Shown: positions 1 through 64,000, numbered from the stretch's first letter. The stretch: DNA of 64,000 nucleotides from an uncultured bacterium (GCA_964576535.1 CAZNWB010000004.1:10597-74596), one strand, 5' to 3'. Made by a program: numbers and translations. Notes: generated from the letters alone by a model not told the origin.

Positions 1-1452
1 GCCCTTCCGAAGATCAGGACCGTCCTTCACCCTGACGATTTTCCCTTTGAACCGCATAAGCTCATTTTTTCTGCCTCTCTCCGGGTCGCTGAACGAGGGG
101 ATCCCGTTGACCTTGCAACGGTCGTAAAGGAACTCGCGAGCGCCGGCCAACTCGAACGCGCGGGCGGCTGGCAAGAGGCGGAGCGGCTGGCCTCCCTTTT
201 CTGCCCTCTCGGCAACCTTATCGGGCACGCGCGAATCGTGAGGGAATTGGCGATTGGCCAGAGGGCCGGGGCCATCGGCCTCACCCTCCATGAGCAGGTA
301 AAACAAAACGGCCACGATGCGGGAGCGCGTATCGCCGAGGCCGTCACCCGCTTGACCATCCTGGGGAAATCCCTGACGCCCGCCAGTCCGTCCGTCGGCC
401 TCTCCCTCGAATCGCCCGTGGCCATTCTGCGAAAATCTCGGAACCAAGGGGAGCCGGTTTCGACAGGGATCGCCCCATTGGACGAGCGCCTCCGTGGCGG
501 TCTTCGGACCGCGAGGATCCTGGTGGTGGGCGCGCCTCCTGGAACGGGGAAGACTTCGCTCATGGTCCAGCTTGGCCGGGAAATGGGGGAGCGCGGTTGT
601 GCCGTGGCGTACCTGCCGCCGGATGAGGGCAATGAACCGCCAAGTGTCAGGCTTGGCCAGCAACTCGGGTATGAACGGGACCTCCTCCAGAGTGGGCACG
701 AGCCGACGCTCAATGCGATGGAGCGGGAGATCGAGGCCCTTCACCTCAAGTTTCCAGAGCCGACCGAGGAGGACGGGACCATTGAGGGCACCGTGGAAGC
801 CCTGGTCCGCGACTTTCCTGACCTCCGAAAAGTTTTCATTCTGGATTCGATCCAAACCGCGCGCACACGCGAGACGGGCGAAGAATACCATTCCCCCCGT
901 GAGCGCGTTGAGCGAAATGCCCGCACGGTTCGGCGGCTGACCAATGATTGCAACCTCATGACCATTTATGTGAGCGAAATGGCCCGCGGCTGGTATCGAG
1001 CACGTAAGGAAGATGAACGCTCCGCGGACCTGGCGGCCTTTGCTGAGACACGCGCCATAGAGTTTACGGCCGATGTCCTCTTGACGCTCCGGGCGAGCGA
1101 GGAGGACCCCGATCTGGTGACGGTGCGGCTCCCAAAGAACCGATTGGGGGGCCGGGCGCCATTCCTGATGCGGCTGGACCGGAAGCGGGCCATGTTCACG
1201 GTGGTGGACGGAGATCCAACTCAGGGGATGAGGGATACAGCCCGAGTCGCGCTTGTCGAGCACCAACGGGGAGAAATTATGCGGGCACTCCAGCAGCAGC
1301 CACGGCTGACGACCTCGCAACTCTCCCAAGCGGTTGGTGGACAACGGCAGGCCTTCCTAGAGGCGCTCCGGCAATTGAAGGAGGGCGGGTTGGTGACGTG
1401 GAAGCCAGAAGGGCGGACTGTGGTGTATCATTTGTGTGAGGTGCCAGGGTGA
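1..1452 (+). CDS. DnaB-like replicative helicase / RecA-fold ATPase with C-terminal winged-helix domain (5' end outside window)
   Basis: Frame 1 is open from nt 1 and in frame with ORF 238..1452. The N-terminal part reads like a DnaB N-domain (HPDDF..H..IF..GDPVDLATV..L..AGG..IVRELAIGQR). Walker A GAPPGTGKTS, Walker B-like VFILDSIQ, and a C-terminal wHTH-like segment (TTSQLSQAVG..LKEGGLV). Confidence 0.75.
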   Translation, partial: ALPKIRTVLHPDDFPFEPHKLIFSASLRVAERGDPVDLATVVKELASAGQLERAGGWQEAERLASLFCPLGNLIGHARIVRELAIGQRAGAIGLTLHEQVKQNGHDAGARIAEAVTRLTILGKSLTPASPSVGLSLESPVAILRKSRNQGEPVSTGIAPLDERLRGGLRTARILVVGAPPGTGKTSLMVQLGREMGERGCAVAYLPPDEGNEPPSVRLGQQLGYERDLLQSGHEPTLNAMEREIEALHLKFPEPTEEDGTIEGTVEALVRDFPDLRKVFILDSIQTARTRETGEEYHSPRERVERNARTVRRLTNDCNLMTIYVSEMARGWYRARKEDERSADLAAFAETRAIEFTADVLLTLRASEEDPDLVTVRLPKNRLGGRAPFLMRLDRKRAMFTVVDGDPTQGMRDTARVALVEHQRGEIMRALQQQPRLTTSQLSQAVGGQRQAFLEALRQLKEGGLVTWKPEGRTVVYHLCEVPG

Positions 1453-1453
1453 A

Positions 1454-1547
1454 GAGGTTCCGAGGTTCCGACGAGGTTCCGACGAGGTTCCCGGAACCAG
1501 GTTCCGAGGTTCCCGCACTATATAGGAGTGCGGAACCTGGGAACCAC
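1454..1547. repeat. Array of nine GGTTCC/GGAACC hexamers around an AT-rich centre (candidate ori/operator, or a member of the period-8 hairpin family)
   Basis: GAGGTTCC GAGGTTCC GACGAGGTTCC GACGAGGTTCC CGGAACCA GGTTCCGA GGTTCCCG CACTATAT AGGAGTGC GGAACCTG GGAACCAC. Lies between the helicase stop and the next gene. Confidence 0.6.
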
Positions 1548-1603
1548 GTCAGCAACCCTGTCTTTCCCTGCCGGGGAACCCTCCAGCCGACCTGGAGGCA
1601 CCT

Positions 1604-1951
1604 GTGAGTCAAGACCAACCCCTCTTGCATGCCCGCCGGCCACCCGGGAGACCTCGCAAAGTTGGGCACAGTCCGGGCACAGCGGCAGGGCAAGAGGCCA
1701 TAAACACGGGCAAAGTAGGCAGCACACTGGCTTGGCAAGCCATAGCGCCAGTTTCTCCGAGGCTCCTAGACCTCAAGGGGGCGGCGGCCTACCTGGGGGT
1801 GAGCCCGTGGACGGTGCGGGACCTGGAGACGGCTGGCTCGCTCCGGCGCGTCAGGATCCCGCTGGAAAACGGGAAAGAGTTGCGAAAGCTGGCCTTCGAC
1901 CGTCAGGACCTGGACCGACTGATCGAGGCGTGGAAGGACCCTCATGGGTAA
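1604..1951 (+). CDS. AlpA/excisionase-like helix-turn-helix DNA-binding protein
   Basis: GTG start 8 nt after GGAGG. Motif LLDLKGAAAYLGVSPWTVRDLETAGSLRRVRIP is typical of MerR/AlpA-type phage HTH proteins. Its stop overlaps the next start (ATGGGTAA). Confidence 0.6.
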   Translation: MSQDQPLLHARRPPGRPRKVGHSPGTAAGQEAINTGKVGSTLAWQAIAPVSPRLLDLKGAAAYLGVSPWTVRDLETAGSLRRVRIPLENGKELRKLAFDRQDLDRLIEAWKDPHG

Positions 1952-2318
1952 GCACGCATTGAAAGAGCGCATGCCGAGGGTTCTACCAGACCACCGAAGC
2001 GCAGAGGCCGCGCGGCTTAGGACTGTTTATTGCGAAGTGATGGAGAAACTTCCGAACGCTCCAGCGCCTGCCCGTCGGATTGGGCTTATGTGCGCAGAAG
2101 CCTGGCGGGACTATGAGGACCTAGGGGTCCAGATCGCCAGTGCGAAGAAGAACAGGCGAAGTGCCCTGGACATTCGCCGCCTCAAGAAAGAGCGCCGCCT
2201 GGCCGCTGGTCATTACCTGGGCGGCCTGCGAGCGCTCGGGGCGCTCACCAGTAACAACGGCGACGGGAAGGGCCTGGACCTCGCGGCGGAGTTGGCCAAG
2301 CAGGGGCTCGACACATGA
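1944..2318 (+). CDS. Hypothetical protein, possible small terminase subunit (by position only)
   Basis: 124 aa, helical and basic, translationally coupled (ATGA) to the large terminase gene immediately downstream. No motif recognised. Confidence 0.3.
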   Translation: MGKHALKERMPRVLPDHRSAEAARLRTVYCEVMEKLPNAPAPARRIGLMCAEAWRDYEDLGVQIASAKKNRRSALDIRRLKKERRLAAGHYLGGLRALGALTSNNGDGKGLDLAAELAKQGLDT

Positions 2319-3814
2319 CCATCACCGAGTTCCTCGATCGTCTCCGCTGGATTGACGGGACGCCGCTCCGCGATTGCCTTGAACCCTATCGCCGCCGGAT
2401 CTTCGAGCAGGCGTTCGAGGAGGATGGTCCGGGCTTCCGTTACAACCTGATCCTGTGCGGGCGGGCAAAGAAGAACTGGAAGTCCGCCGATCTCATCCTG
2501 GCCCTGCTCTGGGCGCTCCTCAAACCGGGGCCTGGGCGCAAGGAATGCTTCCTCGTTGCCTTCGACGAGGACCAGGCGGCCAATGACCTCACGCTCCTCA
2601 AGCTCCTCATTCGAGCGAATTCCGCTCTGGGCAAAGTCCTCTCTATGCGCCAGAACATCGTGAGCCGGAGAGACGGGCGGGGCTTCGCCGAAGTCCTCCC
2701 GGGCCAGTCCCACTTGGGCGAGCACGGGCGCACGTTCCGCTTCCTCGGCATTGACGAGATCCACACGCAGAAGACCTGGGACCTCCTCGAAGCCTTGCAG
2801 CCCGACCCGACGCGCCTGGACACGCAGACCTGGATCACGTCCTATGCCTCAATTTATCACCGACCGGGAATTCCCCTGTTCGATTTGCGCGCCGCTGGCC
2901 GCGCTGGCACCGATCCACGCATGTTCTTCTCCTGGTACGCCGCCGACTACACGACCGACCCCGCCTTCGCCGAGGCCGACCCGGAGACGCGGGCCAACCC
3001 CTCACGCGATTCCTGGGCGGACCAGGGCTACCTGGAGCAGCAGCAGCGCCGCCTCCCCGCGCACAAGTACCGCCGCCTGCATCTGAATCTCCCCGGCCTC
3101 CCCGAGGGCTCCGCGTTCCAACCCGAGCCCGTGATGAACGCCATGGACCGAAGTTCTCACGAGCGACCGCCCGAGCCCGGCATCGAATACCGCGCCTTTG
3201 TGGATATGTCCGGCGGTTCCTCGGACGATGCCGTCCTGGCCATCGGCTACCAGGATCCCGACGGCCGCGCGATCGTGGCCCGTGTGCTGAATCAGGGCCC
3301 GCCGCCGCCCTTCGACCCGCGCAAGGCGGTTGACCGCTTTGCCACCGTCCTCAAGGAGTACGGCATCGCCTGGGTGACGGGTGACAATTACGCCGGGCAG
3401 ACCTTCAAGTCCGACTTCGAGGAGCGGGGCATCGCCTACGAGGTGGCGGGCCGGAGCAAATCGAAGTTGTACGAAGCCCTGGAGCCGCACCTCAACGGCT
3501 TCCGCGTCCTCCTCCCGAACATCGCCGAAATTGAGCAGCAACTCCTCGGCCTCGTCTGGCGCGGGGGCAAGATTGACCATCCCGGGGGTGAGCACGATGA
3601 CTACGCCAACGCCGTCGCCGGCCTCGTCCATGTCCTCCTCGGCTCGCAAGCGCAGGAACTTTACATCTCGGGCCTCGGTGACTCGCTTCCCGGGCGCAGT
3701 GTCGATGAAATCCAGGCCGCTGCTGACGAGTCCTTTCGCATCAAGTCGGAGGTGGGCCGCGAGCGAATCGAAGCCGGGTGCCGCAAAATGGGCGCGTGGT
3801 TTCCAGGAGATTGA
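2315..3814 (+). CDS. Phage terminase large subunit
   Basis: 499 aa. N-terminal ATPase-like region (LILCGRAKKNWKS; Walker B-like FLGIDEIH) and C-terminal RNaseH-like nuclease region (FVDMSGGSSDD ... HPGGEHDDYANAVAG). Confidence 0.8.
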   Translation: MTITEFLDRLRWIDGTPLRDCLEPYRRRIFEQAFEEDGPGFRYNLILCGRAKKNWKSADLILALLWALLKPGPGRKECFLVAFDEDQAANDLTLLKLLIRANSALGKVLSMRQNIVSRRDGRGFAEVLPGQSHLGEHGRTFRFLGIDEIHTQKTWDLLEALQPDPTRLDTQTWITSYASIYHRPGIPLFDLRAAGRAGTDPRMFFSWYAADYTTDPAFAEADPETRANPSRDSWADQGYLEQQQRRLPAHKYRRLHLNLPGLPEGSAFQPEPVMNAMDRSSHERPPEPGIEYRAFVDMSGGSSDDAVLAIGYQDPDGRAIVARVLNQGPPPPFDPRKAVDRFATVLKEYGIAWVTGDNYAGQTFKSDFEERGIAYEVAGRSKSKLYEALEPHLNGFRVLLPNIAEIEQQLLGLVWRGGKIDHPGGEHDDYANAVAGLVHVLLGSQAQELYISGLGDSLPGRSVDEIQAAADESFRIKSEVGRERIEAGCRKMGAWFPGD

Positions 3815-3818
3815 AGTC

Positions 3819-4130
3819 ATGGACCACACCGGAATTCTGCCCGCGCTCGGTTGGCTTCCCACCGACCATGCGACGGCCTGCGTTCTCCAGCTCGGGCGGC
3901 TGGATGCACTGATCGCTGATCTTCAGGCACTCCCGCCCGGCGATCCGCAGGCGGCCGCGAAACTTCACCAGGCGTTTTGCGACGCATCGGCCCTTTACCA
4001 CGAATCAGCCGGACACGCAGCCGGCGGGAGACCGGACCTTTGGTATCTCTCCATGGTGGGGACGCTGAACACGCTTGCGATGCGGCACCAGCTCGAACAA
4101 TCGCCGATGCCGTGGGAGCCGTCAGGATGA
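3819..4130 (+). CDS. Hypothetical phage protein
   Basis: ATG at 3819 inside listed ORF 3381..4130, just after the terminase stop. Coupled (ATGA) to a 28-aa basic ORF at 4127..4213. Confidence 0.4.
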   Translation: MDHTGILPALGWLPTDHATACVLQLGRLDALIADLQALPPGDPQAAAKLHQAFCDASALYHESAGHAAGGRPDLWYLSMVGTLNTLAMRHQLEQSPMPWEPSG

Positions 4131-4214
4131 AGAAGCCGAAGAAACCCGCACCACCGAAACCAATTCACCGCCCGCAGCGGTTCACGGATGCAATTGTCAC
4201 GAAGGGGAAATGAA

Positions 4215-5195
4215 ATGAGCCAGGTGATGTCGAACGTCAAGCAGTGGGTCGGAACGATCACCGCGACGAGCGCGATGGGCGACGAATGCGAAATGACGGT
4301 CAGCACCGGCAATCTTGATCGGCAAAATGATCGCGTGATCCCGGGGGGGGCGGACCTGTCGGGCTTCATGCGGAACCCGACGCTCCTGTGGGCCCATGAC
4401 TATTCTCAAATTCCCATCGGCTCAGTAACGGCACTGGATGTCGGGCCGTCGGGCATCCGGGCTCGCTGGCGCTGGAACGAACAGGACGAACTCGGCGCCA
4501 GAGTGAAGCGGGCGTGGGATGGCGGATTTATCCGAGGAGCGAGCATCGGCTTTCAACCTCTGGAATTCGAGCGGAATCCGGAGGGGGGGCTAGATTATAC
4601 GCGCTGGAGTCTCCTGGAAATTTCCCTGGCCCCGGTTCCGGCCAATGCTGAAGCGGTCCGCGCTTTCAAGCATCTCAAGCTGTGGCCGGAGAAAACCGGG
4701 CTGGGCGTCGATTGGGCGGGCTATCAGAAATGGTTCGAGAGTTCGCCCGCCCCGGGAGGCACGCGACAGAATGAGAGGAGGACACCGGTGGATCAAGAGT
4801 TTGAGAAGATGGACCAAAGGCACGCCGTCATCCAGATGGCCAGCGATGCTTGGGACCGCGTTGATCCTCGGCATGCGGGCGCGGGCACCGTGGTTGCAAG
4901 GCCGGACCTCGCTTCGCTCGACGCGGGATTTATTCCCAAAGAGTGTCGCGGCGGCGCCGGGCTGAATCCGGCTCAACGGGCGGTGTTCGACGCGCAACTC
5001 GTGTTTGCCAGAACGGGCGGCGCGGCCCGAGCCCACAGAGGAAATCTGACCGGAGGGGGCGGGATCGACATCGACCCCGGGACGGTGACCGAGGTGGTGC
5101 GGGGCATCGTCGCGAAACTCATGCAGGGCCTCGGGCCGAAGATCGACCAACAGGTTCGCGCAGCCCTGGCCCGCGCACGCGGCCGGATCGACTGA
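4215..5195 (+). CDS. HK97-family prohead serine protease with ~150-aa C-terminal extension
   Basis: NDRVIPGGADLSGFMRNPTLLWAHDYSQIPIGSV...GFIRGASIGFQPLE...LLEISLAPVPANAEA matches the prohead protease (S78/U35-type) pattern. Start chosen at ATG 4215. Confidence 0.75.
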   Translation: MSQVMSNVKQWVGTITATSAMGDECEMTVSTGNLDRQNDRVIPGGADLSGFMRNPTLLWAHDYSQIPIGSVTALDVGPSGIRARWRWNEQDELGARVKRAWDGGFIRGASIGFQPLEFERNPEGGLDYTRWSLLEISLAPVPANAEAVRAFKHLKLWPEKTGLGVDWAGYQKWFESSPAPGGTRQNERRTPVDQEFEKMDQRHAVIQMASDAWDRVDPRHAGAGTVVARPDLASLDAGFIPKECRGGAGLNPAQRAVFDAQLVFARTGGAARAHRGNLTGGGGIDIDPGTVTEVVRGIVAKLMQGLGPKIDQQVRAALARARGRID

Positions 5196-5225
5196 CCCAA
5201 CAACTGGACCAGGAGGAGGTACATC

Positions 5226-5708
5226 ATGGGACTATTCACGGGCACTGTGAGTGACACTCAGGACGTGATGGTGGACGAGATCGAGACCGTCGCCCAGGCG
5301 AAGGCCATCGTACTGCAAGCCCGGGAGCGGCTGGCCGCGGCGAAGATTGGGGCCGCAAGGTTCCGGCCCGGGACGATGACAATAGCCGCCGCCACGGCCG
5401 CAGAGGAACTGGAAGCCGCATCCGAGGCGCTTCCCGTTGCCGAGCAGAACCTCGAGACGATCCGCAATCGAGAGCGGCATCGGATTCGGCGGGAGCGATC
5501 GCCCGGCGAGCGGGAACTTCGCCGAAGTCTGCTGGCCGCACTCGAAGGGGCCCGAGCCCGGCTCGCCGTATTGCAGGCATATAAGGACGAGACCGACCGC
5601 CTCACTGACGGGCGCCCGAATTTCGAGGTCGATCCGAGCCGCGATTGGCCGGAAATTCTGAGTCTGGACGATTGGCGCGAGGCGAATGAGCGTGAAGGGT
5701 TACTTTGA
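5226..5708 (+). CDS. Hypothetical coiled-coil phage protein
   Basis: 160-aa Ala/Glu/Arg-rich helical ORF following the protease. No motif recognised. Confidence 0.4.
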   Translation: MGLFTGTVSDTQDVMVDEIETVAQAKAIVLQARERLAAAKIGAARFRPGTMTIAAATAAEELEAASEALPVAEQNLETIRNRERHRIRRERSPGERELRRSLLAALEGARARLAVLQAYKDETDRLTDGRPNFEVDPSRDWPEILSLDDWREANEREGLL

Positions 5709-5947
5709 GCGCGGGGAGTCAACGGGCCGCCGGGGCTGGCGCCCGAAATGACCTGTCCTGGATCCCCGCGGGCTGCCTCGCCGTAATGACTGACGCGAGG
5801 CGGCTACTCCGTTCGGGATAGGACAGCCCCAAGGGCCTGGGGCGGGAAGGTGCGGGCCGACTCGCCCCGGGTTCTCTTCCTCACGAGGGGAATATCGCGA
5901 GGCGGAGTTGGCCCCCGGTGTCCCCGGTGCGGACTGCGGGAGGAAAC

Positions 5948-6106
5948 GTGAAGCAGCCCGAGCTGGCCTTTCGAGGCTTCGAGTTCTGTGACGGCTGCGG
6001 GGCCAAGCTGGAGCCGGAGTCGCGCCTGTCGGGCCTTTGCCCGGCCTGTCAGGAGAAGGCCATGGAGCACGCCAGGCCGAAGGCTAGACAGGGGGCGCCA
6101 GTGTAG
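5948..6106 (+). CDS. Small zinc-ribbon protein
   Basis: GTG 5 nt after GGGAGG. CDGCG...x14...CPAC pattern. A hairpin terminator follows. Confidence 0.35.
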   Translation: MKQPELAFRGFEFCDGCGAKLEPESRLSGLCPACQEKAMEHARPKARQGAPV

Positions 6107-6138
6107 GCTATCGTTCAGGCTCAGACAGCCGTAGGAAT

Positions 6139-6169
6139 GCCCTCCGGTTCGCGCCCAGGAGGGCGTTTT
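6139..6169 (+). terminator. Rho-independent terminator
   Basis: GCCCTCC-12 nt loop-GGAGGGC followed by GTTTT. Confidence 0.5.
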
Positions 6170-6210
6170 GCGGCCTAGCAGGCGTTAAAACGGAAAAGAG
6201 CTATCTAAGC

Positions 6211-6405
6211 ATGGCCTCCGCTCTCTGCGAGCATTGTCAGGCCGAATTGCCCGAGAGCACGCAGCGGCGCCGGTTCTGTAACGCCAAGTGCCGGGCGGCG
6301 GCGTGGCAAGCTCAGCGGCGGCGGGAACTGTCCCTGGCCTTGGAGGAGCTGGGGCGGGCGGCGAAGCGACTGGAGCGGATCTCCCGGCGGGAGGTGAGCA
6401 GGTGA
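6211..6405 (+). CDS. Small CxxC / FCxxxCRAA zinc-finger-like protein (copy 1 of 3)
   Basis: 64 aa: CEHC...FCNAKCRAAAWQAQRRRELSLALEELGRAAKRLERISRRE. Paralogous sequence recurs at 7569-7778 and 7775-7969. Confidence 0.5.
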   Translation: MASALCEHCQAELPESTQRRRFCNAKCRAAAWQAQRRRELSLALEELGRAAKRLERISRREVSR

Positions 6406-6447
6406 GTCTGACAGCAACCGGCGCATTGGAATGAAGGAGGGATTGCC

Positions 6448-7140
6448 ATGCAATCCTCAAGAATGTCCAAGATACGGGAAGGGGCCGCTCAGGCGCTCTC
6501 TTACGTAGGTGTGATTCTCGCACTTTCCGTCTTTGCGCTTGGAGTTCTCGGAGGTGGCCTCTATTTCGTCGTGATTCTCCTCACTGAGGGGCGGGATGGT
6601 CTTCTAATTCCCGCAACCCAGAGATGGCCGTTGGCCAGCCTTCTTTGGTGGGCAATGGTACTCGCCTTCATTCTCGGGACGGTGTTGGTGTGGCTCGGCG
6701 GCCGCATGAGCGCGGATCCGCGAAACAGATTCGAATTCCCACTCAGGGCTAGCGGGCGCACAATTTTGGACCTCGCACGCGTCGGCGGCTGGCCCCTGGC
6801 CTGCTTTGTCTTCGTGCTCTGGTTCATTGTGCGCCTTGATTTCGGACAGGCATTGCTCGGTGGAATCTTCTTCCTGGGTGGCATCGTTTTGTTGATTAGC
6901 CGTCTGCAATTCGGCGACCTGTCAGATCGCAAGTCTGGCCTTTATGTGAAGAACAGAGATCTAATAAACCTTCAGCAATGGTTTTGCGGCGAATGCGATA
7001 AGTGCTTCCTGCCGACCCACTGGCTCATAGCCGCAAGCTCCGATCGGTCTCCTGACTACACTGCCCAATGTCCGGAGTGCAGAGGCGGGAATACTCGTCG
7101 CGCTTCCATGCAACAGGAGGAGGAGTGTGAACGAGCGTAA
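6448..7140 (+). CDS. Four-TM membrane protein with C-terminal zinc ribbon
   Basis: 230 aa with four hydrophobic segments, then CGECDKC...x25...CPEC. Noticeably lower GC than its neighbours. Confidence 0.55.
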   Translation: MQSSRMSKIREGAAQALSYVGVILALSVFALGVLGGGLYFVVILLTEGRDGLLIPATQRWPLASLLWWAMVLAFILGTVLVWLGGRMSADPRNRFEFPLRASGRTILDLARVGGWPLACFVFVLWFIVRLDFGQALLGGIFFLGGIVLLISRLQFGDLSDRKSGLYVKNRDLINLQQWFCGECDKCFLPTHWLIAASSDRSPDYTAQCPECRGGNTRRASMQQEEECERA

Positions 7141-7423
7141 GCGAAATGCAAGATATGCGGATCTCCCCCATTCACTTTGGCGTGTCATCGCTTTAGCCAA
7201 GAATCCCTCGACTGAATCCCGGTATAGATTGCCTCATGTGCCGAGCGGCCCTGAGATTGCGGAGACGGTCGGAGGCTAACGCGGAGCGGGATCAGAGGAT
7301 TCGGGGGCTAGCAGTGCGACTGGCCCGGGACGTCGGGCTGACGCGGGACGATCTCGTCTGCCCCGGATCGGGCGGCTGGCATCAAGATTCGGGCAGAATG
7401 CCAGGCGGGGACGGGACGGGGTA

Positions 7424-7615
7424 ATGGAGAGAGTAGCGGAATGGATCTGCGAACCGTGCAAGAAGATTGTTCACAGAGTCGAGATCCTCGAGGACTGCGA
7501 GGAGGTTCTTTGGAGGCTACGCGACATGCACTGTGGCCTGTGTGGCGAACTGGCTTCCCTCACGGTGAGGAGGAAGGAGGAGGTCTCGGAGGAAGAGACT
7601 CAGGCACAGGGGTGA
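7424..7615 (+). CDS. Small zinc-ribbon protein
   Basis: 63 aa with CEPC...x21...CGLCGE. Confidence 0.4.
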   Translation: MERVAEWICEPCKKIVHRVEILEDCEEVLWRLRDMHCGLCGELASLTVRRKEEVSEEETQAQG

Positions 7616-7778
7616 GCGGAGCCGGAAGATTTCGCTTGAGCCCTCGGCCTGCTCGGACAGGTGCCGGGCAGCAACGCGGGAGGCTCAGCAAAGGCGGGAG
7701 CTGTCCCCGGCTCTGGAGCAGTTGGGGCGGGCCACCAGGCGTCTGGAGCGGATCTCACGGCGGGAGTCAGGGGCGTGA
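7569..7778 (+). pseudogene. Degenerate copy 2 of the FCxxxCRAA small-protein gene (no canonical start)
   Basis: This frame reads ...ACSDRCRAATREAQQRRELSPALEQLGRATRRLERISRRESGA*. It aligns at DNA level with 6285-6405, and no ATG/GTG/TTG lies upstream of the Cys motif after the in-frame stop at 7566. Confidence 0.35.
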
Positions 7779-7969
7779 CTGGTCGGCAGAGCTCGGCCTG
7801 TTCCTCCCGGTGCCGGGCCGCCAAGAGCCGGCGGGAGCGTATCCGGAAGCAAGCCGAGCGGGACCGGCGGTTGTGGGCGCTGGCCGATGCGATCTTGCGG
7901 GAGTTGGGGGAGGGGAAAGGGGGACACCATGAAGGCGCTCGTGCTGATCGGGATGCTCTTGGTTCCTAG
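7775..7969 (+). CDS. Small CxxxCRAA protein (copy 3)
   Basis: The GTG start overlaps the copy-2 stop (GTGA). Reads VTGRQSSACSSRCRAAKSRRERIRKQAERDRR... Confidence 0.4.
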   Translation: MTGRQSSACSSRCRAAKSRRERIRKQAERDRRLWALADAILRELGEGKGGHHEGARADRDALGS

Positions 7970-8234
7970 CCTGGCTTGGGCAGAGGGATGGGTCTTGGTT
8001 TCTCCTCCGTTTGAGATACGGGGAAACGAGGTCATTCACCTCGCCGTTCCACTAAGCCAGTGGGAGTATGTGGGGGCCTTTGATACGGCCAGAGAATGCG
8101 AGGACGTGCGTCTAACACTAGCGCAGAAAGCAGAGAAGGACAAAACCTTGACGGCCCAGGCTAGCAAAATCGGCCAATGTATGCCCTACGCCCTTTGGTG
8201 GCAGTCGAAGCAGCCATCCCCTTGCAGCAAATGA
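7929..8234 (+). CDS. Small secreted protein
   Basis: ATG at 7929 gives MKALVLIGMLLVPSLAWAEG (signal peptide). 101 aa. Confidence 0.5.
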   Translation: MKALVLIGMLLVPSLAWAEGWVLVSPPFEIRGNEVIHLAVPLSQWEYVGAFDTARECEDVRLTLAQKAEKDKTLTAQASKIGQCMPYALWWQSKQPSPCSK

Positions 8235-8257
8235 TTCCCCGGCCATAAAGATTTCGC

Positions 8258-8286
8258 TTGACAACCTGTAACCGATGAGTTACCGT
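8258..8286 (+). promoter_or_regulatory. Candidate sigma70-type promoter with overlapping palindrome for the XRE gene (near-leaderless)
   Basis: TTGACA-17 nt-TACCGT, then ATG 2 nt later. The palindrome GTAAC-N6-GTTAC overlaps the spacer and -10. Confidence 0.35.
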
Positions 8287-8288
8287 CC

Positions 8289-8489
8289 ATGACAACCAAG
8301 AGATTCACCATGCGACTCAAGCGATTGCGGGCACAACGGAAGCTGAGTCAAGCGGGCCTGGCCGAACAGTCGGGGCTCTCCCGGGAATACATCGCCCGCT
8401 TGGAGTTGGGCCAGCAAGATCCGACGCTCGGCACCCTGGAGAAGCTGGCGAAGGCCCTCAAGGTGAAGGTGGGGAGGTTGCTGGAGTAG
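8289..8489 (+). CDS. XRE-family HTH transcriptional regulator
   Basis: LKRLRAQRKLSQAGLAEQSGLSREYIARLELGQQDPTLGTLEKLAKAL is a canonical Cro/C1-type HTH. Confidence 0.85.
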   Translation: MTTKRFTMRLKRLRAQRKLSQAGLAEQSGLSREYIARLELGQQDPTLGTLEKLAKALKVKVGRLLE

Positions 8490-8514
8490 TCAATTATCGA
8501 GAGGAGTAGCGATC

Positions 8515-9087
8515 ATGGAATTTCGGCTTATATATCAAGGGCGATTACCAGGGAGGGAAAAGGCAACCCGTGAGGAAAAGCAATTGATGCGCCGAATATT
8601 CCACGGCCAAATGCGAGAATTGTGGAACCAGCAGCCACTAAAAGGGCTAGCGGAAGACTGCATTATTCCAAATCATCCGAGGTATGCAGATGGCGGCGAC
8701 TTCGACTTCTTTAAGAGGGTGGGAGATTTTCTATTTCTTCCACTTATCAGCCAAAAGACACTATTGATGGCTGAACTAGAGGTGTTGTTTCTGCGGCCAC
8801 AGGAGCCGGGCTCTCTTGTCGGTCATGGTGGAGATATCGACAACCGAATAGCAACTGTGTTCGATGCCCTGAGGGTTCCAAGCGCTCAGGAGTTGCCTAA
8901 GGGGGATAAGCCTCAACCGGATGAGGTTCCGTTCTACTGTACTCTTGAAGACGACGGGCTCATTACCGCGATTTCCGTAGTAACCGACCGACTTCTACCT
9001 TATAAGGATCCGGCCGAAGTTCTCTTGGTGATTCGCGTTCGGACAAAAGTGAGGCAGTTGGCAACGATGAATCTGGCATTTGCTTAA
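8515..9087 (+). CDS. RusA-like (Holliday-junction resolvase fold) protein, enlarged 190-aa form
   Basis: GGDIDNRIATVFDALRVP...LEDDGLITAISVV resembles the RusA core (DLDNLQKAAFDAL...LDDAQVV). Clearly lower GC than the flanks. Confidence 0.45.
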   Translation: MEFRLIYQGRLPGREKATREEKQLMRRIFHGQMRELWNQQPLKGLAEDCIIPNHPRYADGGDFDFFKRVGDFLFLPLISQKTLLMAELEVLFLRPQEPGSLVGHGGDIDNRIATVFDALRVPSAQELPKGDKPQPDEVPFYCTLEDDGLITAISVVTDRLLPYKDPAEVLLVIRVRTKVRQLATMNLAFA

Positions 9088-9170
9088 TCTCTGCTCTCCA
9101 CCAGACATAAGACGCCCCCGCATCAGCGTCACCTGACCGGGGGCATGGCCCAGGACCCCACCGGGGGAGC

Positions 9171-9878
9171 ATGAGGAGGGGCGTCATGGAGAGGCAGTCA
9201 GCCCCCACGGATTTTTTGGACCTGGTGATCCGCGTGCATGGCCTGGCCGGGGCCAAGTTCCTCGTCGGCTTCGCGGCGGCGCAGCCCGGGATCACGGGCG
9301 ACCCCAAGTTGCGGGCGACCCTCGAGCGGTGGCAGGCCGATCTGCGGCGCATCACCTGTGGCCGACCGGCCCGCAGAGTGCAGGAGCGCACGGATTCGCC
9401 CCGGCCTGCGGATCCACGCTTGGAGCAGTTGCACGAGGAGACGGAGGCGGCACGGGCGGACCAGCGGCGTGCGCGCATCGAGACAGCCGAGCGCCGAGCC
9501 CACCAGCTCGCCGGGTCGGCCTCCGGCGGGTTGTCAGGCCACGAAGACGATTGGCTCCTGAAGTACGACGAGCTCAGAAAGGAGGGGAAGGGGCACCTGG
9601 AGGCGATCCACCACATCGCAGGCTATGACCCGAAGGCGCCGCGCCAGCTTCAGGACCATATCCCGATGGATCTGGTTGTACCAGGAATCTCCCGAGCCCG
9701 GGCACGAGCCAAGGCCCAGGCCGGAGAGCGCCGGAACGCAGAGATTATCTCGCTGGCTCGGGACGGATTGAGCCGGCGGGAGATTGCCGACAGGCTCACT
9801 CTCTCGTATGCGATAGTGTGTCTTGCACTGACGCGGGCGGGTATCCACCCCCCCGACCGGCGGCGAAAGACGACGTGA
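9171..9878 (+). CDS. Hypothetical protein with C-terminal LuxR/sigma70-r4-like HTH
   Basis: C-terminus reads ISLARDGLSRREIADRLTLSYAIVCLALTRAGI. The remainder is Arg/Ala-rich and helical. Confidence 0.45.
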   Translation: MRRGVMERQSAPTDFLDLVIRVHGLAGAKFLVGFAAAQPGITGDPKLRATLERWQADLRRITCGRPARRVQERTDSPRPADPRLEQLHEETEAARADQRRARIETAERRAHQLAGSASGGLSGHEDDWLLKYDELRKEGKGHLEAIHHIAGYDPKAPRQLQDHIPMDLVVPGISRARARAKAQAGERRNAEIISLARDGLSRREIADRLTLSYAIVCLALTRAGIHPPDRRRKTT

Positions 9879-9889
9879 GGAGGGGAGTG

Positions 9890-10174
9890 ATGGCCAAGCA
9901 GAGTCTCTGGCTTGCTTCGTTCCTCCTGCTCCTGCCCCTCGTGGCCGTCGCTGGGGACGAGTCCCCGCTGACCACGATTACCCCCGAGGGCGGGACCATC
10001 CGGCAGGAAGGGAACCGGCTGGACATCTTCGACCGAGAGAGCCGGCGCGAGGGCTACGGGATCCGCCGGGCTGATGGCTCCTGGGACCTGTTCCACCCGG
10101 ACGGCCGGCGCCTCGGGACCATCCAGCCGGGCATCGGGGGACAGCCAGGACGGGTGGCGGTGCCGAAGCGGTAG
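9890..10174 (+). CDS. Small secreted protein
   Basis: ATG at 9890 gives MAKQSLWLASFLLLLPLVAVAGDE (signal peptide). Confidence 0.45.
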   Translation: MAKQSLWLASFLLLLPLVAVAGDESPLTTITPEGGTIRQEGNRLDIFDRESRREGYGIRRADGSWDLFHPDGRRLGTIQPGIGGQPGRVAVPKR

Positions 10175-10191
10175 CGGAAAGGAGAGGCGCG

Positions 10192-11280
10192 ATGGGCATG
10201 CTCTATCAACGAGGCAACGTGTGGTGGGTGAAATACTACGTCAACGGGCGGGCGGTTCGGGAGAGCACGGCGACGGAGAAGGAGACCGAGGCCCGCCGCT
10301 TCCTGAAAGACCGAGAAGGCAAGGCGGCTATCGGGCAGCCGATCCTCCCCCGGGCGGACCGGATCCGCTACGAAGAGGCCGCCCAGGATCTCCGGACCCA
10401 CTATCAGGTCACGGGCACCCGGAACCTCGAGGAAGCCGAGGCCCGCTTGACGCACCTGGACGTCTTCTTCGGTCCGTACCGTCTCGCCCGGATCGGTCCC
10501 GCCGACGCGATGGCCTACGTGGAGAAGCGACAGAAGGAGGCCGCGTCGAACGGCACGATCAACCGGGAGCTGGCGATTCTCGGCCGGATGCTCCGGCTGG
10601 CCTACGAGAACGGGAAGCTCCTCCGGCTCCCCGTGCTCCGGCAGCTCAAGGAGAATCCCCCGCGGCACGGCTTCTTCGAGCGGGAGCAGTTCGAGGCCGT
10701 CCGCCGGCACCTGCCCGAGGATCTGCGGGTGGCCGTGACCATCGCCCACACCTTCGGCTGGCGGATGCAGAGCGAGGTATTGAGCCTTGAGCTCCGGCAG
10801 CTTGACTTGGACTCCGGGACGCTCCGGCTCGACCCTGGGGCCACGAAGAACAACGAGGGCCGCGTGGTGTACCTCACGCCAGAGCTGACGGCCATGCTCC
10901 GGGCCCAGACGGACCGTGTGATGCGTCTCATGCGGGAGCGAGGCGCCGTGATCCCGTACCTGTTCCCCCATCTCGAGGGGTGCCACCAGGGGAAGGCACG
11001 GCGGGACTTCCGGAAGGTCTGGAAGACGGCCTGCAAGTGGGGTGGCTGCTCCGGGATGCTCCGACACGACTTCCGGCGGACGGCGGTCCGGAACATGGTC
11101 AACGCCGGGGTCCCGGAGCGGGTGGCCATGGCGGTCACGGGGCACAAGACCCGGGCCGTGTTCGACCGCTACCATATCGTCAGCCCGGGCGACCTCCAAG
11201 AGGTGGCCCGTAAGCTCACGGGCACAATTTCGGGCACAGTGGGCATTTCTCAGCTTGACGGACAATCTGCAAGTGGTTAA
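10192..11280 (+). CDS. int: Tyrosine recombinase / phage integrase
   Basis: N-terminus LYQRGNVWWVKYYVNGRAVRES (arm-binding type). C-terminus HDFRRTAVRNMVNAGVPERVAMAVTGHKTRAVFDRYHI carries the catalytic H-x-x-R...H...Y pattern. Confidence 0.9.
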   Translation: MGMLYQRGNVWWVKYYVNGRAVRESTATEKETEARRFLKDREGKAAIGQPILPRADRIRYEEAAQDLRTHYQVTGTRNLEEAEARLTHLDVFFGPYRLARIGPADAMAYVEKRQKEAASNGTINRELAILGRMLRLAYENGKLLRLPVLRQLKENPPRHGFFEREQFEAVRRHLPEDLRVAVTIAHTFGWRMQSEVLSLELRQLDLDSGTLRLDPGATKNNEGRVVYLTPELTAMLRAQTDRVMRLMRERGAVIPYLFPHLEGCHQGKARRDFRKVWKTACKWGGCSGMLRHDFRRTAVRNMVNAGVPERVAMAVTGHKTRAVFDRYHIVSPGDLQEVARKLTGTISGTVGISQLDGQSASG

Positions 11281-11283
11281 TAT
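11255..11283 (+). promoter_or_regulatory. Candidate sigma70 promoter for tRNA-Pro(GGG), embedded in the 3' end of int
   Basis: TTGACG-17 nt-TAATAT, with about 9 nt to tRNA position 1. The int stop codon TAA is part of the -10 hexamer. Confidence 0.5.
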
Positions 11284-11292
11284 GCTTGCATT

Positions 11293-11369
11293 CGGGGCGT
11301 GGCGCAGCCTGGTAGCGCACTGGCATGGGGGGCCAGGGGTCAGCGGTTCGAATCCGCTCGCCCCGACCA
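11293..11369 (+). tRNA. tRNA-Pro (anticodon GGG)
   Basis: Manual cloverleaf: acceptor CGGGGCG/CGCCCCG, anticodon stem CTGGC/GCCAG, loop ATGGGGG, T-loop TTCGAAT, encoded CCA. Confidence 0.9.
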
Positions 11370-11450
11370 ATTTCGTCGCGACGACTGACAGGCATCCCTC
11401 CGCTGGATTTCTCAATCCTTCACCATCGGATACAAGAGGTTGGGAGGGCG

Positions 11451-12233
11451 ATGGGACGGGAAGAGCGTCCCCTGATCCTGGTCTGCAATGACGACGGCAT
11501 CGGGGCCGAGGGCCTGCGCGTGCTGGTGGAAAGCGTTCGCCCGCTGGGCGAGGTGGTGGTCGTGGCCCCGGACCGCGAGCGGAGCGCGACCGGACATTCG
11601 CTGACGCTCAACCGGCCGCTGCGCGCCTCCCACCTGGACGAAGGCTGGTACAGCGTGGATGGGACGCCCACGGATTGCATCACCCTGGCGGTCATGGCCT
11701 TGCTGCCGCGGCGACCGCACCTGGTGGCTACGGGGATCAATCACGGCTCCAACATGGGCGACGACGTGACCTATTCCGGGACGGTGGCCTCCGCCTTCGA
11801 AGCGACCTTGCAGGGAATCCCGGCCTTCGCGATGTCGCTGGCTGGCGACGGCGAGTACGATTTTCGAGGGGCCGGGGTGTTCGCCCGCCGGCTGGCGGAA
11901 GATATCTTGGAGCGGGGGCTGCCGCGAGACACTCTGCTGAACGTGAATGTGCCCAATCTCGCGCCCGACGCTATCCGTGGCGTGGCCGTCACTCGCCAGG
12001 GCCGCCGCGTCTACAGCGAGACCGTGGTTCGCAAGATTGACCCGCGCGGCAAGGCCTACTACTGGATCGGGGGGATCGAACCCACGTGGGAGCGCCTGGG
12101 AGACACGGATTACGACGCGGTGACCAGCGGGTGGATCTCCGTGACCCCGCTTCACCTGGACCTCACGAATCACCGGGCCATCGACGAGCTGAAGGCCCGA
12201 CGCCTGTCCATGAACGGCGAATCCCTGGCGTGA
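11451..12233 (+). CDS. surE: 5'/3'-nucleotidase SurE
   Basis: [14 protein letters not shown]...[21 protein letters not shown]. Conserved surE-pcm adjacency. Confidence 0.9.
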
Positions 12234-12342
12234 GCCCGCGGAATCCAAAACCCGTCCGCCCAGCATGACGGGTGGCCGCAGGGAGGAGAATGGGGCTTTC
12301 CTTCGTGCCGGGGTTGTGCTAAGGTCCGCTCCTGAGGTGTCG

Positions 12343-12987
12343 ATGGAATTCGCCATCCCCAGGGAGCGCATGGTCACAGAGCAAGTCACCCGCCGGGGAG
12401 TCCGGGACGCGCGGGTGCTGCGGGCCATGGGCAAAGTTCCCCGGCATCGCTTTGTGGAAGAGGCCCTGAGCGGCCGGGCATACGGCGATTACCCGCTCCC
12501 CATCGGGGAGCGGCAAACCATCTCTCAGCCCTACATGGTCGCCTTGATGACCGAGGCGCTGGAGCTGGTCGGGCACGAGCGGGTCCTGGAGATCGGGACA
12601 GGATCCGGATACCAAACGGCGATCCTGGCCGAGCTGTGCAGCAAGGTATATTCGATCGAGCGTATCAAGGGCCTGGCCGATCGGGCCATCCGGATGCTCG
12701 ATAGCCTGGGCTATTACACCGTGCTCGTGCGGGTGGGGGATGGCTCCCTGGGCTGGCGGGAAGAGGCGCCGTTCGACGCCATCTTGGTCACCGCGGCGGC
12801 CCCCACGATTCCCGACGCCCTGGTGGAGCAGTTGAGCCCCAAGGGTCGGCTCGTCGTGCCCGTTGGGGATGCCTACAGCCAGGAGCTCCGGAAGGGGGTC
12901 AAGGAAGACGAGGGAATGCGTTGGACCGACCTGGGTGGGTGCGTGTTCGTCAAGCTGATCGGTAACCAGGGGTGGTCCACGGATTGA
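12343..12987 (+). CDS. pcm: Protein-L-isoaspartate O-methyltransferase
   Basis: PRHRFV...[16 protein letters not shown]...[16 protein letters not shown] (SAM-binding motif). Confidence 0.9.
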
Positions 12988-13064
12988 GGCGAGGGAATCC
13001 TGAGCGACCGATCCCAACCGGGAAGACGACCACTCGCGTCTGGCGTGTGGTGCAGAAACGAATG

Positions 13065-13142
<78 letters not shown>

Positions 13143-13312
13143 CTCCTGTACGGCCCGTTGTCTTGATCGTGGAGGACCCGACGAACCCAGCCTCGCCGAT
13201 GAGGCGGCGCCACACGTGGGACGGACGTTGGCGAAGGCAGGGGATGTGCGGGTGGAGGGCAAGCCGGACCACGGCTTGCCTTTCGTTTTTCCCTGCATGC
13301 CGTTTCTCGGCG

Positions 13313-13630
13313 ATGGGTGCTGATCCACCCGCCTTCGCTCCCGGGGAGCGCACGGCGTCCCTGGAGGTGCAGGTGCGGGGCCGAGTGCAGGGCGTCGGGT
13401 TCCGGTACTTCACCCTGGAGGTTGCGCGCCGGCTCAACCTCAGCGGCTGCGTGATGAACCTGCGAGACGGAGGCGTGCGGGTCTACGCGGAAGGCCCTCG
13501 GGATTCGCTGGAGGAATTCCTGAACACGCTCCAGCGGGGGCCGGGCGGCGCCCGCGTGCGGGAGGTGCAACCCTCCTGGGGAACAGCCAGCGGGCAGTAT
13601 TCGAGCTTCAGCATCCAACCCACACAGTGA
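13313..13630 (+). CDS. acyP: Acylphosphatase
   Basis: [16 protein letters not shown]...[17 protein letters not shown] is the acylphosphatase signature. ATG at 13313 lies within listed ORF 13094..13630. Confidence 0.85.
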
Positions 13631-13658
13631 GTGCCACACACTGAATGGAGGGAGCGCC

Positions 13659-14180
13659 GTGGCGGTGGACGACCTGAAACGCCGGATCCGGGACATCCCA
13701 GATTTTCCGAAGCCGGGAGTTCTCTTCCGCGACATCACGCCGCTGCTCGCGGATGGGAGGGCCTTTAGGCAGGCCATCGACCACCTCGGAGGGCGTTACC
13801 TGGACAAGAAGGTCGATGTCGTGGTGGGAGTGGAGGCGCGCGGTTTCATCATGGGAGCCGCCCTGGCATACAAGCTGGGGGCCGGAAACATCCTGATCCG
13901 CAAGTCGGGGAAATTGCCATACAAGACTCACCGCACGACCTATGCCCTGGAGTACGGCACCGACACCCTGGAGATCCACCAGGACGCCTTTAAACCGGGG
14001 CAGCGGGTTCTGCTTGCAGACGACCTCTTGGCGACCGGCGGGACGATCTCTGCGGCCGTGGACTTGGTGCACCAGCTCGGTGGGGAGATCGTGGAGTTGG
14101 CGTTTCTCATCGAGCTGACGGCGCTGAAAGGCCGCGAAAGGTTGAAGGACTACTCGGTCTTTTCACTCATTCAGTATTGA
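13659..14180 (+). CDS. apt: Adenine phosphoribosyltransferase
   Basis: [21 protein letters not shown]...[13 protein letters not shown] (PRPP-binding motif). GTG start. Confidence 0.9.
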
Positions 14181-14222
14181 GGCCGCGCTGGCCAACAGCC
14201 GCGAGTCTCCTGGCTCGGTCCT

Positions 14223-14299
14223 GGCCCTGTAGTTCAGATGGACAGAACGAGGGCGTCCTAAGCCCTGCGTCGGGGGTTCGAGTCCCTCCAGGGCCGCCA
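14223..14299 (+). tRNA. tRNA-Arg (anticodon CCT)
   Basis: Acceptor GGCCCTG/CAGGGCC, anticodon stem AGGGC/GCCCT, loop GTCCTAA, T-loop TTCGAGT, CCA. Confidence 0.85.
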
Positions 14300-14377
14300 T
14301 CAGCGTGATGAACACGGCCCGCTGTCCCCGCGAACGAGGCCGTGTGCCCCCTGTGACGAACTGCATGGAGTTGCCGA

Positions 14378-15061
14378 GTGGCGGGCGCAATCACCAAGCA
14401 AGAGATACGGCGTAACCTTCTGGCTGAATGGCTGACAGCGGCGGTCCGGCTTGTCCAGGCCCGTCGGACAACGGTGCTGGCTGCTGTGGTTGCCGCCGCG
14501 CTGCTGGGTGGCGCGGGCGGTGGGTATTGGTGGTATCACGAGCGACAGGAGGCCGACGCCGCCCGTGCCCTGGCTGGCGCGTATGCGGTGTTGCGCGGGG
14601 AGCAAGCGGGGAAGCCGGGGACGCAGGAAGAGGCCATCAAGGGATTCCGCGCCGTCGCGGAGCAGCACCGGGGAACCCGAGCCGCAGAGGAAAGCCTCAT
14701 CGCTGTGGGCAATCTGCAGTACGATGCGGGGAAAACGGATGAGGCGCTGGCAAGCTACAGCGAATACCTGACCGCATATCCTCGCGGTCGATTCCGGCTG
14801 ATGGCGGCCCTCGGGAATGCCTACGCCCAGGAAGCCAAAGGCGACCTCCAGGGCGCAGCGCAAACCCTCTCCGAGGCGCTGGATCGGGACCGGGAAAATC
14901 CCCTGGCAGGGGAGGCGTACATGAGCCTGGCCCGAGTCTACGAGGGATTGAAGAAGGCGGAAGATGCCATGCGAGTCTACGAGCAGGTCGTCGAAAGGTT
15001 CAGCCAAACGAACTGGGCCCAACTGGCGCTTCAACGGATGACTGCTCTCAAGGCGAAGTAA
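14378..15061 (+). CDS. Membrane-anchored TPR-repeat protein (YfgM-like)
   Basis: N-terminal TM segment (VLAAVVAAALLGGAGGGYWWY) followed by TPR-like helical repeats. Confidence 0.6.
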   Translation: MAGAITKQEIRRNLLAEWLTAAVRLVQARRTTVLAAVVAAALLGGAGGGYWWYHERQEADAARALAGAYAVLRGEQAGKPGTQEEAIKGFRAVAEQHRGTRAAEESLIAVGNLQYDAGKTDEALASYSEYLTAYPRGRFRLMAALGNAYAQEAKGDLQGAAQTLSEALDRDRENPLAGEAYMSLARVYEGLKKAEDAMRVYEQVVERFSQTNWAQLALQRMTALKAK

Positions 15062-15718
15062 CCTCCGCGTTCGTCGCTTTGCCCCTTCCCTTTAGTATCC
15101 CCGCGGGCTGAATTCTCCACTTCCGGTTGTCGCTGACAATGTGTCTGACGTTATCAAGCAGTGCCTGATCTTCCAGTGAAACAGCTCAACCAGAAATAAA
15201 CCCAAAGAAACAATATGTTACGAAAAGAGACAAGGTAATAACTGGAAGTATTTGCTGTGTATATGCAAGAAGCCTCTGAAGGAAGGACCTGTCCTTCAAG
15301 GAGAGTCAGAGCTATTTCCGGGGAGATAGCCGAGCAACCGGATGAGCCTTGCGGAGGTCGGGTGAATCTAGGCGAGAGCATTGGGCTGGCAGAATTACGG
15401 TCGAGATCGAAATGTCAGGCGAATTCATGAAGGAGTCATGGGGGATAGGAACGAGGGTGTCCTGGAAAGGCGTCGGCAGTAAACCGGGGCTGGGATCCTG
15501 ATCCATGCGAGAGAAGCATCAGAGGAGATGGCTACGCAGGAGGCTCGACGCAATGGCATTCCAGTATTATCTTCCGATAAGGAGTATTATGTGAACTACA
15601 GCAATCAGAACCCAACTCCTCAAATCATCCCACTCCACCCACGTTCCCCTTCGACACTTTCACCCAATTTTGCTCCCTCAACACTCCTCCACACACCTCC
15701 GCACTTCTCGCCGGCCCA

Positions 15719-16279
15719 TCACGGAAGATTGCGGAACGGGCTCCCGTACGCATCCCACAGGGTAAGGCCGGGGGACCCGTCCGCCAGCACCCGGAGCCAC
15801 GCGCGTGACTCTCGGGTCTCGTCGAACAGTGCCAACCCCCCCGTTCCATCTGCCAGAACGTTCAGCCATGCCCGCGCGTTGCCGTTCTGGTCATAGACAA
15901 GCAGCCCCGCCAGACCGTCCCCCTGGACGTTCAACAGGGTCCGAGTCTGGCCCGCCTGGTCGGATAAAACCAGCCCCGGGGTGCCATCGGTCAATACCCG
16001 CAGCCAGGCGCGGGGCGCACCGCCTGGGTCGTAGAAGGACAGACCCACGGCGCCGTTGTCGAATGCCCGCAGCAGAGCGCGAACCTGCCCGCCGCGATCG
16101 CGCACGACGAAGGCCTCTGCTTCGACCGTCCGTCTTTGAGCCCGCGCCTGTCCCATCAGTGCGAGGGCGGCGATCCCGAGCACAAGGACCACCGCTGCCC
16201 GCTTCAAGCGGCGGTTCTCCCGTTCCACCCGCTGCAGCCGTCTCTCCAAGGATCGAAACCCTGTCGTCTGCGAGGTCAT
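15719..16279 (-). CDS. Membrane-anchored protein with 5.5 tandem ~23-aa repeats
   Basis: Start at internal ATG (MTSQTT...). One TM segment, then repeats of the form D..G..RAWL.VL.DG..GL.L.D. Confidence 0.6.
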   Translation of the reverse strand: MTSQTTGFRSLERRLQRVERENRRLKRAAVVLVLGIAALALMGQARAQRRTVEAEAFVVRDRGGQVRALLRAFDNGAVGLSFYDPGGAPRAWLRVLTDGTPGLVLSDQAGQTRTLLNVQGDGLAGLLVYDQNGNARAWLNVLADGTGGLALFDETRESRAWLRVLADGSPGLTLWDAYGSPFRNLP

Positions 16280-16534
16280 GATCCCGCCCTCCCTGCTGCA
16301 GGCAGCTCCCCGGATACCTGCATTCCATGTCCACTCCCGACGTCGCCTGCCCGCCTCCGCACGTCTGCTGGATTCATTGCCCACCTCGCTTCGGCAGTTT
16401 CGACTCCCGCACACATCGGGGGCTTAGCCCGGATTATTCACGAATCTCCGCGACGCCCTCACCGGGTACCCCATGCGTGCCCTCTCCCACACCCAGGGGG
16501 TACCCGGGAGAGGGGCACACTTGCGGAAAATTGA

Positions 16535-16612
16535 TGGTGGCGGCGGGTGGACTCGAACCACCGACATAGGGCTTATGAGACCCCCGCTCTACCGACTGAG
16601 CTACGCCGCCAC
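16535..16612 (-). tRNA. tRNA-Met (anticodon CAT; elongator or Ile2-type, not initiator-like)
   Basis: Reverse complement GTGGCGGCGTAGCTCAGTCGGTAGAGCGGGGGTCTCATAAGCCCT...TTCGAGTCCACCCGCCGCCACCA. G1-C72 pair and no 3xGC run next to the anticodon loop. Confidence 0.85.
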
Positions 16613-16717
16613 GGGGCTTCCTGTAGGGTGAGAGAATGATGCCGCCCGCATGATAGAAAAGCGACAGGGAGGTGTCAAGGTCGGAGTGGGCAGGTTCAAA
16701 CGCAGGCCGTCAGACTC

Positions 16718-17416
16718 TCATCGCTTCTGGGGCTGTCTCAGCTCTTCGAGCTGTTGCTGGAGTTCGTGACGCTCCCGCTCGAGATCCTTGGGCTCATAGT
16801 ACTTTGGATCATAGATCCGCATGGCGTCGATCAACCAGAGGAGCCCATACATGGCAACGGCAATTGAGGCTGCGCTGACCAGAAGGATCAGCCCGCGGCG
16901 GAGCGCCCTGCGCGCCTGGAGATATCGCAGCGGTCTGAAGAATGCGCTTCGCCGATCCGCGGGGACAATGAACTGGACCCCATGCAGGAACCCCGATCCT
17001 TCCTGAAAGCGCGCCCACCGCACAATGCCTGTCTGGGGTGGGCCCTCATTCAGCGCCACACTCACTTCACTGTCTACATCCAGGGCCATGGGAAGCTGCA
17101 AGCGGACTCCGTCGAGACTGGCGTTTTCCGCCACACCCGTGAGGACGGCGCGTTCCCGACCTGGCGGGGTCACAGCGACGACCGCATTCACAGACATGGG
17201 CCAGCGGGGGGCGCGAGATCGTTCCGGGGCGGTGGTTCCTTCGGGCCCGTATCCGCGACGCCTCGGGCTGCTGGGGACAAACTGGTAGAACCGCGTTCCA
17301 CACTGGACACAACGAAAGGGGAAGACGCGGAGCCACGTGAGTAGACGACGTTCCAGGACTCCCCGGCGGTGGGAGGAGCGGGCGTCATCCCCTCTGCATG
17401 CGGGGCAGATTACCAT
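16718..17416 (-). CDS. PilZ-domain protein with N-terminal zinc ribbon and C-terminal TM helix
   Basis: CPAC...x26...CVQCG; PilZ-type motif ENASLDGVRLQ; C-terminal hydrophobic helix. Confidence 0.7.
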   Translation of the reverse strand: MVICPACRGDDARSSHRRGVLERRLLTWLRVFPFRCVQCGTRFYQFVPSSPRRRGYGPEGTTAPERSRAPRWPMSVNAVVAVTPPGRERAVLTGVAENASLDGVRLQLPMALDVDSEVSVALNEGPPQTGIVRWARFQEGSGFLHGVQFIVPADRRSAFFRPLRYLQARRALRRGLILLVSAASIAVAMYGLLWLIDAMRIYDPKYYEPKDLERERHELQQQLEELRQPQKR

Positions 17417-17542
17417 GTCCCGGTTTTCCCTTGCGTTGCGATCCCCTGCCCTGGGCCAGAAACCGGACAGATCCGCATGTATGTTAGCAAGCTTTCTGCC
17501 AGAACCCCATGAAGAAAGCCGACGCAGAAGACCATTCCCCGA

Positions 17543-18502
17543 TCATGCACACAATGGAACCTCAACGCCGAGGCCCACGGCCCTGGCCCGCTCCAGGACC
17601 TTGTATGCCACGGCCACATCCTGGATGGCCAGCCCATTGGATTTGAAGAGCGTCACCTCTTCCGCCCGCCGCCTTCCCGGAGCCTTCCCACAGACCACCG
17701 CTCCCAACTCGTGCATCCGCTCCCAGGCTGTGAGCCCCCGGGCCACCGGTGCCATCAGGTCGCCGGACTCGATCTGGGCATCCTCGAGCTGGTCCACCAC
17801 AATCCGGTCGGCTCGACGGATTGTCTCGTCGTCCACCTCGCGCTTCTGGGCCATGTTCGATCCCGCCACGTTGAGGTGCTGCCCGGGCTCGACCAGGTGG
17901 CCGTCAAAGACCGGCTCTCGCGACGACGTGATGGTGATGACGATGTCCGCCCCTTTCACGACATCCACAGGCGCTGCAACCGGCCGGACCCCGCACCCCA
18001 GGAGCTTCTCCATATCCAGGCAGAAGCGTTGCCGGCGCTCACCATCTCGGCTGTAGGCCCGAACCTCTCGGATCGGCCGCACCGTGCACACCGCCTGGAG
18101 CTGCGTCCGGGCCTGGCGACCCGTCCCGAAAATCCCGACGATGCTGGCCTCGGCCCGGGCCAGATACTTAGTGGCCACCCCACTGGCGGCCCCGGTACGG
18201 ATCTGCCCCAGTCGATCCGCTTCGATGATCCCGCGGAGATCCCCGGTCTCCGTGCTGAACAGGAGGACGACGAACCGGGCCTTCCCCGCCACTGCGCTAT
18301 ACGTCTTCAGGCCCATAACGCCCCAGGCCGGCATGCCACCCGCCATGACGTGCAGCACGCCGCTGGGAACGAAGACCCGCCGCCGCGGCTGGTTCGGTGC
18401 CCGGCCCTCGCCGTGCTGCCGAAGGACCTCCTCCACAGCCTCCAGGGCAGTGGGCATGTCCAGCAGGCGTTCGACATCGGATTCCCGCAGGAGCAACGCC
18501 AC
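17543..18502 (-). CDS. Ornithine cyclodeaminase / mu-crystallin family protein
   Basis: Full-length family pattern including the Rossmann motif VGIFGTGRQARTQL. GTG start. Confidence 0.8.
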   Translation of the reverse strand: MALLLRESDVERLLDMPTALEAVEEVLRQHGEGRAPNQPRRRVFVPSGVLHVMAGGMPAWGVMGLKTYSAVAGKARFVVLLFSTETGDLRGIIEADRLGQIRTGAASGVATKYLARAEASIVGIFGTGRQARTQLQAVCTVRPIREVRAYSRDGERRQRFCLDMEKLLGCGVRPVAAPVDVVKGADIVITITSSREPVFDGHLVEPGQHLNVAGSNMAQKREVDDETIRRADRIVVDQLEDAQIESGDLMAPVARGLTAWERMHELGAVVCGKAPGRRRAEEVTLFKSNGLAIQDVAVAYKVLERARAVGLGVEVPLCA

Positions 18503-18623
18503 GATGTTTCCCCCCGCCTCTCTCCCCTTCCCATCCCGTCTATCTAGAGGTTACAGCACCTGGAAACGCATGCAACCAAAAACTCTCTGGGAGCGGTGAG
18601 AGCCTAGCCTGATTCCCATCCAT

Positions 18624-19343
18624 TCAGCCGGCCGTGCGTTTGCGTGCTGCCTCCAGCTTCTCCGGCGAGCCGATATCCTGCCAATACCTCCCGTCGGCCC
18701 GGTAGGCGACGATCCGTTCCCCCTCCCCGGCAAGCCGCAGGTATGTCCCGGTGATGGGAAAGACTCCCGTTTCGGTCATCTTGGCAAAGATGCCTGGGTC
18801 GATCACGTGGATCCCGGTGAAGGCGAGCCGTTCAACGTCGGTGACCGCCCCCGCCGCCCACTCTACGCCTTCCGGCAACTCCCGGCCGCACAGCCACCCC
18901 GTGCGGTTGAACAAGAGTTGACGCGATCCCGGACGGCTCTGGACCGCGAGCGTCGCCAGCGCCCCGACTTGGCGGTGGAGCCGCAGGAGCCCCTCCAGGT
19001 CGATGTCGCTCAGGACGTCCACGTTGTGGAGGAAGAACGGCCGGCCATCGCGAAAGAACCGCGCCGCGTTCTTCAACCCCCCGCCCGTGTCCAGCAGTTG
19101 AACTTCGCGCGTGAACTCGATGCGGAGCCCAAAGTTGCCCTTGGAGGCCAGGAACTCGACGATGCAGTCGCCCAGGTGAAAGAGGTTCACGACGACCTCG
19201 GTGACGCCGGCCAACGCGAGCCGCCGGATCACCCGCTCGATCATCGGTACCCCGCCAACGTCGAGCAAGGCCTTCGGGGTCTCATCGGTCAGCGGGCGCA
19301 GCCGGCTCCCGACGCCGGCCGCAAGGATCATCGCCTTCATCAT
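18624..19343 (-). CDS. Sugar-1-phosphate nucleotidyltransferase (MurU-like)
   Basis: MKAMILAAGVGSRLRPLTDETPKALL is the NTP-transferase signature. ATGA overlap with the upstream kinase gene. Confidence 0.8.
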   Translation of the reverse strand: MMKAMILAAGVGSRLRPLTDETPKALLDVGGVPMIERVIRRLALAGVTEVVVNLFHLGDCIVEFLASKGNFGLRIEFTREVQLLDTGGGLKNAARFFRDGRPFFLHNVDVLSDIDLEGLLRLHRQVGALATLAVQSRPGSRQLLFNRTGWLCGRELPEGVEWAAGAVTDVERLAFTGIHVIDPGIFAKMTETGVFPITGTYLRLAGEGERIVAYRADGRYWQDIGSPEKLEAARKRTAG

Positions 19344-20806
19344 TTTTCTCCCTCTCCCCTGTTGAGAGAGAGGGTCGGGGTGAGGGGTGCGTGCTCCTGC
19401 GCCAGGTGGCGCACCTCGACATGTACCTGGAACTTCTCGGGCAGGTGCCTGGCGAGCCGCTCGGCGCAGTACACCGAGCGGTGCTGGCCGCCCGTGCAGC
19501 CGAAGGCGACGAGGAGGTCGGTAAAGTTGCGCGTCTGGTAGTTCTCGACGGTTCCGTCGATCACCGCAAAGACATGGCCGATGAAGTCGCGCACGGCCGG
19601 TTCGTTCTCGAGGAACGCGATCACGGGCTCGTCGCGACCCGTCAGCTTCGCGTACTGCTCGAACCTGCCGGGGTTGGGCAGCGCCCGGCAGTCGAACACG
19701 TAGCCGCCGCCGTGCCCCTTCTCGTCCGTCGGCAGGCCATCCATATACGAGAAGCTCTGGATCCGGACCGTGAGCTTGAGCGAGGCGGTCCCGAACTGCC
19801 GCAGGGACGAGGACGCGATCAGGCGGTGCCAGACCTGCGTCAGCTCGGGCAGTTCGACGGGAAGTTCGGCCGTCCGCAGCAGGTACTCCAGGTTCCGGAT
19901 CGCGTACGGGATGCTGGCCAGGAAGTGGTGCTTCCGCTCGTAGAAGCCCCGCAGGCCGTAGGCGCCCATGGCCTGCATGATCCGGATGTAGACGAAGCCT
20001 GGGTAGGTGGTCAAGAAGGCGCTGTGGTCGATCGGCTCGAGCCTCCCGGCGGCTTGGAGGTACCGTTCGAGCAGTTCGTCGCGGACCTCGAAGGGCAGGT
20101 CGGCCTTGGCGTCGAACAGCAGGGACGCGACGTCATACTGCAGCGCCCCGCGGCGCCCACCCTGGTAATCGATGAAGAACGGCCTCCCCTCCCGGACCAT
20201 GATGTTGCGGGACTGGAAGTCACGGTAGAGGAAGAAGCGCCGCTCGGCCGCGAGCAGGAACTCGGCAAACCGCTCGAAATCGTCCTCCAGTGCCTGCTCG
20301 CTGAAGGGAATCTTCGCCAGCCGAAGGAAGTAGTACTTGAAGTAGTTGAGATCCCACAGCATGGACTGCTTGTCGAAGCTGGATCGCGGGTAGCACACGT
20401 CGTAGTTCAACGTCCGGCCGGCCTCGATCTGGAATCGCGGGAGGAGCACGACCACCTTCCGGTACAGGTCGAGGGTCTCGCTCGACACTCCACCTTCGGC
20501 GCGATTCGTCGTGAGGAACTGGAAAAGGGTCGTGTCGCCCAGATCCTCCTCCAGGTACATCCCCCGGTCGAGATCCTCGGCGTAGATCTCGGGGACCGGC
20601 AGGCCGCATGTGCGGAAGTGGCGGGAGAACTCCAGGAAGGCGCGGTTCTCCAGGACGTCCGGATTGATGACGCCGATCGCCGTCCGCGACGCCGCCGACA
20701 GACGGAAGAGCTTCCGAGCCGAGGCGTCGCCCTTGAGGGGTGCGACGCCCTCGACCGGCTCCCGGAACCGGCTTTCGAACAGGACCTTGAGCGGCTGCTC
20801 GAGCAT
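19340..20806 (-). CDS. Aminoglycoside-phosphotransferase-fold kinase (AmgK-like) fused to a RapZ C-terminal-like domain
   Basis: The N-terminal ~330 aa are APH/choline-kinase-like (FLYRDFQSRNIMV, FIDYQG). The C-terminus GGGYVFDCRALPNPGR...GCTGGQHRSVYCAERLA matches the RapZ C-domain (YVFDVRFLPNP...GCTGGKHRSV). Confidence 0.75.
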   Translation of the reverse strand: MLEQPLKVLFESRFREPVEGVAPLKGDASARKLFRLSAASRTAIGVINPDVLENRAFLEFSRHFRTCGLPVPEIYAEDLDRGMYLEEDLGDTTLFQFLTTNRAEGGVSSETLDLYRKVVVLLPRFQIEAGRTLNYDVCYPRSSFDKQSMLWDLNYFKYYFLRLAKIPFSEQALEDDFERFAEFLLAAERRFFLYRDFQSRNIMVREGRPFFIDYQGGRRGALQYDVASLLFDAKADLPFEVRDELLERYLQAAGRLEPIDHSAFLTTYPGFVYIRIMQAMGAYGLRGFYERKHHFLASIPYAIRNLEYLLRTAELPVELPELTQVWHRLIASSSLRQFGTASLKLTVRIQSFSYMDGLPTDEKGHGGGYVFDCRALPNPGRFEQYAKLTGRDEPVIAFLENEPAVRDFIGHVFAVIDGTVENYQTRNFTDLLVAFGCTGGQHRSVYCAERLARHLPEKFQVHVEVRHLAQEHAPLTPTLSLNRGEGEK

Positions 20807-20814
20807 CGTCGGAT

Positions 20815-21087
20815 TTACGCCTTCCGGTATACCTCCCGCCGATGACCGATCCTCACAATCAGCACCACCAGTGCATCGTCCCGGATCTGGTAGATGATCC
20901 GGTAATCGCCCGCCCTGATTCTGTAAAGGCCCTTCTCGCCCGCGAGGCTCTCCACGCCGTGGGGCCGAGGGTTCTCCGCCAAGGCGTCAATCCGTGGCCG
21001 AAGGCGTCGGCGAACGTCCTCGGCGAGGGCACGGAAGCCCCGATCCGCAGCCGGTGCGAATTCGATACGATAGCGTCGCGGGGCCAC
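20815..21087 (-). CDS. RelE/ParE-family type II toxin
   Basis: 90 aa; LYRIRAGDYRIIYQIRDDALVVLIVRIGHRREVY. Confidence 0.85.
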   Translation of the reverse strand: MAPRRYRIEFAPAADRGFRALAEDVRRRLRPRIDALAENPRPHGVESLAGEKGLYRIRAGDYRIIYQIRDDALVVLIVRIGHRREVYRKA

Positions 21088-21342
21088 CTAAAGCCCCAGG
21101 TCCTTCTTGATCTTCTCCCAGGGGATCGTGCCCTTCCGGCCAGCCTCCTTCAGGGCTGCTCGCGCCGTCTCCAAATCCAACCGGTCCTCCAGCCTCTGCA
21201 GCAATTCGAGGTCCTCCATGGGGACGATCGCCGCGAGGTCTTTCCCTCGGCGATGGAGGACGACACGATTCTTCCCGTAGGCTACCCGGTTGAGGGTGGT
21301 GGCGAAATCATTCCTGGCTTCGCTCGCCTTGACACGTGTCAT
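21088..21342 (-). CDS. Phd/YefM-family antitoxin
   Basis: VKASEARNDFATTLNRVAYGKNRVVLHRRGKDLAAIVPMEDLELL. Directly abuts the toxin gene. Confidence 0.8.
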   Translation of the reverse strand: MTRVKASEARNDFATTLNRVAYGKNRVVLHRRGKDLAAIVPMEDLELLQRLEDRLDLETARAALKEAGRKGTIPWEKIKKDLGL

Positions 21343-21516
21343 TGGACGTCTCCTGTGCAATTTGTCTGTATCGTACAATACAGCGCATTTGGCGGATAGT
21401 CAAACTTCCTGCGCGCTCCCACCGCTCAGGCCGTGGTGCCCACCCGTCGTCTGTGAAAGCCCCCAAAACACGAAGGCCCTGACCTGTGTCTGGCCAGGGC
21501 CTGCTGGAGGTTCGCT

Positions 21517-21593
21517 TGGTTGCGGGGGCTGGATTTGACCCAGCGACCTTTGAGTTATGAGCCCAACGAGCTACCGGACTGCTCCATCCTACG
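21517..21593 (-). pseudogene. Degenerate duplicate of tRNA-fMet (pseudo-tRNA)
   Basis: Aligns with the tRNA at 22531..22607 plus ~50 nt of its downstream hairpin. Acceptor 5' strand is CGTAGGA instead of CGCGGGG (2 mispairs), and the T-loop is GTCAAAT instead of TTCAAAT. Confidence 0.7.
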
Positions 21594-21682
21594 AAGCGAG
21601 ACGAGCTCAGCTAAGCGGAGGGTGCTAAATTCTTTGGCTGGGAAAGGACATCCGGCAGGAGATGTCCCTGGGTAGAGATCCT

Positions 21683-22078
21683 CTAGCGATTGGCGAGGAC
21701 CGAGAATCCCTTTCCACTAATCAAGCGTTCATCTGCGGTGACCAAGGTCAGGTGAAGAAGCCTGGCGGTCGCCGCAATCAGCCTGTCGGCCGGGTCTCCA
21801 TGAGGAAGACGGACATGGTGTGTTTCCAGGGCGACCTCATGCGTGATCGGGGCTTCCCTTAGTGGAGCCTTCCTCATAGCCTCTTGGATCCAAGCGTCAA
21901 CGGCTTTGTCCAGGAAAACCCGTTTCCTCTCCACGAGCATCACGAGTTCCCATGTGCTAATCGGCGAGAGCCAGAGCTCGTTCTCCTTGCTCACGATCGC
22001 TTTCGCCACGCGGCCGGTCAAGTTTTCCGGGGCGAGCAAGCTCCAGAGCCAGATGTGCGTGTCGAGGAGGAGTTTCAC
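21683..22078 (-). CDS. vapC: VapC (PIN-domain) type II toxin
   Basis: The GTG start overlaps the antitoxin stop (GTGA). VKLLLDTHIWLW...GDPADRLIAATA...LVTADERL carries the PIN acidic residues. Confidence 0.85.
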   Translation of the reverse strand: MKLLLDTHIWLWSLLAPENLTGRVAKAIVSKENELWLSPISTWELVMLVERKRVFLDKAVDAWIQEAMRKAPLREAPITHEVALETHHVRLPHGDPADRLIAATARLLHLTLVTADERLISGKGFSVLANR

Positions 22079-22317
22079 GATCGAAGCGCCTCCCATTCTC
22101 GTCGGTTTACGACAGGAGACACGATATCGCCCTTGATCTGTCCGCTCGACTTCATGACCCCCAGCCAGTCTTCCGGCCGAGGAAGTGCCGAAGGAGGTAC
22201 AACCTCCGCCACGGGTTCGCCAAACCGGGTGATGAGGACGGGTTTCCGCGTCCGCCGTACTCGTTCGAGGACCGCCAGACAGGTTGCCTTGAATTTCGAG
22301 ATTGCGATCTTTTCCAT
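22075..22317 (-). CDS. Phd/YefM-type antitoxin partner of VapC
   Basis: ATG after GGGAGG. MEKIAISKFKATCLAVLERVRRTRKPVLITRFGEPVAEVVP. Confidence 0.8.
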   Translation of the reverse strand: MEKIAISKFKATCLAVLERVRRTRKPVLITRFGEPVAEVVPPSALPRPEDWLGVMKSSGQIKGDIVSPVVNRREWEALRS

Positions 22318-22480
22318 TTGGAAGAACCTCCCAGCCTGTGCGCAAACTACCATAGTCAAAGACCATGGTCAAACCATTTCTGGGGCTGCAACGAGCCGTC
22401 ATGGTCGGCGAGGGGCCGTTCGAATCGCCAGGTGAATCGGCGGACCTCACACGAATGGGTTCCGTGAACGTAGGCCCCCT

Positions 22481-22515
22481 AACACGAAGGCCCTGACCGG
22501 TGTCTGGCCAGGGCC
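22481..22515 (-). terminator. Hairpin terminator downstream of tRNA-fMet
   Basis: GGCCCTGACC / GGCCAGGGCC stem (1 mismatch) followed on the minus strand by CUUCGUGUU. A diverged twin sits at about 21468-21500. Confidence 0.45.
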
Positions 22516-22530
22516 TGCGGGAAGTTCGTT

Positions 22531-22607
<77 letters not shown>

Positions 22608-22665
22608 ACCGGATACTATGCGGGCACCTATCATGTGTCAAGGCCTTTCTCCGGTCAAAGACGCT

Positions 22666-22811
22666 AACCGCCAAGGCGCCAAGAACGCCAAGGCCGGGCC
22701 TCATTGGGGGGAAGAAACGGAACTTCTGAAGGCCCCAGGAAGGTGTCTTCGGGTTTTCCCGTGGGGAGATCGGAAGTTCGTATTCTTGGCGACCTTGGCG
22801 TCTTGGCGGTT
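22666..22811. repeat. Periodic hairpin element (core CCAAG / CTTGG)
   Basis: Left arm CCGCCAAG GCGCCAAG AACGCCAAG. Right arm TTCTTGGC GACCTTGGC GTCTTGGC, ending at the rlmN stop. Confidence 0.7.
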
Positions 22812-23872
22812 CAACCCTTCTCCTTTTCGGTGCGGAGCATGCCGCAGGCGGCGGAGATGTCCCAGCCGCGGCTTTCCCGGATCGTGGCGGTGAGGCCGGC
22901 GTCGTGGAGGATCTGTTGGAAGCCCTCCACCCGTTTCCGAGGAGAGGGCTTATCCGGCAGGTCGGGGGCGGCGTTGAACGGAATCAGATTGATCTTGCAG
23001 CGAATCCCCCGCAGGAGGCCGACGAGACGCTTCGCATCTTGCTGTGAGTCGTTCACCCGGTCCAGCATCACGTACTCGAAGGTCAGCCGCCGCCGGTTCG
23101 GCAAGGGGTAGTCGCGGCAGGCCTTCAGCAATTCCGCAATGGGCCAGCGCCGATTGATGGGCATGATCTGGTCGCGTACCTCGTCGGTGGTCGCGCTGAG
23201 GGAGACCGCCAGGTTGACATTCAGGCCCGATGCCGCCAGCTTCTGGATGCCCGGCACGTGTCCCACCGTGGACAGGGTAATCCGGCGCGGGGAGAAGCTG
23301 GCGCCGCGCTCGTCGCCCAGGATCCGGAGGGCCCGCTCGACCTGCGGGAAGTTCAACAGGGGCTCCCCCATCCCCATGAGGACGATGTTGGAGATCCGCT
23401 CGCCTCGCTCCAAACGGTCTTGCAAGGCCAGCATCTGCCCTACGATCTCCCCGGCTCTCAGGTTCCGGCGGACGCCCATCAGACCTGTCAGGCAGAACCG
23501 GCACTCCAGCGGGCATCCCACCTGGGTCGAGATGCATGCGGTCAGGCGATCCTCATCGGGGATCAGGACACTTTCGATTTCCTCCTCATCGGCCAGCCGA
23601 AGGAGGTATTTGCGGGTCCCGTCCAGCGAGCGTTGGACCTGCGCCACCGCCGGCCGGCTCACCCGGGCGCGGCTGGCCAGTGCCGCACGCAGGGTCCGGG
23701 ACAGGGTGGTCATGACCTCAATGTCCAGGGCGCGCCGCGCGTGCACCCAGTGGAAGACCTGCCGTCCCCGGTATCGGGGCTGGCCCAGCTCTGCCAGCAG
23801 GGCATCGACCTCCGCGGGCAGCAGGCCCACGAGATCAATCCGGGAATCGCTCATCGTCCTCCCCCCAGGCAT
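22811..23872 (-). CDS. rlmN: 23S rRNA/tRNA (adenine-C2)-methyltransferase RlmN (radical SAM)
   Basis: YRGRQVFHWVH...STQVGCPLECRFCLTG...GMGEPLLN...CGML. Confidence 0.9.
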   Translation of the reverse strand: MPGGRTMSDSRIDLVGLLPAEVDALLAELGQPRYRGRQVFHWVHARRALDIEVMTTLSRTLRAALASRARVSRPAVAQVQRSLDGTRKYLLRLADEEEIESVLIPDEDRLTACISTQVGCPLECRFCLTGLMGVRRNLRAGEIVGQMLALQDRLERGERISNIVLMGMGEPLLNFPQVERALRILGDERGASFSPRRITLSTVGHVPGIQKLAASGLNVNLAVSLSATTDEVRDQIMPINRRWPIAELLKACRDYPLPNRRRLTFEYVMLDRVNDSQQDAKRLVGLLRGIRCKINLIPFNAAPDLPDKPSPRKRVEGFQQILHDAGLTATIRESRGWDISAACGMLRTEKEKG

Positions 23873-24489
23873 GCCCGGATCCCTCCCACCTCATCCACGG
23901 CCGCCGCAGGAGCCTTCAGGCCGAGAATCCCGTCCCGCAGGACCTCTCCCTCGTCGAAATATGGGATCCCCCACAGCAGAACGTCCTTGATCGCGCAGCG
24001 CATCTCCAGCCCGGTCACGTCCACCCGCCGATCAATGACGGTCAACAGGTGCGGCTCGACGTACGCCTTGGCCTCTTCCAGGCTGCGGGTGCATCCCACC
24101 ACGAGCGCAGGACTCGCGGGCTCCAGGCGGACTCGCTTCTCGGTATAGATCATCCCCGGATCCCCGAAGTAGGAGGCATTGTGCAGCTCGAACCCCGTAA
24201 CGTAGACCCACTCGACCGGTGGGATCTGTCGAGCCAGGGCCTGTCGTTCTGGATCCTCCCAGGAGGTCGCATACTGCACGCGGAAGGCCCACAGGGGAAG
24301 ATGAAGAACGGGTCGGTCCGACGAAAGAGCGGCCCGAGCGGTGGCGGCCTGGCGCCCCACGAATGCCTCCCCCACCACTTCATGTGGAACCTGGCAATCG
24401 TTGCACCAGAACACCACATCCTGCTGCAGACCGCGGAAGCCTCCGCCGCACCGCGGACACCTGAGGGCCAGGACCGTGGCGGCAGTCAT
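23851..24489 (-). CDS. Zinc-ribbon protein, paralogue family with the next two genes (no TM)
   Basis: CPRCGG...x12...CNDCQ, then HLPLWAFRV and LLWGIPYF motifs. Overlaps the rlmN start. Confidence 0.6.
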   Translation of the reverse strand: MTAATVLALRCPRCGGGFRGLQQDVVFWCNDCQVPHEVVGEAFVGRQAATARAALSSDRPVLHLPLWAFRVQYATSWEDPERQALARQIPPVEWVYVTGFELHNASYFGDPGMIYTEKRVRLEPASPALVVGCTRSLEEAKAYVEPHLLTVIDRRVDVTGLEMRCAIKDVLLWGIPYFDEGEVLRDGILGLKAPAAAVDEVGGIRACLGGGR

Positions 24490-24490
24490 G

Positions 24491-25612
24491 TCACCCTCTC
24501 CCCCGGGACCCCCGTCCAGGGCCCAGCAACCACTCAGCCAGCCTGGCGCTCAACTCACCAACTGGGCCGCCTCCCCAGTCCCCCTGCATGATAGGCTGGG
24601 TGGCCTCTTCGTCAAGCAGGACCTCGCCCCCCTGACGGAACACGCTCCACCCCACCCACGCCAGGAAGAGCGCCACCGCACCTCCGACCCCGAGTGCAAG
24701 CAAAGTCCCCAAAGCACCGGTGACCCAACCGGGCGCGTTGCCCAGGGCGAGGCCGACCCCAAAAGACTCCCGTGCCAGGCGGCCAAAGCAGAAGGCTGCG
24801 AGGGCCAACGCCCCCATAGCGATCGCAGCCGCCCGCCGGATCTCGACCGGAGCCCTGGCGCGAAGCACCATCCCCGTCACCCCATCCACCGTGATCTCGT
24901 ACGGACGGCCCGCATGCCGGTAGCGCGCATGCCATATCGGGTAGTACAAGACCTTCAATCGCTGTTCCACGACACCGGTGCGATCGCCTTTGACCTTGAT
25001 GCGCCGCTGGGAGTCACCGGCGAATCCGACTGGCGGCTTCGTCGGGACGAAAACGGTCGCACGGGTTTGCAGGACCACGAGGTCGAACGGTTCCAAGGGT
25101 GCTGGTGTCGGCCCACGCCGCATGCCCTCCAGCCGAATCCGGTCCACTCCAAGCTCGGACAGGTCGCAGCCCGGCCCGATCCGCACATACTCCTGCTGGA
25201 TGACCCGCGTGTCTTCCTTCTCCACGCGAGGCTCCAGCAACCAGCGCTGGAAGTCTCGGTTCTGCTCTCCATCCTCCGTCGGTGGCGGCGGGGGCTTGGC
25301 CCCTTCCTTGAGAAGGAAGGTTCCGAGACGGGCGCCGGTGAACTCGTAAAAGGGCACGTAACAGAGGGAGATCTCCTGGATGCGCCCGTGCGCGCGAAGG
25401 TTCTGCGGAAGCATCGGCCGGGTCAAGAACTTCTGGGCAGCACTCAGGGCTGCCTCCCGGCTGATGCCGAGGGTGATCGCGTATCGGGGCATCGCCCCTG
25501 GGATCAACGCCAGGCTTCCATTACCGCAGTACCGGCAGATCACTACCCGCTGCCCCTCTGCGAGGGAGAGCGTCCCGCCACACGAGGGACAACCGAGATG
25601 GGTCAAGGGCAT
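24491..25612 (-). CDS. Zinc-ribbon membrane protein (paralogue family)
   Basis: CPSCGG...x12...CRYCG; CYVPFYEF and VLYYPIWHARY motifs; 2-3 C-terminal TM helices. Confidence 0.65.
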   Translation of the reverse strand: MPLTHLGCPSCGGTLSLAEGQRVVICRYCGNGSLALIPGAMPRYAITLGISREAALSAAQKFLTRPMLPQNLRAHGRIQEISLCYVPFYEFTGARLGTFLLKEGAKPPPPPTEDGEQNRDFQRWLLEPRVEKEDTRVIQQEYVRIGPGCDLSELGVDRIRLEGMRRGPTPAPLEPFDLVVLQTRATVFVPTKPPVGFAGDSQRRIKVKGDRTGVVEQRLKVLYYPIWHARYRHAGRPYEITVDGVTGMVLRARAPVEIRRAAAIAMGALALAAFCFGRLARESFGVGLALGNAPGWVTGALGTLLALGVGGAVALFLAWVGWSVFRQGGEVLLDEEATQPIMQGDWGGGPVGELSARLAEWLLGPGRGSRGRG

Positions 25613-25647
25613 CGAGACCTCAGCCTATGGGGATGTTCCCGTCAAAA

Positions 25648-25734
25648 GCGTTCGGTGGTTCGGGAGTTCGGGAGTTCGGTTGTTCCCGGTCAGAGTGAAC
25701 CACCGAACAACCGAACCCTCGAACGACCGAACGG
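25648..25734. repeat. Period-8 hairpin element (core TTCGG / CCGAA)
   Basis: GCGTTCGG TGGTTCGG GAGTTCGG GAGTTCGG TTGTTCCC GGTCAGAG TGAACCAC CGAACAAC CGAACCCT CGAACGAC CGAACGG. Confidence 0.8.
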
Positions 25735-25748
25735 TCTGAATCTCTCCT

Positions 25749-26495
25749 TCACACCCCAGCCCTCCCCTCACCACCGACGACTGCCCAATACAGTGCCAGG
25801 GCGGTCAGGCCGACCGCTACCCCCGCGAGCCAAAACGGCGGGATCAGCACCGCTTCCAGGAACACGACCAAGAAGCCCGCGATCCCCGTCGTGAGCGTGA
25901 TGGCCTGGGGCGCGGACGATGCGCGGACCCCCGGAGGCATCCGTTCCGGATAGACGCGACCTGAGCAAGCCTCTACGTTGACGGCAAGCCGGCCGGTGCC
26001 GACAGTCACGTGGACCTCGTAGAACGGCACGTGGACGAGGTCTCCCGCGGCCGCCGAGGCGGCGCCCTCGCCGTAGACGCGGTTGCGGGCCGCGACCTCC
26101 GCTACGGTCGGCTCAACGAGACGGGCTGTCCCGACGATCGACGGGTCGAAGATCAGCTGCTCTGCATCGGGGGTCGGAAGATCGGTCCAGCGGGCCTCGA
26201 GCGCCGACCAGGCCGGAAAGAGTCGCGGGCGCCCCTGAGACGCGAAGCGCCAGAAGGGCTGGTATACGAGGTGGGGTGTGGAAATGTCAGATGGGGCGGG
26301 CAACCCCTGGGCGTCGCACCAAAGCCGTAGCAGAGGTGGGATGTCGGCCGGCCCATGGCGTGGACGGTAGAGCATATGCAGGCGGACACCTGTGAGATCC
26401 AGAACCAGGCTCGTCCCACAGAAGGGACAGCCGAGGAAACCGGTGGTCTCCTGGAGTTGGATCTCACCGCCGCATTGGGGGCAAGGAAGCTTCAC
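25749..26495 (-). CDS. Zinc-ribbon membrane protein (paralogue family)
   Basis: CPQCGG...x13...CPFCG; LVYQPFWRF and [11 protein letters not shown] motifs; two C-terminal TM helices. GTGA overlap with the SPFH gene. Confidence 0.65.
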
Positions 26496-27640
26496 GGCGT
26501 GGGCGGGCTGATGGCCTCACCGCAGTTGGTGCAGAACTTCGTTCCCGGAGGCACCACCGTGTTGCAGTGCCGGCAGCTGACCACTGCTTTCATATTCACG
26601 CCGCAGGCGGGGCAGAATTTGGCCTGGGCGGTGACGTTCTTGGCGCAGTGCGGGCACTTGTTGGCCACGACCAACTGGTGCCCGCAGGAGGGGCAGAACC
26701 GCGCCGTCAGGGGGACTTCGCCGTGACATTCCGGGCAGTTGACCGTGCCGCGCTCCCGGATGCGCTGGGGATCCGCGTCCTCGGGCCGCAGGGTCTGGTA
26801 GATCATCCCGGGCAGCATGAGACCCAGCCCCGCCCCCAGTCCCACGCCCAGCCCACCGGCGGCCTGGCCTCCCCCGGCGCCGACGCCCGTCGCGGCATCC
26901 CCCAGGGCCTTGGCGGCTTTGAATTTCATGAAGTCGTCCAGGTTACCGACGGCGGCCATGCCCGACCGCTCGTCAAACATCCGCTGCACGTCGGGTGGCG
27001 GCGTGATGGCGTTGATGAAGAAGTCGATCAGTTCGAGCCCGTAACGCCGAAAGTCGTCCTGCAGCCGGGTCTTCACCGCCACACCGATCTCGTCGTACTG
27101 CCTGGGGAGCTGAAGGATCGTGTCCACATGCTCTCCCAGAAAGTCGTTGAGCCGGGAGACGATCACCTCGCGGAGGTACCCTTCCACCTGGTCCGAGGTG
27201 TACACCGCTTGCGTGCCCACCAGGCTGTTGATGAGGAGCAGCGGCTGCGTGACCCGTGCCGTGAAGATCCCAAAGGCGCGCAGGCGCACCAAGCCCAGTT
27301 CCTTGTCCTTGAAGGCCACCGGCTCCTTCGTCCCCCACTTGAGTTCGGTGAACACCTTGAGGTTGACGAAGTACGCCTCGGCCCGGAAGGGGCTGGTGAA
27401 TCCCCAGGGCAGGCTGAGGAGTTTGGTCACGATCGGCAGGTTCAGGGTGGACAGGGTGTGGCGCCCCGGTCCGAACACGTCCAGACCCTTGCCGTCGCGG
27501 AAGAAGACCGCCGCCTGGCTTTCCCGGACGATGAGCTGGGCGCCCAGCTTGATGTCCGCGGACCCTTCCTCCGGGATGCGGTGGACGAGCTGCCGACCAT
27601 CCGGGTCAAACCACTCGATGATCTCCATGAGAATGGCCAT
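26492..27640 (-). CDS. SPFH/band-7 domain protein with C-terminal multiple zinc ribbons (COG4260 / YdjI-like)
   Basis: ATG at 27640 ([12 protein letters not shown]...). SPFH-like core; C-terminus CPECHG..CPSCG..CPHC..CPACG..CRHC..CTNCG. Confidence 0.8.
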
Positions 27641-27657
27641 GTCGCCTCCCGCCGTCC

Positions 27658-28209
27658 CTACAGGCTGCGCGCCACCCTGTCTCGATCTGCCACGCGGTGT
27701 TCGAAGTCCTGGAGCACCGCTTCGGCGGCGTCGAGCGCCTGCGGGAAGGCCGTGTCGTCGGTGGCAGCGTCTGCCAGGGTCAGGAGCGGCTGCCGCAGCC
27801 GGGGCGTCACCTCCAGCAGGTCCAGGTCGAAACGGTGCAGGGCCGCGAGCTCCGTCTCCCGGATCTTGTGGAGGTCGAAGACTCCGGCAAAGCCGTAGCG
27901 GGCATGCCGGACTTGATCCGCCAGGGTGCTCACCCGGCGAGCCACCCGGTCGAGGGTCGGCAGCCGATCCAGGCGGCCGGCCTCGGTCAAGCGACGCTCC
28001 GCTCCCTGGATGATGCGGGTGAGGTCCGTGAGCCGATCCGCCAGGTGCGCCCGCACTTGCTTGTCCGTCTCCCGCAGGCCTTCGCGGTCCTGGTAGCGTC
28101 CAATACCCGGGACAAGCCGGGCCAAACGCTCCAGCCGCTCTGCCCAGCCGGAGGCATCCGCTGATCCTGAAACTGGCGTGCCCAAGTTCGGGTCTCCCCG
28201 CAAATCCAC
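27658..28209 (-). CDS. Hypothetical helical protein, first gene of the SPFH operon (start uncertain)
   Basis: Arg/Leu/Asp-rich helical ORF. The listed N-terminus (to 28239) runs into the repeat at 28209-28289, so a later start is likely. Confidence 0.45.
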
Positions 28210-28289
28210 AATGCAAAACCAACAACTGACGACCGACAACTGGGTAATCGATGCCCGGTTTTCAGTTGTCCGTTGTCAGTTTTGCATTG
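28209..28289. repeat. Periodic hairpin element, 7-nt period (core ACAACTG / CAGTTGT)
   Basis: CAATGC AAAACCA ACAACTG ACGACCG ACAACTG, then loop, then CAGTTGT CCGTTGT CAGTTTT GCATTG. Confidence 0.7.
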
Positions 28290-28293
28290 GAGT

Positions 28294-29052
28294 TTACTTC
28301 AACTCCTGCAGATGCCGCCGGGCCGCGTCGGCCTCCTGGCTGGCCGGGCTGAGGCTGAGGGTTCGCTGGAAACTCTCGCGCGCTTCGTCCCGCCGCCCCT
28401 CCCGCATGAGCGCTATCCCCAGCTCCAAATGGAAAACGGCGACGGTCCCGTCCAGCTTGACGGCCTGTTCGAGCTCCTCCCGTGCCTCGGCGGATTTCCC
28501 CTGGGCCAGAAGGGTCCGGCCCAGGAAGAAGTGACCGTCCGGTGACTGCGGGAAGACGTCTAGCAATTTGCGGAACTCTTGAGCTGCCAGATCATATTTC
28601 CTTTGAAGCAAGTAGACATTTCCAAGGCCGAGATACGCCCGGTCCGGATTGATGTATTGCGGATTCGCCAGGGCCCGGCGCAAGGCCTCGACGGCAAGAT
28701 CCCATTGCTGCTTCTGCATATGGGCTAGCCCGAGATTGTAGAAGGCATCGGAGAGACGGGGGTCGATCTCCGTGGCACGACGGAGGGATGCAATGGCCTC
28801 GTCAAATTGCCGGTTGGTGAGGTAGGCGGTCCCCAACGCCTGATGATTGCGGGCGAGCCGCGGATTCTCCTGGACGGCAAGCCGAAGCTCGTTGATTGCC
28901 TTGGGGAGATTGTTGTCGGCTAGGGCCCCCAGCCCGATGTCGTAATGGGCCTGTGCCGAGTCCTCCCGGGCGACTTCGGCCTCGGGCCCGGCACACGCGG
29001 CCAGCAGCACCACCACCGCACCCACCGCACCCAGCCTCGCCAACGCCGTCAT
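28294..29052 (-). CDS. TPR-repeat lipoprotein
   Basis: Lipobox VVLLAAC. Six or more TPR-like repeats (A..Y.LG.AY....). Confidence 0.75.
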   Translation of the reverse strand: MTALARLGAVGAVVVLLAACAGPEAEVAREDSAQAHYDIGLGALADNNLPKAINELRLAVQENPRLARNHQALGTAYLTNRQFDEAIASLRRATEIDPRLSDAFYNLGLAHMQKQQWDLAVEALRRALANPQYINPDRAYLGLGNVYLLQRKYDLAAQEFRKLLDVFPQSPDGHFFLGRTLLAQGKSAEAREELEQAVKLDGTVAVFHLELGIALMREGRRDEARESFQRTLSLSPASQEADAARRHLQELK

Positions 29053-29134
29053 AGGATCCTCCGCTCATTCCCGGGCGTCCTACGTTCCCGGAGAAGGACG
29101 CTGTCTCTGCCGTCTTGGAGTGTGCGGCCGTCGC

Positions 29135-30178
29135 TCAGGAACCGCGACCTCCAGACCCGTCGCTCCTCGCCTGGTACTTACGGACTGCCTCGGCGTGCTG
29201 CTCCAACGTCCGCGAGAAAAAATGCGAGCCGTCGTTCTTGGCCACGAAGTAGAGGTAGTTCACCCGCGCGGGATTCAGCGCCGCCTGGAGCGATGCCACG
29301 CCCGGATTCGCGATCGGCCCGGGCGGCAGTCCCGCTTTCAGATAGGTGTTGTAGCGCGTCTTGCGCTTGAGGTCCAGGGACGTGATCCTCCGCCGTGGTC
29401 TGGGGACGCCGTAGACTGCCGTGGGGTCCGACTGGAGCGGCATGTTGCGCCTGAGTCGGTTGTAAAACACTGCAGCCACCAGCGGCCGTTCGCTGTCGAG
29501 CTTCGCCTCCTTCTCGATCAGGGAGGCCAGCGTGACCACCGAGTGAGCGTCCAGTCCCACCCGCCGGGCTTGCGCGCCCAGATCCTTCGGCACCGCCTGA
29601 CGGAAACGGGTTACCATGGTCCGGAGGATCTCCGCCTCGCCCATCCCGCGGGTGAGGCGGTAGGTGTCGGGAAACAGGTACCCTTCCAGGGACTCACCGC
29701 GCACCCCCAGAGCCCCCACGAACTGCGAGTCCGTCACCAGCGCCATGAAACGGTCGGCGTCCACCAGCTTCTCACCGGCCAGCAGCCGGGCGATGTCGCG
29801 GGCCGTGAACCCCTCCGGGATGGTGACCTGGTGAGTGACGACCCGGCCGGCCTCGAGTGTTTGCAGGATCTCGCGCAGCGACATTCCGTGGGTGAACTCA
29901 TACTCCCCGGCCTTCAGGTGCGTAGGGGATCCCTGCATGTAGGCCAGCGCCAGGAAGGACCAGCGGTTCCGGATGACGCCGGCTTCCCAGAGCGTCTGCG
30001 CGATCTCCTGAACGCCGGTCTTCGGCTTGATGTAGACAGTCCGTGCGGCGCCGGCACCCATGCCGGAGAAATGGGTGGGATCGGATTGAAGGTAGGTACG
30101 GACGCCGATCGCAGTCAGCACCACAGCCAGGAGGAGGGCACTCACCCCTCGATAGCGGGCGAAGAGGCTCGTCAGCAT
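29135..30178 (-). CDS. mltG: Endolytic murein transglycosylase MltG (YceG family)
   Basis: N-terminal TM helix; YceG pattern (TIPEGFT...EGYLFPDTY...ASLIEKEA...NTY...GLPPGPIANPG). Confidence 0.9.
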   Translation of the reverse strand: MLTSLFARYRGVSALLLAVVLTAIGVRTYLQSDPTHFSGMGAGAARTVYIKPKTGVQEIAQTLWEAGVIRNRWSFLALAYMQGSPTHLKAGEYEFTHGMSLREILQTLEAGRVVTHQVTIPEGFTARDIARLLAGEKLVDADRFMALVTDSQFVGALGVRGESLEGYLFPDTYRLTRGMGEAEILRTMVTRFRQAVPKDLGAQARRVGLDAHSVVTLASLIEKEAKLDSERPLVAAVFYNRLRRNMPLQSDPTAVYGVPRPRRRITSLDLKRKTRYNTYLKAGLPPGPIANPGVASLQAALNPARVNYLYFVAKNDGSHFFSRTLEQHAEAVRKYQARSDGSGGRGS

Positions 30179-30181
30179 CCG

Positions 30182-30619
30182 CTAGGAATCTCCTCGATCC
30201 CCTGCGGCGCGTTGACGATCCAGAAATCCCTGGAGGATCATCGTCGCCGCCACCTGGTTCACCACCGCGCGCCGTGCCCGTCGCCGCACCCCCGCGCCGA
30301 CCAGCATCCGCTCGGCCGCCAGGGTGGTGAGCCGCTCGTCCCACAGGTGGACGGGAACATGCAGCCGCTCGTGCAGGACTTGGGCAAACGCCTGGGCCGC
30401 GTCGGCCGATGGACCGAGGCTTCCATCCATGTTCTTGGGGAGGCCCACGACAATCGCCCCGATGCCCAGGCTCTGGATGTAGGTCCCGATTGCCTCGACG
30501 TCCTGGATCTCGCCGACCCTGGGCAGACTGGCCAGGCCCTGGGCGGTCAGCCCGAGATCATCGCTCACCGCGAGGCCCAGCGTGGCCCGACCCCAGTCCA
30601 CGGCAAGAATCTTCTGCAT
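30182..30619 (-). CDS. ruvX: Putative pre-16S rRNA nuclease / Holliday junction resolvase-like YqgF (RuvX)
   Basis: ILAVDWGRATLGLAVSD...IVVGLPKNMDGS...DERLTT. Confidence 0.85.
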   Translation of the reverse strand: MQKILAVDWGRATLGLAVSDDLGLTAQGLASLPRVGEIQDVEAIGTYIQSLGIGAIVVGLPKNMDGSLGPSADAAQAFAQVLHERLHVPVHLWDERLTTLAAERMLVGAGVRRRARRAVVNQVAATMILQGFLDRQRAAGDRGDS

Positions 30620-30769
30620 CCCTCTGTCCTGGTCCCCGGGTGACCCGCTCGCTTCCATCTTGACTTTACACCCTCATCGCGCCAGAGTCCGGGTCCGATG
30701 TCACGCCGCATATCTCCTCGTCGAGAGTCGTCCGGGGGCCCGCAATCTCTCTCGACCCGACTGGACGCT

Positions 30770-31435
30770 ATGTATCGCGCCATGCTCGATGCCCTGGGTC
30801 CCCAGGGTTGGTGGCCAGGCCGGACCCGCTTCGAGGTGATCGTCGGGGCCGTCTTGACCCAGAATATCTCCTGGGCAAACGTCGCCAAGGCCATCGAACG
30901 TCTCCGGAGGGCGCGCGCGCTGACCCCCAAAGCTTTGACGGCGCTCCCCCAGGACCGCCTGGCGGAACTGATCCGGTCGTCTGGGTATTATAACGTAAAG
31001 GCTGGACGCGTCAAACGCTTCCTCGGGTTCCTCCAGGGCCGATATGGATTGAATCTGTCGCGAATGTTTGCCCGCCGACCCTCGATCCTGCGAACAGAGC
31101 TGCTGGCCGTGCCAGGAATCGGGCCGGAGACTGCAGACTCGATTCTCCTCTACGCAGGCGGGGTGCCCATCTTCGTCGTGGATGCCTACACCCGGCGGAT
31201 CCTCACCCGCCATGGCCTGATCGCGGCGGATGCGACCTACGATGCAATGCAGACCCTCTTCATGGGCGCGCTCCCTCCGAACGCGCCGCGCTATAACGAG
31301 TACCACGCGCTCCTGGTCGCGGTGGGCAAAACCTATTGCCGCCCCATCCCCCGGTGCGACGCGTGCCCGTTGCGCCGCGACCTGGAGCGCCACTGCCCCG
31401 CCACCGCCCGCCGCTTCCTGGCTCTCTCTCCCTAA
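30770..31435 (+). CDS. Endonuclease III-related HhH-GPD protein with 4Fe-4S cluster loop
   Basis: ILTQNISWANV...LLAVPGIGPETADSILLYA...C-x6-C-x2-C near the C-terminus. Confidence 0.75.
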   Translation: MYRAMLDALGPQGWWPGRTRFEVIVGAVLTQNISWANVAKAIERLRRARALTPKALTALPQDRLAELIRSSGYYNVKAGRVKRFLGFLQGRYGLNLSRMFARRPSILRTELLAVPGIGPETADSILLYAGGVPIFVVDAYTRRILTRHGLIAADATYDAMQTLFMGALPPNAPRYNEYHALLVAVGKTYCRPIPRCDACPLRRDLERHCPATARRFLALSP

Positions 31436-31443
31436 GACAATCT

Positions 31444-31593
31444 CACCACCAAGGCACCAAGACACCAAAAAACTCCCCTCTTCACATTTTTTCGGGTGGG
31501 ATTACAGAAGGCGGCCGAGAACCTCACGAACGCCTTCTCGGTCGAAGTTCTTCGGGGAGTGCAGAGGGTGGTGCCTTGGTGTCTTGGTGGTGG
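31444..31593. repeat. Period-8 inverted-repeat element (core CACCA(A) / (T)TGGTG) with ~100-nt centre
   Basis: Left arm CACCACCA AGGCACCA AGACACCA. Right arm GGTGGTGC CTTGGTGT CTTGGTGG. The centre contains the hairpin CCGAGAA..TTCTCGG. Confidence 0.7.
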
Positions 31594-31602
31594 GAAAGCC
31601 CG

Positions 31603-33462
31603 CTATTCCTTCTGCCGCGACCAGAGCAGGTTGTAGCCGTTGACGAAGGCGTTCACCGAGGCCACGATGATGTCCGGCGAGGTGCCCGTCGCCACGACCC
31701 GGTTGCTCTTCGTGTCCTTCATGATGATCGTGGTCTCCACGGAGGCGTCCGTCCCGGGAGAGTTGATCTCGACCTGGTAGTCCACCAGATCGAAGAACAG
31801 CTTCCCTCGCTTCTCGGCTGCGGTCTTGAGGGCGTTCACCACGGCATCCACGGGACCCACGCCGGACGCATTCGACGTCACGCGTTCCCCATCGAAGGTG
31901 ATCCAGACCTTGGCCTCGGCCTTCCCCTTGAGCGAGGTGGTGACCTGGAAGTCCTCCACCTGCAGGATGGGCCGGCGCTCCGAGCTCGCCTTGAGCACGT
32001 TCTCCACGATGTACTGGAGGTCGGCCTTGGTGATGCCCTTCCCCTTCCGGACGAAGTCGCCCACCAGCGCCGTGACCCGGTGGGCGTAATCGGCCGTCAG
32101 CTTCACGCCCAGTTCCTCACGCACCGTCTTGCTCACCGTCTGCTGCGAGGGAACCTGGCTGAACAGGCCGCGCCCGCCATCCTTGGCTGCGGCGGCGCGG
32201 ATCTCGTACAGTCGGAGCTTGAGGAACTTGTCCACCTCCGCGATCGTCGGCTCGATCGTGGCCGGGGAGGGCAGGACGCGCAGGGCGGCCTTGGGGTCCT
32301 TCAGCCCGTTGCCCGTGGCCAGGCAGACGACGACCTCGTCCGGGCGGATCCGGCCCGTGGTCAGGAGGGGTGCCAGGCTGGCGATGGGGATGGCCCCGGC
32401 CGGCTCGACGAAGATGCTCTCCAGGTGCGCCAGTTGCTGCTGCCCCTCTAGGATCTCGCCATCCGACATGATGACGCCGCAGCCGCCCGACTCCCGCATG
32501 GCGGCCAGCGCCTTCAGCCCGTCCACCGGGTCGCCGGCCGCCACCGCCGTGCAGACCGTGAACGGCTTCTCCACCGCGCTCACCTGGTCCGCCCCCTGCT
32601 GGAAGGCGGCCACGATGGGGGAGCAGCCATCCGGTTGGACGCCAATCATGCGGGGCAACCGCTCGGTGAATCCCAGCTCGTAGAATTCCTTGAAGCCCTT
32701 CCACAGGGCCGCCATGTTGGTCCCGCAGCCCATGGGCACGATAACGGCGGCCGGCGCCTGCCAATCCAGTTGCTCGATGATCTCGAAGGCCTGCGACTTC
32801 TGCCCCTCGACCCGGAAGGCGTAATCCCCCGCCAGATAGAAGCCGTGGCGGTCGCTGACCTCCTCCGCCAGGCGGGCGGCATCGGTGTACGTCCCTCGGA
32901 CCTGGATGAGCCGAGCGCCGTAGGACAAGGCCTGGGCCATCTTGCCGATGGCGGTGCCCTCTGGGACCAGGACGTAACACGGCAGGCCGGCAATGGACGC
33001 ATAGGCGGCCACGGAGGCGGCCATGTTCCCGGTCGAGGCCACGCAGACCGCCTTGGCCCCCTGCTCCTTGGCCTTGGTGAGCTCCACCAGGCTCCCGCGG
33101 TCCTTGAAGACCCCGGTCGGGTTTGCGCCCTCATTCTTGATGTACAGGTGGCGAAGGGCCATCCGCTCCGCCAGTCGGGTGCAGCGGTACAGGGGCGTGC
33201 CGCCCTCGTCCAGCGAGACGACGAGGTCAAGGTTCAGGAGCGGGTAGAAATCGAGATACTTCAGGGCCTTGACGGGGGAGGTGCGTAGCGAATACCGATT
33301 CAGGCGGGAGCGGATGTAATCGTAATCGTAGCGGACGTCGAGCGGCCGGCGGCAGACGGGGCAGCGGGTGCTGCTCTCCGTCTCCTTGACCTGCTTGCCG
33401 CAGGAGATGCAGTGCAGCTCGTAGAACTGCGCGCCGTTCTTGCGGTTTCGACTGCGAGCCAT
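31603..33462 (-). CDS. thrC: Threonine synthase (PLP, N-terminal zinc ribbon) fused to a LeuA-type C-terminal regulatory (LeuA_dimer-like) domain
   Basis: CISCG..CPVC; PLP-lysine motif NPTGVFKDRG. The C-terminal ~190 aa (VEDFQVTT...GVGPVDAVVNALK...DYQVEINSPGTDASVETTI...) resemble the IPMS/citramalate synthase allosteric domain. Confidence 0.75.
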   Translation of the reverse strand: MARSRNRKNGAQFYELHCISCGKQVKETESSTRCPVCRRPLDVRYDYDYIRSRLNRYSLRTSPVKALKYLDFYPLLNLDLVVSLDEGGTPLYRCTRLAERMALRHLYIKNEGANPTGVFKDRGSLVELTKAKEQGAKAVCVASTGNMAASVAAYASIAGLPCYVLVPEGTAIGKMAQALSYGARLIQVRGTYTDAARLAEEVSDRHGFYLAGDYAFRVEGQKSQAFEIIEQLDWQAPAAVIVPMGCGTNMAALWKGFKEFYELGFTERLPRMIGVQPDGCSPIVAAFQQGADQVSAVEKPFTVCTAVAAGDPVDGLKALAAMRESGGCGVIMSDGEILEGQQQLAHLESIFVEPAGAIPIASLAPLLTTGRIRPDEVVVCLATGNGLKDPKAALRVLPSPATIEPTIAEVDKFLKLRLYEIRAAAAKDGGRGLFSQVPSQQTVSKTVREELGVKLTADYAHRVTALVGDFVRKGKGITKADLQYIVENVLKASSERRPILQVEDFQVTTSLKGKAEAKVWITFDGERVTSNASGVGPVDAVVNALKTAAEKRGKLFFDLVDYQVEINSPGTDASVETTIIMKDTKSNRVVATGTSPDIIVASVNAFVNGYNLLWSRQKE

Positions 33463-33717
33463 ACCCCCCTCACCAGGCAAAAATCCGGCGCAGTCTAGCC
33501 CCAAAGCCCCGGGGTGTCAAGGCGCTTGGCCCGTCCTGTGCGCTTGGCCCGTCCGCCCTCGGTGGGACGCGGTATTGTCTAGGGGGGAATCAAGGCCTCA
33601 AGCCAGCCGTCTCACCGTGGCGCTGCTATCCTTGAAGGTGTATCGGCTACCACCCTACCCGCGAACGCCGTAGGGAATCTCTTGGCGCACCAACGGCGAT
33701 GCCGCTGGTACCGGCGG

Positions 33718-33932
33718 TTAGAGAATCGTTCGGCCGCCGTCCACCGGCAGGGCCATGCCCGTGATGAAGGAAGCCTCATCCGAGGCCAGGAACAGCATGG
33801 CCCGGGCGATCTCGTCGGTGCGGCCAACCCGACCCAGAGGGCAGACCTTGGGCCACGCTGTGAAGGCCTCTTCCCCGTATCCCAGGCGGTTCATGGGCGT
33901 GTCCATGAAGCCCGGGCAGACGCAGTTGACCC
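33718..33932 (-). pseudogene. Orphan 3' fragment (last ~70 codons) of an SDR gene; left direct repeat of the island
   Basis: Encodes ...DTPMNRLGYGEEAFTAWPKVCPLGRVGRTDEIARAMLFLASDEASFITGMALPVDGGRTIL*, collinear with the C-terminus of the SDR at 49192..49950. Homology stops at ...GTTGACCCGG|TATAAGG. Confidence 0.8.
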
Positions 33933-34400
33933 GGTATAAGGATCAGACTCATCGCCGCAAAGATAATTCGGCCTCGACTCCGCCCCCAGGGACCCCCTCC
34001 GGCTCGGCCCAGTGGGGCGGCGGCTGCCGCTATTCCCAGCCGAGGAGTCACGATGTCTCGATACTCGTCTTTCCGGATCGACAAAATCCTCTTGACTAGG
34101 GAACGTTGCTCGCGGTATGAAAGCTCTGTTTTCTCTCCAGCGCCAAGCCCACTGACCGTTACTTCGCCGCGGTGCGTTACGGCGGATTTCCTCGATATCC
34201 CAGGTAGTCACTGCTCAGCTAGAAGGCAGCAATTGACCCCGATCGCACCCCGGCTTCGCGTTGATCTCAACACGGGCGCGGCGTGGAAGTCGGAGGAAGC
34301 AGATCCGAATGCACGAGGTCACGTAACGCCCACATGCAAATTTGTGAGGTCGCGATGAAATGCAACCCAGAAGCGCCGCGCACGATGAGGTGAGGCCGCC

Positions 34401-34994
34401 ATGACACGGATTCTATCCGCGATCGGTCTGGCAATTGTCCTGGTAAGCGGCTGGTGGCTGTGGGTGGGTTACCGGCCAGCCGAGGCCGCGGACATCAGCG
34501 CCCTGCTCACCCGCGCGGGGACGGCGGAAAAAGGCGGCGACCACGCGGCGGCCATCGAAGCGTTGGAGCAGGCCCTCGAGAAGGTGCGCGTCGAAGCACC
34601 GCTGACCGTGAAGCCGTTTCTCCTCGTCACCCAGCCCGCCAAGTTCTACGGTGATTACACGCCGCGCCCGAACGCGGTCTTCCAGGGCGGCGAGCCGCAG
34701 CAGTTCTACATGGAGCCGAAGAACCTCGTCTATCCGCGGACGGTCGCAGGCACCTACGAGCCCGCGTTCGACGTCGATCTCCAGATCCTCACTGCGGGCG
34801 GTCAGGTGGTGGTGAGCCAGGAGAAGTTCGGCTCGTTACGCTTGCCGACCAAGAGCCCCGTCCAGGACATTTTCCTGAACCTCAAAGTGACGCTGAGCGG
34901 CGCCCCGCCCGGCGAGTACAGGGTCCGGTTCGTCGTGCGCGACGTGAACTCGAAGAAGACCGCCACGGTGACTCAGCCGATCACGCTGAAGTAG
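34401..34994 (+). CDS. Signal-anchored protein of unknown function
   Basis: N-terminal TM segment (ILSAIGLAIVLVSGWWLWV). The C-terminal ~120 aa look beta-rich. Confidence 0.55.
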   Translation: MTRILSAIGLAIVLVSGWWLWVGYRPAEAADISALLTRAGTAEKGGDHAAAIEALEQALEKVRVEAPLTVKPFLLVTQPAKFYGDYTPRPNAVFQGGEPQQFYMEPKNLVYPRTVAGTYEPAFDVDLQILTAGGQVVVSQEKFGSLRLPTKSPVQDIFLNLKVTLSGAPPGEYRVRFVVRDVNSKKTATVTQPITLK

Positions 34995-35021
34995 CGAGCA
35001 TATTTCACGGGGAGGGAATCC

Positions 35022-36113
35022 ATGTGTAAGGAAAGAATTTCAAAAGTGGTGCTGACTGTGACGTCGGCCGTGGCCATCGTCCTTGCTGTCGCCGGATGCG
35101 GGAAAAAAGAAGAGCCGGCCCCGAAGGCGGCGAGCCAGCCGACGGAGGTGAAGAGGCTGGTAGACGACACGAAACGTTACGCAGAAAGGCTGAAGGCTCA
35201 ACCGGCTGGAGGTGGCCCGGCGCCCGAACAGCTTGCCAAACTGACCGCCCAGTTGGACCAGCTTCTCCGTCATATGGAGGAAAAGGCCCAGGTACAGCAA
35301 CAGGGCGGCGATGTCTCCAAACCCAACGAGCAGATCGCCGCGGATTTGGCACAACTGCAGGAAGTCCAGAGTACCCTGCCGGCCGCCACGGGGGACCAGG
35401 GGACGCCGCCGGCCGCAGGGCAAGAAGCGCAACCAGCCTCCACCGGAGCGCAGGCGACACCACCGGCTGCAGGCCAGGAAAAACCGGCCCTCGACATGAT
35501 CAGCGAGAACCTTGCGAAGATCACCCAGATCGTCAAGCAGGGGCAGGAGCTCGTTGCTGTGTTGCGCCCGCCCAAGGGCCAAGCCGGGGACCCCTCTGCC
35601 TCCAGCATGGGTGGAACCTCAGAGGGAACACCGCCCGCAGGTGGGGCTCAAGCGTCCGAAGTTTTGCAGTCGAGCACAGGATCGTCCGCCACGGCCTCTG
35701 CGACCACTGAGTCCTCCACCACTCCTGTTCCCGAAACCACTGAGTCCTCCAGTGGCGCCTCGGGTAGCGCTGCCCCCGTGCTCGTAGCCCAGGCCGGCGG
35801 GCAGCCCGCGCCTGTCACCACGGGTTACGCCCGTGTGCACATGAATGCATACCCAAAAGGGCGGTTTCAGCTAAAGGTCAACGGGTTGCTGGCGGGTCAA
35901 TATGACAGTCATATCGATACGGAGTTGGGCCCGCTCCTCAAGGCTGGAGCCATCAATACGATCACTTTTACTTTCAGCCAGCCTGGAAGCACAGTAGATC
36001 TCCAAGTCATGGCTCCCGGTAGCGATAAATGGTTTAACATTCTGAAATTCCACGCCTCAAAAGAAAAGCTGGAGGACAGCGTGCAGATCCCCTTCGTGGG
36101 CGAAAAGAAGTAA
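35022..36113 (+). CDS. Lipoprotein with long low-complexity linker and ~95-aa C-terminal domain
   Basis: Lipobox LAVAGC; Ala/Pro/Gln/Ser-rich repeats. The C-terminal domain RFQLKVNGLLAGQYD...INTITFTFSQPGSTVDLQVMAPGSDKWFNILKF...IPFVGE has a paralogue at 37605-37850. Confidence 0.65.
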   Translation: MCKERISKVVLTVTSAVAIVLAVAGCGKKEEPAPKAASQPTEVKRLVDDTKRYAERLKAQPAGGGPAPEQLAKLTAQLDQLLRHMEEKAQVQQQGGDVSKPNEQIAADLAQLQEVQSTLPAATGDQGTPPAAGQEAQPASTGAQATPPAAGQEKPALDMISENLAKITQIVKQGQELVAVLRPPKGQAGDPSASSMGGTSEGTPPAGGAQASEVLQSSTGSSATASATTESSTTPVPETTESSSGASGSAAPVLVAQAGGQPAPVTTGYARVHMNAYPKGRFQLKVNGLLAGQYDSHIDTELGPLLKAGAINTITFTFSQPGSTVDLQVMAPGSDKWFNILKFHASKEKLEDSVQIPFVGEKK

Positions 36114-36171
36114 CCATACAGTCCGATCGGTAGAAGCCTGGCTGACGCCTTCTGTGGACAGGAGGTGCCCC

Positions 36172-37410
36172 ATGACACCCCTCCGTACATCCTTACTCGT
36201 CAGGCGAGTCCAGTTGTTTGCTTGCGTTGCGATCCTCGCCGCCGGCTGCGCCGGCCAGATGCCTCGCCTACCCGAGGGGGCGGGCATGGCCCTCGGCTTG
36301 GGGAAGGCCTTCATGGACCGTCCCAGCTTTAGCGACGCCGACGAGGCGCGGATGGCCAGGGAAAATGCCAAGAAGTTCGAGGCCGAACATCAGATGTGGG
36401 AGGACCCGCTCCTCGAGGCCTACCTGACCCAGATCACCCAGCGGATCGTTTCCGTCGCCAAGCCCCGGCCCTTTCCCTACCGCATCCGCGTCGTCAACGA
36501 AGCGAGCATCAACGCCTTCACCTTCGGCGGGGGCCTCATCTACGTCCATGCTGGCTTGCTCGCCAGGATGGAGAACGAGGCAGAATTCGTCACGGTGCTC
36601 GCCCATGAGATCGCCCATGTGACGGAACAGCACGTGACGAAGGGGATCGAGGCGGCCTATGGCATCCAGCTCCTCGGGCAGGTTGCAGCGACTGGTGCTG
36701 CCGCGTCAGGGACCCTTCCGCCGGCGGCACTCGAGAAGACGTTCGAATACTCGATGAACGCCGCGATCAACGGTTATGGCCGGAGCCAGGAGACCGAGGC
36801 AGACGAGGTGGGCCTCGAGTACCTGGTCAAGGCCGGCTACGACCCTCGCGAGGCACCTCGGACGTTCGAGCAGCTCATGAAAGAGTACGGAGACCAGACG
36901 TCGTTCCAGAACTTCTTTTATGGAAGCCATCCGACGAACGCTGCCCGCATCGAGCGGACGACCGAACTCGTCAAGTCCAAGTACGCCAAAGATCTGGCGA
37001 CCCGGCGCCTGGTCGTGAACACCCAGGAGTTCATGCAGCGCACGCGGGTGCTCGTCGTCGCCACGGGAATCCTGGATTACGACACCAAGCGGTTCAACAC
37101 CGCGACCGCCATGTTCAAGAAGGCCGCGCGGGCCGATGCGGCCGACCCGGTGCCGCATTATTACCTTGGAAAGATCGCCCTGGAGACCGGCAGCGACGCC
37201 GGCGCGGTTGACCGGGCCATCGCCCACCTGGGCGACGCGACCAAGGCAGACGCCAAGTACGCGCTGGCCTATCGAGAGCTTGGACTCGCCTACTACCGAA
37301 AGGGCGACAAGCCAAAGGCGATCAGCGCCTTCGAGCGCTATCTTGCCCTCGATCCAAGCGCCAAGGATGCCGACCGAATCAGAGCTTCAATCACTGAACT
37401 CAAGCGGTAG
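36172..37410 (+). CDS. M48-family Zn-metalloprotease with C-terminal TPR repeats (BepA-like lipoprotein)
   Basis: Lipobox ILAAGC; HEIAHV zinc motif; ...EADEVG...; TPR-like C-terminus. Confidence 0.85.
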   Translation: MTPLRTSLLVRRVQLFACVAILAAGCAGQMPRLPEGAGMALGLGKAFMDRPSFSDADEARMARENAKKFEAEHQMWEDPLLEAYLTQITQRIVSVAKPRPFPYRIRVVNEASINAFTFGGGLIYVHAGLLARMENEAEFVTVLAHEIAHVTEQHVTKGIEAAYGIQLLGQVAATGAAASGTLPPAALEKTFEYSMNAAINGYGRSQETEADEVGLEYLVKAGYDPREAPRTFEQLMKEYGDQTSFQNFFYGSHPTNAARIERTTELVKSKYAKDLATRRLVVNTQEFMQRTRVLVVATGILDYDTKRFNTATAMFKKAARADAADPVPHYYLGKIALETGSDAGAVDRAIAHLGDATKADAKYALAYRELGLAYYRKGDKPKAISAFERYLALDPSAKDADRIRASITELKR

Positions 37411-37507
37411 CAGCGTGAAGCTGGTCATCCACCGGAAGCCGCCGGTACGTGTTGCGCCTGATGTGGGTTGCACGCATTAAGGCAGCGTGATCGCCCGGGA
37501 GGAGATC

Positions 37508-38021
37508 ATGCGCACATTCATGAAGCCGATCCTGCTGATCGTCGCAATACTGTTGATGCCGCTGACGCCCGCCGCCCAGGGACACGACGCCTCCTCCGCA
37601 CAACGGCAAAGGCCGGCTTCAGATCAAGGTCAATGGCCTGCTGGCAGTTGCCTATGACCAACATGTCCAAATGGCCTTGGACCCCCTTCTGCAGCCCGGG
37701 GCCATGAATACAATCACCTTTACATTCAACCGCCCTGGAGGCCAAGTCGAACTCTCAGTCAAAGCTCCCGGTAGCGATCAATGGGTTCCGATTCTGAAGT
37801 TCACCGCCCCACAGGGCAAACTGGAAGACAGCTTCGAGGTTCCATTCGTGGGGGAAGGAGGGCAGCAAGTTCGGGAGGCAGGAGGAAAGCCAGAACCAGC
37901 GAGATCGGCGCGCCCGATCCCCCAAAAGATCCTGACGCCAAAGAAATCGCGATATTCCAAAGCCGTGCCAGGCGGCGACAGCAGCTCTGCAACGTCTCGC
38001 CCCGAAAGGAGGGCCCAGTGA
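37508..38021 (+). pseudogene. Frameshifted short paralogue of the 35022 lipoprotein C-terminal domain
   Basis: The signal peptide MRTFMKPILLIVAILLMPLTPAAQG is in one frame (stop at ~37650). The domain GRLQIKVNGLLAVAYD...NTITFTFNRPGGQVELSVKAPGSDQWVPILKF...VPFVGE is in the +1 frame with no start before 37671. Confidence 0.55.
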
Positions 38022-38836
38022 AAACTTTCCCAGAGGGAATCGGCCGGCTAGTCCTTTTGCTTGTGACATCCCTTGGACTCCTGACGCTCCCATACGCATT
38101 GCCTGCCGAGGCCAAGTTTCACAAAGGGCTCTTGGATGACCCCAAGGGGAAGGCCGAGCGGTCCGCCGAGTGTGCGAAGGGAGATACCAAGGTCGAGAGG
38201 AAGATCGTAAGCGGTACGATCAAGCACGCGAAGGAGAAGTACAAAATCGCTTCCCTGGTCGACGCGAACGACGAGAAGCGCTCCGAGAAAGAGATGTATG
38301 ACTTTCTGAACTGGAAGCTTGGGTCCCCGTCGGCGGTGTGCGGTCAGTACATTACTGGGGGGCAAAAGCACTTCAATAAAGGTTACACTGACGAGGCTGC
38401 AGCGTCCCTGTTGGGGATGGAACTGCCCGGGGGCGGACGGACCGAGTTCAAGCTCCCGAAGAGGATCTCCGACCAGCTCAAGGCGCAGATCAAGAGTTGC
38501 GCGGACCAGGTTGCGGGTGCGGTCGCGGGTAAGGCGCCAGCGAGCCCGGCGCCGGCGAGCCAGTCGGCCACAGACAAGCTCACCGCCCAGGCGATGGAAA
38601 AGGTGTCGCCTGCCTGCAAGCAGCAGGTAGATAAGCTGCGCCAGCAGCTCGAGAAGGACTACAGCATCCCGCCGGAGCTGCAAGACATGGCCATCAAAAA
38701 GATTTCCGAGGCCGCGGTCGCGGGGACCAAGGCGGTCGACCGGATCGGATTCAACATGCCCAAGAAGTGGGATGTCGAAACAAGCGCCGTTGAGAAGCTG
38801 ATGGCCGAAAGACGGGCTGAAAGGGGTGCGCGGTAA
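38018..38836 (+). CDS. Secreted Lys/Ala-rich helical protein of unknown function
   Basis: The GTG start overlaps the previous stop (GTGA). Signal peptide VKTFPEGIGRLVLLLVTSLGLLTLPYALPAEA. Confidence 0.55.
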   Translation: MKTFPEGIGRLVLLLVTSLGLLTLPYALPAEAKFHKGLLDDPKGKAERSAECAKGDTKVERKIVSGTIKHAKEKYKIASLVDANDEKRSEKEMYDFLNWKLGSPSAVCGQYITGGQKHFNKGYTDEAAASLLGMELPGGGRTEFKLPKRISDQLKAQIKSCADQVAGAVAGKAPASPAPASQSATDKLTAQAMEKVSPACKQQVDKLRQQLEKDYSIPPELQDMAIKKISEAAVAGTKAVDRIGFNMPKKWDVETSAVEKLMAERRAERGAR

Positions 38837-39000
38837 GCGGCGACAAAGGGTCGAGACCAAACAATTGGCGCGGTTTCGCTGGGACATCGCGATTGCGGAG
38901 GGATCAACGAAGAGCAACCTCAGCGGCCTCTCGCCGAGGGCCACTGAGTTGTAGTTTCTGCCGTGAGGAGGACAGCCGAATCCGTAGAAGGAGAACGACG

Positions 39001-40914
39001 ATGATGCCGATGGCCAAGCCGACTCGTCTCGTCGCGGCGGTGGCCGCGACATTCCGTCCGGCCCTGCTCGCTCTCTTCGCTTTGTTCGTCTCAGGATTTC
39101 TCTGGCCGGCCGTGGCCGCGGAACCGTGTTGCCAGATCACCAGCATCGACACCAGCGGGGGCACGGTGACGGCCAAGGAATCGGCCAGCCAACGGACATT
39201 CCAGTTCACTGTAAAAGACCGTCTGCTCCTCTCTAGGCTCAAGGTGGGCCAGAGGATCTACGCGAACTTCAACAGCAAGCAGGTGTCTGTCGATGGCAGG
39301 GTGTTCTGCTGCCCGATCGTGACGATCTCGGCGGCTGCCCCGCAACCGGCGCCCCGACCGACCACTGCGCCGAGCACCCCGTCCGCCTCTCCACCTCGTC
39401 CAGCCCCAGGCGGACCGCCCCCCGCTGGGCAGCCGGCGACCGGAGCGGCGCCGCCGGTCATTACGTTGCCGAAAGCCTTCATTGCCACCGGCCCCGTGAG
39501 AAGATCGGCCCCGCAGCGCAGTGCCCAATGGGAATCGCGCCGCCTGAGCACGACGGTGGATGGCAAGCCCACCGACGTCGAGGTGATCCACCTCCGCGGA
39601 ATCGAGGGGATTGAAGCGGCCGACATTCCTGAGTCGGCGAAGGCGTTCTTCCTCACCCACGCCAAAACGCTCCCCCCGGATGAGGTGGCTCACTATGTGG
39701 TCAATAAGAAACAGATCGAAGAGTGGGCCAAGACTCATCCGATGCCCGAGACCTTGAAGAAGAAAAAGGAAACCCATCGTAAGCGCGGATGTCACAGCAT
39801 CTCGATGAAGTGCGCCAGAAAGGGAGTGGAGCATGTTTCAAAGGAAGTGTCGAAACAGGCCGAGGCTCTGCGAAAGGAGGCTCGCGACGAGTGGAAAGAT
39901 ATCTCGCGCGAACTCGGTCGCGGCTTGAAGATGACCGAAGGGGCACTGCTCGAGTGCTTTCGCGACCACACGATCTCGAGTGGCCCCATACGGATCGGGT
40001 CACTGACAATCCCGCCGAAGATCAGGTTCGCCGGGCCCCTTGCCACAGGCAAGGACGGCAAGGTGGACGGCAGGGCGAACATCAGTTTCCCCATCCGGTT
40101 GGATGAAGTCACTGTCGAAGTCAAAGCGTTCGTCATCCCCTGCGCGGTCACCGTGCCGGCGCTCCCCATCTTTGTACGTCCGAAGAGCGTTTCGCTTGAG
40201 GGAGTCCTGACCGTGGACAGCACCCTCGACCTGGAGCTCAACGCGAAGGGCAGGCTGACGAAAGAGATCCCGCTGATCCAGCGGACGGAGGTGAATCTCT
40301 TCACGACCGTCATCTTCATCCACGCGGTCCCGGTCGAGTTGGACCTCGGGATCGAGTTCGAGGGCCAGGTGGTCATCAAAACCGACGGTGCCCTGCACGC
40401 GACGTTCTGCGATGTGAGAAAGCGGAAGATCCGGTTAGACTTCGACTGCAACGGTAAAGGCTGCAGTGGCTCGCCGCGCGACCTGCCGGTGGACTTCACA
40501 CCCATACGGGATCTGCAAGTTGCTGCCCAAGGCCACGCCTCCATCAGGCCGGCCGTCTTCACCGCGGTTTCGTTGGATGTCAATTTCGGCGCTCTGGGGG
40601 CCCGCGTCGGGCCAGAGTTCTACGTGAGCGCCGAGGTCCAGGGCGCGGCACGCGCTGGCTCCTCCGGGACGCCGCCGGCCAGCCCGGCTGTAACCGCTGC
40701 CGGCCTTACGGCCAACTTGTACGCGGGCGTCGATATGCGCTACTTGGTTGACTTCCTGCAACCGGAATTCGCGCCAGGGGTGTCTCCCGTGAAGAGTTTG
40801 GAGAGCAGAGCCCATCTGTGGAAAGACAGCCTTCTGTCCAAATCAGTGGGCTCGCCGTCGGCCGCAGCCCAACCGAGCAAACCGGGCTCGGCGAGCGCGC
40901 GGTGTGCGAAGTGA
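39001..40914 (+). CDS. Large secreted protein of unknown function (CC-bracketed N-domain, Pro-rich linker, beta-rich C-region)
   Basis: ATG after GAAGGAG; signal peptide ending AVAAEP. The N-domain begins with CC and ends with FCCPIV. No family recognised. Confidence 0.65.
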   Translation: MMPMAKPTRLVAAVAATFRPALLALFALFVSGFLWPAVAAEPCCQITSIDTSGGTVTAKESASQRTFQFTVKDRLLLSRLKVGQRIYANFNSKQVSVDGRVFCCPIVTISAAAPQPAPRPTTAPSTPSASPPRPAPGGPPPAGQPATGAAPPVITLPKAFIATGPVRRSAPQRSAQWESRRLSTTVDGKPTDVEVIHLRGIEGIEAADIPESAKAFFLTHAKTLPPDEVAHYVVNKKQIEEWAKTHPMPETLKKKKETHRKRGCHSISMKCARKGVEHVSKEVSKQAEALRKEARDEWKDISRELGRGLKMTEGALLECFRDHTISSGPIRIGSLTIPPKIRFAGPLATGKDGKVDGRANISFPIRLDEVTVEVKAFVIPCAVTVPALPIFVRPKSVSLEGVLTVDSTLDLELNAKGRLTKEIPLIQRTEVNLFTTVIFIHAVPVELDLGIEFEGQVVIKTDGALHATFCDVRKRKIRLDFDCNGKGCSGSPRDLPVDFTPIRDLQVAAQGHASIRPAVFTAVSLDVNFGALGARVGPEFYVSAEVQGAARAGSSGTPPASPAVTAAGLTANLYAGVDMRYLVDFLQPEFAPGVSPVKSLESRAHLWKDSLLSKSVGSPSAAAQPSKPGSASARCAK

Positions 40915-41262
40915 AGGTCCTGAACGCGACGTTCGGGCGGCTGCGCTGATGGCCCTGCTCAACGCCGCCTCCGCGTCAGCCCAGCCGGAGTCGTCAGCAG
41001 CTCGTCTCCCGGTCTTCGAGTAGGAGGCCGGGATGAAGGCCGTTAGGTCGGTCGCGGTCGTTATTGATCTGGATTCGAGATCCTGCCCCAGCACAAGGAC
41101 TTCTTCCAGAAGGTCTCCGGAAAGCTCGACCCCGAGGTGCGATGGGCGCGGCAATTCAAGGGCGTGGACGGGTATGTGCCCGGCTGTGCGGCAGCGATGC
41201 GGGTGTCGCAGTAAGTCGGATCCACTACCCTCCTCCGGCGAGGGGCCGGGAAAGGCAAGACG

Positions 41263-42126
41263 ATGAAAAACATCTGCGGAGATCTGCACTTGCGCTGGGC
41301 CGCTCTCGGGTTTTTGCTTGCCATGACGATTCCCACGGCGGCGTACGCCGCGGCTCCCGACTCGCCGCTCCTCCCCGCGTGGGAATTCCGCATTGCCCAA
41401 GCCGCCATCCCAAAGCCCGTAGACAGAATCTCCCAGCCCACCGCTGTCGCGTATCTGGTGAATGGATTTACGGGCTGCTGCATCTCACCGAAAGTGTGGG
41501 ATTTTCTTCGCGGCAAAGGCGCGCGGGTGCACGAATCAAACTGGAACGAAATTGACAGGAAGGGAAATCCGGGTGACATCAACCCCTTTGATGCCAGTCT
41601 CCTATCTTGGAAGGTCCGTCCCGATCCGCCCAATGATGAAACCTTCATCAAGCAAATGCTGGAAGCCATCGGAAAAATCCCGCCCACAACTCCCCTGATC
41701 CTGATTGGGCATAGCTTCGGCGGTGACGCGATCCTGCAGGTGGCTACACGTCTCAACAAGAATACCGGGCGTCGGATTGCGTTTCTTGGCGTGCTCGATG
41801 CCGTGGGGAAAGGGGGATTGAGAAAGAATGTCACGAGTCCCGTCCCGCCGAATGTAGAGTACTTTTTCAACCGATGGCAGGCGAATCAGCCTTTCCAGGG
41901 TGACCACTTCATTCCCTTCGATCGGTCTCTCAACGGGGACATAAAGACTCACGCGCGTGACAACAGCCAGGGAAAGCAGAATACGGAAAAGACGGCCAAG
42001 TGCGACACGAAATACCGGGATCCCATCAAGGCGATTCCCCAACTTCTCCAGCATGGCGAAGTCCCGAAAGATTCCTGTATCCAACAGAAGATCATCGAAC
42101 TTCTCGCCGCCAGGATTTTCAAATAG
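41263..42126 (+). CDS. Secreted alpha/beta-hydrolase (lipase/esterase-like)
   Basis: Signal peptide ...IPTAAYAA; nucleophile elbow LILIGHSFGGDA (GxSxG). Lower GC. Confidence 0.7.
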   Translation: MKNICGDLHLRWAALGFLLAMTIPTAAYAAAPDSPLLPAWEFRIAQAAIPKPVDRISQPTAVAYLVNGFTGCCISPKVWDFLRGKGARVHESNWNEIDRKGNPGDINPFDASLLSWKVRPDPPNDETFIKQMLEAIGKIPPTTPLILIGHSFGGDAILQVATRLNKNTGRRIAFLGVLDAVGKGGLRKNVTSPVPPNVEYFFNRWQANQPFQGDHFIPFDRSLNGDIKTHARDNSQGKQNTEKTAKCDTKYRDPIKAIPQLLQHGEVPKDSCIQQKIIELLAARIFK

Positions 42127-42155
42127 GCCCTAGTTCCGGCAAAGGAGGAAATGTC

Positions 42156-43094
42156 ATGAGCACCAGGCTACCGAGCCTCACGATGATTGCCGCGCTGGTC
42201 CTGGGCGCGGTGGCCTGGCTCGCGCCGGGGCCTTTCTGCTGCCCCATCGTCAGCGCCGGCACCGCTCCACCCGTGCAAACCGCGCCAGGGGTGGCCACGG
42301 CCCTGCTCCGCCAGACGAAATTCGACCCTAAAGTCCACGGGTTCGAGTTCACCAACTACTTCACCGGTGACATCCTGGTGGATCTGCCCGTGATCGGCAG
42401 GGTCGACCTCGGTAATACAACCTACGGGCTCTGTGGCGGAATGATCTTTGCGGCCTACGACACCTTCAACCTCGGCGCCATGGCGCCCGATGTCCCCACC
42501 ACGCCTCCTGCCTCGGGAACCCCCATGCGTTCTTACATCTACGGGAGGCAGATGGACAGCCTCAGGAACAACGACTGGTTTCTGGTCCGCCGGCTCGTCT
42601 CGTGGATCCGGAAGCCCCTCAAGGACCAGACGGTTCCCAACCCGGCGGCCAAGGGTGGGGTCAATGTGCTCGAACGGGGGCTAATACATCTCTCGGGAAA
42701 GGAGTTCAAGAACAAGATCCAACCCGAGCTGAACGCGGGGCGGCCCGTGACTATCGCTCTCGTCAAAGCGTCGGGCGAAGACTTGCTCTCGAATTCCAAG
42801 GCCGCGTTCAGCAAAAACCATCAAGTCCTGGCCATCGGCTATCGCAAGCATGGCGACGAATGGCAGATCGACATCTACGATCCCAACTTTCCCAACACGA
42901 TTCAGACGCTCCACACCGACGGACGGTATCAGACCCAAAAGGGCACCACCACACACACCGGCAGTTTCCGTGGTTTCTACCGTGCGCCCTACAAGATCGA
43001 GAGGCCGCCATGGGTAAAGGCCAGCCCGACGGTGGCGAGTCGCCTCAAGAGTTTTCCAGCCGTATCCCTCGGGAGACCCGACTCCGACGATTGA
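42156..43094 (+). CDS. Secreted papain-fold-like protein (predicted Cys/His/Asp)
   Basis: ATG after AGGAGG. Signal peptide, then FCCPIV. Candidate catalytic TYGLCGGM ... NHQVLAIGY ... IDIYDPN. Confidence 0.5.
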   Translation: MSTRLPSLTMIAALVLGAVAWLAPGPFCCPIVSAGTAPPVQTAPGVATALLRQTKFDPKVHGFEFTNYFTGDILVDLPVIGRVDLGNTTYGLCGGMIFAAYDTFNLGAMAPDVPTTPPASGTPMRSYIYGRQMDSLRNNDWFLVRRLVSWIRKPLKDQTVPNPAAKGGVNVLERGLIHLSGKEFKNKIQPELNAGRPVTIALVKASGEDLLSNSKAAFSKNHQVLAIGYRKHGDEWQIDIYDPNFPNTIQTLHTDGRYQTQKGTTTHTGSFRGFYRAPYKIERPPWVKASPTVASRLKSFPAVSLGRPDSDD

Positions 43095-43278
43095 CATGGA
43101 CGCCGATATGGTTGCAGCAGTCAAAGCCGCCGGTGCGGCGCCTTGAGCGAACCTGGGTTCACGGTCATGACGGGTTTGCTGGTGGGAATCTCCCTCTTCG
43201 GGGAATGCCTGCCGCTTACAGCAGTCGGCATCTTTGTCCCGACATAGACACCCAAGTACGTACATGAGGAGACCCTCC

Positions 43279-44517
43279 ATGCGCGTCCGCGCCTTCCCGG
43301 TTGGCCTCGTCAAGTGCGGCCTAGTCCTCGCCCTCGCGCTCTCAATCCTGGTCGCCCTGGCAGCGCCCGCGGTCTCGGCACAGCTTTGCCCCCCGCCGGT
43401 GGTGAAGTCCCCGGAGTTGCTGGAGCCGAAAGGCTGGTGTTTCGTGGCCAGCAAGGACCCGAGACGGCCAGCGATCCTCCTCTTCCACGGCTTGCACCAA
43501 GGGGAGTGGAACTGGACGGCGCCGTCGTCGCATGACCAGTACATCTACAACTACAAGGAACACCCCAAGGTCCGTCACGAGACGAAGGAATCGCCGGGCG
43601 TCGGGATTTTCAAGATCGGGCGGTCGGAGAAGCTCGATCCGAAGAAGGTGGTGGACGACAACAACTGGTTCAATTTTCTTCTCAACCAGGGATATAGCGT
43701 CGCGACCTGGACACAGGACGGTCCCCGGTTCGAGGCGGCCTATCAGTCCGCCAAGAAGGCGTATCAGGTCTTTTTGAAAGAGACGTCTACCCGCAGTTCC
43801 TCAGCGCCGCCGCCCATCGCACTGATCGCCCACAGCCGCGGTGGACTCGTGATTCGACGGCTGCTCAAGGACCTGGAGAACGACGTGCGGCGGGTTCGGT
43901 GGGTGATCACCCTGCACTCCCCCCACCAGGGCAGCGATATGGCGCGGGTGCCATCCCAGATCTTTGGCGAGATCACCGACCTCTTGAATCCGGTGCCTCT
44001 GCCCAAGAAGATCAAGGAGGAGCTCCACGAGCTGGCCGTCGAAATGGCGCGGCCGCTCACGAAGTTCGTCACCGATCACACGAAGGCCGGCGACGAGTCG
44101 CGAGAACTGATGCCGGGTGGGCCGCTCTTCAGGAGCCTTGAAGACGGGGAGAAGGCGCTTCCGGGGGTGAAGTACTACACCTTCGGCGGCACGAACCCAA
44201 GGTACTACCGGCTCTACACTTGGGTATTCACGCCGGGCAGCGCGACGCCCCAGTTTCGGGGCCTCGACAAGTACTTCAAGTGGGAGATCAAGCCGGTGGA
44301 GATCGAGCAGATTTCGCCGATGTTCGACAAGGTCCGGGACTTTGCCGGAGAGATCAAACCTGGATACGGGGATGGCCTCGTCACCGACGAGCGGGCCCGA
44401 CTGCCGAAGAAGACCTTTCCGAACGCGATCCACGAGACGACCAAGCTCAACCACGCTGAGGTGTTATGGAACTCGGATCTCCAACGGAAGGTCGTCAGCA
44501 TCCTGGCACGCCCCTGA
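43279..44517 (+). CDS. Secreted alpha/beta-hydrolase (lipase / PGAP1-like)
   Basis: ATG after AGGAGA; signal peptide ...LAAPAVSA. LIAHSRGGLV nucleophile elbow; ITLHSPHQGS motif. Confidence 0.65.
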   Translation: MRVRAFPVGLVKCGLVLALALSILVALAAPAVSAQLCPPPVVKSPELLEPKGWCFVASKDPRRPAILLFHGLHQGEWNWTAPSSHDQYIYNYKEHPKVRHETKESPGVGIFKIGRSEKLDPKKVVDDNNWFNFLLNQGYSVATWTQDGPRFEAAYQSAKKAYQVFLKETSTRSSSAPPPIALIAHSRGGLVIRRLLKDLENDVRRVRWVITLHSPHQGSDMARVPSQIFGEITDLLNPVPLPKKIKEELHELAVEMARPLTKFVTDHTKAGDESRELMPGGPLFRSLEDGEKALPGVKYYTFGGTNPRYYRLYTWVFTPGSATPQFRGLDKYFKWEIKPVEIEQISPMFDKVRDFAGEIKPGYGDGLVTDERARLPKKTFPNAIHETTKLNHAEVLWNSDLQRKVVSILARP

Positions 44518-45033
44518 CCGCTGTCGGCCCCCCCGGGGGCCCGACCGACTCCTTACCAGGGAGGGTCTCGTCAGCACGACCCATCAGCGTCTCATGTTCT
44601 CGATGACGGAGGTGCTCGTGAAGATTTTGTTGCTCCTCTCGGCCTGGCCCGAAGGCCCGGCGGACGCTCACCTTCCTTTGGTGGGCACTGCCCGCGGACC
44701 GGCCTAGAGCAGCCGTAAGCTCCGCGGCGCGGTCGGCCGCGCTCATGTGCAGCCGTTGTCGGACTCCGACAGGGCCGGCCACTACGGAGATCCTCGGAAG
44801 AAAACCCCAACAGAGCGCCATCAACCCGACGACGCGGCCGCTGAGGGCTGGCCTAGATTAATGGTGGCCCGGTCGGGGGAAGGCGGTGTCCCGTGATGAG
44901 AACCATCGCCCCACGGCCGGATCCGCCTAGCGTCAGTCGTGCTCCCAGAGGGGCTCCTGACGCCGGGAGGGGCAGGCCCTGCAGCTGAGCTTTATCGTTG
45001 TGCTTCAGCAAGTAGGAGCAAGGTGGGGACCGG

Positions 45034-45528
45034 ATGAAGGGAGACTCCATGAATCGTGCCGCGTTTAGTACCCTCACCTCCGAAGTCTCCACAGCCATCG
45101 ATGTCATCCTCGAGAACGCGGCGTTCATCGCCAAGGAAACGCCGACCCTTACAGTTAGCCAGAACCGCAAGGCCGAGGTGCTCGAAATATGCAACGCCTT
45201 TGAGGAGACGCTGATCTTCGATGTGAGGAAAGAAGTCGGGACGCTTGCGGACAAACTGGGACTCCATCCAGGCGAGGAGCCCTTAGATCCGAATGTGGTG
45301 AATCCGGACCCCCTCGTTAATATCAGGTTTATCAGGGAATGGACGTGGCAAGAGATCGCGAAACTTGACAGGGTCATCAGGAATCTTCCAGAAGACACGA
45401 AGGGCACCGAGGAAATACAGTTCGCAATCCTCCTGAGGGAATCGGGGGCCAATATTCTTAGCGCCTACGAGCGACTGTGCGCTGCCACGGACGAGATTAG
45501 CCGGCTGTGGGCGGAGCATCACAGGTGA
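45034..45528 (+). CDS. Hypothetical cytoplasmic protein
   Basis: 164 aa, acidic and helical, lower GC. No motif recognised. Confidence 0.5.
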   Translation: MKGDSMNRAAFSTLTSEVSTAIDVILENAAFIAKETPTLTVSQNRKAEVLEICNAFEETLIFDVRKEVGTLADKLGLHPGEEPLDPNVVNPDPLVNIRFIREWTWQEIAKLDRVIRNLPEDTKGTEEIQFAILLRESGANILSAYERLCAATDEISRLWAEHHR

Positions 45529-45580
45529 CCAGGCTCCCCATCCTCGTCGGCGCAGTGCTCTGCCGGAGGCTAAAGGGGCG

Positions 45581-46045
45581 ATGACGCAACTAGAAGGGCA
45601 AAACTATCCGGGATGTCAAGTTGGCGAGGCGGGAATATGGGGCTTCACGGACGAGGTGAGGTGCCACGTCAGCATCGAGACCATGATGAGCTGCGGCTGC
45701 GGCGGGTATGTCGATCATAGCGTCCACCACTGCACCCAGTGTGAGAGATATTTTCTGTTCGCCTACGAGGAGCACTGGCTGCCGTCAAGGGAGGATGCGT
45801 ACGTAGCCGAGATCGGCCGCTCCGAGGCCCAGGCGCTTGTGGCCCGGCTCCGCGAGTGTCCCAATTTGGACAAGCGCAACTGCGGGTGCGATGTACACCG
45901 CGGCTCCAAGTTCCTTTACAAGGAGACCAAGGGGCAGCGCCCTGGAAAGACACACCCTCGACTCGCTGGCCCCGGGAAAGAAGAGGCGATGGAAGATCGC
46001 CAGCAAGGTCTTCGGCCCCTGAGAGGAGGAAGCGAACCGTCATGA
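45581..46045 (+). CDS. Cys/His-rich hypothetical protein
   Basis: CGCGGYVDHSVHHCTQCE ... CPNLDKRNCGCDVH. ATGA overlap with the next gene. Confidence 0.5.
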   Translation: MTQLEGQNYPGCQVGEAGIWGFTDEVRCHVSIETMMSCGCGGYVDHSVHHCTQCERYFLFAYEEHWLPSREDAYVAEIGRSEAQALVARLRECPNLDKRNCGCDVHRGSKFLYKETKGQRPGKTHPRLAGPGKEEAMEDRQQGLRPLRGGSEPS

Positions 46046-46998
46046 GGCTCTGGGGCAAGGTGGCGAGCGGGATGTTGCTGGTTTTCGCCGCTGTTTCCGT
46101 GGTGGTCGCCGTCGTCGTGCCGGAGATGCGGTCGGCGTCCATGCTCGCTGCTGTCCTCATGCTTACCGTCGCCCTGTTCGGCGTTCCCGCGCTCGTGCGG
46201 ATCTTCCTGTCCTTCACGGGGGACGAGGAAGTGCTGGAGAACGGCACCGCGGGGTCGGCCACCATCACCTCCCTGAAATGGACTGGGTGGCGCTACAACC
46301 GCTACTACCCCATCGTCAGGTTCAGCCTCAGTGTAGAGGCGGGCAACGTCTATCCGGTCGAGATCAAGCAGACAGTCGACCCGGAGATATTTTCGCGACT
46401 CACCCCAGGAGTTGTCGTCGGGGTGCGAGTGGACCCCTTGGATCGCAAGAAGGTCGTTATCGACTGGCGCCAGCCGGTTCGCGCGGCCACAGGCGCGATG
46501 GTGGGCTCAAGTGTGACCGAGGACGCCCGAGGGACAGTCACTCCCACCGCGCGAACCTCACCGTGGCCGCTCCTGCGCTGGATCTTTCTCGTACTCGGTG
46601 TGGTCTTTCTTCGCCTGAGCTGCGAAGAGGGCTACTATGAAAAGGGCGGGGTCAGGGTTGAAGGGGTTGTCCTGCACAAGGCGTTCTCTCCAGGGACCAC
46701 CCCTTCGGGAGGCAGCGGCAGCTCCCCGTCCAGACACTCTGTGAGCTACCGCTTCACCACGAAAGAGGGGCGAACGCTCGAGGGCAGATCCGACGTCCTA
46801 CCCGGGATGTGGCGGCAACTCAAGGAAGGCGATCCGGTTGCCGTCGAGTACCTGCCGGACTCGCCCGACACCAACCGCATCCCGGAACAGCGAGCGAGGT
46901 CCCGGACCTGGACAATCATGGCGCTCGTTCTGCTCGCTGCGAGCGCTGTCCTTTTCATAATCGTCCGGCGTCAGCGATTGGCTCACGCAAGTCGCTGA
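46042..46998 (+). CDS. Membrane protein with two DUF3592-like modules
   Basis: TM-TM-module (ATITSLKWTGWRYNRYYPIVRF...VRVDPLD)-TM-module (GVVLHK...SVSYRFTTKEGRTLEG...VEYLPDSP)-TM. Confidence 0.65.
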   Translation: MRLWGKVASGMLLVFAAVSVVVAVVVPEMRSASMLAAVLMLTVALFGVPALVRIFLSFTGDEEVLENGTAGSATITSLKWTGWRYNRYYPIVRFSLSVEAGNVYPVEIKQTVDPEIFSRLTPGVVVGVRVDPLDRKKVVIDWRQPVRAATGAMVGSSVTEDARGTVTPTARTSPWPLLRWIFLVLGVVFLRLSCEEGYYEKGGVRVEGVVLHKAFSPGTTPSGGSGSSPSRHSVSYRFTTKEGRTLEGRSDVLPGMWRQLKEGDPVAVEYLPDSPDTNRIPEQRARSRTWTIMALVLLAASAVLFIIVRRQRLAHASR

Positions 46999-47023
46999 GC
47001 CAGATAGGGGTTCTTCATCTACG

Positions 47024-47755
47024 ATGGCGTCCGAAAGATCCTTCTTTGGCTTAGCCAAAAAGTCCTTCGCCTTCTGGTTCGGCGGCATCTGGCTCTTCTG
47101 TGGGGCGCCGTTCCTGATCATCGGCATCTATGTCGGGATCGACACGATGCGTCAGCAAGCACGCTTCCGGGACGAGGCCCAGGTTGCCCAGGGCATGGTG
47201 CTGACGAAGTCGATCAGAAGCAGTACAGACAGCAAGACGTACTGGGTGGGCTATCGCTTCAGCGCGCCGGACGGCATAGTGGTGAACGGCGAGGCGAAGG
47301 TCAGCGAAGAGTTCTGGGACCGACTGGTGGAGCGGGAGCCCGTCCAAATCACGTACCTGCCCAGTGATCCCCGGAGTCACCGGATCGAGGGCGAAGGGCC
47401 CGACTGGATGCTACCGCTGATCTTCACGGTCCTGGGGCTCGTCTTGGTACCGCTGGGAGGGGGGATCTTCCTCAAGGGTGTGCGCGGGATCCTGCGCGAG
47501 CTCCGACTCCAGGTCGAGGGCACGATGGCCGAGGCGACGGTGGTGGAGGTGGGCCCGGCCAACGCCAGCCTCAACGGCATCCCGCAGTGGAGGATCCGCT
47601 ATCGCTATCAGGATCATCGGGGCCGAACGCACACCGGGGAAAGCGCCCTCATGGCGCCGGACGAGGCGCAGGAGTGGAAGGTGGGCGACACGGGGGCAGC
47701 GCGCTTCGATACGCGCGCCTCGAAGAAAAGCATCTGGATCGGGAGAGCATCGTGA
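47024..47755 (+). CDS. Membrane protein with two DUF3592-like modules
   Basis: TM-module (GMVLTKS...YWVGYRFSAPDG...ITYLPSDP)-TM-module (ATVVEVG...WRIRYRYQDHRG). Confidence 0.65.
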   Translation: MASERSFFGLAKKSFAFWFGGIWLFCGAPFLIIGIYVGIDTMRQQARFRDEAQVAQGMVLTKSIRSSTDSKTYWVGYRFSAPDGIVVNGEAKVSEEFWDRLVEREPVQITYLPSDPRSHRIEGEGPDWMLPLIFTVLGLVLVPLGGGIFLKGVRGILRELRLQVEGTMAEATVVEVGPANASLNGIPQWRIRYRYQDHRGRTHTGESALMAPDEAQEWKVGDTGAARFDTRASKKSIWIGRAS

Positions 47756-49080
47756 GGATACCGGTCACTTTTTCCGGCCGGACGTTTTTCTTGTGGTTCG
47801 GAGCCCTGTTCATGTGCGCCGGCCTGATCGTGCTCTACGGGGGGATACAGGAGGCGACCCGGGAGCGGGCCTACCAGAAGCAGGGCCAGATCGTCGAGGC
47901 GGTCGTGCTCAGCAAGTCGATCCAGCGGGCGTCGCGCCAGGGGAACCCCAGCACGCGATACGAGATCATCTATCGCTTCACGACCGCCGACGGCCTGACG
48001 GCCGAGGGCGTCGCCGCCGTCGCCGTGGAGGAGTGGGAGAGCTTGGAAGCGGGGGACCCGTTCAAGGTCACGTATCTTCCCAGGGCGCCGGAGGCGAGCC
48101 GCCCCGAGGGTGTGGGCGGCATGAAGTCCCCCCTCCTCATGATGGGGGCCGGCAGCCTCTTCGCCCTTATCGGGGGCGTCCTCTTCGTGAGGAGCGCGAC
48201 CCGGATCTGGCGAGAGCGGCGCCTGCTCCGCGAGGGCCAGACGGCGCAGGGTACGGTCCTCGCGATCGAGCCTACCAACGTCGCCGTCAACAACGTTCAG
48301 CAGTGGGAGGTGCGGTATCGGTATCCAGACCAGTTCGGGCGGGCCCAGGAGGGGACGAGCGGTCCCGTCCCTCCCGATGCGGCCCAGGCCGTCGGAATCG
48401 GCGACGCCCTGGCGGTCCGTTTCAATCGGGAGCATCCCGAGGAGAGCGTCTGGGACAGGGCCCGGGCGCCGGTGCCGGCGGGCGGGACCACCGAGGCCCT
48501 GCAGCAGAAGGGGTTGCTGTCGTTCCTGAAGCGGCTTGCCAACTTTGCCGTGATGCTGGGACTCGTCTTCGTCGCAATGGTCGTGGCCGAGGCCGTGCCG
48601 GCCATGAAGGATCTGGAACGTTTCATGGTCCGCCACCAAGTCCCGCTCCTGGCAGTGACGATCGGGATGACCGTCGTCGGATTCGTGCTGTTCATGGGCA
48701 GCATCCTTTACCGGATCTTCGGGGGCGCCGGCGAGCCGATGAGCCACACGGAGGTGGAGGATCTCGAGCGGAGCGTGCGGATGGATGCGCGCCCGGTCTT
48801 CGCACGCGTCTCCAAGTATCGGTTCCGCGGTCGGAGCACCGGCTCCTCGTTCTCCGAGCAGTTCACTGTGCGGGAGGCCAAGGACGCCTGGAAGCAGCGG
48901 GGCTGGCGCACGAGCCCACGCTGGCGGAGCAACTTCGTGGTGATGACCGGCGTGATGCTGTTGACCATCGGGCTCTTCGGCATCTTCATCGTCATCGGCC
49001 CGAACTTCATCAAGCTGCTGTGCGGCACGGCTCTCGTCTACGCAGCGGTCAGAACGATCATCGCATTCGCGCGCGCGTGA
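47752..49080 (+). CDS. Membrane protein with two DUF3592-like modules plus a 4-TM C-terminal extension
   Basis: GTGA overlap with the previous gene. Same TM-module-TM-module plan (YEIIYRFTTADG...VTYLPRAP; WEVRYRYPDQFG), then four more TM helices. Confidence 0.65.
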   Translation: MRIPVTFSGRTFFLWFGALFMCAGLIVLYGGIQEATRERAYQKQGQIVEAVVLSKSIQRASRQGNPSTRYEIIYRFTTADGLTAEGVAAVAVEEWESLEAGDPFKVTYLPRAPEASRPEGVGGMKSPLLMMGAGSLFALIGGVLFVRSATRIWRERRLLREGQTAQGTVLAIEPTNVAVNNVQQWEVRYRYPDQFGRAQEGTSGPVPPDAAQAVGIGDALAVRFNREHPEESVWDRARAPVPAGGTTEALQQKGLLSFLKRLANFAVMLGLVFVAMVVAEAVPAMKDLERFMVRHQVPLLAVTIGMTVVGFVLFMGSILYRIFGGAGEPMSHTEVEDLERSVRMDARPVFARVSKYRFRGRSTGSSFSEQFTVREAKDAWKQRGWRTSPRWRSNFVVMTGVMLLTIGLFGIFIVIGPNFIKLLCGTALVYAAVRTIIAFARA

Positions 49081-49191
49081 GGAATTATCGTCCCCCCCCC
49101 GGCCCCTGGCGCAATTCCTTGGAATGTATTTCCTCGAGTTATCACGGGATCGGTATGAGAAAAAAGCACGGTTTCCGGATATTTCCTCAAC

Positions 49192-49410
49192 TTATATGAT
49201 CGTGCGGCCGCCGTCCACGGGCAGGGCCACGCCCGTGATGAAGGATGCCTCATCAGAGGCCAGGAACAGCATGGCCCGGGCAACCTCGTCGGTGCGGCCA
49301 ACCCGACCCAGAGGGCAGACCTTAGCCCACCCTGCGAACTGTGCTTCCACATCTTCTTTCGTCCCGGAGCCACGGACCATGGGCGTGTCAATGAAGCCGG
49401 GACAGACGCA
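49192..49410 (-). repeat. Right direct repeat of the island (3' end of the intact SDR gene)
   Basis: Collinear with 33718-33932, with long identical runs such as CTCGTCGGTGCGGCCAACCCGACCCAGAGGGCAGACCTT, plus a ~12-nt indel and scattered substitutions. Confidence 0.75.
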
Positions 49411-49950
49411 GTTGACCCGGATGCCGTGGGGCGCCCCTTCCAGCGCGGCCATCTGGGTGAGCTGAAGAATTCCGGCCTTGGACGCGGCATAGGCCCCGTG
49501 TCCTTCCTTGACCCGGATGGCCATGCGAGAGGCGATGTGCACGATGGCACCGCCCCCCTGCTGTCGCATGGCCGTCATCGCCGCCTTGGTCAGAAGGAAG
49601 GCTCCGGTCAGGTTCACCTGCAAGACCTCGTTCCATTCCTCCTCGGGGGTTTCTTCCAACAGGTGCGCCTTGAGGATGCCGGCACAGTTGATCAGAACGT
49701 CCAGCCGACCGAAGACTCGGCGGGCGGTCTCCACTGCCCCTTGCACCTGATCCCAGCGGGTGACGTCACAGGCGGACGCCTCGGCCTTTCCACCCGTTCG
49801 CCCGATTCCCTCGGCTACGACCTTGGCCGCCACCTCGTTGATATCCGCGACAACCACGGCGCCGCCCCGTCCCGCAAAGATCTCGCACGTCGCCTGGCCG
49901 ATCCCGGACCCCCCACCAGCCACCAGCGCCACCTTGCCTGTGTAGTCCAT
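49192..49950 (-). CDS. Short-chain dehydrogenase/reductase (FabG-like)
   Basis: VALVAGGGSGIGQA (TGxxxGxG) ... YAASKAG (YxxxK) ... PGFIDTPM. Confidence 0.9.
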   Translation of the reverse strand: MDYTGKVALVAGGGSGIGQATCEIFAGRGGAVVVADINEVAAKVVAEGIGRTGGKAEASACDVTRWDQVQGAVETARRVFGRLDVLINCAGILKAHLLEETPEEEWNEVLQVNLTGAFLLTKAAMTAMRQQGGGAIVHIASRMAIRVKEGHGAYAASKAGILQLTQMAALEGAPHGIRVNCVCPGFIDTPMVRGSGTKEDVEAQFAGWAKVCPLGRVGRTDEVARAMLFLASDEASFITGVALPVDGGRTII

Positions 49951-49977
49951 GTTGCCTCCCGCACTACGGTATCAGGA

Positions 49978-51585
49978 TCATGCTCGATCGCTGTCGCCCC
50001 ACTCCGCTGCCAAGCCCATGGGCTGCGCCTGGAAGAGTCGCCCGTCCATGGGTCGAACGTCCGGGGCCACGCGTAGGGAAAAGCCCACTTTGGCCTGAAT
50101 GTCCCTTTCCACGTCGATCCCCGGTGCCACCTCGCTGAGCAGCAATCCGTCCGGCGTCAGGCGAAAGACCGCCCGCTCGGTGACGTACCAGACCTCCTGC
50201 CCCTGCTTGGCCGCAAGCGGCCCATTGAAGGTGATGTGCTGGGTACGAGCAACGAACTTGGGAAACTTCCCCTCACGGACAATGCGTAGGCGTCCCTCCT
50301 TCACCCGGATATCCAGCCCCCCGGCCGTGAGCGTCCCGCAATAGACGAGCTTCCGGGTTCCCTGGGCAATGTTGATGAAGCCACCTGCCCCGGCAAGAAC
50401 GTGGGGTTGCGCCGCCAGGCGGCTGACGTTGACGTTTCCACGGCCATCCACTTCGGCGAAGGACAGGCACCCCATCGTGATGCCTCCCCCATCAATCAAG
50501 TCGAACTGCGCCGGCGAGTCAATGATGGCCTCGGGATTGTGGGACGCGCCAAAGGCAAATCCCGTGAGCGGGAGGCCGCCGATGGCCCCCTGCTCAACCG
50601 TGAAGTTGAGATGATCGAAGACCCCCTCCTCAAGGGCGACCTGGGGAACCAGAGAGGAGATACCGAACCCGAGATTCACGGTATCACCTGGGCGAAGCAG
50701 ACACAGGGCGCGACGGGCAATGACCTTCTCTGGTCCCAGGGGCAGCGACTCCACCGGGTACCCGGCCGTCCGGATTTCCCCGCTGATGGCCGGGTCATAC
50801 GCGATGCCGGTGTTCATCCGTTGGTCTGGATCCACCACCAGGGCGTCCACAAGGATTCCGGGCACTCTCACCAGATGCGGCGGGATGGTTCCCGGCGTGG
50901 CGATGCGCTTCACCTGGGCGATCACCTTTCCCCCGGAGTTGTGCGCCGCCATCGCTTGAGCCAGGACCGCGAGGACCACCCCCTCGTGCTCGAAGCTCAA
51001 GTTGCCGTGCTCGTCCCCCGTTGTCCCCCGGATGATGGCCATGTCAATGGGGAAGGCGCGGTACAGGAGCCATTCCTCGCCCGACAGGTGGACCACCTCC
51101 ACGAGGTCCGGCGGGGTGACCCGGTTCATGCGTCCGCCCTGGTCCCGCGGGTCCACGAACGTCCCCAGTCCAATCTTCGTGATCACGCCGGGCTTCTTGG
51201 CGGCGATGTCCCGGTGCAGATGCATCAGGACGCCCAGGGGCAGGTTATAGGCCTCCACCTGGTCGGCGTGAATCATGGCGGAGATCTTTGGGGAGGGCGC
51301 CGAGGCGGGTGCGTTGACGTACGAACCGCCGACGAGACGCTTGATCAGGCCGGAGTGGGCCAGGTGATCCAGGCCGACCGTTCCGAAGGAATCCCCCACC
51401 GCGACCGGAAAGACGACCGTCAGGTCGCGTGGTTCACCCGAAGAGAGAAACCGAGCTTCTATCCCCGCCAGGACCTTACCCGGCACCAGTTGCGCTGCTG
51501 AACCGCTCACCGTCACGACCGCCCCGTTGGGGATCAACCGTGCGGCCTCGTCGGCCGTCAGGATAGGCTTTTGCCTTTGGCTCAT
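49978..51585 (-). CDS. Family I acyl-CoA:acetate/3-ketoacid CoA-transferase (fused alpha-beta, YdiF-like)
   Basis: ~535 aa; two CoA-transferase halves. N-terminus ILTADEAARLIPNGAVVTVSG, and EQGAIGG in the second half. Confidence 0.8.
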   Translation of the reverse strand: MSQRQKPILTADEAARLIPNGAVVTVSGSAAQLVPGKVLAGIEARFLSSGEPRDLTVVFPVAVGDSFGTVGLDHLAHSGLIKRLVGGSYVNAPASAPSPKISAMIHADQVEAYNLPLGVLMHLHRDIAAKKPGVITKIGLGTFVDPRDQGGRMNRVTPPDLVEVVHLSGEEWLLYRAFPIDMAIIRGTTGDEHGNLSFEHEGVVLAVLAQAMAAHNSGGKVIAQVKRIATPGTIPPHLVRVPGILVDALVVDPDQRMNTGIAYDPAISGEIRTAGYPVESLPLGPEKVIARRALCLLRPGDTVNLGFGISSLVPQVALEEGVFDHLNFTVEQGAIGGLPLTGFAFGASHNPEAIIDSPAQFDLIDGGGITMGCLSFAEVDGRGNVNVSRLAAQPHVLAGAGGFINIAQGTRKLVYCGTLTAGGLDIRVKEGRLRIVREGKFPKFVARTQHITFNGPLAAKQGQEVWYVTERAVFRLTPDGLLLSEVAPGIDVERDIQAKVGFSLRVAPDVRPMDGRLFQAQPMGLAAEWGDSDRA

Positions 51586-51672
51586 GCGCTCTGCGTCCTC
51601 TCGACCCCCTCGGGGAATGTGCGCAGTACCCAAAGCAGCCGATCAAGCAAAAGCTTCCCCGCCCACTGCGTG

Positions 51673-53028
51673 CTAGAGCTCTCGCAGGACCTCCCGGATG
51701 CTCTGCTCCAGGATGGCCAGCATGGCGTCAATGTCCCGCTCGGTCACGATGAGCGGCGGACCGAAGGCGATCCAGTGGGGATCAAAGCGAAGCAGGAGGC
51801 CGTTCCGCAGGGCCTGCTTCCCGATGCGGAGGCCGATGTTCACCCCCGGGGGGAACGGGGCCTTGGTGGCAGGGTCCTGGACGAATTCCACCCCGATGAG
51901 GAGGCCCTTCCCCCGGATCTCCCCGATGATGCCGAGGGGGCGGAGGGCCTCCAGACGCTCGACCAGGTACGCGCCCACCCGGCGGGCGTTGCCGGGCAGG
52001 TCCCGGTCCCGGATCTCCCGGATGCTGGCCAGGCCGGCCGCAGCGGCCACGGGATTGCCCGCGTACGTGTGGCCGTGGGCGAACTCGGTGCCCTGGGGGC
52101 CCCAGAAGCTGGCGGCCACGTGGTCCCGGACGATGGCGGCCGCCAGGGGGGCGTAGCCGCTGCTCATTCCCTTCCCGCAACAGAGGATATCCGGGGTGAC
52201 ATCGAAGGTGTTGGCGGCGAAGAGCTGGCCGGTCCTCCCGAAGCCGGTGATGATCTCGTCGAAGATGAGGAGGATGCTGAACTCGTCACAGAGCTGGCGC
52301 AGGATCTTCAGGTATTCCATCGGAGGGGTGATGATCCCTCCGGTGTTGCTGATGGGCTCCACGATCACGGCGGCGATCGACCGGGGATCCTCCCACTCGA
52401 TCATCGTCCGGAGCGTCCGGGCGCAGAACACCTCGCAATCCGGGTAGGTCTTCTCAAAGGGACACCGATAGCAGTATGGCGGGTAGAAATGAAGGAAGCC
52501 GACGGCGGCCGGCTCGTAGAGGGTCTTCCGGTACCCCACGCCCCCGGCGCTCATGGCGCTTGCCGTCGCCCCGTGGTAGCTGAGGTATCGGGAGAGGATC
52601 TTGTACTTGCCTGGATTGCCTGTTTGCCGGTGGTACTGCCGGGCCATCTTGAAGGCGGCCTCGGTGGCTTCGGACCCGCTGCTGACCAGGCGCGCGGTGT
52701 TCAGATCCCCGGGGGTGATCTCGGCCAGCAGCGTGGCCAGCTCCACCGCCCGCGGATTGGTTCCATGCATGGGGGGATTGAAAGGCAAGATCTCGACCTG
52801 GCGGCGCACCGCCTCCACCAGCCGGGGGTTGTTGTAACCGACGTTCACCACGTAGACCCCCGCCAGGCCATCCAGGTACTCCTTCCCCTGGACATCCCAG
52901 AAACGGATGCCATCGGCGCGGGCCACGACGAGGGGCTCCTTGACAAACTCCGCCATCTGCCGGTAATCGAGCATGATGTGGCGGAGGGCGTCTTTGGTGG
53001 CGTAACGGGCGTCGGCGTCGGGTGGCAT
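51673..53028 (-). CDS. Class-III (omega) aminotransferase, PLP-dependent
   Basis: VSSGSEATEAAFKMAR...LLIFDEIITGFGRTG...CCGKGMSSGYAPL. Confidence 0.9.
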   Translation of the reverse strand: MPPDADARYATKDALRHIMLDYRQMAEFVKEPLVVARADGIRFWDVQGKEYLDGLAGVYVVNVGYNNPRLVEAVRRQVEILPFNPPMHGTNPRAVELATLLAEITPGDLNTARLVSSGSEATEAAFKMARQYHRQTGNPGKYKILSRYLSYHGATASAMSAGGVGYRKTLYEPAAVGFLHFYPPYCYRCPFEKTYPDCEVFCARTLRTMIEWEDPRSIAAVIVEPISNTGGIITPPMEYLKILRQLCDEFSILLIFDEIITGFGRTGQLFAANTFDVTPDILCCGKGMSSGYAPLAAAIVRDHVAASFWGPQGTEFAHGHTYAGNPVAAAAGLASIREIRDRDLPGNARRVGAYLVERLEALRPLGIIGEIRGKGLLIGVEFVQDPATKAPFPPGVNIGLRIGKQALRNGLLLRFDPHWIAFGPPLIVTERDIDAMLAILEQSIREVLREL

Positions 53029-53055
53029 AATCCTTCCTCCGTCCCAATACCTTCC

Positions 53056-53952
53056 TTACCCCTTCAGGCCGCTCATGACCACGGCCTGCACAACCCACTT
53101 CTGGAGCGTCAAGAAGATGACCAGGATGGGCAGAACGCTGATCACGGCCGCCGCGGTGAGCAGGTTGTATTCGATGAAGTACATGTTGGTGAAGCTCATG
53201 AGTCCCAGGGTGACTACCCGCATCTGGGGTGAGTTCACCACCACCAGCGGCCAGAAGAACTCATTCCAGCTCCACATGAACTTGATGATGAGAAGCGTGG
53301 CCATGGCCGGCTTCACCGAGGGCAGGATCACCCGAAAGAAGATGCGAAGCTCGCTGCAGCCATCGATCCGGGCGGCATCCATGTAGTCGCGCGGGAGCAC
53401 TTCGATCGCCTGGCGCATCAGGAACACGCCGAAGACGCTGACCAAGTCCGGGGCCACGATGCCCAGGTAGGTGTCGAGCAGCCCGAGGCGGTTTATCCAG
53501 CTGTACAGCGGCACCACGACCGACTGGAAGGGGACCATCAGGATGCCGACGATGGCGAGGAAGAAGGCGTCCCGTCCGGGGAAGTGATACTTCGCGAATC
53601 CGAACCCCGCCAGCGACGAGACCACCAGGCTGCTCACGGCGGCGATCGAGGCGACGATGGCGCTGTTCAGCAGGTAGCGCATGAAGGGTTCGCGCTTGAA
53701 GACTTCGAAGTAGTTGGTCAGGTTGAGCCAGTGGTCGGGGGCGATCTGGAGCGGCACGCGCTGGATCTCGGGGGCGGTTTTCAGCGAGGTGATGGCCATC
53801 CAGAAGAAGGGGAAAAAGATCATGAGGGCGCCGCAGGCGACCGCGAGGGCGGTGAGCCAGCGGAAGTAGACGCGGCGGACGGTGAGGGCCGCGCGGGGCG
53901 TTGAGGCCTGCGCCGGGGCTAGTACTCGACGGGTTTCCGGAAGATTCGCCAT
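53056..53952 (-). CDS. Carbohydrate ABC transporter permease (MalG-like)
   Basis: Six TM segments and EAA-type loop DAARIDGCSELRIFFRVILP. Confidence 0.85.
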   Translation of the reverse strand: MANLPETRRVLAPAQASTPRAALTVRRVYFRWLTALAVACGALMIFFPFFWMAITSLKTAPEIQRVPLQIAPDHWLNLTNYFEVFKREPFMRYLLNSAIVASIAAVSSLVVSSLAGFGFAKYHFPGRDAFFLAIVGILMVPFQSVVVPLYSWINRLGLLDTYLGIVAPDLVSVFGVFLMRQAIEVLPRDYMDAARIDGCSELRIFFRVILPSVKPAMATLLIIKFMWSWNEFFWPLVVVNSPQMRVVTLGLMSFTNMYFIEYNLLTAAAVISVLPILVIFLTLQKWVVQAVVMSGLKG

Positions 53953-54827
53953 TGCAGTAAGGTCACCACCAGGAGGCTGATAAAGACGAACACCGCCATG
54001 ACGGAGGCGTCGCCGAATCGGAAGAATTTGAAGGCCGTGTCATACAGCAGCATGATGACGGTCTGACTTGCGCTTGCCGGTCCGCCCTGGGTCGTGGCAT
54101 AAACCTGATCGAAGATCTTGAAGTTGAAGATGAGTTCGAGAATGCAGACCATGAGGATCTGCGGGTTGAGCAGCGGCAAGGTGATGTGCCGGAGTTGCTG
54201 GACGGGATTGGCCCCGTCGATGCTGGCCGCCTCGTAATACTCCTCCGGGATCGATTGGAGCGCGGCCAGGAAGATCATGGTGTCGAAACCGATCCGGACC
54301 CAGACGCTCACGGCGGCGATGGCCGGGCGCACCTGGAACAGGCTCTGCAGCCACTTCTGGGGCGGAATACCGACGAACGACAGGGCGTAATTCAGGAAGC
54401 CATAGACCGGGTCGTAGATCCATTGCCAGATGAGGGCGGCCGCGACCAGCGAGGTGGCGAAGGGCAAGAAGTACATGGCGGCCCAGACGTTCCGCCACTT
54501 GAGACTGGTGATCCGGTTGAGACCGAGTGCCACGGCGAGCGCACAGATCACCGTGGTGGGCACGGACAAGAGCAAGAGTTGGACGGTGTTCTTGATGGCG
54601 ACCCAGAAGGTGGAGTCGGTCAGAACCTTTTCATAGAGGCGCAGGCCCACGAACTGGCTCGCTCCGCCTGGGGCGATCCGGTAGAACGAGTACATGACGG
54701 ACTGGGCGAGCGGCAGGATGAAGACAGAGCCGAAGAACAGCAGCGCGGGGAGGACGAACAGGAACCCCGCACGGTGCTGGCGATCCATGTAGCTCTTGGG
54801 GAACGCGATGCGAAACCAGTGGCGCAT
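53919..54827 (-). CDS. Carbohydrate ABC transporter permease (MalF-like)
   Basis: Six TM segments and EAA loop EAASIDGANPVQQLRHITLP. Confidence 0.85.
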   Translation of the reverse strand: MRHWFRIAFPKSYMDRQHRAGFLFVLPALLFFGSVFILPLAQSVMYSFYRIAPGGASQFVGLRLYEKVLTDSTFWVAIKNTVQLLLLSVPTTVICALAVALGLNRITSLKWRNVWAAMYFLPFATSLVAAALIWQWIYDPVYGFLNYALSFVGIPPQKWLQSLFQVRPAIAAVSVWVRIGFDTMIFLAALQSIPEEYYEAASIDGANPVQQLRHITLPLLNPQILMVCILELIFNFKIFDQVYATTQGGPASASQTVIMLLYDTAFKFFRFGDASVMAVFVFISLLVVTLLQWRIFRKPVEY

Positions 54828-54844
54828 CGGAGTAGAAACCCTCT

Positions 54845-54960
54845 AATCGGGTGATTGGGTGATTGGGCACGTGGGCGATTGGGTGATTGGGGGAACAGGC
54901 AACCTGGCAACCGGTAAGCCCAGTTGCCAAGTTGCCCAGTTACCGAACTGCCGAACTGCC
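54845..54960. repeat. Period-8 element filling the whole permease/SBP spacer (tandem GATTGGGx units plus GGCAA/TTGCC hairpin)
   Basis: AATCGGGT GATTGGGT GATTGGGC ACGTGGGC GATTGGGT GATTGGGG GAACAGGC AACCTGGC AACCGGTA AGCCCAGT TGCCAAGT TGCCCAGT TACCGAAC TGCCGAAC TGCC. Confidence 0.85.
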
Positions 54961-54963
54961 TCC

Positions 54964-56238
54964 CTAATCCTTGAGGATGCGATCCATCTTGGCGGCTGCA
55001 TCGTCCAGCAAGGGCTTCGGCTGTCCTTTGCCGAACAGGGCGCCTACGACCGCCTCGCCGAAGGCGGTGGCCAACTCGTTCGATTTCGGGTGGAAGTAGG
55101 TCGGCGGCACCGGTTGGGCGACCATATCCTTCGTGGACTGGTAGTCGGGCCGAGACTTCACGTAGGCGTTCTCGAGATTCGCCGTCCAGACCGGGAGGAT
55201 TCCCTGGACCTGATGATGCTCCAGGTCGTCCTTGGCATTGCTGATGAACTTGTCAAACTCCCACGCCATCTGCTTGTTCGGGCTGTTCTTGTAAACCAGG
55301 TCCGTCCAGGGGAACAGGGCCCCCGCGCCGGGGCAGGCCTTTTCACAGGGCAGAGCGTACACCTTGAAGTTCACATCAGGCGCGTTCTTCTTCACCCACC
55401 CGTAGAACCACGACTCGCGGAAGATCACGGCAGCGCGCTTTTGGCCAAAGGCATCTTCGGGATTTCCGAACGCCAGGCTGGCCACCTTGTCCTTCAGGAC
55501 CAGATCGCTAAAGAAGGTGAGAGCGGCCACCATCTGTGGGCTGTTGGCATAGCCGGTGGCCTTGTCCAAATCCGGGCTCAGCATCCGGGCGCCCCAGGCG
55601 TGGGCAAAGGGCAGGAACTTATCCGTGATCCCCACGGGATGCCCCTTGCTTCGAATGGCGAAGCCCACCTGTGTCGGCTCACCTCCCTTGGGGTCGGCAA
55701 TGGTCAATTTCTTCATGGCGGCCAGCCACTCGTCGAAGGTCTTGGGCGGCCGATCGGGGTTCAGGCCGGCCTTCTTGAACATATCCACGTTGATGTACAT
55801 CTGCTGGAAATTGCCATGCTCGATCGGCATACCGTAGCGGACACCCTTCCACATGCCGACAGGCAACATATACTTGGGCAGGTTCTCCTCCCACATCTTG
55901 GCCAGGTCGCCGGGCATCTTGTCGCAGAAATCGTACTGCCCGCACCAGTGGTGCGTCATCCCCATGAACATGTCAGGGGCGCCACTCTTCGCCATGAAGG
56001 CAGCGAGGTACTTGGCCTCGTACCCCTGGTAGGGGATGGTGACCACCTCGACCTCGTACCCGGTCTTCTTGGCGAACTCCTTCCCCTTGGTCTCGTACCA
56101 CTTGTTGAATTCGGGGTTTTGCTCCCAGTGGGTCCAGTACACCAGCTTCTTTTGCTGCGCCCATCCATCACCCGCCGCTACGCCGAGCGCCAGCACGGCG
56201 GCCAGGAAAAACGACATCACCAAGGTCGCCCTTCTCAT
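54964..56238 (-). CDS. ABC transporter extracellular sugar-binding protein
   Basis: Start at MRRATLVMSFFLAAVLALGVAAG (signal peptide). Family-1 SBP-like length and composition; adjacent to the permeases. Confidence 0.8.
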   Translation of the reverse strand: MRRATLVMSFFLAAVLALGVAAGDGWAQQKKLVYWTHWEQNPEFNKWYETKGKEFAKKTGYEVEVVTIPYQGYEAKYLAAFMAKSGAPDMFMGMTHHWCGQYDFCDKMPGDLAKMWEENLPKYMLPVGMWKGVRYGMPIEHGNFQQMYINVDMFKKAGLNPDRPPKTFDEWLAAMKKLTIADPKGGEPTQVGFAIRSKGHPVGITDKFLPFAHAWGARMLSPDLDKATGYANSPQMVAALTFFSDLVLKDKVASLAFGNPEDAFGQKRAAVIFRESWFYGWVKKNAPDVNFKVYALPCEKACPGAGALFPWTDLVYKNSPNKQMAWEFDKFISNAKDDLEHHQVQGILPVWTANLENAYVKSRPDYQSTKDMVAQPVPPTYFHPKSNELATAFGEAVVGALFGKGQPKPLLDDAAAKMDRILKD

Positions 56239-56476
56239 CGCAGCCCCCTTTCTCGGTGGGACGTGATCGTTGGCATAACAGGAGAAGATGCCATCCTTCC
56301 ACGACGGAGGATCGTTCCCGTTGAACCGCTGGATCATTGCACTTAAGGGACCCCTGTGTCAATCCGCATCGCGCGACATTCTGGGACCCGAGGATGCGCG
56401 CGCTCGGCGCGAAATCCGACCAGTGGCCCCCCCTCGGGTCAACCGGTGCGATGCAGTGGAGAGCGACGGGGAAGGC

Positions 56477-57790
56477 TTACAGGGCCTGGAGGGCGGGGTC
56501 GGCCCAGATCCCCGATCCGGGAGTGAAGGACTCGAGGGTGTGGCGGAGTGCCTGGAGGAACCGGCCGGCCACGGCCCCGTCCACGACGCGATGGTCGTAG
56601 GAAAGGCAAAGATACCCCATCCAGCGGATGGCAATGGTGTCCTCGCCGTCCCGGGTGACCACCACCGGTCGTTTCTGGATGATGCCCACCCCCAGGATTC
56701 CGACCTCGGGCTGATTCAGGATGGGTGTCCCGATGAGGTTCCCGTCGGCCCCGAAGTTGTTCACCGTGAAGGTGCTGCCGGTGAGCTCCTCGGGCAAGAG
56801 TCTCCCCTCCTGGGCGCGGCGGACCATCTCCCCGATAGCGACAGCGATATCCGTCAGGGAGCGGGAGCCGGGATTGCGTAGGACGGGGACGACCAACCCA
56901 TCCTCCAGGGCGATGGCTATCCCCAAGTGGATGGCCTTCCGGACCCTGATGCCCTCGTCGGTCCACCGAGCGTTCACAGTCGGAAGCTCGCGCAGGACAT
57001 GGGCGGTGGCCTTGACGATGAAAGGAAGGAAGGTGAGGCTGATCCCCTTCGCCTGGCGGAACGCGGCCTTCTTTTCCTCACGGAAGCGAGCGATGGCGGT
57101 AAAGTCGGCCTCGGCAATTGACGTGACATGGGGAGCGGTTTGCTTGCTGCGGACCATGTGTTCGGCGATGGTCCGCCGCATTTTCGTGAGGGGGATGAGT
57201 TCTTCGCCCTCGCCGATCCCGACAGGCTCGACGCGCCGCTCGGGTGCGGCTCTTCGAGGGGCTTCGGGCGCGACAGGTTTTGCCCCCCTGGCTTGGGCGA
57301 ACGCTTCGACATCCTGCCGGGTGATCCGTCCTCCTTCCCCGGTACCCGGCACCTCCTCCAGGTTGATCCCAAGCTCTTCCGCCAGCTTCCGCACGGCCGG
57401 AGAATAAAATCTTCCCTCTCGGGCACCCATTGCATTTCGCCCGAGCTGCGGGCGGCAATGGGTCCCGGCGCTTGGCGCTTGGCGCTCAGCGGGTGGCGGC
57501 GGAACAGTGATGGGGGCCTCCGCCCCGAGGTCAATTCCGGTGCCGGAGGCGAAGCCTTCGCTGATGATCGCCAGGGTCGCTCCGACGAGGGCGACCTCGC
57601 CCGCCTTCACCAGGATCTGGGACAGGACGCCGGCGGCGGGCGCAGGGATCTCGGCGTCCACCTTTTCGGTCGAGATGGCCAGGATGGCCTCGTCCTTCTG
57701 GACGCGGTCTCCCTCCTTCTTCAACCACTCGATCACAGTCCCCTCGGCGACGCTCTCGCCGAGCTGGGGCATGACAATGGGGATGCTCAT
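56477..57790 (-). CDS. 2-oxoacid dehydrogenase E2 (dihydrolipoamide acyltransferase)
   Basis: Lipoyl domain (MPQLGESVAEGTV...ISTEKVDAEIPAP), peripheral subunit-binding domain (SPAVRKLAEELGI) and catalytic LSYDHRVVDG. Confidence 0.9.
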   Translation of the reverse strand: MSIPIVMPQLGESVAEGTVIEWLKKEGDRVQKDEAILAISTEKVDAEIPAPAAGVLSQILVKAGEVALVGATLAIISEGFASGTGIDLGAEAPITVPPPPAERQAPSAGTHCRPQLGRNAMGAREGRFYSPAVRKLAEELGINLEEVPGTGEGGRITRQDVEAFAQARGAKPVAPEAPRRAAPERRVEPVGIGEGEELIPLTKMRRTIAEHMVRSKQTAPHVTSIAEADFTAIARFREEKKAAFRQAKGISLTFLPFIVKATAHVLRELPTVNARWTDEGIRVRKAIHLGIAIALEDGLVVPVLRNPGSRSLTDIAVAIGEMVRRAQEGRLLPEELTGSTFTVNNFGADGNLIGTPILNQPEVGILGVGIIQKRPVVVTRDGEDTIAIRWMGYLCLSYDHRVVDGAVAGRFLQALRHTLESFTPGSGIWADPALQAL

Positions 57791-57797
57791 GACTCAC

Positions 57798-57890
57798 AAC
57801 CGTTCGATTGTTTCCGCCTCTGGCGGATTCGGTCGTTCGGTGCTTCCCCGTGAACAACCGAACACTCGAACAACCGAACTCCCGAACGCC
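57798..57890. repeat. Period-8 hairpin element (core TTCGG / CCGAA) between E1-beta and E2
   Basis: ...GGATTCGG TCGTTCGG TGCTTCCC CGTGAACA ACCGAACA CTCGAACA ACCGAACT CCCGAACG. Confidence 0.8.
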
Positions 57891-57899
57891 CTTGCCTAA

Positions 57900-58874
57900 T
57901 CAGAATGCAGCCAGCCGTTCGATGGCCGAGGCAATCTTATCCGCGTTGGGAAGAAAGGCCTCTTCCAACGGAGCGGTGAAGGGCACCGGAGTGTCCCGCC
58001 CTGTCACCCGCAGGATCGGGCCATCCAGCCGGTCGAAGGCCGCCTCGGCGATGGTGGCCGCCACCTCGGCCCCGACCCCCCCGGTCCGGGTCGCCTCGTG
58101 GACAATCACGACCTTCCCCGTCTTCCGGGCGGTTGCCACGATCGCCTCCCGGTCCAGGGGGAGAAGGGTTCTCAGGTCCAGGATCTCCACCGAGATCCCT
58201 TTCGGGCTCAGCCGGTTCGCCGCCTCGAAGGCCTGGTGCAGCATGGCCCCGTAGGTGATGACGCTGACGTCGGTCCCTTCCCGTTTCACCTCGGCCTTGC
58301 CGATCGGAACGATGAAATCCTCGTCGGGAACCTTTCCCTTGATCCGGCGGTAGAGGTACTTGTGCTCGAGGTAAATGACCGGGTCCGGATCCCGGATAGC
58401 CGCTTTGAGCAACCCCTTGGCGTCATAGGGGGTGGCGGGGGCCAGCACCTTCAATCCCGGGACGTGGACAAACCAGGCCTCGGGGTTCTGGGAATGGAAC
58501 GGCCCGCCGTGAACGTTGCCCCCCGATGGCGCGCGGATCACGAGGGGAACGCTGGTTCCCGTTCGATAGTGGAACTTGGCCGCCATGTTCACGATCTGGT
58601 CGAAGGCACAGGCGATGAAATCGGAGAACTGCATCTCCACCACGGGCCGGAGTCCCATGAGCGCCGCGCCCACCGCCGAGCCGACGATGGCCGATTCGCA
58701 GATTGGGGTGTCGATCACCCGATCCGGGCCGAACTTGTCCAGAAAGCCCAGGGTGATCTTGAAGGCGCCCCCGTAGACACCGATGTCCTCGCCGATGAGA
58801 TACACCTGCTCGTCGCGCTCCATTTCCTCCCAGAGCGCCTGACGAATCGCCTCGATGTACGTTATTTCTGCCAT
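57900..58874 (-). CDS. 2-oxoacid dehydrogenase E1 component beta subunit
   Basis: MAEITYIEAIRQALWEEMERDE...VIDTPICE...; transketolase-like pyrimidine-binding and C-terminal domains. Confidence 0.9.
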   Translation of the reverse strand: MAEITYIEAIRQALWEEMERDEQVYLIGEDIGVYGGAFKITLGFLDKFGPDRVIDTPICESAIVGSAVGAALMGLRPVVEMQFSDFIACAFDQIVNMAAKFHYRTGTSVPLVIRAPSGGNVHGGPFHSQNPEAWFVHVPGLKVLAPATPYDAKGLLKAAIRDPDPVIYLEHKYLYRRIKGKVPDEDFIVPIGKAEVKREGTDVSVITYGAMLHQAFEAANRLSPKGISVEILDLRTLLPLDREAIVATARKTGKVVIVHEATRTGGVGAEVAATIAEAAFDRLDGPILRVTGRDTPVPFTAPLEEAFLPNADKIASAIERLAAF

Positions 58875-58879
58875 GAAAA

Positions 58880-58962
58880 CCGTTCGACCGTTCGGTGGTT
58901 CGGTCGTTCGGGCGTTCCGTTTTGAACCATCGAACACCCGAACGATCGAACTACCGAACGCC
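58880..58962. repeat. Period-8 hairpin element (core TTCGG / CCGAA) between E1-alpha and E1-beta
   Basis: CCGTTCGA CCGTTCGG TGGTTCGG TCGTTCGG GCGTTCCG TTTTGAAC CATCGAAC ACCCGAAC GATCGAAC TACCGAAC. Confidence 0.85.
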
Positions 58963-58963
58963 T

Positions 58964-60079
58964 CTAGGTTGAGTAGACCCCCTGCTCCACGTCTTTTCCC
59001 TCGGGGAAGGGGCTGGCCTCGGCCCAGGCCACGGCCGCCTCCAGCTCGCCGGCGATCCGCTTCGCGACCCGGGCGACTCCTGCCTCGTCCAGGGTCCCCT
59101 GCTCGCGCAGGCGGGTCTCAAACCGCTGGATCGGGTCCTTGCCGCGCCATTCTTCGAGCAACTCCCGGGGCACGTAAGAGGCGTCATCGTGCTCCGAGTG
59201 GCCGCGCATGCGCATGGTCTTGCATTCGATCAACGTTGGGCCCTCTCCCCGCCGGGCACGCGCCCCCGCCTCCCGGGCGGCCCGGTAGACGTCCAGCACG
59301 TCATTGCCGTCCACGATGACCCCCGGGATGCCATACCCTGCCGCACGGACAGCCACGTCCGGGACCCGTGCCTGCCGCGAGAGAGGCGTTGAGTAGGCGA
59401 ACTGATTGTTGTTGCACACGAACACCACAGGGACCTGGAGCACCGCGGCCAGGTTGATCCCCTCGTGGAAGTCGCCCCGGCTGGCGGCACCCTCGCCAAA
59501 CCAGGTCATGGCAATGCGCCCGGTGCCCCGGCGCTTCAAGGCCAGGGCAACTCCGGTCGCCACGGGGATGCCGTCAGCCATGGGGCTGATGAAGGCCACG
59601 TCGCCTCGCTGGACGTCCCCGAAGTGCACATTGCCTTCCCGGCCCCGCGAGGGGCCCCCGATCCGCCCGAGGTACTGGGCGAGAATCTCCCGGACCTGCA
59701 TACCGCGCAAGAGGTGCGCCCCCATGTCCCGGTGGGAGGGGACGATGACGTCGCCGGGCTCCAGGGCGTACGCGGCTCCCACGGACACAGCCTCTTGCCC
59801 GGTGGAAAGGTAGACCCCGCCAAAGATCTTTCCTTGCCGGTACAGGATGCCGATGCGTTCTTCCAGGGATCGGGTGAGGCGGAGGTGGTAGTAGATGTCG
59901 AGGAGTTGATCGCGGGTCAGACCCGAATCGTCCACGCGAATGGTCTCCCCTGTCTGCGGGATTGGGTGCGCCGTTTTCCCAACCGGTCCTTCGTTCCTCC
60001 CATCCGCGTCCAGCCGCGCGCCATCAGTCGGGGGAATCGCTTCGGGGCTCGGTGCGTGATTTCGTCTGAAATCACGCAC
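58964..60079 (-). CDS. 2-oxoacid dehydrogenase E1 component alpha subunit (TPP-dependent)
   Basis: TPP motif region GEGAASRGDFHEGINLAAV...VFVCNNNQFA. Confidence 0.9.
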   Translation of the reverse strand: MRDFRRNHAPSPEAIPPTDGARLDADGRNEGPVGKTAHPIPQTGETIRVDDSGLTRDQLLDIYYHLRLTRSLEERIGILYRQGKIFGGVYLSTGQEAVSVGAAYALEPGDVIVPSHRDMGAHLLRGMQVREILAQYLGRIGGPSRGREGNVHFGDVQRGDVAFISPMADGIPVATGVALALKRRGTGRIAMTWFGEGAASRGDFHEGINLAAVLQVPVVFVCNNNQFAYSTPLSRQARVPDVAVRAAGYGIPGVIVDGNDVLDVYRAAREAGARARRGEGPTLIECKTMRMRGHSEHDDASYVPRELLEEWRGKDPIQRFETRLREQGTLDEAGVARVAKRIAGELEAAVAWAEASPFPEGKDVEQGVYST

Positions 60080-61078
60080 TCAGCCCCCGATGGCGGACAT
60101 GGACCGAGCCGGCTTGACGAAATCCGGCTGGTTGATCTTGTGGCCGGCCTCCTTCTTCCAGACGGCGGCGAGGATGAAGTCGGCGATCTCCTCGTCGGTG
60201 GCCCCGGATCGCAGGAGCCCCTTGAGGTCGTGCTCCTGGATCGAGAACAGGCAGGTGCGGAGCTGGCCGTCGGCCGTGATGCGGATGCGGTTGCAACTGT
60301 CGCAGAAAGGTTCCGTGACCGAGGCGATGATCCCGATGGAACCCCGCCCGTCGGCGAATCGGTACACCGTGGCCGGCTCGGTCCCGTGACCGTTGGCGGG
60401 CGCCACGGGGAAGACCTCGTGGATACGAGCCAGGATCTCGGCCCCGGGGACCACCGTCTTCATGTTCCATTCGCCCTGGGCGTCCAGGGGCATGAACTCG
60501 ATGAAACGGACCTGGTAGTCCTGATCCCGCCCCAGGCGGGCGAAGTCCGCCACCTCATCCTCGTTGTAGCCCCGCATCACCACGCAGTTCAGCTTGATGG
60601 GGTGCAGCCCCGCCTCTCGGGCGACCCGCAGCCCCTCCAGGATCTTGGAGACCAGCTGGCCATCCCGCCGGGCCATGCGCTCGAACCGCTCGGGTTGCAG
60701 GGAGTCCAGGCTGACGTTGATGCGCTTGAGACCGGCGTCCGCCAGCCGTCGGGCCTTCTCGGTGAGGAAGAAGCCATTGGTGGTCATGGAAAGGTCGAGA
60801 TCCGGCTGCAGGCGCGTCAGGCCCTCGATCAGGACATCGATGTCCTGGCGCATCAGGGGCTCGCCCCCCGTCAGGCGGACCGTCCGGATCCCCAGGTGGA
60901 TGAAGACCCGCACGAGACACAGGATCTCCTCGTAGCTCAGGATCTCCCGCTTGGGAAGCCAGGTGAGCCCCTCGGCCGGCATGCAGTAGACGCACCGGAA
61001 GTTGCACCGGTCGGTGAGGGAGATCCGGAGATCGTCAACCACCCGGCCGAAACTGTCTTTCAAGCCCGACACAAGCAC
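60080..61078 (-). CDS. moaA: GTP 3',8-cyclase MoaA (radical SAM); start uncertain
   Basis: LRISLTDRCNFRCVYCMP...; C-terminal CDSCNRIRITADGQLRTCLF. The listed TTG start at 61102 lies inside the repeat at 61087-61166, so GTG 61078 is used. Confidence 0.85.
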   Translation of the reverse strand: MLVSGLKDSFGRVVDDLRISLTDRCNFRCVYCMPAEGLTWLPKREILSYEEILCLVRVFIHLGIRTVRLTGGEPLMRQDIDVLIEGLTRLQPDLDLSMTTNGFFLTEKARRLADAGLKRINVSLDSLQPERFERMARRDGQLVSKILEGLRVAREAGLHPIKLNCVVMRGYNEDEVADFARLGRDQDYQVRFIEFMPLDAQGEWNMKTVVPGAEILARIHEVFPVAPANGHGTEPATVYRFADGRGSIGIIASVTEPFCDSCNRIRITADGQLRTCLFSIQEHDLKGLLRSGATDEEIADFILAAVWKKEAGHKINQPDFVKPARSMSAIGG

Positions 61079-61086
61079 AAATCCCT

Positions 61087-61166
61087 CTTGGCAATCTGGC
61101 AATCAGGCAACTCGGCAATCTGGTGTTCCAAGTTGCCAGGTTGCCGAATTGCCCAGTTGCCTGCTC
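61087..61166. repeat. Period-8 hairpin element (core GGCAA / TTGCC) between nuoI and moaA
   Basis: CTTGGCAA TCTGGCAA TCAGGCAA CTCGGCAA TCTGGTGT TCCAAGTT GCCAGGTT GCCGAATT GCCCAGTT GCCTGCTC. Confidence 0.85.
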
Positions 61167-61655
61167 CTACTTCTTGGCAGGCGCCGCCTCGACCAATTCC
61201 GGGGTCATGGGCGTCGGATAGAACTTGTCCGCGTGCAGCGCGGTCTGATCATACACCAACCCCATGCGGTTGAAGGCGCCGATCTCGAAGTTCCCGGTCC
61301 ACATGGTGATGGCGTCGAAGGGGCACACCTCCACGCACAAATTGCAGTACATGCACAGGTTGTGATCAATGACAAACTCGACTGGGTGGCGCTCTTTCCC
61401 CTTCCCGGCGCCGACGATGGCAATGCAACGAGTCGGGCAGATCTTGGCGCAGGCGTCGCAGGCCGTGCACTTCAGCTTCCCCGTGGCCAGTTCGATGGTC
61501 AGGAGGTGGCGGTTCAGGGAGCGCAACGGCAGCCGCCGCTTCTCCTTCGGGTACTGCACGGTGATGGCCGGGGTGAACAGGTGACGCAACGTCACCCCCA
61601 TGGATACCAGGATGCTCAGGAGTCCCAGCCAGACGTCCCGCACATACGCGATCAT
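61167..61655 (-). CDS. nuoI: NADH:quinone oxidoreductase subunit I-like 2x[4Fe-4S] protein
   Basis: Start at MIAYVRDVW. CTACDACAKICP and CMYCNLCVEVCP clusters. Confidence 0.85.
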   Translation of the reverse strand: MIAYVRDVWLGLLSILVSMGVTLRHLFTPAITVQYPKEKRRLPLRSLNRHLLTIELATGKLKCTACDACAKICPTRCIAIVGAGKGKERHPVEFVIDHNLCMYCNLCVEVCPFDAITMWTGNFEIGAFNRMGLVYDQTALHADKFYPTPMTPELVEAAPAKK

Positions 61656-61670
61656 GCTTGCCTCATCCGA

Positions 61671-61762
61671 GGTTGGCAACCAGTCAATCCGGCGATTGGG
61701 CAATCGGGGCGAGGCGACCGCACTTCCGAATTGCCTGATTACCAAGTTGCCTGATTGCCAGC
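61671..61762. repeat. Period-8 hairpin element (GGCA / TTGC cores) between nuoB and nuoI
   Basis: GGTTGGCA ACCAGTCA ATCCGGCG ATTGGGCA ATCGGGGC GAGGCGAC CGCACTTC CGAATTGC CTGATTAC CAAGTTGC CTGATTGC. Confidence 0.8.
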
Positions 61763-61766
61763 TCTC

Positions 61767-62321
61767 TCAGCTCTTGGCGCCGGCCGGCAGCATCTCGGGA
61801 ACCGTGACCGCCGGCAGCTTCCTCTTGGCGATGGTCTCTTGGGAGATCTTCTCCTGCAGTTTCAGGACGCCGAACAGCAGGGCCTCGGGCCGCGGGGGGC
61901 ACCCCGGCACGTAGACGTCCACCGGCACGACCCGGTCCACCCCCTTCACGACGTGATAGGCATCCCAGTAGAACGGCCCGCCCGAGATGGCGCACGCGCC
62001 CATGGCGATGACCCATTTCGGATCGGACATCTGCTCGTACAGGGTCTTGATGCGAGGGGCCATCTTCTCCGTGACGGTTCCCGCCACGATCATGACATCG
62101 GACTGCCGCGGCGAGGGCCGGAAGACGCCCGCTCCGAACCGGTCCATGTCGAAGCGGGAAGCCCCGGTGGCCATCATCTCGATGGCGCAGCACGCCAAGC
62201 CAAAGGTCATGGGCCACGGCGAATTCTTCCGGGCCCAGTTGAATAGCCAGTCGAGCGAGGTGGTGACCACACCCGGCTCAAACTTTCCTTCCAGCAAGCT
62301 CATTTCCTGGCTCCTTTCCAT
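61767..62321 (-). CDS. nuoB: NADH:quinone oxidoreductase subunit B-like protein
   Basis: [18 protein letters not shown]...[10 protein letters not shown]...[11 protein letters not shown]. Confidence 0.9.
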
Positions 62322-62404
62322 CGGCCACAGAGCAAGTCAGACGCCGGTCAGCGTATCCCACTGACCCCGCCTCAGGGGCGGGTCAGCTTTTCCCGCTGAC
62401 CGGG

Positions 62405-62566
62405 CTAGGTCCCGGTCAGCTTATCAATGATCGCATCGGCCATTTCGCGGGTGGTCGCCGAACCCCCGAGATCCCGGGTGATTGGCCGGCTCTCTTTTAG
62501 CACGGCCCGGATGGCCTCGTCCAGGGCCAGGGCCGCCTTGTCCTCCCCCAGGTGCCGGAGCATCAT
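62405..62566 (-). pseudogene. Orphan C-terminal fragment of an isocitrate/isopropylmalate-dehydrogenase-family gene
   Basis: The minus strand reads MMLRHLGEDKAALALDEAIRAVLKESRPITRDLGGSATTREMADAIIDKLTGT*, the typical C-terminus of this family. Upstream sequence is unrelated. Confidence 0.6.
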
Positions 62567-62632
62567 CCCGCCTGATCCCGAAACTCCCCACCTGCTCCTC
62601 GATCCCTCTGCCTACCCCTCTTCCGGTCGCTG

Positions 62633-63127
62633 CTAGTTCACCAAGGCACGAATATACGCGGGAACCCGCTCGCGTCGGGTGAGGGTCTCGCAGGCGGAGC
62701 AGACCTCCCGGGACGGCTTGGCTGAACATCGCAGGCACGTTTGCAGGACGTCCAGCGCCTCTGTCATCTCGTACCGGAGGACGAGAAACTGCTGCATGCG
62801 CTTTTCGACCTCGGCAAGACCCAGGGTCAGGACAGCGGCGACGTCCCGCGTGCCCTCCGCACCAGTCTGCGCCGATGTTCGCTGGTCCAGGAGAACTCGG
62901 ATGCGGGCCAGCGGGATGTCCAGGCTACGCAGATCCCGGATGAACTGGATGCGGTCGCAGGCCTCCGCAGAGTACAGGTGCAGCCCTCCGCGCGTCCGGT
63001 GAGCCACTTGGATGAGGCCCAGGCTCTGATAGTACCGGATCGTCCGGAGGGTGACGCCCGTCCGACTGGCGATCTCACCAATCTTCAGAAGCCCTCTGGA
63101 TTGCTTTTCCCCGGCTGTGGCCAACAT
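62633..63127 (-). CDS. MerR-family transcriptional regulator with Cys-rich C-terminus
   Basis: LKIGEIASRTGVTLRTIRYYQSLGLI (MerR HTH). C-terminus CLRCS...x7...CSAC. Confidence 0.85.
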   Translation of the reverse strand: MLATAGEKQSRGLLKIGEIASRTGVTLRTIRYYQSLGLIQVAHRTRGGLHLYSAEACDRIQFIRDLRSLDIPLARIRVLLDQRTSAQTGAEGTRDVAAVLTLGLAEVEKRMQQFLVLRYEMTEALDVLQTCLRCSAKPSREVCSACETLTRRERVPAYIRALVN

Positions 63128-63130
63128 CGC

Positions 63131-63165
63131 GTCGAAATTAACAGAACGTGACGTGACTGTCAACG
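63131..63165 (-). promoter_or_regulatory. Candidate promoter of the MerR gene (near-leaderless)
   Basis: The minus strand reads TTGACA-17 nt (GTCACGTCACGTTCTGT)-TAATTT-7 nt-ATG. Confidence 0.4.
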
Positions 63166-63302
63166 CGAAAACTCCCCCAGAAATCCAATGAGTTACGCAT
63201 TCACGTGGGTGTTCAGCTCGGATAGGGCTTCTCGGGTTCCCCGGGGCCTCTCCGACCGGGGCCTGCCTGGCCGGTAGCCTGGGTGTGGTGCCCGGCGGCA
63301 GT

Positions 63303-64000
63303 TTAAGGCAGGACCCGACGGCCGAAGGCAGCCATGGCTTCATCCAAAAGCTCCCCGGGGCAGTCACGGTACTTGGGCGAGAAGTGGAAGATAGCCAGGC
63401 GGCGCGCCTTCGCCTCGGCCGCCAGGCAACCAGCCTGGGCGGCCGTCAGGTGAAAGCGGGCCGCGGCGCGCTGGCGATCCCGCTCGGGGTACGCGGCCTC
63501 GCAGAAGAACAGGTCGGCGCCCCAGGCCAACTTGACGATCCTCTCGGCATTCTCAGGCGAGTGGACCACATCCGTGACGTATGCCAGCTTCTGGCCGGGG
63601 GTCGCCCGCACTACGGATCGTCGCAGATCTCCCAGAGGCAGATGCCGCTCGACCCGTTGCCCTGCTTCCGACCACGCGATGTGGACCGGATGGTCGTCCG
63701 TCTCCCCCGCGCGAATCGCCCGCTTCAGATCCATGAGCCAGGGTCCCACCGGCAGCCCCAGGCCCTCGAGCGCCGCCTTGTCCACGTTCAAGCGGACCGC
63801 CTCCTCCAAGGCAAAGCCAAGGCATGGGATCCGGTGATCCAGATGGACCGCCCGAACCCGAAACTGGGGCTCCTCCAGGAGCACACCGTCAAAGGGATGC
63901 GGGGTCGGGTCGTCGCGGCGGACAAACCCCTCCGGGCAGGCGAAGCGGGCCTTGACGATCCGGTCGGCGTGGACCTCGTGAACCTCGAGCAGCAGGCTGT
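63303..64000 (-). CDS. MBL-fold metallo-hydrolase (RNase Z/BN-like); 5' end outside window
   Basis: The frame stays open to nt 64000. ...AYVTDVVHSPEN...LFFCEAAY...HLTAAQAG...AKARRLAIFHFSPKY. Confidence 0.7.
   Translation of the reverse strand, partial: SLLLEVHEVHADRIVKARFACPEGFVRRDDPTPHPFDGVLLEEPQFRVRAVHLDHRIPCLGFALEEAVRLNVDKAALEGLGLPVGPWLMDLKRAIRAGETDDHPVHIAWSEAGQRVERHLPLGDLRRSVVRATPGQKLAYVTDVVHSPENAERIVKLAWGADLFFCEAAYPERDRQRAAARFHLTAAQAGCLAAEAKARRLAIFHFSPKYRDCPGELLDEAMAAFGRRVLP

Follow-up and report, generated by a model that had tools for sequence, protein, structure and literature searches.

The ten sites

The window analysed here is a 64-kb stretch of DNA (64,000 nt) from a Methylomirabilota (NC10) bacterium. 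Ten of its gaps hold inverted repeats of 80-150 nt whose arms are tandem 8-nt units (7-nt in one), and all ten elements start 0-10 nt past a stop codon. A first-pass annotation had located all ten, and each is present where it was placed. I numbers denote inverted repeats of the window.

1454..1547, plus strand: GAGGTTCC/GGAACC-type hairpin, units 8 and 11 nt apart (TRF periods 8/11/22; I12/I13)
22666..22811, minus strand: CGCCAAG/CTTGGCG arms, 3 units each, ~92-nt non-periodic interior (TRF period 8 in both arms; I5, 89% complementary)
25648..25734, minus strand: GTTCGGNN/NNCCGAAC hairpin, 5 units per arm (I1, 37-nt arms, 84% complementary)
28209..28289, minus strand: period-7 hairpin, core ACAACTG/CAGTTGT (TRF period 7; I2)
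31444..31593, no strand given: CACCAAG/CTTGGTG arms, 73-101-nt interior (I4/I6)
54845..54960, minus strand: composite hairpin, GATTGGGT x6 plus GGCAA x2 against TTGCC/CTGCC units (TRF periods 8/16)
57798..57890, minus strand: GTTCGGNN hairpin in the E1-beta/E2 gap (TRF periods 8/16; orthologous spacers)
58880..58962, minus strand: GTTCGGNN hairpin in the E1-alpha/E1-beta gap (I3, 90% complementary; orthologous spacers)
61087..61166, minus strand: NNNGGCAA/TTGCCNNN hairpin in the 4Fe-4S (NuoI-like)/moaA gap (TRF period 8 in both arms; orthologous spacers)
61671..61762, minus strand: degenerate GGCAA/TTGCC hairpin in the NuoB-like/4Fe-4S gap (fold; orthologous spacers)

The element at 1454 lies directly 3' of a DnaB/KaiC-like ATPase gene (stop codon 1450-1452; Pfam of the flanking ORFs), and 1445-1560 folds at -58.6 kcal/mol (z -5.6). 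At 22666 the element (-70.5 kcal/mol, z -6.4) overlaps the rlmN stop codon (22811-22813); tRNA-Met (22531-22607) has a promoter-like site, and the element is located upstream of it. L116 keeps both this tRNA promoter-like sequence and the right arm of the element (L numbers designate sequences other than the window). The 25648 element (-54 to -56 kcal/mol) separates a co-directional gene pair downstream of an SPFH (Band 7) gene, and the orthologous gap holds a GTTCGG hairpin in L116 and an ordinary GC hairpin in L117. The 28209 element (-42.1 kcal/mol, z -6.2) follows a TPR-gene stop codon by 4 nt and lies upstream of the SPFH gene. At 31444 the element (-71.7 kcal/mol, z -6.7) sits in a convergent gap, about 8-10 nt from either stop codon (31433-31435, 31603-31605); it is kept in L115, interior included, with a nested mini-hairpin in the L115 interior, is degraded in L116 and is absent in L117. 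Both 22666 and 31444 sit at operon or transcription-unit ends.

The 54845 element lies between the solute-binding-protein (SBP) gene and the first permease gene and folds at -51.6 (sense) and -59.6 (antisense) kcal/mol. The orthologous gap carries GGCAA-type hairpins in L002, L008 and L009; in L010 it measures 8 nt and has no element. The 57798 element (-43.2 kcal/mol, z -3.1) contains a nested mini-hairpin, TCCGCCAGAGGCGGA, at 57813-57827 and ends 7 nt ahead of the E2 start codon, which has no Shine-Dalgarno sequence. The entire gap, from 1 nt past the stop to 5 nt short of the start codon, is occupied at 58880 (-47.7 kcal/mol sense, -50 antisense; z -5.2 and -8). The 61087 element has its first base at the stop codon (-42 to -44 kcal/mol, z about -6), and the 61671 element folds at -44.8 kcal/mol (z -2.6), with GGCAA units retained at the orthologous gap in L003, L006, L008 and L010.

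Abundance and anatomy

A lag scan (24-nt window, at least 80% lag identity, 50 dinucleotide-preserving shuffles as control) recovered nine lag-8 periodic segments in the window, whereas the shuffles averaged 0.38 (maximum 2), bearing out an excess over shuffled controls; lags other than 8 were near expectation. By TRF, both arms hold period-8 arrays at most sites, with period 7 at 28258-28281. Ranked by strength, the window's top inverted repeats (I1-I7) are these periodic hairpins. Each of the ten elements folds as a single long hairpin, with energies of -42 to -72 kcal/mol and z scores of -2.6 to -8. The assembly artefact considered in the first-pass annotation is ruled out by an independent Logan assembly, whose spacers are identical to those of the window, and by the same kind of element in relatives' assemblies from JGI, ENA and NCBI. 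Many short intergenic gaps of this NC10/Methylomirabilota genome are taken up by such periodic hairpins, a real and abundant repeat class. The word families here are GTTCGGNN, NNNGGCAA, CNCCAAG, ACAACTG and GAGGTTCC.

The earlier description of spacers written almost entirely in 8-nt units needs restriction at three sites: in the 22666 and 31444 elements periodicity is confined to the outermost ~27 nt of each arm, a non-periodic interior of 73-101 nt separating the arms, and at 1454 the spacing is a mix of 8 and 11 nt. Core columns are Watson-Crick in 92% of cases, variable columns in 50% at the in-register alignment and in 39% after a one-unit shift, so it is roughly right that the variable positions are mostly not complementary; the arms pair about equally well after a one-unit slide. 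Instead of a ladder of ~5-bp helices, the predicted stems are of 5-10 bp with mostly 1x1 mismatches between them, not 2-3-nt loops. That the register carries on through the loop has statistical support: innermost-core gaps of 122 GTTCGG-type hairpins measure 6-7, 14-15, 22-23 or 30-31 nt, and 80 of the 122 fall in two of the eight register phases (p=5e-21). Arm polarity is fixed (23:0), GTTC is near-invariant across units (95-100%), position 7 avoids A, and the 5' arm has more G than C in 51 of 67 unit families. Slippage followed by inversion is not supported as the main process, given that the variable dinucleotides of adjacent units (likeness 0.33) are no more alike than those of unrelated arrays (0.29). 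The 16-nt super-period at three sites (TRF) does reveal some two-unit block duplication.

Position and strand

Among 134 stop-adjacent cases in 956 kb of related DNA, about 100 start 0-22 nt past the stop. Within operons the elements usually take up the entire gap to the next start codon, ending 5-17 nt before it. Their reported location mostly between co-directional genes applies to nine of ten in the window and 94 of 122 in the wider set; in the latter, 20 gaps are convergent and eight divergent, compared with 512/98/94 adjacent gene pairs in the same order, and divergent gaps are depleted of elements (p=0.023). The moaA/E1a and E2/SBP gaps have no periodic element and hold an ordinary hairpin plus a promoter-like site, TTGACA-18-TGnAATGAT, which places the periodic hairpins inside transcription units.

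Strand asymmetry is modest. G:U pairs are commoner on the sense strand (47 versus 26 elements, p=0.019), and sense RNA folds better in 50 elements versus 38 (MFE sign test p=0.24, Wilcoxon 0.08); a test on G/A core variants gave p=0.16. At the four window sites folded on both strands, antisense was slightly better each time.

Conservation and distribution

Relatives have a hairpin with the same core word at orthologous gaps. The same word is kept at the E1a/E1b, E1b/E2, nuoB/Fer4, Fer4/moaA and 25648 gaps despite third codon positions being 60-66% identical. Spacer identity at these five gaps is 43-65%, and changes in unit number and at the 2-3 variable positions accumulate faster than at third codon positions. 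In deeper relatives the gaps have other words, ordinary GC hairpins or nothing. L011 and L117 have no periodic elements at all; L117 carries ordinary GC-rich hairpins at the same gaps, and L011 has a strong Shine-Dalgarno sequence, GAGGAGAGG, ahead of E1-beta, where hairpin-bearing genomes have none. As these two and the L010 SBP/permease gap demonstrate, the elements are dispensable.

In L003-L005 one arm has been supplanted by an unrelated 7-nt-period hairpin. In L006 and L010 both spacers flanking E1-beta hold an exact insert of 56 or 50 nt, inverted, and the insert differs by genome. The evidence for local copying rests mainly on these two striking cases, a general test being weak (p=0.04, n=10 pairs). 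Only 4/276, 0/55 and 0/78 within-genome pairs have a common 24-mer, in agreement with the earlier view that this is not one MITE copied around. The cores, taken earlier to be locus-specific, prove family-specific: identical words turn up at many different loci, in orthologous gaps and in other genomes.

In a scan of 185,579 species genomes the GTTCGGNN hairpin occurred more than 100 times, about three quarters of them in Methylomirabilota; GTTCGG is also found in Bacteroidota, Acidobacteriota, Kiritimatiellae and Armatimonadota. Nine different words occur within 8 kb of L046, and at least five in the window. Some families are conserved over the whole sequence (the 9-nt-period elements of L039/L086 and the GGGAATAGGCGGTTCGG elements of an 'Uhrbacteria' MAG). 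Periodic hairpins were not found on viral contigs, phages or plasmids, no transposase adjoins any element at the loci compared, and no target-site duplications were seen at the element ends inspected.

Relation to known repeats

An Rfam search of the elements gave no match, and they are, as first thought, not REP/BIME, ERIC or CRISPR. A named precedent, which the first-pass annotation did not have, nevertheless exists in the paired tandem octa/heptanucleotide repeats of Geobacter metallireducens (PMC2700814) and in the cyanobacterial STRR heptamers (PMC2670836). Our elements, a population of short-period tandem-repeat hairpins in a single lineage, may well be of the same kind as these two, an assignment that we hold tentatively. 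The Geobacter repeats were listed by Aklujkar et al. 2009 as 'predicted global regulator binding sites' classes 1-3, with no mechanism given (PMC2700814). They too have 3-5 tandem 7-9-nt units per strand in inverted pairs about 75-115 nt across, a conserved core with variable positions in each unit, several word classes per genome and sites within operons, e.g. in the proB-proA gap. They differ in words (GTTGCTYN, TCTCCGTS, MTYCTGA), in phylum, in density (about 53 pairs per genome; here 10 per 64 kb), in having been read as IHF/HU sites on DNA and in the insertion sequences at a fixed distance from class 1 sites, of which none were seen here.

Cyanobacterial STRR share the short-period tandem units in non-coding DNA, and their inverted arrays form an intercistronic hairpin; for the heptamer hairpin of the hupS-hupL gap, higher transcript stability or translational coupling has been proposed (PMC2670836). 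The Nostoc TTGTCAG array csR1.1, with 44 genomic copies (PMC2408588), is a reverse-complement rotation of the ACAACTG unit at 28209. Unlike our elements, STRR have period 7 only, many arrays are single, and the hosts are cyanobacteria; three period-7 arrays inspected in the first 50 kb of pCC7120alpha had no inverted partner. The TAACTGA heptamer arrays of marine Beggiatoaceae, Cyanobacteria and Bacteroidetes (MacGregor 2015, PMC4679880) are likewise intergenic, tandem and phylogenetically patchy, and abut start codons where ribosome-binding sites are rare. They comprise 169 direct sets and one indirect, nearly all without inverted partner, are dominated by one word, and lie upstream of starts, in contrast to the position directly after stops seen here. 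Long simple sequence repeats of 5-11 nt were treated by Mrazek et al. 2007, as summarised in PMC4679880.

REP/BIME and REPINs of Enterobacteria and Pseudomonas are also extragenic hairpins at 3' ends and in operons, kept at orthologous sites, and REP/BIME likewise occupy a solute-binding-protein/permease gap. REP elements protect upstream mRNA from exonucleases (malE-malF). However, a REP unit is a 20-40-nt imperfect palindrome, conserved whole and linked to the RAYT transposase; here just a 4-6-nt word every 7-8 nt is conserved, and copies have no long identical stretch.

Discussion

Intrinsic terminators or attenuators independent of a U tract are an explanation that we consider very improbable. 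Strong stems directly past stop codons, the 20 elements in convergent gaps and the position of 22666 and 31444 would suit them. Against them, the sense strand shows no T enrichment past the stem (1.93 T in 8 nt versus 2.24 in the antisense equivalent), a consensus terminator scan flagged no periodic hairpin as a whole element, and E1-beta and E2 start 5-7 nt past the hairpin, where a promoter would not fit. Efficient termination there would silence essential partners of one enzyme complex. Missing U tracts and missing promoter space together disfavour a canonical terminator, and the short distance to the next start with no U tract past the stem requires read-through. Also unlikely, though less so, are non-autonomous transposons (MITE- or REPIN-like), with arms as stacked subterminal transposase-binding sites mobilised in trans. 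The multi-copy word families of fixed polarity, the terminal inverted arms around unique interiors at 22666 and 31444, the wholly conserved L039/L086 and 'Uhrbacteria' elements and the IS elements near Geobacter class 1 sites (PMC2700814) speak for this; most copies, however, have no 24-mer in common with any other in the genome, inheritance at orthologous gaps is stable, and duplications, adjoining transposases and copies on mobile replicons were missing from the material searched.

If each 7-8-nt unit, e.g. GUUCGGNN, were one protein site and the hairpin secondary, be it dsDNA sites (IHF/HU) or ssRNA/ssDNA sites (cold-shock, S1, CsrA-like), the fixed polarity and a per-unit conservation exceeding pairing needs (GTTC, position 7) would follow. 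A limited vocabulary recurs across phyla, with GTTCGG in four other groups and ACAACTG near Nostoc TTGTCAG and Beggiatoaceae TAACTGA; such sites have been proposed for Geobacter (IHF/HU, PMC2700814) and for TAACTGA arrays (PMC4679880), and Nostoc heptamer arrays altered reporter regulation (bioRxiv 10.1101/2022.06.06.494920). Yet the many words coexisting in one genome would need many proteins, no candidate protein was found, 8-bp spacing is out of step with the DNA helical repeat, and the nearly constant inverted pairing with 6-7-nt apex and fixed phase answers a hairpin need rather than that of a site array. We regard this explanation as improbable. Better placed, but still on the doubtful side, are selfish or neutral dispersed repeats that spread and stay uniform as hairpins exchange sequence by ectopic gene conversion or template switching, and that pile up in the least harmful places, 3' and intercistronic spacers, any RNA effect being a by-product. 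Close relatives differing in presence, up to complete absence in L011 and L117, turnover outpacing third codon positions, the arm swap in L003-L005 and the exact inverted copies in neighbouring spacers all fit; family descent directly yields polarity and shared words, and unrelated variable positions in neighbouring units are expected with many donors. Against it stand the persistence of a hairpin at the same gaps where synonymous sites are near saturation, the ordinary hairpin of L117 in the same place, the sense-strand G:U excess and the tight placement 0-20 nt from stop codons, each of which suggests a need for a hairpin at these positions.

The explanation that we put forward, with reservation, is that the elements are a REP-like dispersed family of periodic hairpins, transcribed in operons and renewed by inter-element copying, with a probable role as barriers at RNA 3' ends or in translational coupling. 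Such copying, by gene conversion or template switching and not by transposition of whole copies, would keep the word families uniform. Pairing alone does not account for the near-invariant GTTC and the fixed polarity, which indicate either sequence-specific recognition or pure descent within families. With no space for a promoter, the elements would be carried in polycistronic mRNA, where they are predicted to form hairpins of -42 to -72 kcal/mol with a mismatch about every 8 nt. By analogy to REP in E. coli malE-malF, these hairpins would block exonucleases that degrade 3'-to-5' and determine how stable upstream cistrons are in relative terms. Coupling cannot apply at the operon-end elements 22666 and 31444. 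Within operons the 5' arm has the stop codon at its foot and the 3' arm the start codon. A ribosome that terminates there would melt the stem base and so expose the next start, coupling the translation of adjacent genes, some of which have no Shine-Dalgarno sequence.

Periodic hairpins in the gaps between genes

All ten periodic spacers claimed by the first-pass annotation are present, each as an inverted repeat with arms of short tandem units, and the observation of periodic hairpins is confirmed. Lag-8 segments (24-nt window, at least 80% lag identity) numbered nine, whereas 50 dinucleotide-preserving shuffles gave 0.38 on average and never more than 2. All of them lie in gaps between ORFs, and lag 8 was the most prominent of the lags 3-16 scanned in the window. 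Tandem Repeats Finder reported arrays of period 8 at most sites, in one arm or in both; the period was 7 at 28258-28281 and a mixture of 8 and 11 at 1454-1515. The unit length is 8 nt at nine of the ten sites and 7 nt solely at 28209-28289. The description of the spacers as built almost entirely of tandem units held for the outer three units per arm of the elements starting at 22666 and 31444, but not for their 73-101-nt interior, which is non-periodic. The top seven inverted repeats of the entire window are periodic elements, and all ten elements are predicted to fold as a single long hairpin (-42 to -72 kcal/mol, z -2.6 to -8) with stems of 5-10 bp interrupted mainly by single mismatches. 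The exact E1-beta protein was found on a Logan contig only; since this independent contig carries spacers identical to those of the window, the elements are not an artefact of a single assembly.

ORFs and Pfam matches on the minus strand give the gene order NuoB-like, 4Fe-4S protein (Fer4), MoaA, E1-alpha (E1a), E1-beta (E1b), E2, solute-binding protein (SBP) and two permeases. The features around the NuoB-like gene are:

61656-61680, minus strand: small hairpin CCUCGGAUGAGG, directly after the periodic hairpin 61671-61762; predicted to pair the Shine-Dalgarno-like GAGG before the 4Fe-4S gene start (61655)
61767-62321, minus strand: NuoB-like gene, from ORF structure and Pfam matches
62344-62425: 35-nt tandem repeat, 2.4 copies, with GCTGACC words and small GC hairpins, in the upstream gap of the NuoB-like gene
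~62424-62600, minus strand: C-terminal remnant of an isocitrate/isopropylmalate dehydrogenase, full length (336-343 aa) at the same place in the related loci L006 and L010 and cut to 53 aa in L003

Within this gene run, periodic hairpins are found in the gaps nuoB/Fer4, Fer4/moaA, E1a/E1b, E1b/E2 and SBP/permease. Between moaA and E1a there is instead a perfect 20-bp hairpin without periodicity (60044-60087) that overlaps the moaA stop codon, is conserved in L003 and is likely a conventional terminator at an operon boundary. In the E2/SBP gap a promoter-like TTGACA-18-TGnAATGAT (56362-56333, minus strand) is located upstream of the SBP gene. Together, this hairpin and this promoter-like site place the periodic elements inside transcription units whose boundaries look conventional.

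Every element in the window starts 0-10 nt after a stop codon. Those of the E1 operon end 5-7 nt before the next start codon, without a Shine-Dalgarno sequence. Element 31444 separates a convergent gene pair, at ~8-10 nt from each stop, and element 22666 overlaps the rlmN stop upstream of a promoter-like site of tRNA-Met (CTTGACA...TAGTAT, ~22608-22660) that is conserved in the related locus L116. Short-period arrays are not limited to spacers, since the coding sequence of the E2 inter-domain linker contains tandem heptamers (AAGCGCC x3, window 57467-57486, minus strand), as it does in relatives (GAGCCGA x4; L008 11374-11425, L006 11418-11460).

The stretches 1-3800 and 11293-22607 carry a DnaB/KaiC-like ATPase gene, an HTH_17 (excisionase-like) gene and then ORFs without Pfam match; farther along follow five or six tRNA genes (Pro, Pro, Arg, Met, Met) and a PIN-domain gene. 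This region, which contains the 1454 hairpin, may be an integrated element region.

Anatomy and polarity of the arms

A purpose-built detector run on 956 kb found 141 periodic hairpins, 131 of them distinct (87 of period 8, 39 of period 7 and five of period 9), with dozens of words. Across the hairpin set, the gaps are co-directional in 94 cases, convergent in 20 and divergent in eight, compared to 512, 98 and 94 adjacent gene pairs, respectively; divergent gaps are thus depleted (p=0.023). Of 134 stop-adjacent cases, about 100 begin 0-22 nt past the stop. The sense strand of this set shows no T run after the stem.

Core columns are Watson-Crick paired at 92% in register and at 93% with one arm slid by one unit; the values for variable columns are 50% and 39%. 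Given the similar core pairing when slid, pairing of the arms is possible in several registers, and a simple inverted duplication does not describe them. One of the unit words is GUUCGGNN; the unit logo obtained from protein-anchored spacers, symmetric between the arms, reads G (.95), T (.97), T (1.0), C (.97), G (.85), G/A (.62/.26), B, N. The apex has a fixed phase with a 6-7-nt loop, and the innermost units are the most degenerate.

Among hairpins outside the search-pattern selection, GTTCGG-first and CCGAAC-first hairpins occur at 13:0 and GGCAA-first and TTGCC-first hairpins at 10:0; the binomial p of 2e-7 overstates independence, as some hairpins are orthologues. The 5' arm is richer in G than in C in 51 of 67 unit families, and in 27 versus 13 without the GTTCGG-like families. 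G:U pairs are richer on the sense strand in 47 elements and on the antisense strand in 26 (p=0.019), and the sense strand folds better in 50 versus 38 (Wilcoxon p=0.08). A test of the G/A core variant went in the same direction as the sense bias and was not significant.

The reverse pattern CCGAAC...GTTCGG gave at least 122 matches in metagenomes. Among the matches listed, 114 belong to a single conserved locus that is unrelated, CCGAACATCCGAACA-N~30-GTTCGGATGTTCGG, three arise where two forward hairpins adjoin and five resemble true reverse hairpins. This highly conserved locus, which reads CCGAACATCCGAACAC - ~30 nt - GTGTTCGGATGTTCGG and has conserved flanks on both sides, is found in soil metagenome contigs (L119-L198 and others, e.g. 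L167 1754-1814). Each side carries two GTTCGG units spaced by 8 nt, but the locus is not a periodic hairpin; it could be an operator or a pair of abutted mobile-element ends.

The same gaps in relatives

Syntenic loci were compared from 98% to 71% E1-beta identity, and in a second set from 95% to 67% MltG identity. E1-beta homologues at ~90% identity carry the names NC10, Methylomirabilales or Methylomirabilis. A periodic hairpin persists in the corresponding gaps of relatives, and its word is unchanged: both E1 gaps and the 25648 gap carry GTTCGG, and the gaps of nuoB/Fer4/moaA and SBP/permease carry GGCAA. Between the window and L002, third codon positions of E1-beta are 95% and the E1b/E2 spacer 85% identical. 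The E1a/E1b spacer of L003, which belongs to the same lineage as L002, is only 59% identical to that of the window, because its 5' arm has been swapped for a hairpin of 7-nt-period CGAATNT units. Word and hairpin persist in L006, L008 and L010, where third positions are 60-66% and spacers 43-65% identical to the window.

At 71% E1-beta identity (L012) the units are mostly 7 nt long and the words differ. In L010 the SBP/permease gap is 8 nt long and contains no element; L011 (GC 0.57) has no elements and a strong Shine-Dalgarno sequence upstream of E1-beta. In L117, from a 5.6-Mb genome, ordinary GC-rich hairpins stand in the same gaps.

Sequence exchange between elements

In L006 an exact 56-nt stretch, including a GC-rich palindrome nested in the array, is common to both spacers flanking E1-beta in inverted orientation (9888-9943 and 11008-11063). 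L010 has a different exact 50-nt stretch in the same arrangement (approximately 9923-9972 and 10991-11040). Both inserts are absent elsewhere in the DNA examined. They are direct evidence that neighbouring elements exchange sequence. Since each hairpin closely resembles its own reverse complement, copying between two of them is possible in either orientation. Such copying between elements offers a way to keep the word uniform while the variable positions are shuffled. A general copying test was weakly positive (median same-locus longest common substring 15.5 nt vs 14 nt; n=10, p=0.04). Slippage, suggested earlier as the generator of the octamers, is not supported as a recent process by the comparison of adjacent units, the variable dinucleotide of neighbouring units being alike at 0.33 compared to 0.29 for units of other arrays. 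Transposition of whole elements is not supported either; few elements per genome have a 24-mer in common.

GC-rich mini-hairpins are nested in some hairpin arms, where they replace a unit, and look like a second, smaller inserted element. The 15-mer TCCGCCAGAGGCGGA recurs in five loci (window 57813-57827, L027 5919, L041 5827, L082 221, L110 749), and further mini-hairpins lie at L003 1824 and 1890 and within L115 8565-8743. Types of the form CCCCGCC...GGCGGGG sit in GGCAA arms.

Distribution

The exact pattern GTTCGGNNGTTCGG-N8-38-CCGAACNNCCGAAC was scanned against one genome per species (185,579 species) and matched at least 101 stretches. Among the 80 matches listed, 59 come from Methylomirabilota/NC10 MAGs, one of which has at least 18 loci; others include Haliscomenobacter, Acidobacteriota, Kiritimatiellae, Chthonomonadales, Coatesbacteria and a MAG labelled Uhrbacteria, whose match belongs to a different repeat, conserved over its whole sequence. 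A contig of a MAG labelled Candidatus Uhrbacteria (L046, CAWIHE010000004, 578-6934) has nine periodic hairpins in 8 kb, each with a different 7-9-nt unit. The contigs of the Candidatus Uhrbacteria MAG (1.0 Mb and 250 kb, GC ~0.6) are odd for a CPR label. Element density in the window is about one per 6 kb. The Rokubacteria genome paper reports 8-17% non-coding DNA and does not mention repeats.

BLAST of two elements against plasmids and phages gave no match, to which the low-complexity filter may contribute. Viral contigs held zero forward-polarity matches and one reverse-polarity match, and thus no sign of a phage vector.

Relation to known repeats

The first-pass annotation did not match the elements to a named repeat family. 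Precedents for paired arrays do exist (PMC2700814; PMC2670836). Geobacter metallireducens has paired arrays of three kinds, read as IHF/HU sites: four tandem copies of the octanucleotide GTTGCTYN (24 pairs), arrays of TCTCCGTS[Y] (21 pairs) and five copies of the heptanucleotide MTYCTGA (eight pairs). The partners lie on opposite strands at a distance of 75-115 nt, and one pair separates proB from proA (PMC2700814). All ten sites share this layout of three to five tandem 7-9-nt units per strand, inverted within ~100 nt, as in Gmet_I301-I308, but the Geobacter words are not those of the window (GTTCGG, GGCAA, CCAAG, GGTTCC, ACAACTG). Cyanobacterial STRR heptamers are reported to form a hairpin between hupS and hupL in four species, for which a role in transcript stability or in translational coupling was proposed (PMC2670836). 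The window elements are likewise multi-copy non-coding arrays able to form intercistronic hairpins, although nine of the ten sites lack the heptanucleotide unit. The Nostoc TTGTCAG arrays (44 copies; PMC2408588) have a unit that is a reverse-complement rotation of the window's ACAACTG unit. On the Nostoc plasmid pCC7120alpha we found period-7 arrays, those inspected being unpaired. In Nostoc, heptamer arrays located upstream of recF and recO had an effect on the regulation of a reporter (bioRxiv 10.1101/2022.06.06.494920). TAACTGA arrays of Beggiatoaceae, Cyanobacteria and Bacteroidetes directly adjoin start codons at which ribosome-binding sites are uncommon; the proteins suggested to bind them are S1, Csp and CsrA (PMC4679880). 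The elements also agree with the 5-11-nt class of long simple sequence repeats (longer than chance, mainly non-coding) of Mrazek 2007, as summarised in PMC4679880. They differ from the Geobacter pairs and from the STRR, Nostoc and TAACTGA arrays in period 8, words, consistent hairpin pairing and density.

The other repeat and RNA families compared do not fit. In Rfam 15 only tRNAs reach the gathering threshold; at permissive thresholds the best hits are animal miRNA-precursor models, chance look-alikes such as mir-341 (33.8 bits vs a gathering score of 90). REP/BIME/REPIN units are 20-40-nt imperfect palindromes conserved as a whole, whereas a common 24-mer was found here in 4/276, 0/55 and 0/78 within-genome pairs of elements, and in 0/10 in the window. 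The gene tables of the loci examined contain no RAYT (IS200/IS605-like) transposase gene of the kind that REP repeats flank. For a MITE one would expect terminal inverted repeats, target-site duplications and families alike over the whole element; here most copies are unlike outside the word, and no flank is duplicated at the ends inspected. The units are 7-8 nt long and contiguous in inverted arms, in contrast to the 24-48-nt direct repeats of CRISPR with their unique spacers of similar length. Intrinsic terminators, with a G+C-rich stem followed by a U tract, are rejected as a reading; there is no T enrichment past the stem and a consensus scan finds no element as such. Integron attC core sites (R''/R' RYYYAAC ... 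GTTRRRY) bound promoterless mobile cassettes; GTTCGG has a C at the fourth position, and the elements are flanked by the E1a-E1b-E2 operon, which is syntenic and conserved in relatives.

Discussion

Our analysis shows a repeat class that is real, abundant and vertically persistent. Its members follow stop codons, both within operons and at their ends, and have a fixed polarity and register-tolerant arms. In them a known kind of repeat, one that lacks a mechanistic explanation, appears in a new form and in a new phylum. To our knowledge, neither a function nor a generating mechanism has been established for any of the 7-9-nt tandem repeats.

The interpretation offered by the first-pass annotation is partly supported. 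We infer that the elements are transcribed and folded within the mRNA. By analogy to proposals made for REP and STRR, the hairpins would then block 3' exonucleases and couple termination to reinitiation; the malE-malF case of REP elements is the basis of the exonuclease comparison. More speculatively, the periodic mismatches might keep the long stems from being RNase III substrates. The strongest rival holds that the elements are selfish or neutral word arrays maintained by copying; as with REP, one reading does not exclude the other. Pairing alone fails to explain the near-invariant GTTC and the fixed polarity, and a sequence-specific factor therefore stays in play. A far-reaching and rather improbable extension of the functional reading is a general device, not debris, used across phyla: a register-tolerant stem between stop and start would replace the Shine-Dalgarno sequence by termination-reinitiation coupling and escape RNase III and exonucleases, its word and polarity being read by a dedicated factor that renews the arrays. 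If true, this would give a function to the 35-year-old STRR/LSSR puzzle, with the Methylomirabilota octamers as its densest known example.

Reports of 7-9-nt tandem repeats go back to 1990 in cyanobacteria, with Geobacter, Beggiatoaceae and Bacteroidetes added later, and in an uncultured phylum this architecture dominates the spacers between cistrons. The window provides clean comparative material, as one gap can be traced across relatives, and any mechanism is constrained by the tight placement behind stops, the fixed arm polarity and the pairing that tolerates a shift by one unit. On the practical side, the elements cause breaks in assemblies and mislead the calling of gene starts in MAGs of Methylomirabilota. 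If they are selfish, they would be a repeat class that spreads by copying words and not whole elements. If they tune mRNA stability or couple translation, they would form a widespread, unannotated layer of operon regulation.

Follow-up and report, generated by a model that had tools for sequence, protein, structure and literature searches.

SPFH proteins organize membranes in all domains of life, and the soluble ones are among the least understood of the superfamily. The only soluble case that has been studied is YdjI (SamI) of Bacillus, and the soluble subfamilies SPFH8 and SPFH9 were listed only as undocumented (Hinderhofer et al. 2009). YdjI is mostly membrane-associated, via its partners: the soluble protein needs YdjG and YdjH to reach the membrane, and in two-hybrid assays it contacts YdjH (TPM) and PspA, while YdjG contacts YdjH (PMC8581546). 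Loss of SamI deregulates SamG-SamH signalling (bioRxiv 10.64898/2026.02.06.704340). The YdjG family combines a zinc ribbon, a YpeB-related/NTF2-like domain and a transmembrane (TM) region (Ravi et al. 2024), and DNA binding has been raised for the YdjG ribbon (Popp et al.).

Herein, we describe five genes, A to E, of an NC10 (Methylomirabilota) bacterium, located in a 64-kb window (the whole stretch of DNA that was analysed). A literature search found no paper describing the A-B-C-D-E module.

Results

Five co-directional genes form the locus

A preliminary description of this DNA had proposed a five-gene operon on the minus strand, and all five ORFs were found in place, co-directional on that strand (Table 1). 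It had also proposed that the genes are coupled. This was borne out for B and C, where the GTG start of C overlaps the stop of B (GTGA), for D and E, where a single nucleotide separates stop from start, and for E and rlmN, where the 3' end of E overlaps the next gene (23851-23872). It failed for C and D, which are uncoupled; a 136-nt gap with a REP-like hairpin lies between them. This hairpin has an MFE of -66.6 kcal/mol (z -3.5); the REP-like CCGAACNN pattern matched 18 times in the 64-kb window, against 0.59 matches expected, and the gap is absent from several NC10 loci. A second, intergenic hairpin (28209-28289; MFE -53.5 kcal/mol, z -5.1) is the probable upstream boundary of the operon. 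A scan for sigma-70 promoters and terminators gave no convincing signals inside the operon, and an Rfam scan of the operon found no known RNA. At the other end, rlmN, overlapping E, may share a transcript with the operon. It adjoins E only where other NC10 flanking genes are also present, and is an NC10-specific neighbour outside the module.

Table 1. Genes, protein parts and hairpins of the locus (window positions; protein parts are given by their coding positions)
Feature	Position	Strand	Basis or remark
rlmN	22811..23872	-	NCBIfam TIGR00048, E 1.7e-117
Gene E, soluble paralogue, 212 aa	23851..24489	-	hhalign, broad profiles
E zinc ribbon	24394-24459	-	no TM
Gene D, C paralogue with large central insert, 373 aa	24491..25612	-	hhalign
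D two TM segments	24638-24841	-	
D zinc ribbon	25526-25591	-	
REP-like hairpin	25650..25732	.	inverted CCGAACNN octamers, 136-nt C-D gap
Gene C, YdjG-like, 248 aa, GTG start	25749..26495	-	hhalign to YdjG, AF2
C C-terminal TM hairpin	25761-25910	-	
C two alpha/beta units	25947-26390	-	
C N-terminal zinc ribbon	26418-26483	-	
Gene B, soluble YdjI-type SPFH/band-7 protein, 382 aa	26492..27640	-	Pfam PF13421
B three tandem C-terminal zinc ribbons, aa 302-373	26522..26737	-	six CxxC pairs
B Gly-rich apolar segment, aa 252-281	26798..26887	-	GxGxGxGAGxGxxLPGM, invariant
B SPFH (Band_7_1) domain, aa 20-229	26954..27583	-	Pfam
Gene A, helical-bundle protein, 175 aa, TTG start	27658..28185	-	homologue alignment
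Long hairpin, 36-nt arms	28209..28289	.	between TPR lipoprotein gene and gene A

Gene B encodes a soluble SPFH protein

The product of B had been described as a COG4260/YdjI-like SPFH protein, and this assignment stands. Its match to Pfam PF13421 (Band_7_1, COG4260) scored 214.5 bits, where the gathering score is 24 (E 1.7e-63), and in BLASTP it was colinear over its full length with B. subtilis YdjI (25 % identity, 324 columns, E 9e-28). Scored with the HMM of B, YdjI reached 112 bits, far under the 460-508 bits of true orthologues, and B thus represents a subfamily distinct from YdjI. Orthologues were 73-86 % identical across 13 NC10 genomes and 52-55 % identical in other phyla. On plasmids, a search with B returned only other Band_7_1 subfamilies, none of them with partner genes. 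The C-terminus carries three zinc ribbons rather than the four originally counted, since there are only six CxxC pairs (Pfam DZR, E 3.5e-21); ribbons 1 and 2 are invariant across lineages, and ribbon 3 is missing in L021, a locus outside NC10. No TM segment was found in B, as no 19-residue Kyte-Doolittle window reached 1.6. Between the SPFH domain and the ribbons lies a Gly-rich apolar segment whose columns G257 to M279 are invariant in NC10 and non-NC10 orthologues alike, and which could make contact with a membrane.

B also matches the general Band_7 model (PF01145, E 8.9e-17), shows weak similarity to HflK, and has orthologues annotated as 'membrane protease subunit (stomatin/prohibitin family)'. 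B could accordingly be imagined as a scaffold for proteolysis or quality control, of the HflK/C-FtsH or stomatin-NfeD type, with its client protease encoded elsewhere. What B has in common with HflK/C-FtsH, stomatin-NfeD and flotillin FloT/FloA-NfeD2 is the superfamily and the notion of a scaffold built from oligomers. However, B is of the soluble type, unlike HflK/C, stomatin and flotillin: it lacks any TM or hairpin anchor, and in particular an N-terminal TM segment, and neither an NfeD nor a protease was found among the operon proteins or the co-conserved neighbours. HflK/C and stomatins build a long coiled-coil wall, for which the short post-SPFH region of B (the domain ends at aa 229 and the ribbons begin at aa 302) would leave no space. 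We consider such a proteolytic role improbable.

Genes C, D and E encode paralogous zinc-ribbon proteins

C, D and E each start with CPxCGG...CxxC and each carry two aromatic motifs of the form xP(F/L/I)(W/Y), just as had been read from the sequence. In broad alignments, the four ribbon cysteines and the two motif prolines show little or no variation. The family of C comprises 1262 cluster representatives. The AF2 model of C (pLDDT 84) consists of a zinc ribbon, two helix-plus-hairpin units and two TM helices. The motifs had been called hairpin-like, and in the model they are predicted to sit on two long beta-hairpins. A hydrophobic TM hairpin closes C and likewise D, and E has none, in agreement with the proposal that two of the three end in TM helices. 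C-terminal TM segments were found in all split-type C orthologues and in D at 8/9 non-NC10 loci, and in none of the E orthologues checked.

The three proteins are true paralogues, and the triplication of the zinc-ribbon component is thereby upheld. In pairwise BLASTP their similarity was at the level of the ribbon only. Using hhalign with NC10 profiles, D matched C with a probability of 94.8 % and E was tied to C and D through the ribbon alone; with broad profiles, D matched C at 99.9 % (E 1.9e-34) and E matched C at 98.1 % (E 6.8e-14, 151 columns). It therefore takes broad profiles to see that E is a paralogue outside the ribbon too.

Outside the ribbons, neither Pfam nor NCBIfam has a model for C, D, E or the fusion protein described below, and the same holds for A. 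A Pfam PepSY match occurred in 1/60 family members (E 0.007), and the AF2 topology is (helix + antiparallel sheet) x2. Foldseek with the C model found no match at E < 0.001 in the PDB or among viral structures; its weak matches in the PDB (E >= 0.7) were monellin-type small alpha/beta proteins and 4exr.

The locus resembles pspA-ydjGHI but lacks PspA and YdjH

A resemblance to the B. subtilis membrane-stress operon pspA-ydjGHI (now named pspA-samGHI) had been suggested, and it is upheld by the homology of B to YdjI and of C and D to YdjG. The C-family profile matched YdjG, whose query sequence was confirmed as an exact match, with a probability of 98.6 % (E 6.5e-16, 218 columns, YdjG residues 50-338); the HMM of D matched it at 5.4e-11, while the match of E alone was confined to the ribbon. 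In both systems an SPFH gene and a YdjG-type gene lie in one operon. YdjI, like B, is soluble, belongs to the Band_7_1 SPFH proteins and has a zinc ribbon at its C-terminus, and YdjG, like C and D, has an N-terminal zinc ribbon, alpha/beta units with P(F/V)W motifs and a C-terminal membrane anchor.

The differences are equally clear. As had been claimed, there is no PspA/IM30 gene: the operon proteins gave no PspA_IM30 match, and tblastn with B. subtilis PspA found nothing in the window or in the related loci retrieved. Nor did they give a TPM_phosphatase match, and tblastn with YdjH was negative in the window and the related loci. The partners of B are thus of YdjG type only, and a counterpart of YdjH is absent. 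The YdjG-like component is triplicated, with one copy soluble. YdjG has two zinc ribbons against one each in C, D and E, and YdjI has one against three in B. The SPFH gene comes first here and last in Bacillus, so that the two operons run in opposite order, and A, an unrelated helical bundle, is an extra conserved partner.

Gene A is a conserved helical partner

A had been placed with its start at 28239, and this was corrected: the real start is the TTG at 28185, because homologues begin at about residue 19 of the longer reading and the 175-aa product exactly matches independently called proteins. The protein is soluble by a sequence-based TM check, and its description as helical agrees with a confident AF2 model of a five-helix bundle (pLDDT 85, pTM 0.80). 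It had been judged not to be PspA-like, and indeed hhalign against PspA gave a probability of 0.09 %; Foldseek against the PDB returned generic helical bundles only, with no match at E < 0.001 and no PspA/Vipp1 structures. A search of PDB sequences with the profile of A was negative. A matched NCBIfam NF047596 (LIMLP_15305_fam, from Leptospira) with 29.6 bits (E 5.7e-7), and its homologues did so with 32-62 bits (best E 8e-17) over nearly the whole length of the model; as the curated cutoff, 210 bits, is far above these scores of 30-62 bits, A is only distantly related to this family and is not a member. A lay upstream of B in 47 of the 57 non-redundant loci with enough sequence to judge. It belongs to the co-conserved core of the module and is more than a gene that happens to come first.

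The module is conserved in split and fused forms

In 13 NC10 genomes the gene order is RuvX-MltG-TPR-A-B-C-D-E-RlmN. A gene stands in each of the positions A to E at 12/13 of these loci, two of which have a frame-disrupted B or D, and A is missing from one locus (L008). The overlap between the stop of B and the start of C is kept across NC10 loci. With this order shared by 13 NC10 genomes, and with the module recurring in other phyla, the arrangement is very far from a chance one. Apart from A, B and one or more zinc-ribbon partners, no gene family was found to be co-conserved around B.

The arrangement bears on whether the module could serve anti-phage defence or abortive infection, with SPFH and zinc-ribbon proteins sensing infection and damaging the membrane. 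A multi-gene module with a patchy distribution across phyla would fit, as would the sole PADLOC match, a weak one of the C zinc ribbon to the candidate PDC-S64 (E 0.009). However, none of the five proteins matched PADLOC-DB 2.0 significantly, none has an enzymatic effector domain, the C model has no viral structural relatives, and a PHROGs search of the operon proteins returned ribbon noise only. In the 13 NC10 genomes the module has a fixed housekeeping context (ruvX, mltG, rlmN), and this context, together with the 73-86 % identity of B, is what a core gene passed on by vertical descent would show. A defence function is very improbable.

The same context bears on a nucleic-acid or regulatory role, in which the ribbons would bind DNA, RNA or the translation machinery. 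The overlap of E with rlmN, the proposed DNA binding of the YdjG ribbon and weak matches to TFIIB/RpoP/S27e-type zinc ribbons all point that way. Those matches are generic, however, and all under family cutoffs; adjacency to rlmN and ruvX is limited to loci with NC10-type flanks, C and D are predicted to be anchored in the membrane, and no HTH or other nucleic-acid-binding domain was found. This role, too, is very improbable.

The C-D-E triad was present in 7/7 non-NC10 loci examined, with B upstream in 3. The full A-B-C-D-E order outside NC10 was found in L021, and L014, L023 and L024 have triads with no adjoining B gene. Most of the 80 metagenomic loci outside NC10 with the same SPFH type, which were found with the SPFH (B) alignment, encode A, B and then a single protein of about 490 aa, in which a D-like half is fused to an E-like half and no TM segment is present. 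Partner counts were taken from 68 non-redundant B-type loci, with the downstream partner judged in the 44 that had enough downstream sequence: 32 have the D-E fusion, 8 are split and 4 have neither. The triplication is thus one of two forms of the partner, and the D-E fusion is the commoner one elsewhere. The fused module is found in Thermodesulfobacteriota, in Solirubrobacterales and in further uncultured bacteria. Its A and B are orthologous to those of NC10 (B 51-67 % identical), and the D-like and E-like halves of its partner bear the same zinc ribbons and motifs as in NC10; however, it has no C gene and the partner is TM-less, whereas C, D and E are separate genes in NC10 and a few other lineages, with TM anchors on C and D.

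Discussion

With somewhat more belief than doubt, we read the locus as a PspA-independent SPFH module, distantly related to YdjGHI/SamGHI, in which a YdjG-like receptor docks B at the membrane. B would presumably oligomerize via its SPFH domain, exposing the Gly-rich apolar linker and the three zinc ribbons. The most likely arrangement of C, D and E is a single hetero-oligomeric receptor, to which each brings two alpha/beta units and a cytoplasmic zinc ribbon. The C-terminal TM hairpins of C and D would tail-anchor this receptor in the cytoplasmic membrane, E being its soluble subunit, and the receptor would dock B and organize it on the inner face of the membrane. A, which occupies the operon position of PspA in Bacillus with an unrelated fold, may be a conserved partner or regulator of B. 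By analogy, the output is likely membrane or envelope homeostasis or stress signalling. We infer these physical contacts, the membrane recruitment and the physiological role from homology, predicted topology and co-conservation.

Several observations count against this reading. YdjI makes its two-hybrid contacts in Bacillus with YdjH and PspA, both absent here, and some C-D-E triads have no B gene beside them. Since most lineages have the TM-less fusion as their partner and B is TM-less as well, membrane docking is not general to the module. The assembly might even be soluble throughout, with B forming a cytoplasmic ring or cage together with A and a zinc-ribbon partner, and with the NC10 TM anchors a secondary, lineage-specific addition. 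This would suit a TM-less B, a soluble A and a TM-less fusion that is the commonest partner (32/44 loci). On the other hand, YdjI, the only studied relative, is mostly associated with the membrane through its partners, the invariant apolar Gly-rich segment of B could touch a membrane, and every split-type C orthologue has TM segments. We therefore regard a wholly soluble assembly as unlikely, and retain docking by a YdjG-like receptor: YdjG-like proteins probably dock the SPFH oligomer, in NC10 at the membrane.

Taken jointly, A, a zinc-ribbon SPFH protein of the B type and a YdjG-like partner with double zinc ribbons may constitute an undescribed PspA-free system of several phyla, maybe the ancestral core of SamGHI. 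The fused D-E and the split C, D and E would be a switch between a soluble and a membrane-anchored version, and A and the tandem alpha/beta unit would be two new families. This wider proposal is a tentative one, and we stop just short of endorsing it.

Judged by its sequence, the operon is an unstudied PspA-less cousin of YdjGHI/SamGHI with versions in several phyla. As this locus shows, the association of YdjI-type SPFH proteins with YdjG-type ones is old and widespread and depends on neither PspA nor YdjH, and its second conserved partner, A, has been addressed by no study. The analysis adds profiles for protein families as yet without a model in Pfam or NCBIfam. From the natural D-E fusion one can predict which subunits touch, and the split, membrane-anchored and fused, soluble forms would offer a direct handle on how a scaffold of this kind is recruited.

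Organization of the operon

The five genes, which encode a helical protein (A), an SPFH protein (B) and three proteins with an N-terminal zinc ribbon (C, D and E), lie on one strand and are followed by rlmN, while genes for a TPR lipoprotein, mltG and ruvX are located 5' of A. The nearest homologues of the operon proteins all belong to Candidatus Methylomirabilota (NC10), the phylum of the source bacterium. The junctions given in the preliminary description were confirmed: a GTGA overlap joins B and C, the 3' end of E runs into rlmN, and a single nucleotide separates the stop of D from the start of E. A and B are spaced by 17 nt, with GGGAGG shortly before the B start codon. That C, D and E, and in NC10 also B with C, are so closely coupled suggests a stoichiometric complex.

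Two start codons required attention. A had been placed from 28239, which was not borne out; the first codons of that extension fall in a hairpin. Since homologues begin at the TTG at 28185, and the resulting 175-aa product is identical to independently called proteins, this codon is the true start. Public gene calls of C often use an internal Met, giving 208-aa products devoid of the N-terminal zinc ribbon (in the window and in a related locus, L105 4550-5176). The reason is that the true start, a GTG, overlaps the B stop.

Features of the operon and its surroundings.
Feature	Position in window	Strand	Remarks
Gene A	27658-28185	minus	TTG start
Gene B	26492-27640	minus	SPFH protein
Glycine-rich apolar segment of B, GxGxGxGAGxGxxLPGM	26798-26887		B aa 252-281; invariant across phyla among SPFH orthologues
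Gene C	25749-26495	minus	zinc-ribbon protein
Gene D	24491-25612	minus	zinc-ribbon protein
Gene E	23851-24489	minus	zinc-ribbon protein
rlmN	22811-23872	minus	3' of E; TIGR00048, E 1.7e-117
Dispersed REP-like element	25650-25732, 54943-54956, 57827-57887, 58882-58959		hairpins; tandem CCGAACNN octamers in inverted orientation
Second long hairpin	28209-28289		between TPR lipoprotein gene and A; 36-nt arms, z -5.1; ACAAC/CTGAC-type repeats
tRNA genes flanking toxin-antitoxin-like pairs	21520-21593; 22534-22607

The 136 nt between C and D contain a strong hairpin with inverted CCGAACNN octamers. This repeat is also found elsewhere; over the whole window it had 18 matches, against 0.59 expected. 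As the copy between C and D is absent in several NC10 relatives, it is a lineage-specific insertion, which could alter mRNA stability or polarity. The second hairpin probably represents either a terminator or a REP element that marks the upstream boundary of the operon. Just downstream of rlmN, reading of the ORFs alone pointed to two toxin-antitoxin-like pairs between two tRNA genes (20815-22450). One would combine a RelE/ParE-like toxin and a Phd/YefM-like antitoxin, the other a PIN/VapC-like toxin and its own antitoxin. This region may be a small mobile insertion.

The SPFH protein and its helical neighbor

B matched the Pfam family Band_7_1 (E 1.7e-63) as well as double-zinc-ribbon models, and no TM segment was found in it. 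Its six CxxC pairs form three zinc ribbons, rather than the four C-terminal ribbons claimed previously. Compared with YdjI (SamI), taken from the pspA-ydjGHI membrane-stress operon of B. subtilis, B is colinear at 25% identity (E 9e-28), and the alignment also spans the low-complexity linker and ribbon 1. An HMM of B orthologues gave YdjI 112 bits versus 460–508 bits for true orthologues from other phyla; thus, judged by these scores, B is a separate subfamily inside Band_7_1. The first two ribbons and the glycine-rich apolar segment are invariant across lineages, and this segment may contact the membrane or serve as a glycine zipper. A sequence search for solved structures related to B detected none.

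A had no matches in Pfam. It matched the NCBIfam model LIMLP_15305_fam over nearly its full length, below threshold, and its homologues from other lineages fit this model better (down to E 8e-17). The AF2 model of A is confident (pLDDT 85, pTM 0.80) and comprises five helices. Foldseek recovered only generic helical proteins (IncA soluble domain, V-ATPase subunits, designed helical proteins), with no PspA, Vipp1 or ESCRT-III structures among the matches, and hhalign against B. subtilis PspA returned a probability of 0.09%. On both grounds, A is not PspA-like, as had been noted.

C, D and E are paralogues

In pairwise comparison, C, D and E have little in common outside the zinc ribbon. With NC10 profiles, C and D aligned over 207 columns (94.8%, E 4.9e-8), and the match of E was confined to the ribbon. 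An exhaustive profile search (E up to 1e-3) found the C family to be large, with 1262 cluster representatives of about 250 aa, in which four cysteines and the prolines of both motifs, YxPFW and LxHxP, are invariant. With broad profiles, D matched C at 99.9% (E 1.9e-34), and E matched C at 98.1% (E 6.8e-14) over 151 columns, the entire soluble part. These profile matches support the paralogy put forward earlier and show it to be genuine for all three. The first unit also gave secondary alignments with the second (80.7%), which suggests an internal duplication.

The AF2 model of C (pLDDT 84, confident) consists of the zinc ribbon, two units of a helix and a long beta-hairpin, and two TM helices; the aromatic motifs sit in the hairpins. 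For the fold of the unit, Foldseek gave weak matches only (E 0.7 or above; monellin-type small alpha/beta proteins, 4exr), and Pfam PepSY matched one family member weakly (E 0.007). Two TM-like segments are present in D, and E lacks them. In the other lineages checked, C and E orthologues follow this pattern throughout, and D orthologues do so in 8/9. The ribbon and the domain come before the only TM segments, so a cytoplasmic location is predicted for them.

Distribution of the module

The order RuvX-MltG-TPR-A-B-C-D-E-RlmN was maintained in 13 NC10 genome loci, with identities of 73–86% for B and down to 45% for C. Three observations make roles in defence, as a protease scaffold or linked to nucleic acids less likely: this fixed housekeeping context, the lack of PADLOC, effector or protease domains, and the restriction of the rlmN/ruvX adjacency to loci with NC10-type flanking genes. 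A is missing from one genome locus (L008, 4829-8370) and one metagenome locus (L029, 5141-8936); both are NC10-type and keep B-C-D-E, with no A between the TPR gene and B.

Among non-NC10 loci reached through distant C homologues, the C-D-E triad was in order in 7/7, and in most cases the stop of one gene overlaps the start of the next. In L017, L019 and L021 the triad is directly preceded by B, and L021 has the complete A-B-C-D-E order. In three loci no B neighbors the triad (L014, 8001-10575; L023, 8001-10611; L024, 8001-10269); either B is located elsewhere in the genome or the triad is functional alone.

A metagenome scan with the SPFH alignment yielded 80 loci in 68 non-redundant groups. 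A was immediately 5' of B in 47 of the 57 groups with enough upstream sequence. Downstream of B, 32 of 44 groups with enough sequence had a single gene for a protein of about 490 aa, eight had the split form and four had neither. The ~490-aa protein joins a D-like N-terminal half to an E-like C-terminal half, each with ribbon and motifs, and no TM segment was found in it. By the names on identical proteins, annotated just as "SPFH domain-containing protein", these fused-type loci belong to Thermodesulfobacteriota/Deltaproteobacteria and Solirubrobacterales. All-against-all clustering of neighboring ORFs revealed no further co-conserved family. Four loci with a B-type SPFH gene (L059, L063, L086, L098) had no recognizable C/D/E-like gene 3' of B; in L059 and L063 its place is taken by a large ORF that weakly resembles TPR profiles and may encode an alternative partner.

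Relation to the Bacillus system and proposed function

YdjG (SamG), queried as the exact database entry "PspA localization factor YdjG" of B. subtilis, matched the C-family profile over residues 50-338 (98.6%, E 6.5e-16) and was hit by the D (5.4e-11) and C (1.5e-7) HMMs. These matches are consistent with its published architecture, in which a YpeB-related NTF2-like domain is combined with zinc ribbons and a TM segment (PMC11237479). PspA and YdjH (SamH), the two-hybrid partners of YdjI in Bacillus (PMC8581546), are both absent here: tblastn with the B. subtilis proteins gave no match in either the window or the related loci. As first described, the operon resembles pspA-ydjGHI but has no PspA gene. 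Being related to YdjI and YdjG, the system is of a known kind. Unlike pspA-ydjGHI, it lacks PspA and YdjH, has a conserved helical partner (A) and a YdjG-like component that is triplicated or fused, and its SPFH protein carries three ribbons; this composition was not found in the literature searched.

The loci thus contain a three-component module of A, a B-type SPFH protein and YdjG-like partner(s), the latter encoded either by one gene, for a soluble D-E fusion, or by split C, D and E, of which C and D have membrane anchors. Gene fusion of this sort is classically taken as evidence that the two proteins, D and E, act together. In Bacillus, soluble YdjI and PspA need YdjG and YdjH to reach the membrane (PMC8581546), and loss of SamI deregulates SamG-SamH signalling (bioRxiv 10.64898/2026.02.06.704340). 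On this basis we favor a model in which a cytoplasmic receptor, made up of C, D and E and tethered to the membrane, would dock oligomeric B or be restrained by it, and A would be a B-associated partner or regulator. By analogy, the output is likely membrane or envelope homeostasis. Caveats are that YdjH and PspA, which YdjI contacts in Bacillus two-hybrid tests, are both missing here, and that the entire set is TM-less in most lineages. A soluble SPFH assembly is the main rival to the receptor model. The module yields testable predictions on the recruitment of soluble SPFH proteins.

What the first reader, a model, noticed from the sequence alone, without database searches (positions are those of the whole stretch)
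33718..49410. 15.3-kb island bracketed by diverged direct repeats of the last ~70 codons of an SDR gene
**What the sequence shows.** 33718-33932 (minus strand) encodes an orphan SDR C-terminus ending in its own stop. It is collinear with the 3' end of the intact SDR gene at 49192-49950, in the same orientation. Long identical runs are interrupted by substitutions and one ~12-nt indel. Homology ends abruptly at GTTGACCCGG|TATAAGG (33932/33933), and on the other side right at the stop codon (49192).

**Interpretation.** This is the footprint expected when an integrative element targets the 3' end of a protein-coding gene and carries a replacement 3' end, analogous to tRNA-targeting islands. The enclosed DNA has patchy low GC, gene fragments and a frameshifted paralogue.

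**Caveats.** No integrase or transposase is visible inside, so the element is either decayed or was mobilised in trans. Short terminal motifs TATAAG (left) and CTTATA (right) are inverted with respect to each other, but only over 6 nt.
Basis: partly seen in the sequence, partly recalled or inferred. Interest (0 to 1): 0.65.

Follow-up and report, generated by a model that had tools for sequence, protein, structure and literature searches.

The report
Variable island flanked by SDR-tail repeats
In an uncultured NC10 (Methylomirabilota) bacterium, a 15.5-kb block of ordinary envelope and secreted-protein genes sits between an intact dehydrogenase gene and the leftover tail of a second one; near-identical strains lack it, and it looks like recombination between similar gene tails, not a self-mobile element.

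Summary
Window 33718-33934 (-) is an orphan SDR C-terminus. It is about 87% identical, with one 12-nt indel, to the 3' end of the intact SDR at 49192-49420.

The enclosed 15.3 kb is a real insertion polymorphism. The closest relatives carry CoA-transferase, SDR and thrC contiguously with no island. One such empty-site contig is 99.7% identical in its thrC flank to an island-bearing contig.

The integrative-element reading is only partly supported. The orphan is not the displaced tail of the intact gene. It comes from a different 248-aa "type II" SDR, and its variable patch matches a full-length type II gene 42/42. The intact gene is "type I", like the empty-site gene (53/54). Its 3' end includes a 39-nt tract identical to the orphan.

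The island encodes an M48 protease, three DUF3592 proteins, alpha/beta-hydrolases and lipoproteins. No integrase, transfer, phage or defence gene was found. Its GC content is 62.0% against 64.2% in the flanks. A related island-bearing strain has a different junction.

The most likely mechanism is homologous recombination among SDR tails in a hotspot just upstream of the thrC promoter. This is ordinary genome plasticity of modest interest.

The parts
31603..33504 (-). thrC, a threonine synthase fused to a LeuA allosteric domain. The likely true start is the ATG at 33462. It is the conserved anchor gene on the left.
   Evidence: Pfam PALP 5.7e-71 and LeuA_dimer 2.5e-27. It is 98% aa identical in L096/L106 and syntenic with EndoIII-RuvX-MltG in all close relatives.
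33492..33522 (-). thrC promoter (TTGACA-17-TAGACT). Position 33522 is the last base conserved in all relatives, so the variable region starts just upstream of it.
   Evidence: Promoter scan. blastn HSPs of L092, L096, L097, L098 and L177 all end at 33521-33527.
33523..33717 (-). 'Spacer A' between the orphan's stop codon and the thrC promoter. It is host DNA, orthologous to the spacer that follows the intact SDR in empty-site relative L096.
   Evidence: 91% identity over 186 nt to L096 2309-2494, and 34/36 directly after the stop. L177 and L092 carry a different spacer B.
33718..33934 (-). Orphan SDR C-terminus: a 5'-truncated type II SDR of 71 codons plus stop. Sub-blocks are distal tail 33718-33810, 39-nt zone 33811-33849, type II patch 33850-33891 and 5' block 33892-33934.
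   Evidence: Translation. 95.9% nt identity over 222 nt to the full-length 248-aa SDR of L090 (P0056), with the patch 42/42. Confirmed in independent JGI contig L176 at 99.9%.
33935..33998 (.). 64 nt found only in the window and L176, lying between the truncation point and the next feature. Origin unknown.
   Evidence: blastn-short against all 179 fetched loci hits only the window and L176.
33999..34017 (-). Probable second, tiny SDR-tail remnant (CCGGCTCGGCCCAGTGGGG, reading ..PLGRAG on the minus strand). It corresponds to the point where the SDR tail meets the island in L177-L179.
   Evidence: Alignment of the window with L177, and overlapping blastn HSPs L177 9329-9448 / 9431-9672. Based on 19 nt only, so tentative.
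34401..37410 (+). Left module of the island: a 197-aa membrane or secreted protein, a 363-aa lipoprotein, and an M48 peptidase with TPR repeats (36154-37410).
   Evidence: Pfam Peptidase_M48 2.1e-30 plus TPR. Lipoboxes were read from the translations. 89% nt identity in L177-L179, also next to thrC there.
37608..37856 (+). Remnant of a lost gene. It resembles the C-terminal domain of the 363-aa protein.
   Evidence: Direct repeat D1, 249 nt at 73%. L177 has an intact 459-aa FlgT_C-domain gene at this position.
37781..46045 (+). Variable middle of the island. It holds hypothetical exported proteins of 351 and 673 aa, a thioesterase-like alpha/beta hydrolase (41263-42126), a 364-aa protein, a PGAP1/DUF7379-like hydrolase (43234-44517), and two small ORFs.
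   Evidence: Pfam. No NCBIfam, PHROGs or PADLOC family was found. After the 673-aa gene, L177 carries different genes such as Peptidase_C1.
45856..49080 (+). Right module: three DUF3592 membrane proteins. Gene calls in the Logan contigs, converted to window coordinates, are 46042-46998, 47024-47755 and 47752-49080.
   Evidence: Pfam DUF3592. The b-c pair is a conserved chromosomal module in other Methylomirabilota/Rokubacteria, in unrelated contexts and with M48 in L084.
49081..49191 (.). Island-side spacer between the DUF3592c stop and the SDR stop. It travels with the island.
   Evidence: 63 nt at 95% in L095. It is deleted in L094 and absent from the empty sites L096 and L092.
49192..49950 (-). 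Intact 252-aa SDR with a mosaic 3' end. It is type I from the N-terminus through the patch (49324-49950). The 39-nt zone 49285-49323 is identical to the orphan and type II-like. The last 45 nt of the distal tail (49192-49284) are 44/45 identical to the island-linked tail of L094.
   Evidence: Pfam adh_short_C2 1.2e-66. Maximum-chi-square breakpoint at the patch/zone border, p = 0.0002-0.002. L094 tail 44/45 identical.
49978..54827 (-). Host operon upstream of the SDR: CoA-transferase, class-III aminotransferase and two ABC permeases. It forms the right flank.
   Evidence: Pfam. CoAT is 95-96% aa identical and directly adjacent to the SDR in L091, L092 and L096.

Best explanation
The 15.3-kb segment is a strain-variable accessory gene cluster encoding envelope and secreted proteins. 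It lies in a recombination hotspot between an SDR gene and the thrC promoter of an NC10/Methylomirabilota genome.

It is bracketed by SDR-tail repeats because it was joined to the chromosome by homologous recombination within the conserved 3' blocks of SDR genes, and it is still being shuffled among strains the same way. These SDR genes exist in the clade as several alleles or paralogues (types I, I' and II).

The event has the geometry of a Campbell-type single crossover. An equivalent route is import of an already-occupied haplotype by crossovers in the SDR tail and near thrC.
- The host type I gene kept its body and variable patch, and now carries a 39-nt type II-like tract with island-linked DNA directly after its stop codon.
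- A 5'-truncated type II SDR fragment that came with the incoming DNA was left as an orphan, joined to the host's own spacer in front of thrC.
- The 39-nt tract identical in both copies is the exchange or conversion zone.

Shown: the insertion polymorphism, the mosaic, and the absence of mobility genes. Inferred: the recombination mechanism and the order of events.
For: 1. **Empty sites.** L096 is 94.9% nt identical over 11.2 kb on the thrC side and 92.7% on the CoAT-SDR side. L091-L093 are also empty. SDR-thrC adjacency is the state in all more distant relatives, so the island is derived.
2. **Recent polymorphism.** Empty L096 and island-bearing L177 are 99.69% identical over 9,250 nt, up to the thrC promoter.
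3. **Mosaic**.
   - Patch: intact gene = L096 53/54; orphan = L090 type II 42/42.
   - 39-nt zone: identical in both copies; 38/39 to type II but 33/39 to L096.
   - After the orphan's stop: L096 34/36.
   - After the intact gene's stop: L095 19/24.
   - Last 45 nt of the intact gene: L094 44/45.
   - Breakpoints are significant (maximum chi-square, p = 0.0002-0.005).
4. **Reshuffled C-terminal type.** Types I and II occupy the same CoAT-SDR-thrC locus in close relatives (L096 against L097). Among 119 homologues, the nearest neighbour by N-terminal part has a different C-terminal type in 25 cases. C-terminal segments are therefore often reshuffled.
5. **No recombinase or mobility gene**. Composition is near-native. 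The M48-DUF3592 module is ordinary chromosomal content of the phylum.
6. **Variable junction and spacers.** The junction differs in L177-L179, and spacer alleles A and B are each found with and without the island.
Against: - The distal 93 nt of the tails are ambiguous. The orphan is 87/93 to both L096 and type II, so the crossover point on the orphan side is not located.
- A simple reciprocal crossover does not by itself make the 39-nt zone type II-like in both copies. A conversion tract has to be added.
- The 64 unique nt and the 19-nt second remnant (33935-34017) imply at least one earlier event that I cannot reconstruct.
- The SDR at the right end of the island in L095 looks like a third type (I'). 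The ancestral occupied haplotype may therefore differ from the window.
- No donor molecule, circular form or recA dependence was observed.
- No contig independent of the window spans from the SDR body through the tail into the island. The Logan k=31 unitigs stop in the zone.
Confidence: 0.6

Rival explanations
1. Ancestral tandem SDR paralogues (type I then type II) stood in front of thrC. The island, or a translocated chromosomal block, was inserted by illegitimate recombination into the thrC-proximal type II copy and deleted its 5' two-thirds. Later gene conversion between the two copies made the identical tracts. Island-free relatives lost the second copy by recombination between the tails.
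For: - Tandem SDR pairs exist in this clade: L001 has I+I' directly upstream of thrC, and L090 has II+I'.
- The orphan is type II along nearly its whole length, at 28 of 28 informative sites up to the zone.
- The very end of the L096 SDR tail (ATTCTCTAA CCGCC) is type II-like. A deletion chimera would look like this.
- Conversion tracts flank the patch on both sides of the intact gene.
Against: - No sampled genome has the required I-II tandem next to thrC. All 15 or more island-free relatives have a single SDR there, or I+I'.
- The DNA after the intact gene's stop travels with the island in L094 and L095. It is not a I-II intergenic spacer.
- This model needs more independent losses than the recombination model.
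Confidence: 0.2
2. One reading: a site-specific integrative element targets the 3' end of the SDR gene and carries a replacement end. It is now decayed, or is mobilised by a recombinase encoded elsewhere.
For: - Empty sites exist, and the target is duplicated over about 220 nt.
- The intact gene is reconstituted with island-linked DNA directly after its stop codon.
- Strains with 99.7% identical flanks differ by the island.
- ICEs with tyrosine integrases do target 3' ends of housekeeping genes (PMC4701971).
- A tyrosine integrase exists in the window at 10192-11280.
Against: - The island has no integrase, excisionase or transfer genes, either here or in the 11 kb seen of the L177 variant.
- The only integrase in the window sits next to tRNA-Pro, 22 kb away, with phage-like genes. 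It has its own obvious target.
- The repeats are 217 and 229 nt at 87% identity, against 12-54 bp direct repeats in the streptococcal set.
- The orphan is of a different SDR type from the gene it would have been cut from.
- The junction position differs between occupied strains: 71 against 41 codons.
- The island's cargo and GC content are native to the phylum.
Confidence: 0.12
3. Assembly artefact: the chromosome is really empty. A separate 15.47-kb circle (or another locus) that shares the 39-nt zone was threaded into the contig by the assembler.
For: - The two copies share an exact 39-nt run.
- Logan k=31 unitig L081 is 15,495 nt, which equals 15,474 - 39 + 2x30. It is bounded by the two zone copies, as expected for either topology.
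- No independent contig spans from the SDR body into the island.
Against: - Independent JGI contig L176 (18.6 kb, 99.9% identical) runs thrC-spacer-orphan-island across the zone.
- Three further assemblies of a related strain (L177-L179, k141 and JGI) also join thrC to the island through an SDR-tail remnant.
- A 39-nt repeat is too short to mislead assemblers using k=141.
Confidence: 0.05

Closest known systems
ICEs and IMEs with tyrosine integrases that insert into the 3' end of housekeeping genes such as rplL, rpsI, rpmG, lysS and guaA in Streptococcus (PMC4701971)
   Same: Both insert at the 3' end of a protein-coding gene, leave the gene intact, have direct repeats made of the gene's 3' end at both borders, and have empty sites in related strains.
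   Different: Those elements carry an integrase next to one border and have 12-54 bp direct repeats. Here no recombinase or transfer gene is found. The repeats are 217 and 229 nt at 87% identity and belong to two different gene types. The junction also varies between strains.
Campbell-type single-crossover integration of a circular DNA carrying an internal or 3' gene fragment, as in suicide-vector insertion duplications (textbook knowledge, not tested here)
   Same: The product has the same anatomy: one complete chimeric gene copy, the inserted DNA, then one truncated copy in direct orientation. Each copy mixes host and incoming sequence, and a conversion tract lies at the exchange point.
   Different: This is a natural event in an uncultured bacterium, between homeologous segments only 80-90% identical. 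No circular donor is known. A double-crossover import of an already occupied haplotype gives the same end product.
Flexible genomic islands at fixed chromosomal hotspots, exchanged between strains by homologous recombination in the flanking core genes (general knowledge of bacterial population genomics)
   Same: The locus is the same in all strains, and presence or absence is seen among strains with 99.7% identical flanks. Island content varies (window against L177), composition is native, and there are no mobility genes.
tRNA-gene-targeting genomic islands and prophages
   Different: There is no tRNA, tmRNA or Rfam RNA near either border. The window's one classical example is a separate element, an integrase at 10192-11280 next to tRNA-Pro.

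Membership tests
Site-specific integrative element (ICE, IME or integrase-bearing genomic island) | A tyrosine or serine recombinase gene inside the element, usually next to one border | tested here: not met
   Pfam, NCBIfam and PHROGs scans of the island ORFs found none. None appears in the called genes of the L177-L179 variant either.
Site-specific integrative element (ICE, IME or integrase-bearing genomic island) | Short att-derived direct repeats with an identical core at both borders | tested here: inconclusive
   The repeats are 217 and 229 nt at 87% identity, with an exact 39-nt run. Streptococcal ICE direct repeats are 12-54 bp. A core could hide inside the 39 nt.
Site-specific integrative element (ICE, IME or integrase-bearing genomic island) | An intact, unoccupied target (attB) in related genomes | tested here: met
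   L096 and L091-L093 have CoAT-SDR-thrC with no island.
Site-specific integrative element (ICE, IME or integrase-bearing genomic island) | The same junction position in every occupied genome | tested here: not met
   The window and L176 keep 71 codons of SDR tail. L177-L179 keep 41 codons, fused to the island at the equivalent of window position 33999.
Site-specific integrative element (ICE, IME or integrase-bearing genomic island) | Excision as a circle with a reconstituted attP | not testable with these tools
   No reads are available. The Logan unitig length (15,495) fits both the integrated and the circular form.
Site-specific integrative element (ICE, IME or integrase-bearing genomic island) | Transfer, replication or phage functions, or foreign base composition | tested here: not met
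   No relaxase, T4SS, phage or defence hits. GC is 62.0% against 64.2%, and the GC3 difference is not significant.
Homologous (Campbell-type or flank-mediated) recombination insertion | The insert is flanked by direct copies of one homologous segment, one copy in a complete gene and one truncated | tested here: met
Homologous (Campbell-type or flank-mediated) recombination insertion | Both copies are chimeras of host-like and incoming sequence, with a breakpoint in the shared segment | tested here: met
   Block identities and site patterns. Maximum chi-square p = 0.0002-0.005. The distal tail is ambiguous.
Homologous (Campbell-type or flank-mediated) recombination insertion | Dependence on RecA and existence of a donor molecule | not testable with these tools
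   The organism is uncultured and only assemblies are available.
Remnant of an ancestral tandem paralogue | The full-length form of the orphan's gene type exists in relatives | tested here: met
   P0056/L090 (248 aa) is 94% aa and 96% nt identical to the orphan. About 70 type II genes are among the 120 listed homologues.
Remnant of an ancestral tandem paralogue | A type I - type II tandem at this locus in relatives | tested here: not met
   Only I+I' (L001) and II+I' (L090) tandems were seen. All other relatives have a single SDR next to thrC.
Classical short-chain dehydrogenase/reductase (the repeated gene) | Rossmann-fold adh_short domain over the whole protein | tested here: met
   adh_short_C2 1.2e-66 and adh_short 2e-56 for 49192-49950. 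The orphan covers only the last 71 residues.

The most novel reading that the evidence does not exclude
The island could be a recombinase-free mobile cassette that uses a carried SDR-tail fragment as a 'homology att site'. It would enter and leave SDR genes of different types by RecA-dependent Campbell recombination. As a by-product it would leave orphan tails that act as donor cassettes, swapping the C-terminal variable patch of the SDR between types I, I' and II.
Probability: 0.08. Interest if true: 0.6.

Novelty: new member of a known kind. Interest (0 to 1): 0.3.

Why it matters
The finding documents a recombination hotspot just upstream of the thrC promoter in uncultured NC10/Methylomirabilota. 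A 15-kb envelope-protein cluster is gained, lost and remodelled there among strains that are otherwise 99.7% identical.

It also gives a worked example of a caution for island-finding heuristics. A gene-tail direct repeat, which looks like an att-site footprint, can arise without any integrase, through recombination among alleles and paralogues of the target gene.

It does not reveal a new mechanism.

Tried and rejected
- **Exact-sequence look-ups failed.** The window's SDR and the 633-aa ThrC ORF are not on record.
- **Orphan as displaced original tail: rejected.** Its patch is type II, whereas the empty-site genes are type I.
- **Intact gene as a type II body with a type I replacement end: rejected.** Its N-terminal part is closest to type I genes (P0059 94.4%), and its patch equals L096 at 53/54.
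- **Island as foreign DNA: rejected.** Composition is near-native. The M48-DUF3592 module occurs chromosomally across the phylum.
- **Prophage or defence island: rejected.** There are no PHROGs or PADLOC hits, and the 673-aa island protein has no relative in IMG/VR.
- **tRNA or ncRNA target: none** near the borders.
- **TATAAG/CTTATA terminal inverted repeat:** only 6 nt, it overlaps the stop codon, and it is not conserved in L095. No longer inverted repeat lies at the island ends.
- **Origin of the 64-nt unique stretch 33935-33998:** searched in all fetched loci, with no match.
- **A single clean crossover point:** not obtainable, because the distal tail is equally close to both candidate parents.
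- **Right end of the L177 contig:** could not be read.

Full report
**1. The observation**

The window comes from an NC10/Methylomirabilota genome, judging by the ThrC relatives. On the minus strand, 49192-49950 encodes an intact 252-aa classical SDR (adh_short_C2, E = 1e-66). Position 33718-33934 encodes only the last 71 codons of an SDR, with its own stop.

The two 3' ends align in the same orientation. A 147-nt block and a 48-nt block, each 90% identical, are separated by a diverged patch containing a 12-nt indel. Codon-aligned identity is 87%, and 79% at third positions.

Homology ends at the stop codon on the right copy and at 33934/33935 on the left copy.

Between the copies lie 15,257 nt, with all genes on the plus strand:
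- a 197-aa protein and a 363-aa lipoprotein;
- an M48 peptidase with TPR repeats;
- several hypothetical exported proteins;
- two alpha/beta-hydrolase-like proteins;
- three DUF3592 membrane proteins.

GC is 62.0% against 64.2% in the flanks. The GC3 difference is not significant.

**2. Related genomes: a real insertion polymorphism**

I scanned species-representative genomes and JGI metagenomes with ThrC, and looked up contexts of SDR and island proteins. Three results follow.

First, every relative without the island has an SDR directly upstream of thrC. This holds for L001-L005, L097, L100, L101, L107, L137, L144, L146 and L151, so the island is the derived state.

Second, the closest relatives are empty sites. 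L096 is 94.9% nt identical over 11.2 kb on the thrC side and 92.7% over CoAT plus SDR. L091-L093 are 91-96% identical. All have CoA-transferase, SDR and thrC contiguous. L096 positions 2081-2301 align to both window copies (33933-33713 and 49419-49199). Relative to L096, the window therefore has 15,474 extra nt sitting in a duplicated target of about 220 nt.

Third, the island exists in other assemblies:
- L176 is 99.9% identical and runs thrC-orphan-island.
- L081-L083 are 100% identical and show the right end.
- L094 and L095 are 91-93% identical and show the right end with an SDR tail.
- L177-L179 have island DNA 87-90% identical, sitting next to thrC.

L177 (occupied) and L096 (empty) are 99.69% identical over 9,250 nt, up to the thrC promoter. 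All synteny breaks fall at window position 33522, just upstream of the TTGACA -35 box.

**3. What the repeats are**

SDR homologues in this clade fall into classes that differ in a variable patch after the conserved ...GFIDTPM block:
- type I: 252 aa, patch VRGSGTKEDVEAQFAGWA;
- type I': 252 aa, patch ARGDGTPDEVEAQLAGWA;
- type II: 248 aa, patch NRLGYGEEAFTAWP.

The window's intact gene is type I, like the empty-site genes. Its patch matches L096 at 53/54. The orphan is type II. Its patch matches the full-length 248-aa gene P0056 in L090 at 42/42, and it is 95.9% nt identical to that gene over 222 nt.

Types I and II occupy the same CoAT-SDR-thrC locus in close relatives (L096 against L097). 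Tandem pairs also occur: I+I' in L001 and II+I' in L090.

Block-by-block comparison gives the following:

| Block | Result |
|---|---|
| 39 nt after the patch | identical in both window copies; type II-like (38/39); differs from L096 and L092 (33/39) |
| After the orphan's stop codon | 195-nt spacer is L096's (34/36 at its start, 91% overall) |
| After the intact gene's stop codon | matches the island-linked sequence of L095 (19/24) |
| Last 45 nt of the intact gene | L094 44/45 |
| 93-nt distal tails | otherwise ambiguous |

Maximum-chi-square tests support breakpoints at the patch/zone and zone/tail borders (p = 0.0002-0.005).

The intact gene is thus a mosaic: a host type I body, a type II-like tract, and a tail whose last 45 nt and downstream DNA are island-linked. 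The orphan is a type II fragment joined to host DNA in front of thrC.

**4. Mechanism**

This anatomy is that of a single-crossover (Campbell-type) integration of DNA carrying a 5'-truncated SDR fragment. An equivalent route is import of an already occupied haplotype by crossovers in the SDR tail and near thrC, with a conversion tract at the exchange point.

Five points argue against a dedicated site-specific system:
- No integrase, excisionase, relaxase, phage or defence gene is present.
- The repeats are long and diverged, whereas integrase-borne ICEs at gene 3' ends have 12-54 bp direct repeats (PMC4701971).
- The orphan and the intact gene belong to different SDR types.
- L177-L179 have a different junction. 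Only 41 codons of tail are fused to the island, at the equivalent of window position 33999.
- There are two spacer alleles. Allele A is in the window and L096. Allele B is in L177 and L092. Each occurs with and without the island. Flank-mediated allelic exchange would produce this pattern.

The island's cargo is native to the phylum. The M48-DUF3592b-DUF3592c module occurs in other chromosomal contexts in more distant relatives. The interior differs between the window and L177, and it contains a gene remnant.

Among 119 SDR homologues, the nearest neighbour by N-terminal part has a different C-terminal type in 25 cases. Recombination in the conserved blocks flanking the patch is therefore common.

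**5. What remains unexplained**

- The 64 nt at 33935-33998 match nothing else that I fetched.
- A 19-nt motif at 33999-34017 looks like a second SDR-tail remnant at the L177-type junction. Both features imply an earlier event.
- The SDR closing the island in L095 appears to be type I'. P0175 is the same type and probably lies on the L177 contig, judging by matching contig length only. The first occupied haplotype may therefore have looked different from the window.
- No contig independent of the window spans from the SDR body into the island. Logan k=31 unitigs end in the 39-nt zone. Unitig L081 is 15,495 nt, which equals 15,474 - 39 + 60. This fits both the integrated and the circular form.
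- The left junction is confirmed by L176, and by L177-L179 in a related strain. An assembly artefact is therefore unlikely.

**6. Verdict**

The 'integrative element' label fails its defining tests.

The best-supported reading is an accessory gene cluster in a homologous-recombination hotspot, marked by a pseudogene tail of another SDR type. This is a new example of a known kind of genome plasticity in a poorly studied phylum, and of modest interest.

Noticed in passing
window 238-11369: A tyrosine integrase (10192-11280, Pfam Phage_integrase 2.5e-15) lies directly upstream of tRNA-Pro(ggg) at 11293-11369. Upstream are a DnaB/KaiC-like ATPase with a wHTH domain (238-1452) and a Caudovirus prohead protease S78 (4188-5195). 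This is probably a prophage or integrative element at tRNA-Pro whose left end lies beyond the window.
   Followed up: no
window 37608-37856 and 35856-36104: A 249-nt direct repeat at 73% identity. The second copy is a remnant of a gene that is intact in relative L177 (459 aa, FlgT_C domain) between the M48 gene and the next gene.
   Followed up: partly
window 33999-34017; L177 9431-9448: A 19-nt motif inside the island's left edge looks like a second SDR-tail fragment (..PLGRAG). It coincides with the SDR-tail/island junction of L177-L179, which suggests nested recombination events.
   Followed up: partly
window 33680-33717; L098 2225-2263, L157 1981-2018, L004 2896-2932: The 38 nt directly after the orphan's stop codon (CCGCCGGTACCAGCGGCATCGCCGTTGGTGCGCCAAGA) recur at about 95% identity in other relatives, at a different place downstream of thrC. 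This may be a small intergenic repeat. The window has only one copy.
   Followed up: partly
L002 5060-6208, L005 7957-9135, L003 29-622 against window 49950-49978: More distant relatives have an acyl-CoA dehydrogenase gene between CoA-transferase and the SDR, and L003 also has a TRAP transporter there. The window, L091, L092 and L096 have none. The whole operon upstream of the SDR is variable.
   Followed up: partly
window 31603-33504; L035-L061: ThrC here is fused to a C-terminal LeuA allosteric (LeuA_dimer) domain. The same fusion appears at about 50% identity in Peregrinibacteria/Gracilibacteria (CPR) genomes. The archaeal hits match only the ThrC part.
   Followed up: no
L001 660-1000: The spacer between the tandem SDR genes of L001 contains a tandem duplication (GTAAAGTGGCAACGTCCCCTTTGCTGC, two copies) and G/C-rich palindromic stretches.
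   Followed up: no
window 45581-46998: The 154-aa ORF (45581-46045) and the first DUF3592 ORF overlap by about 190 nt in different frames. Gene calls in the Logan contigs start the DUF3592 gene at the equivalent of 46042. In L084 a separate 156-aa gene matches residues 65-214 of the long ORF.
   Followed up: no
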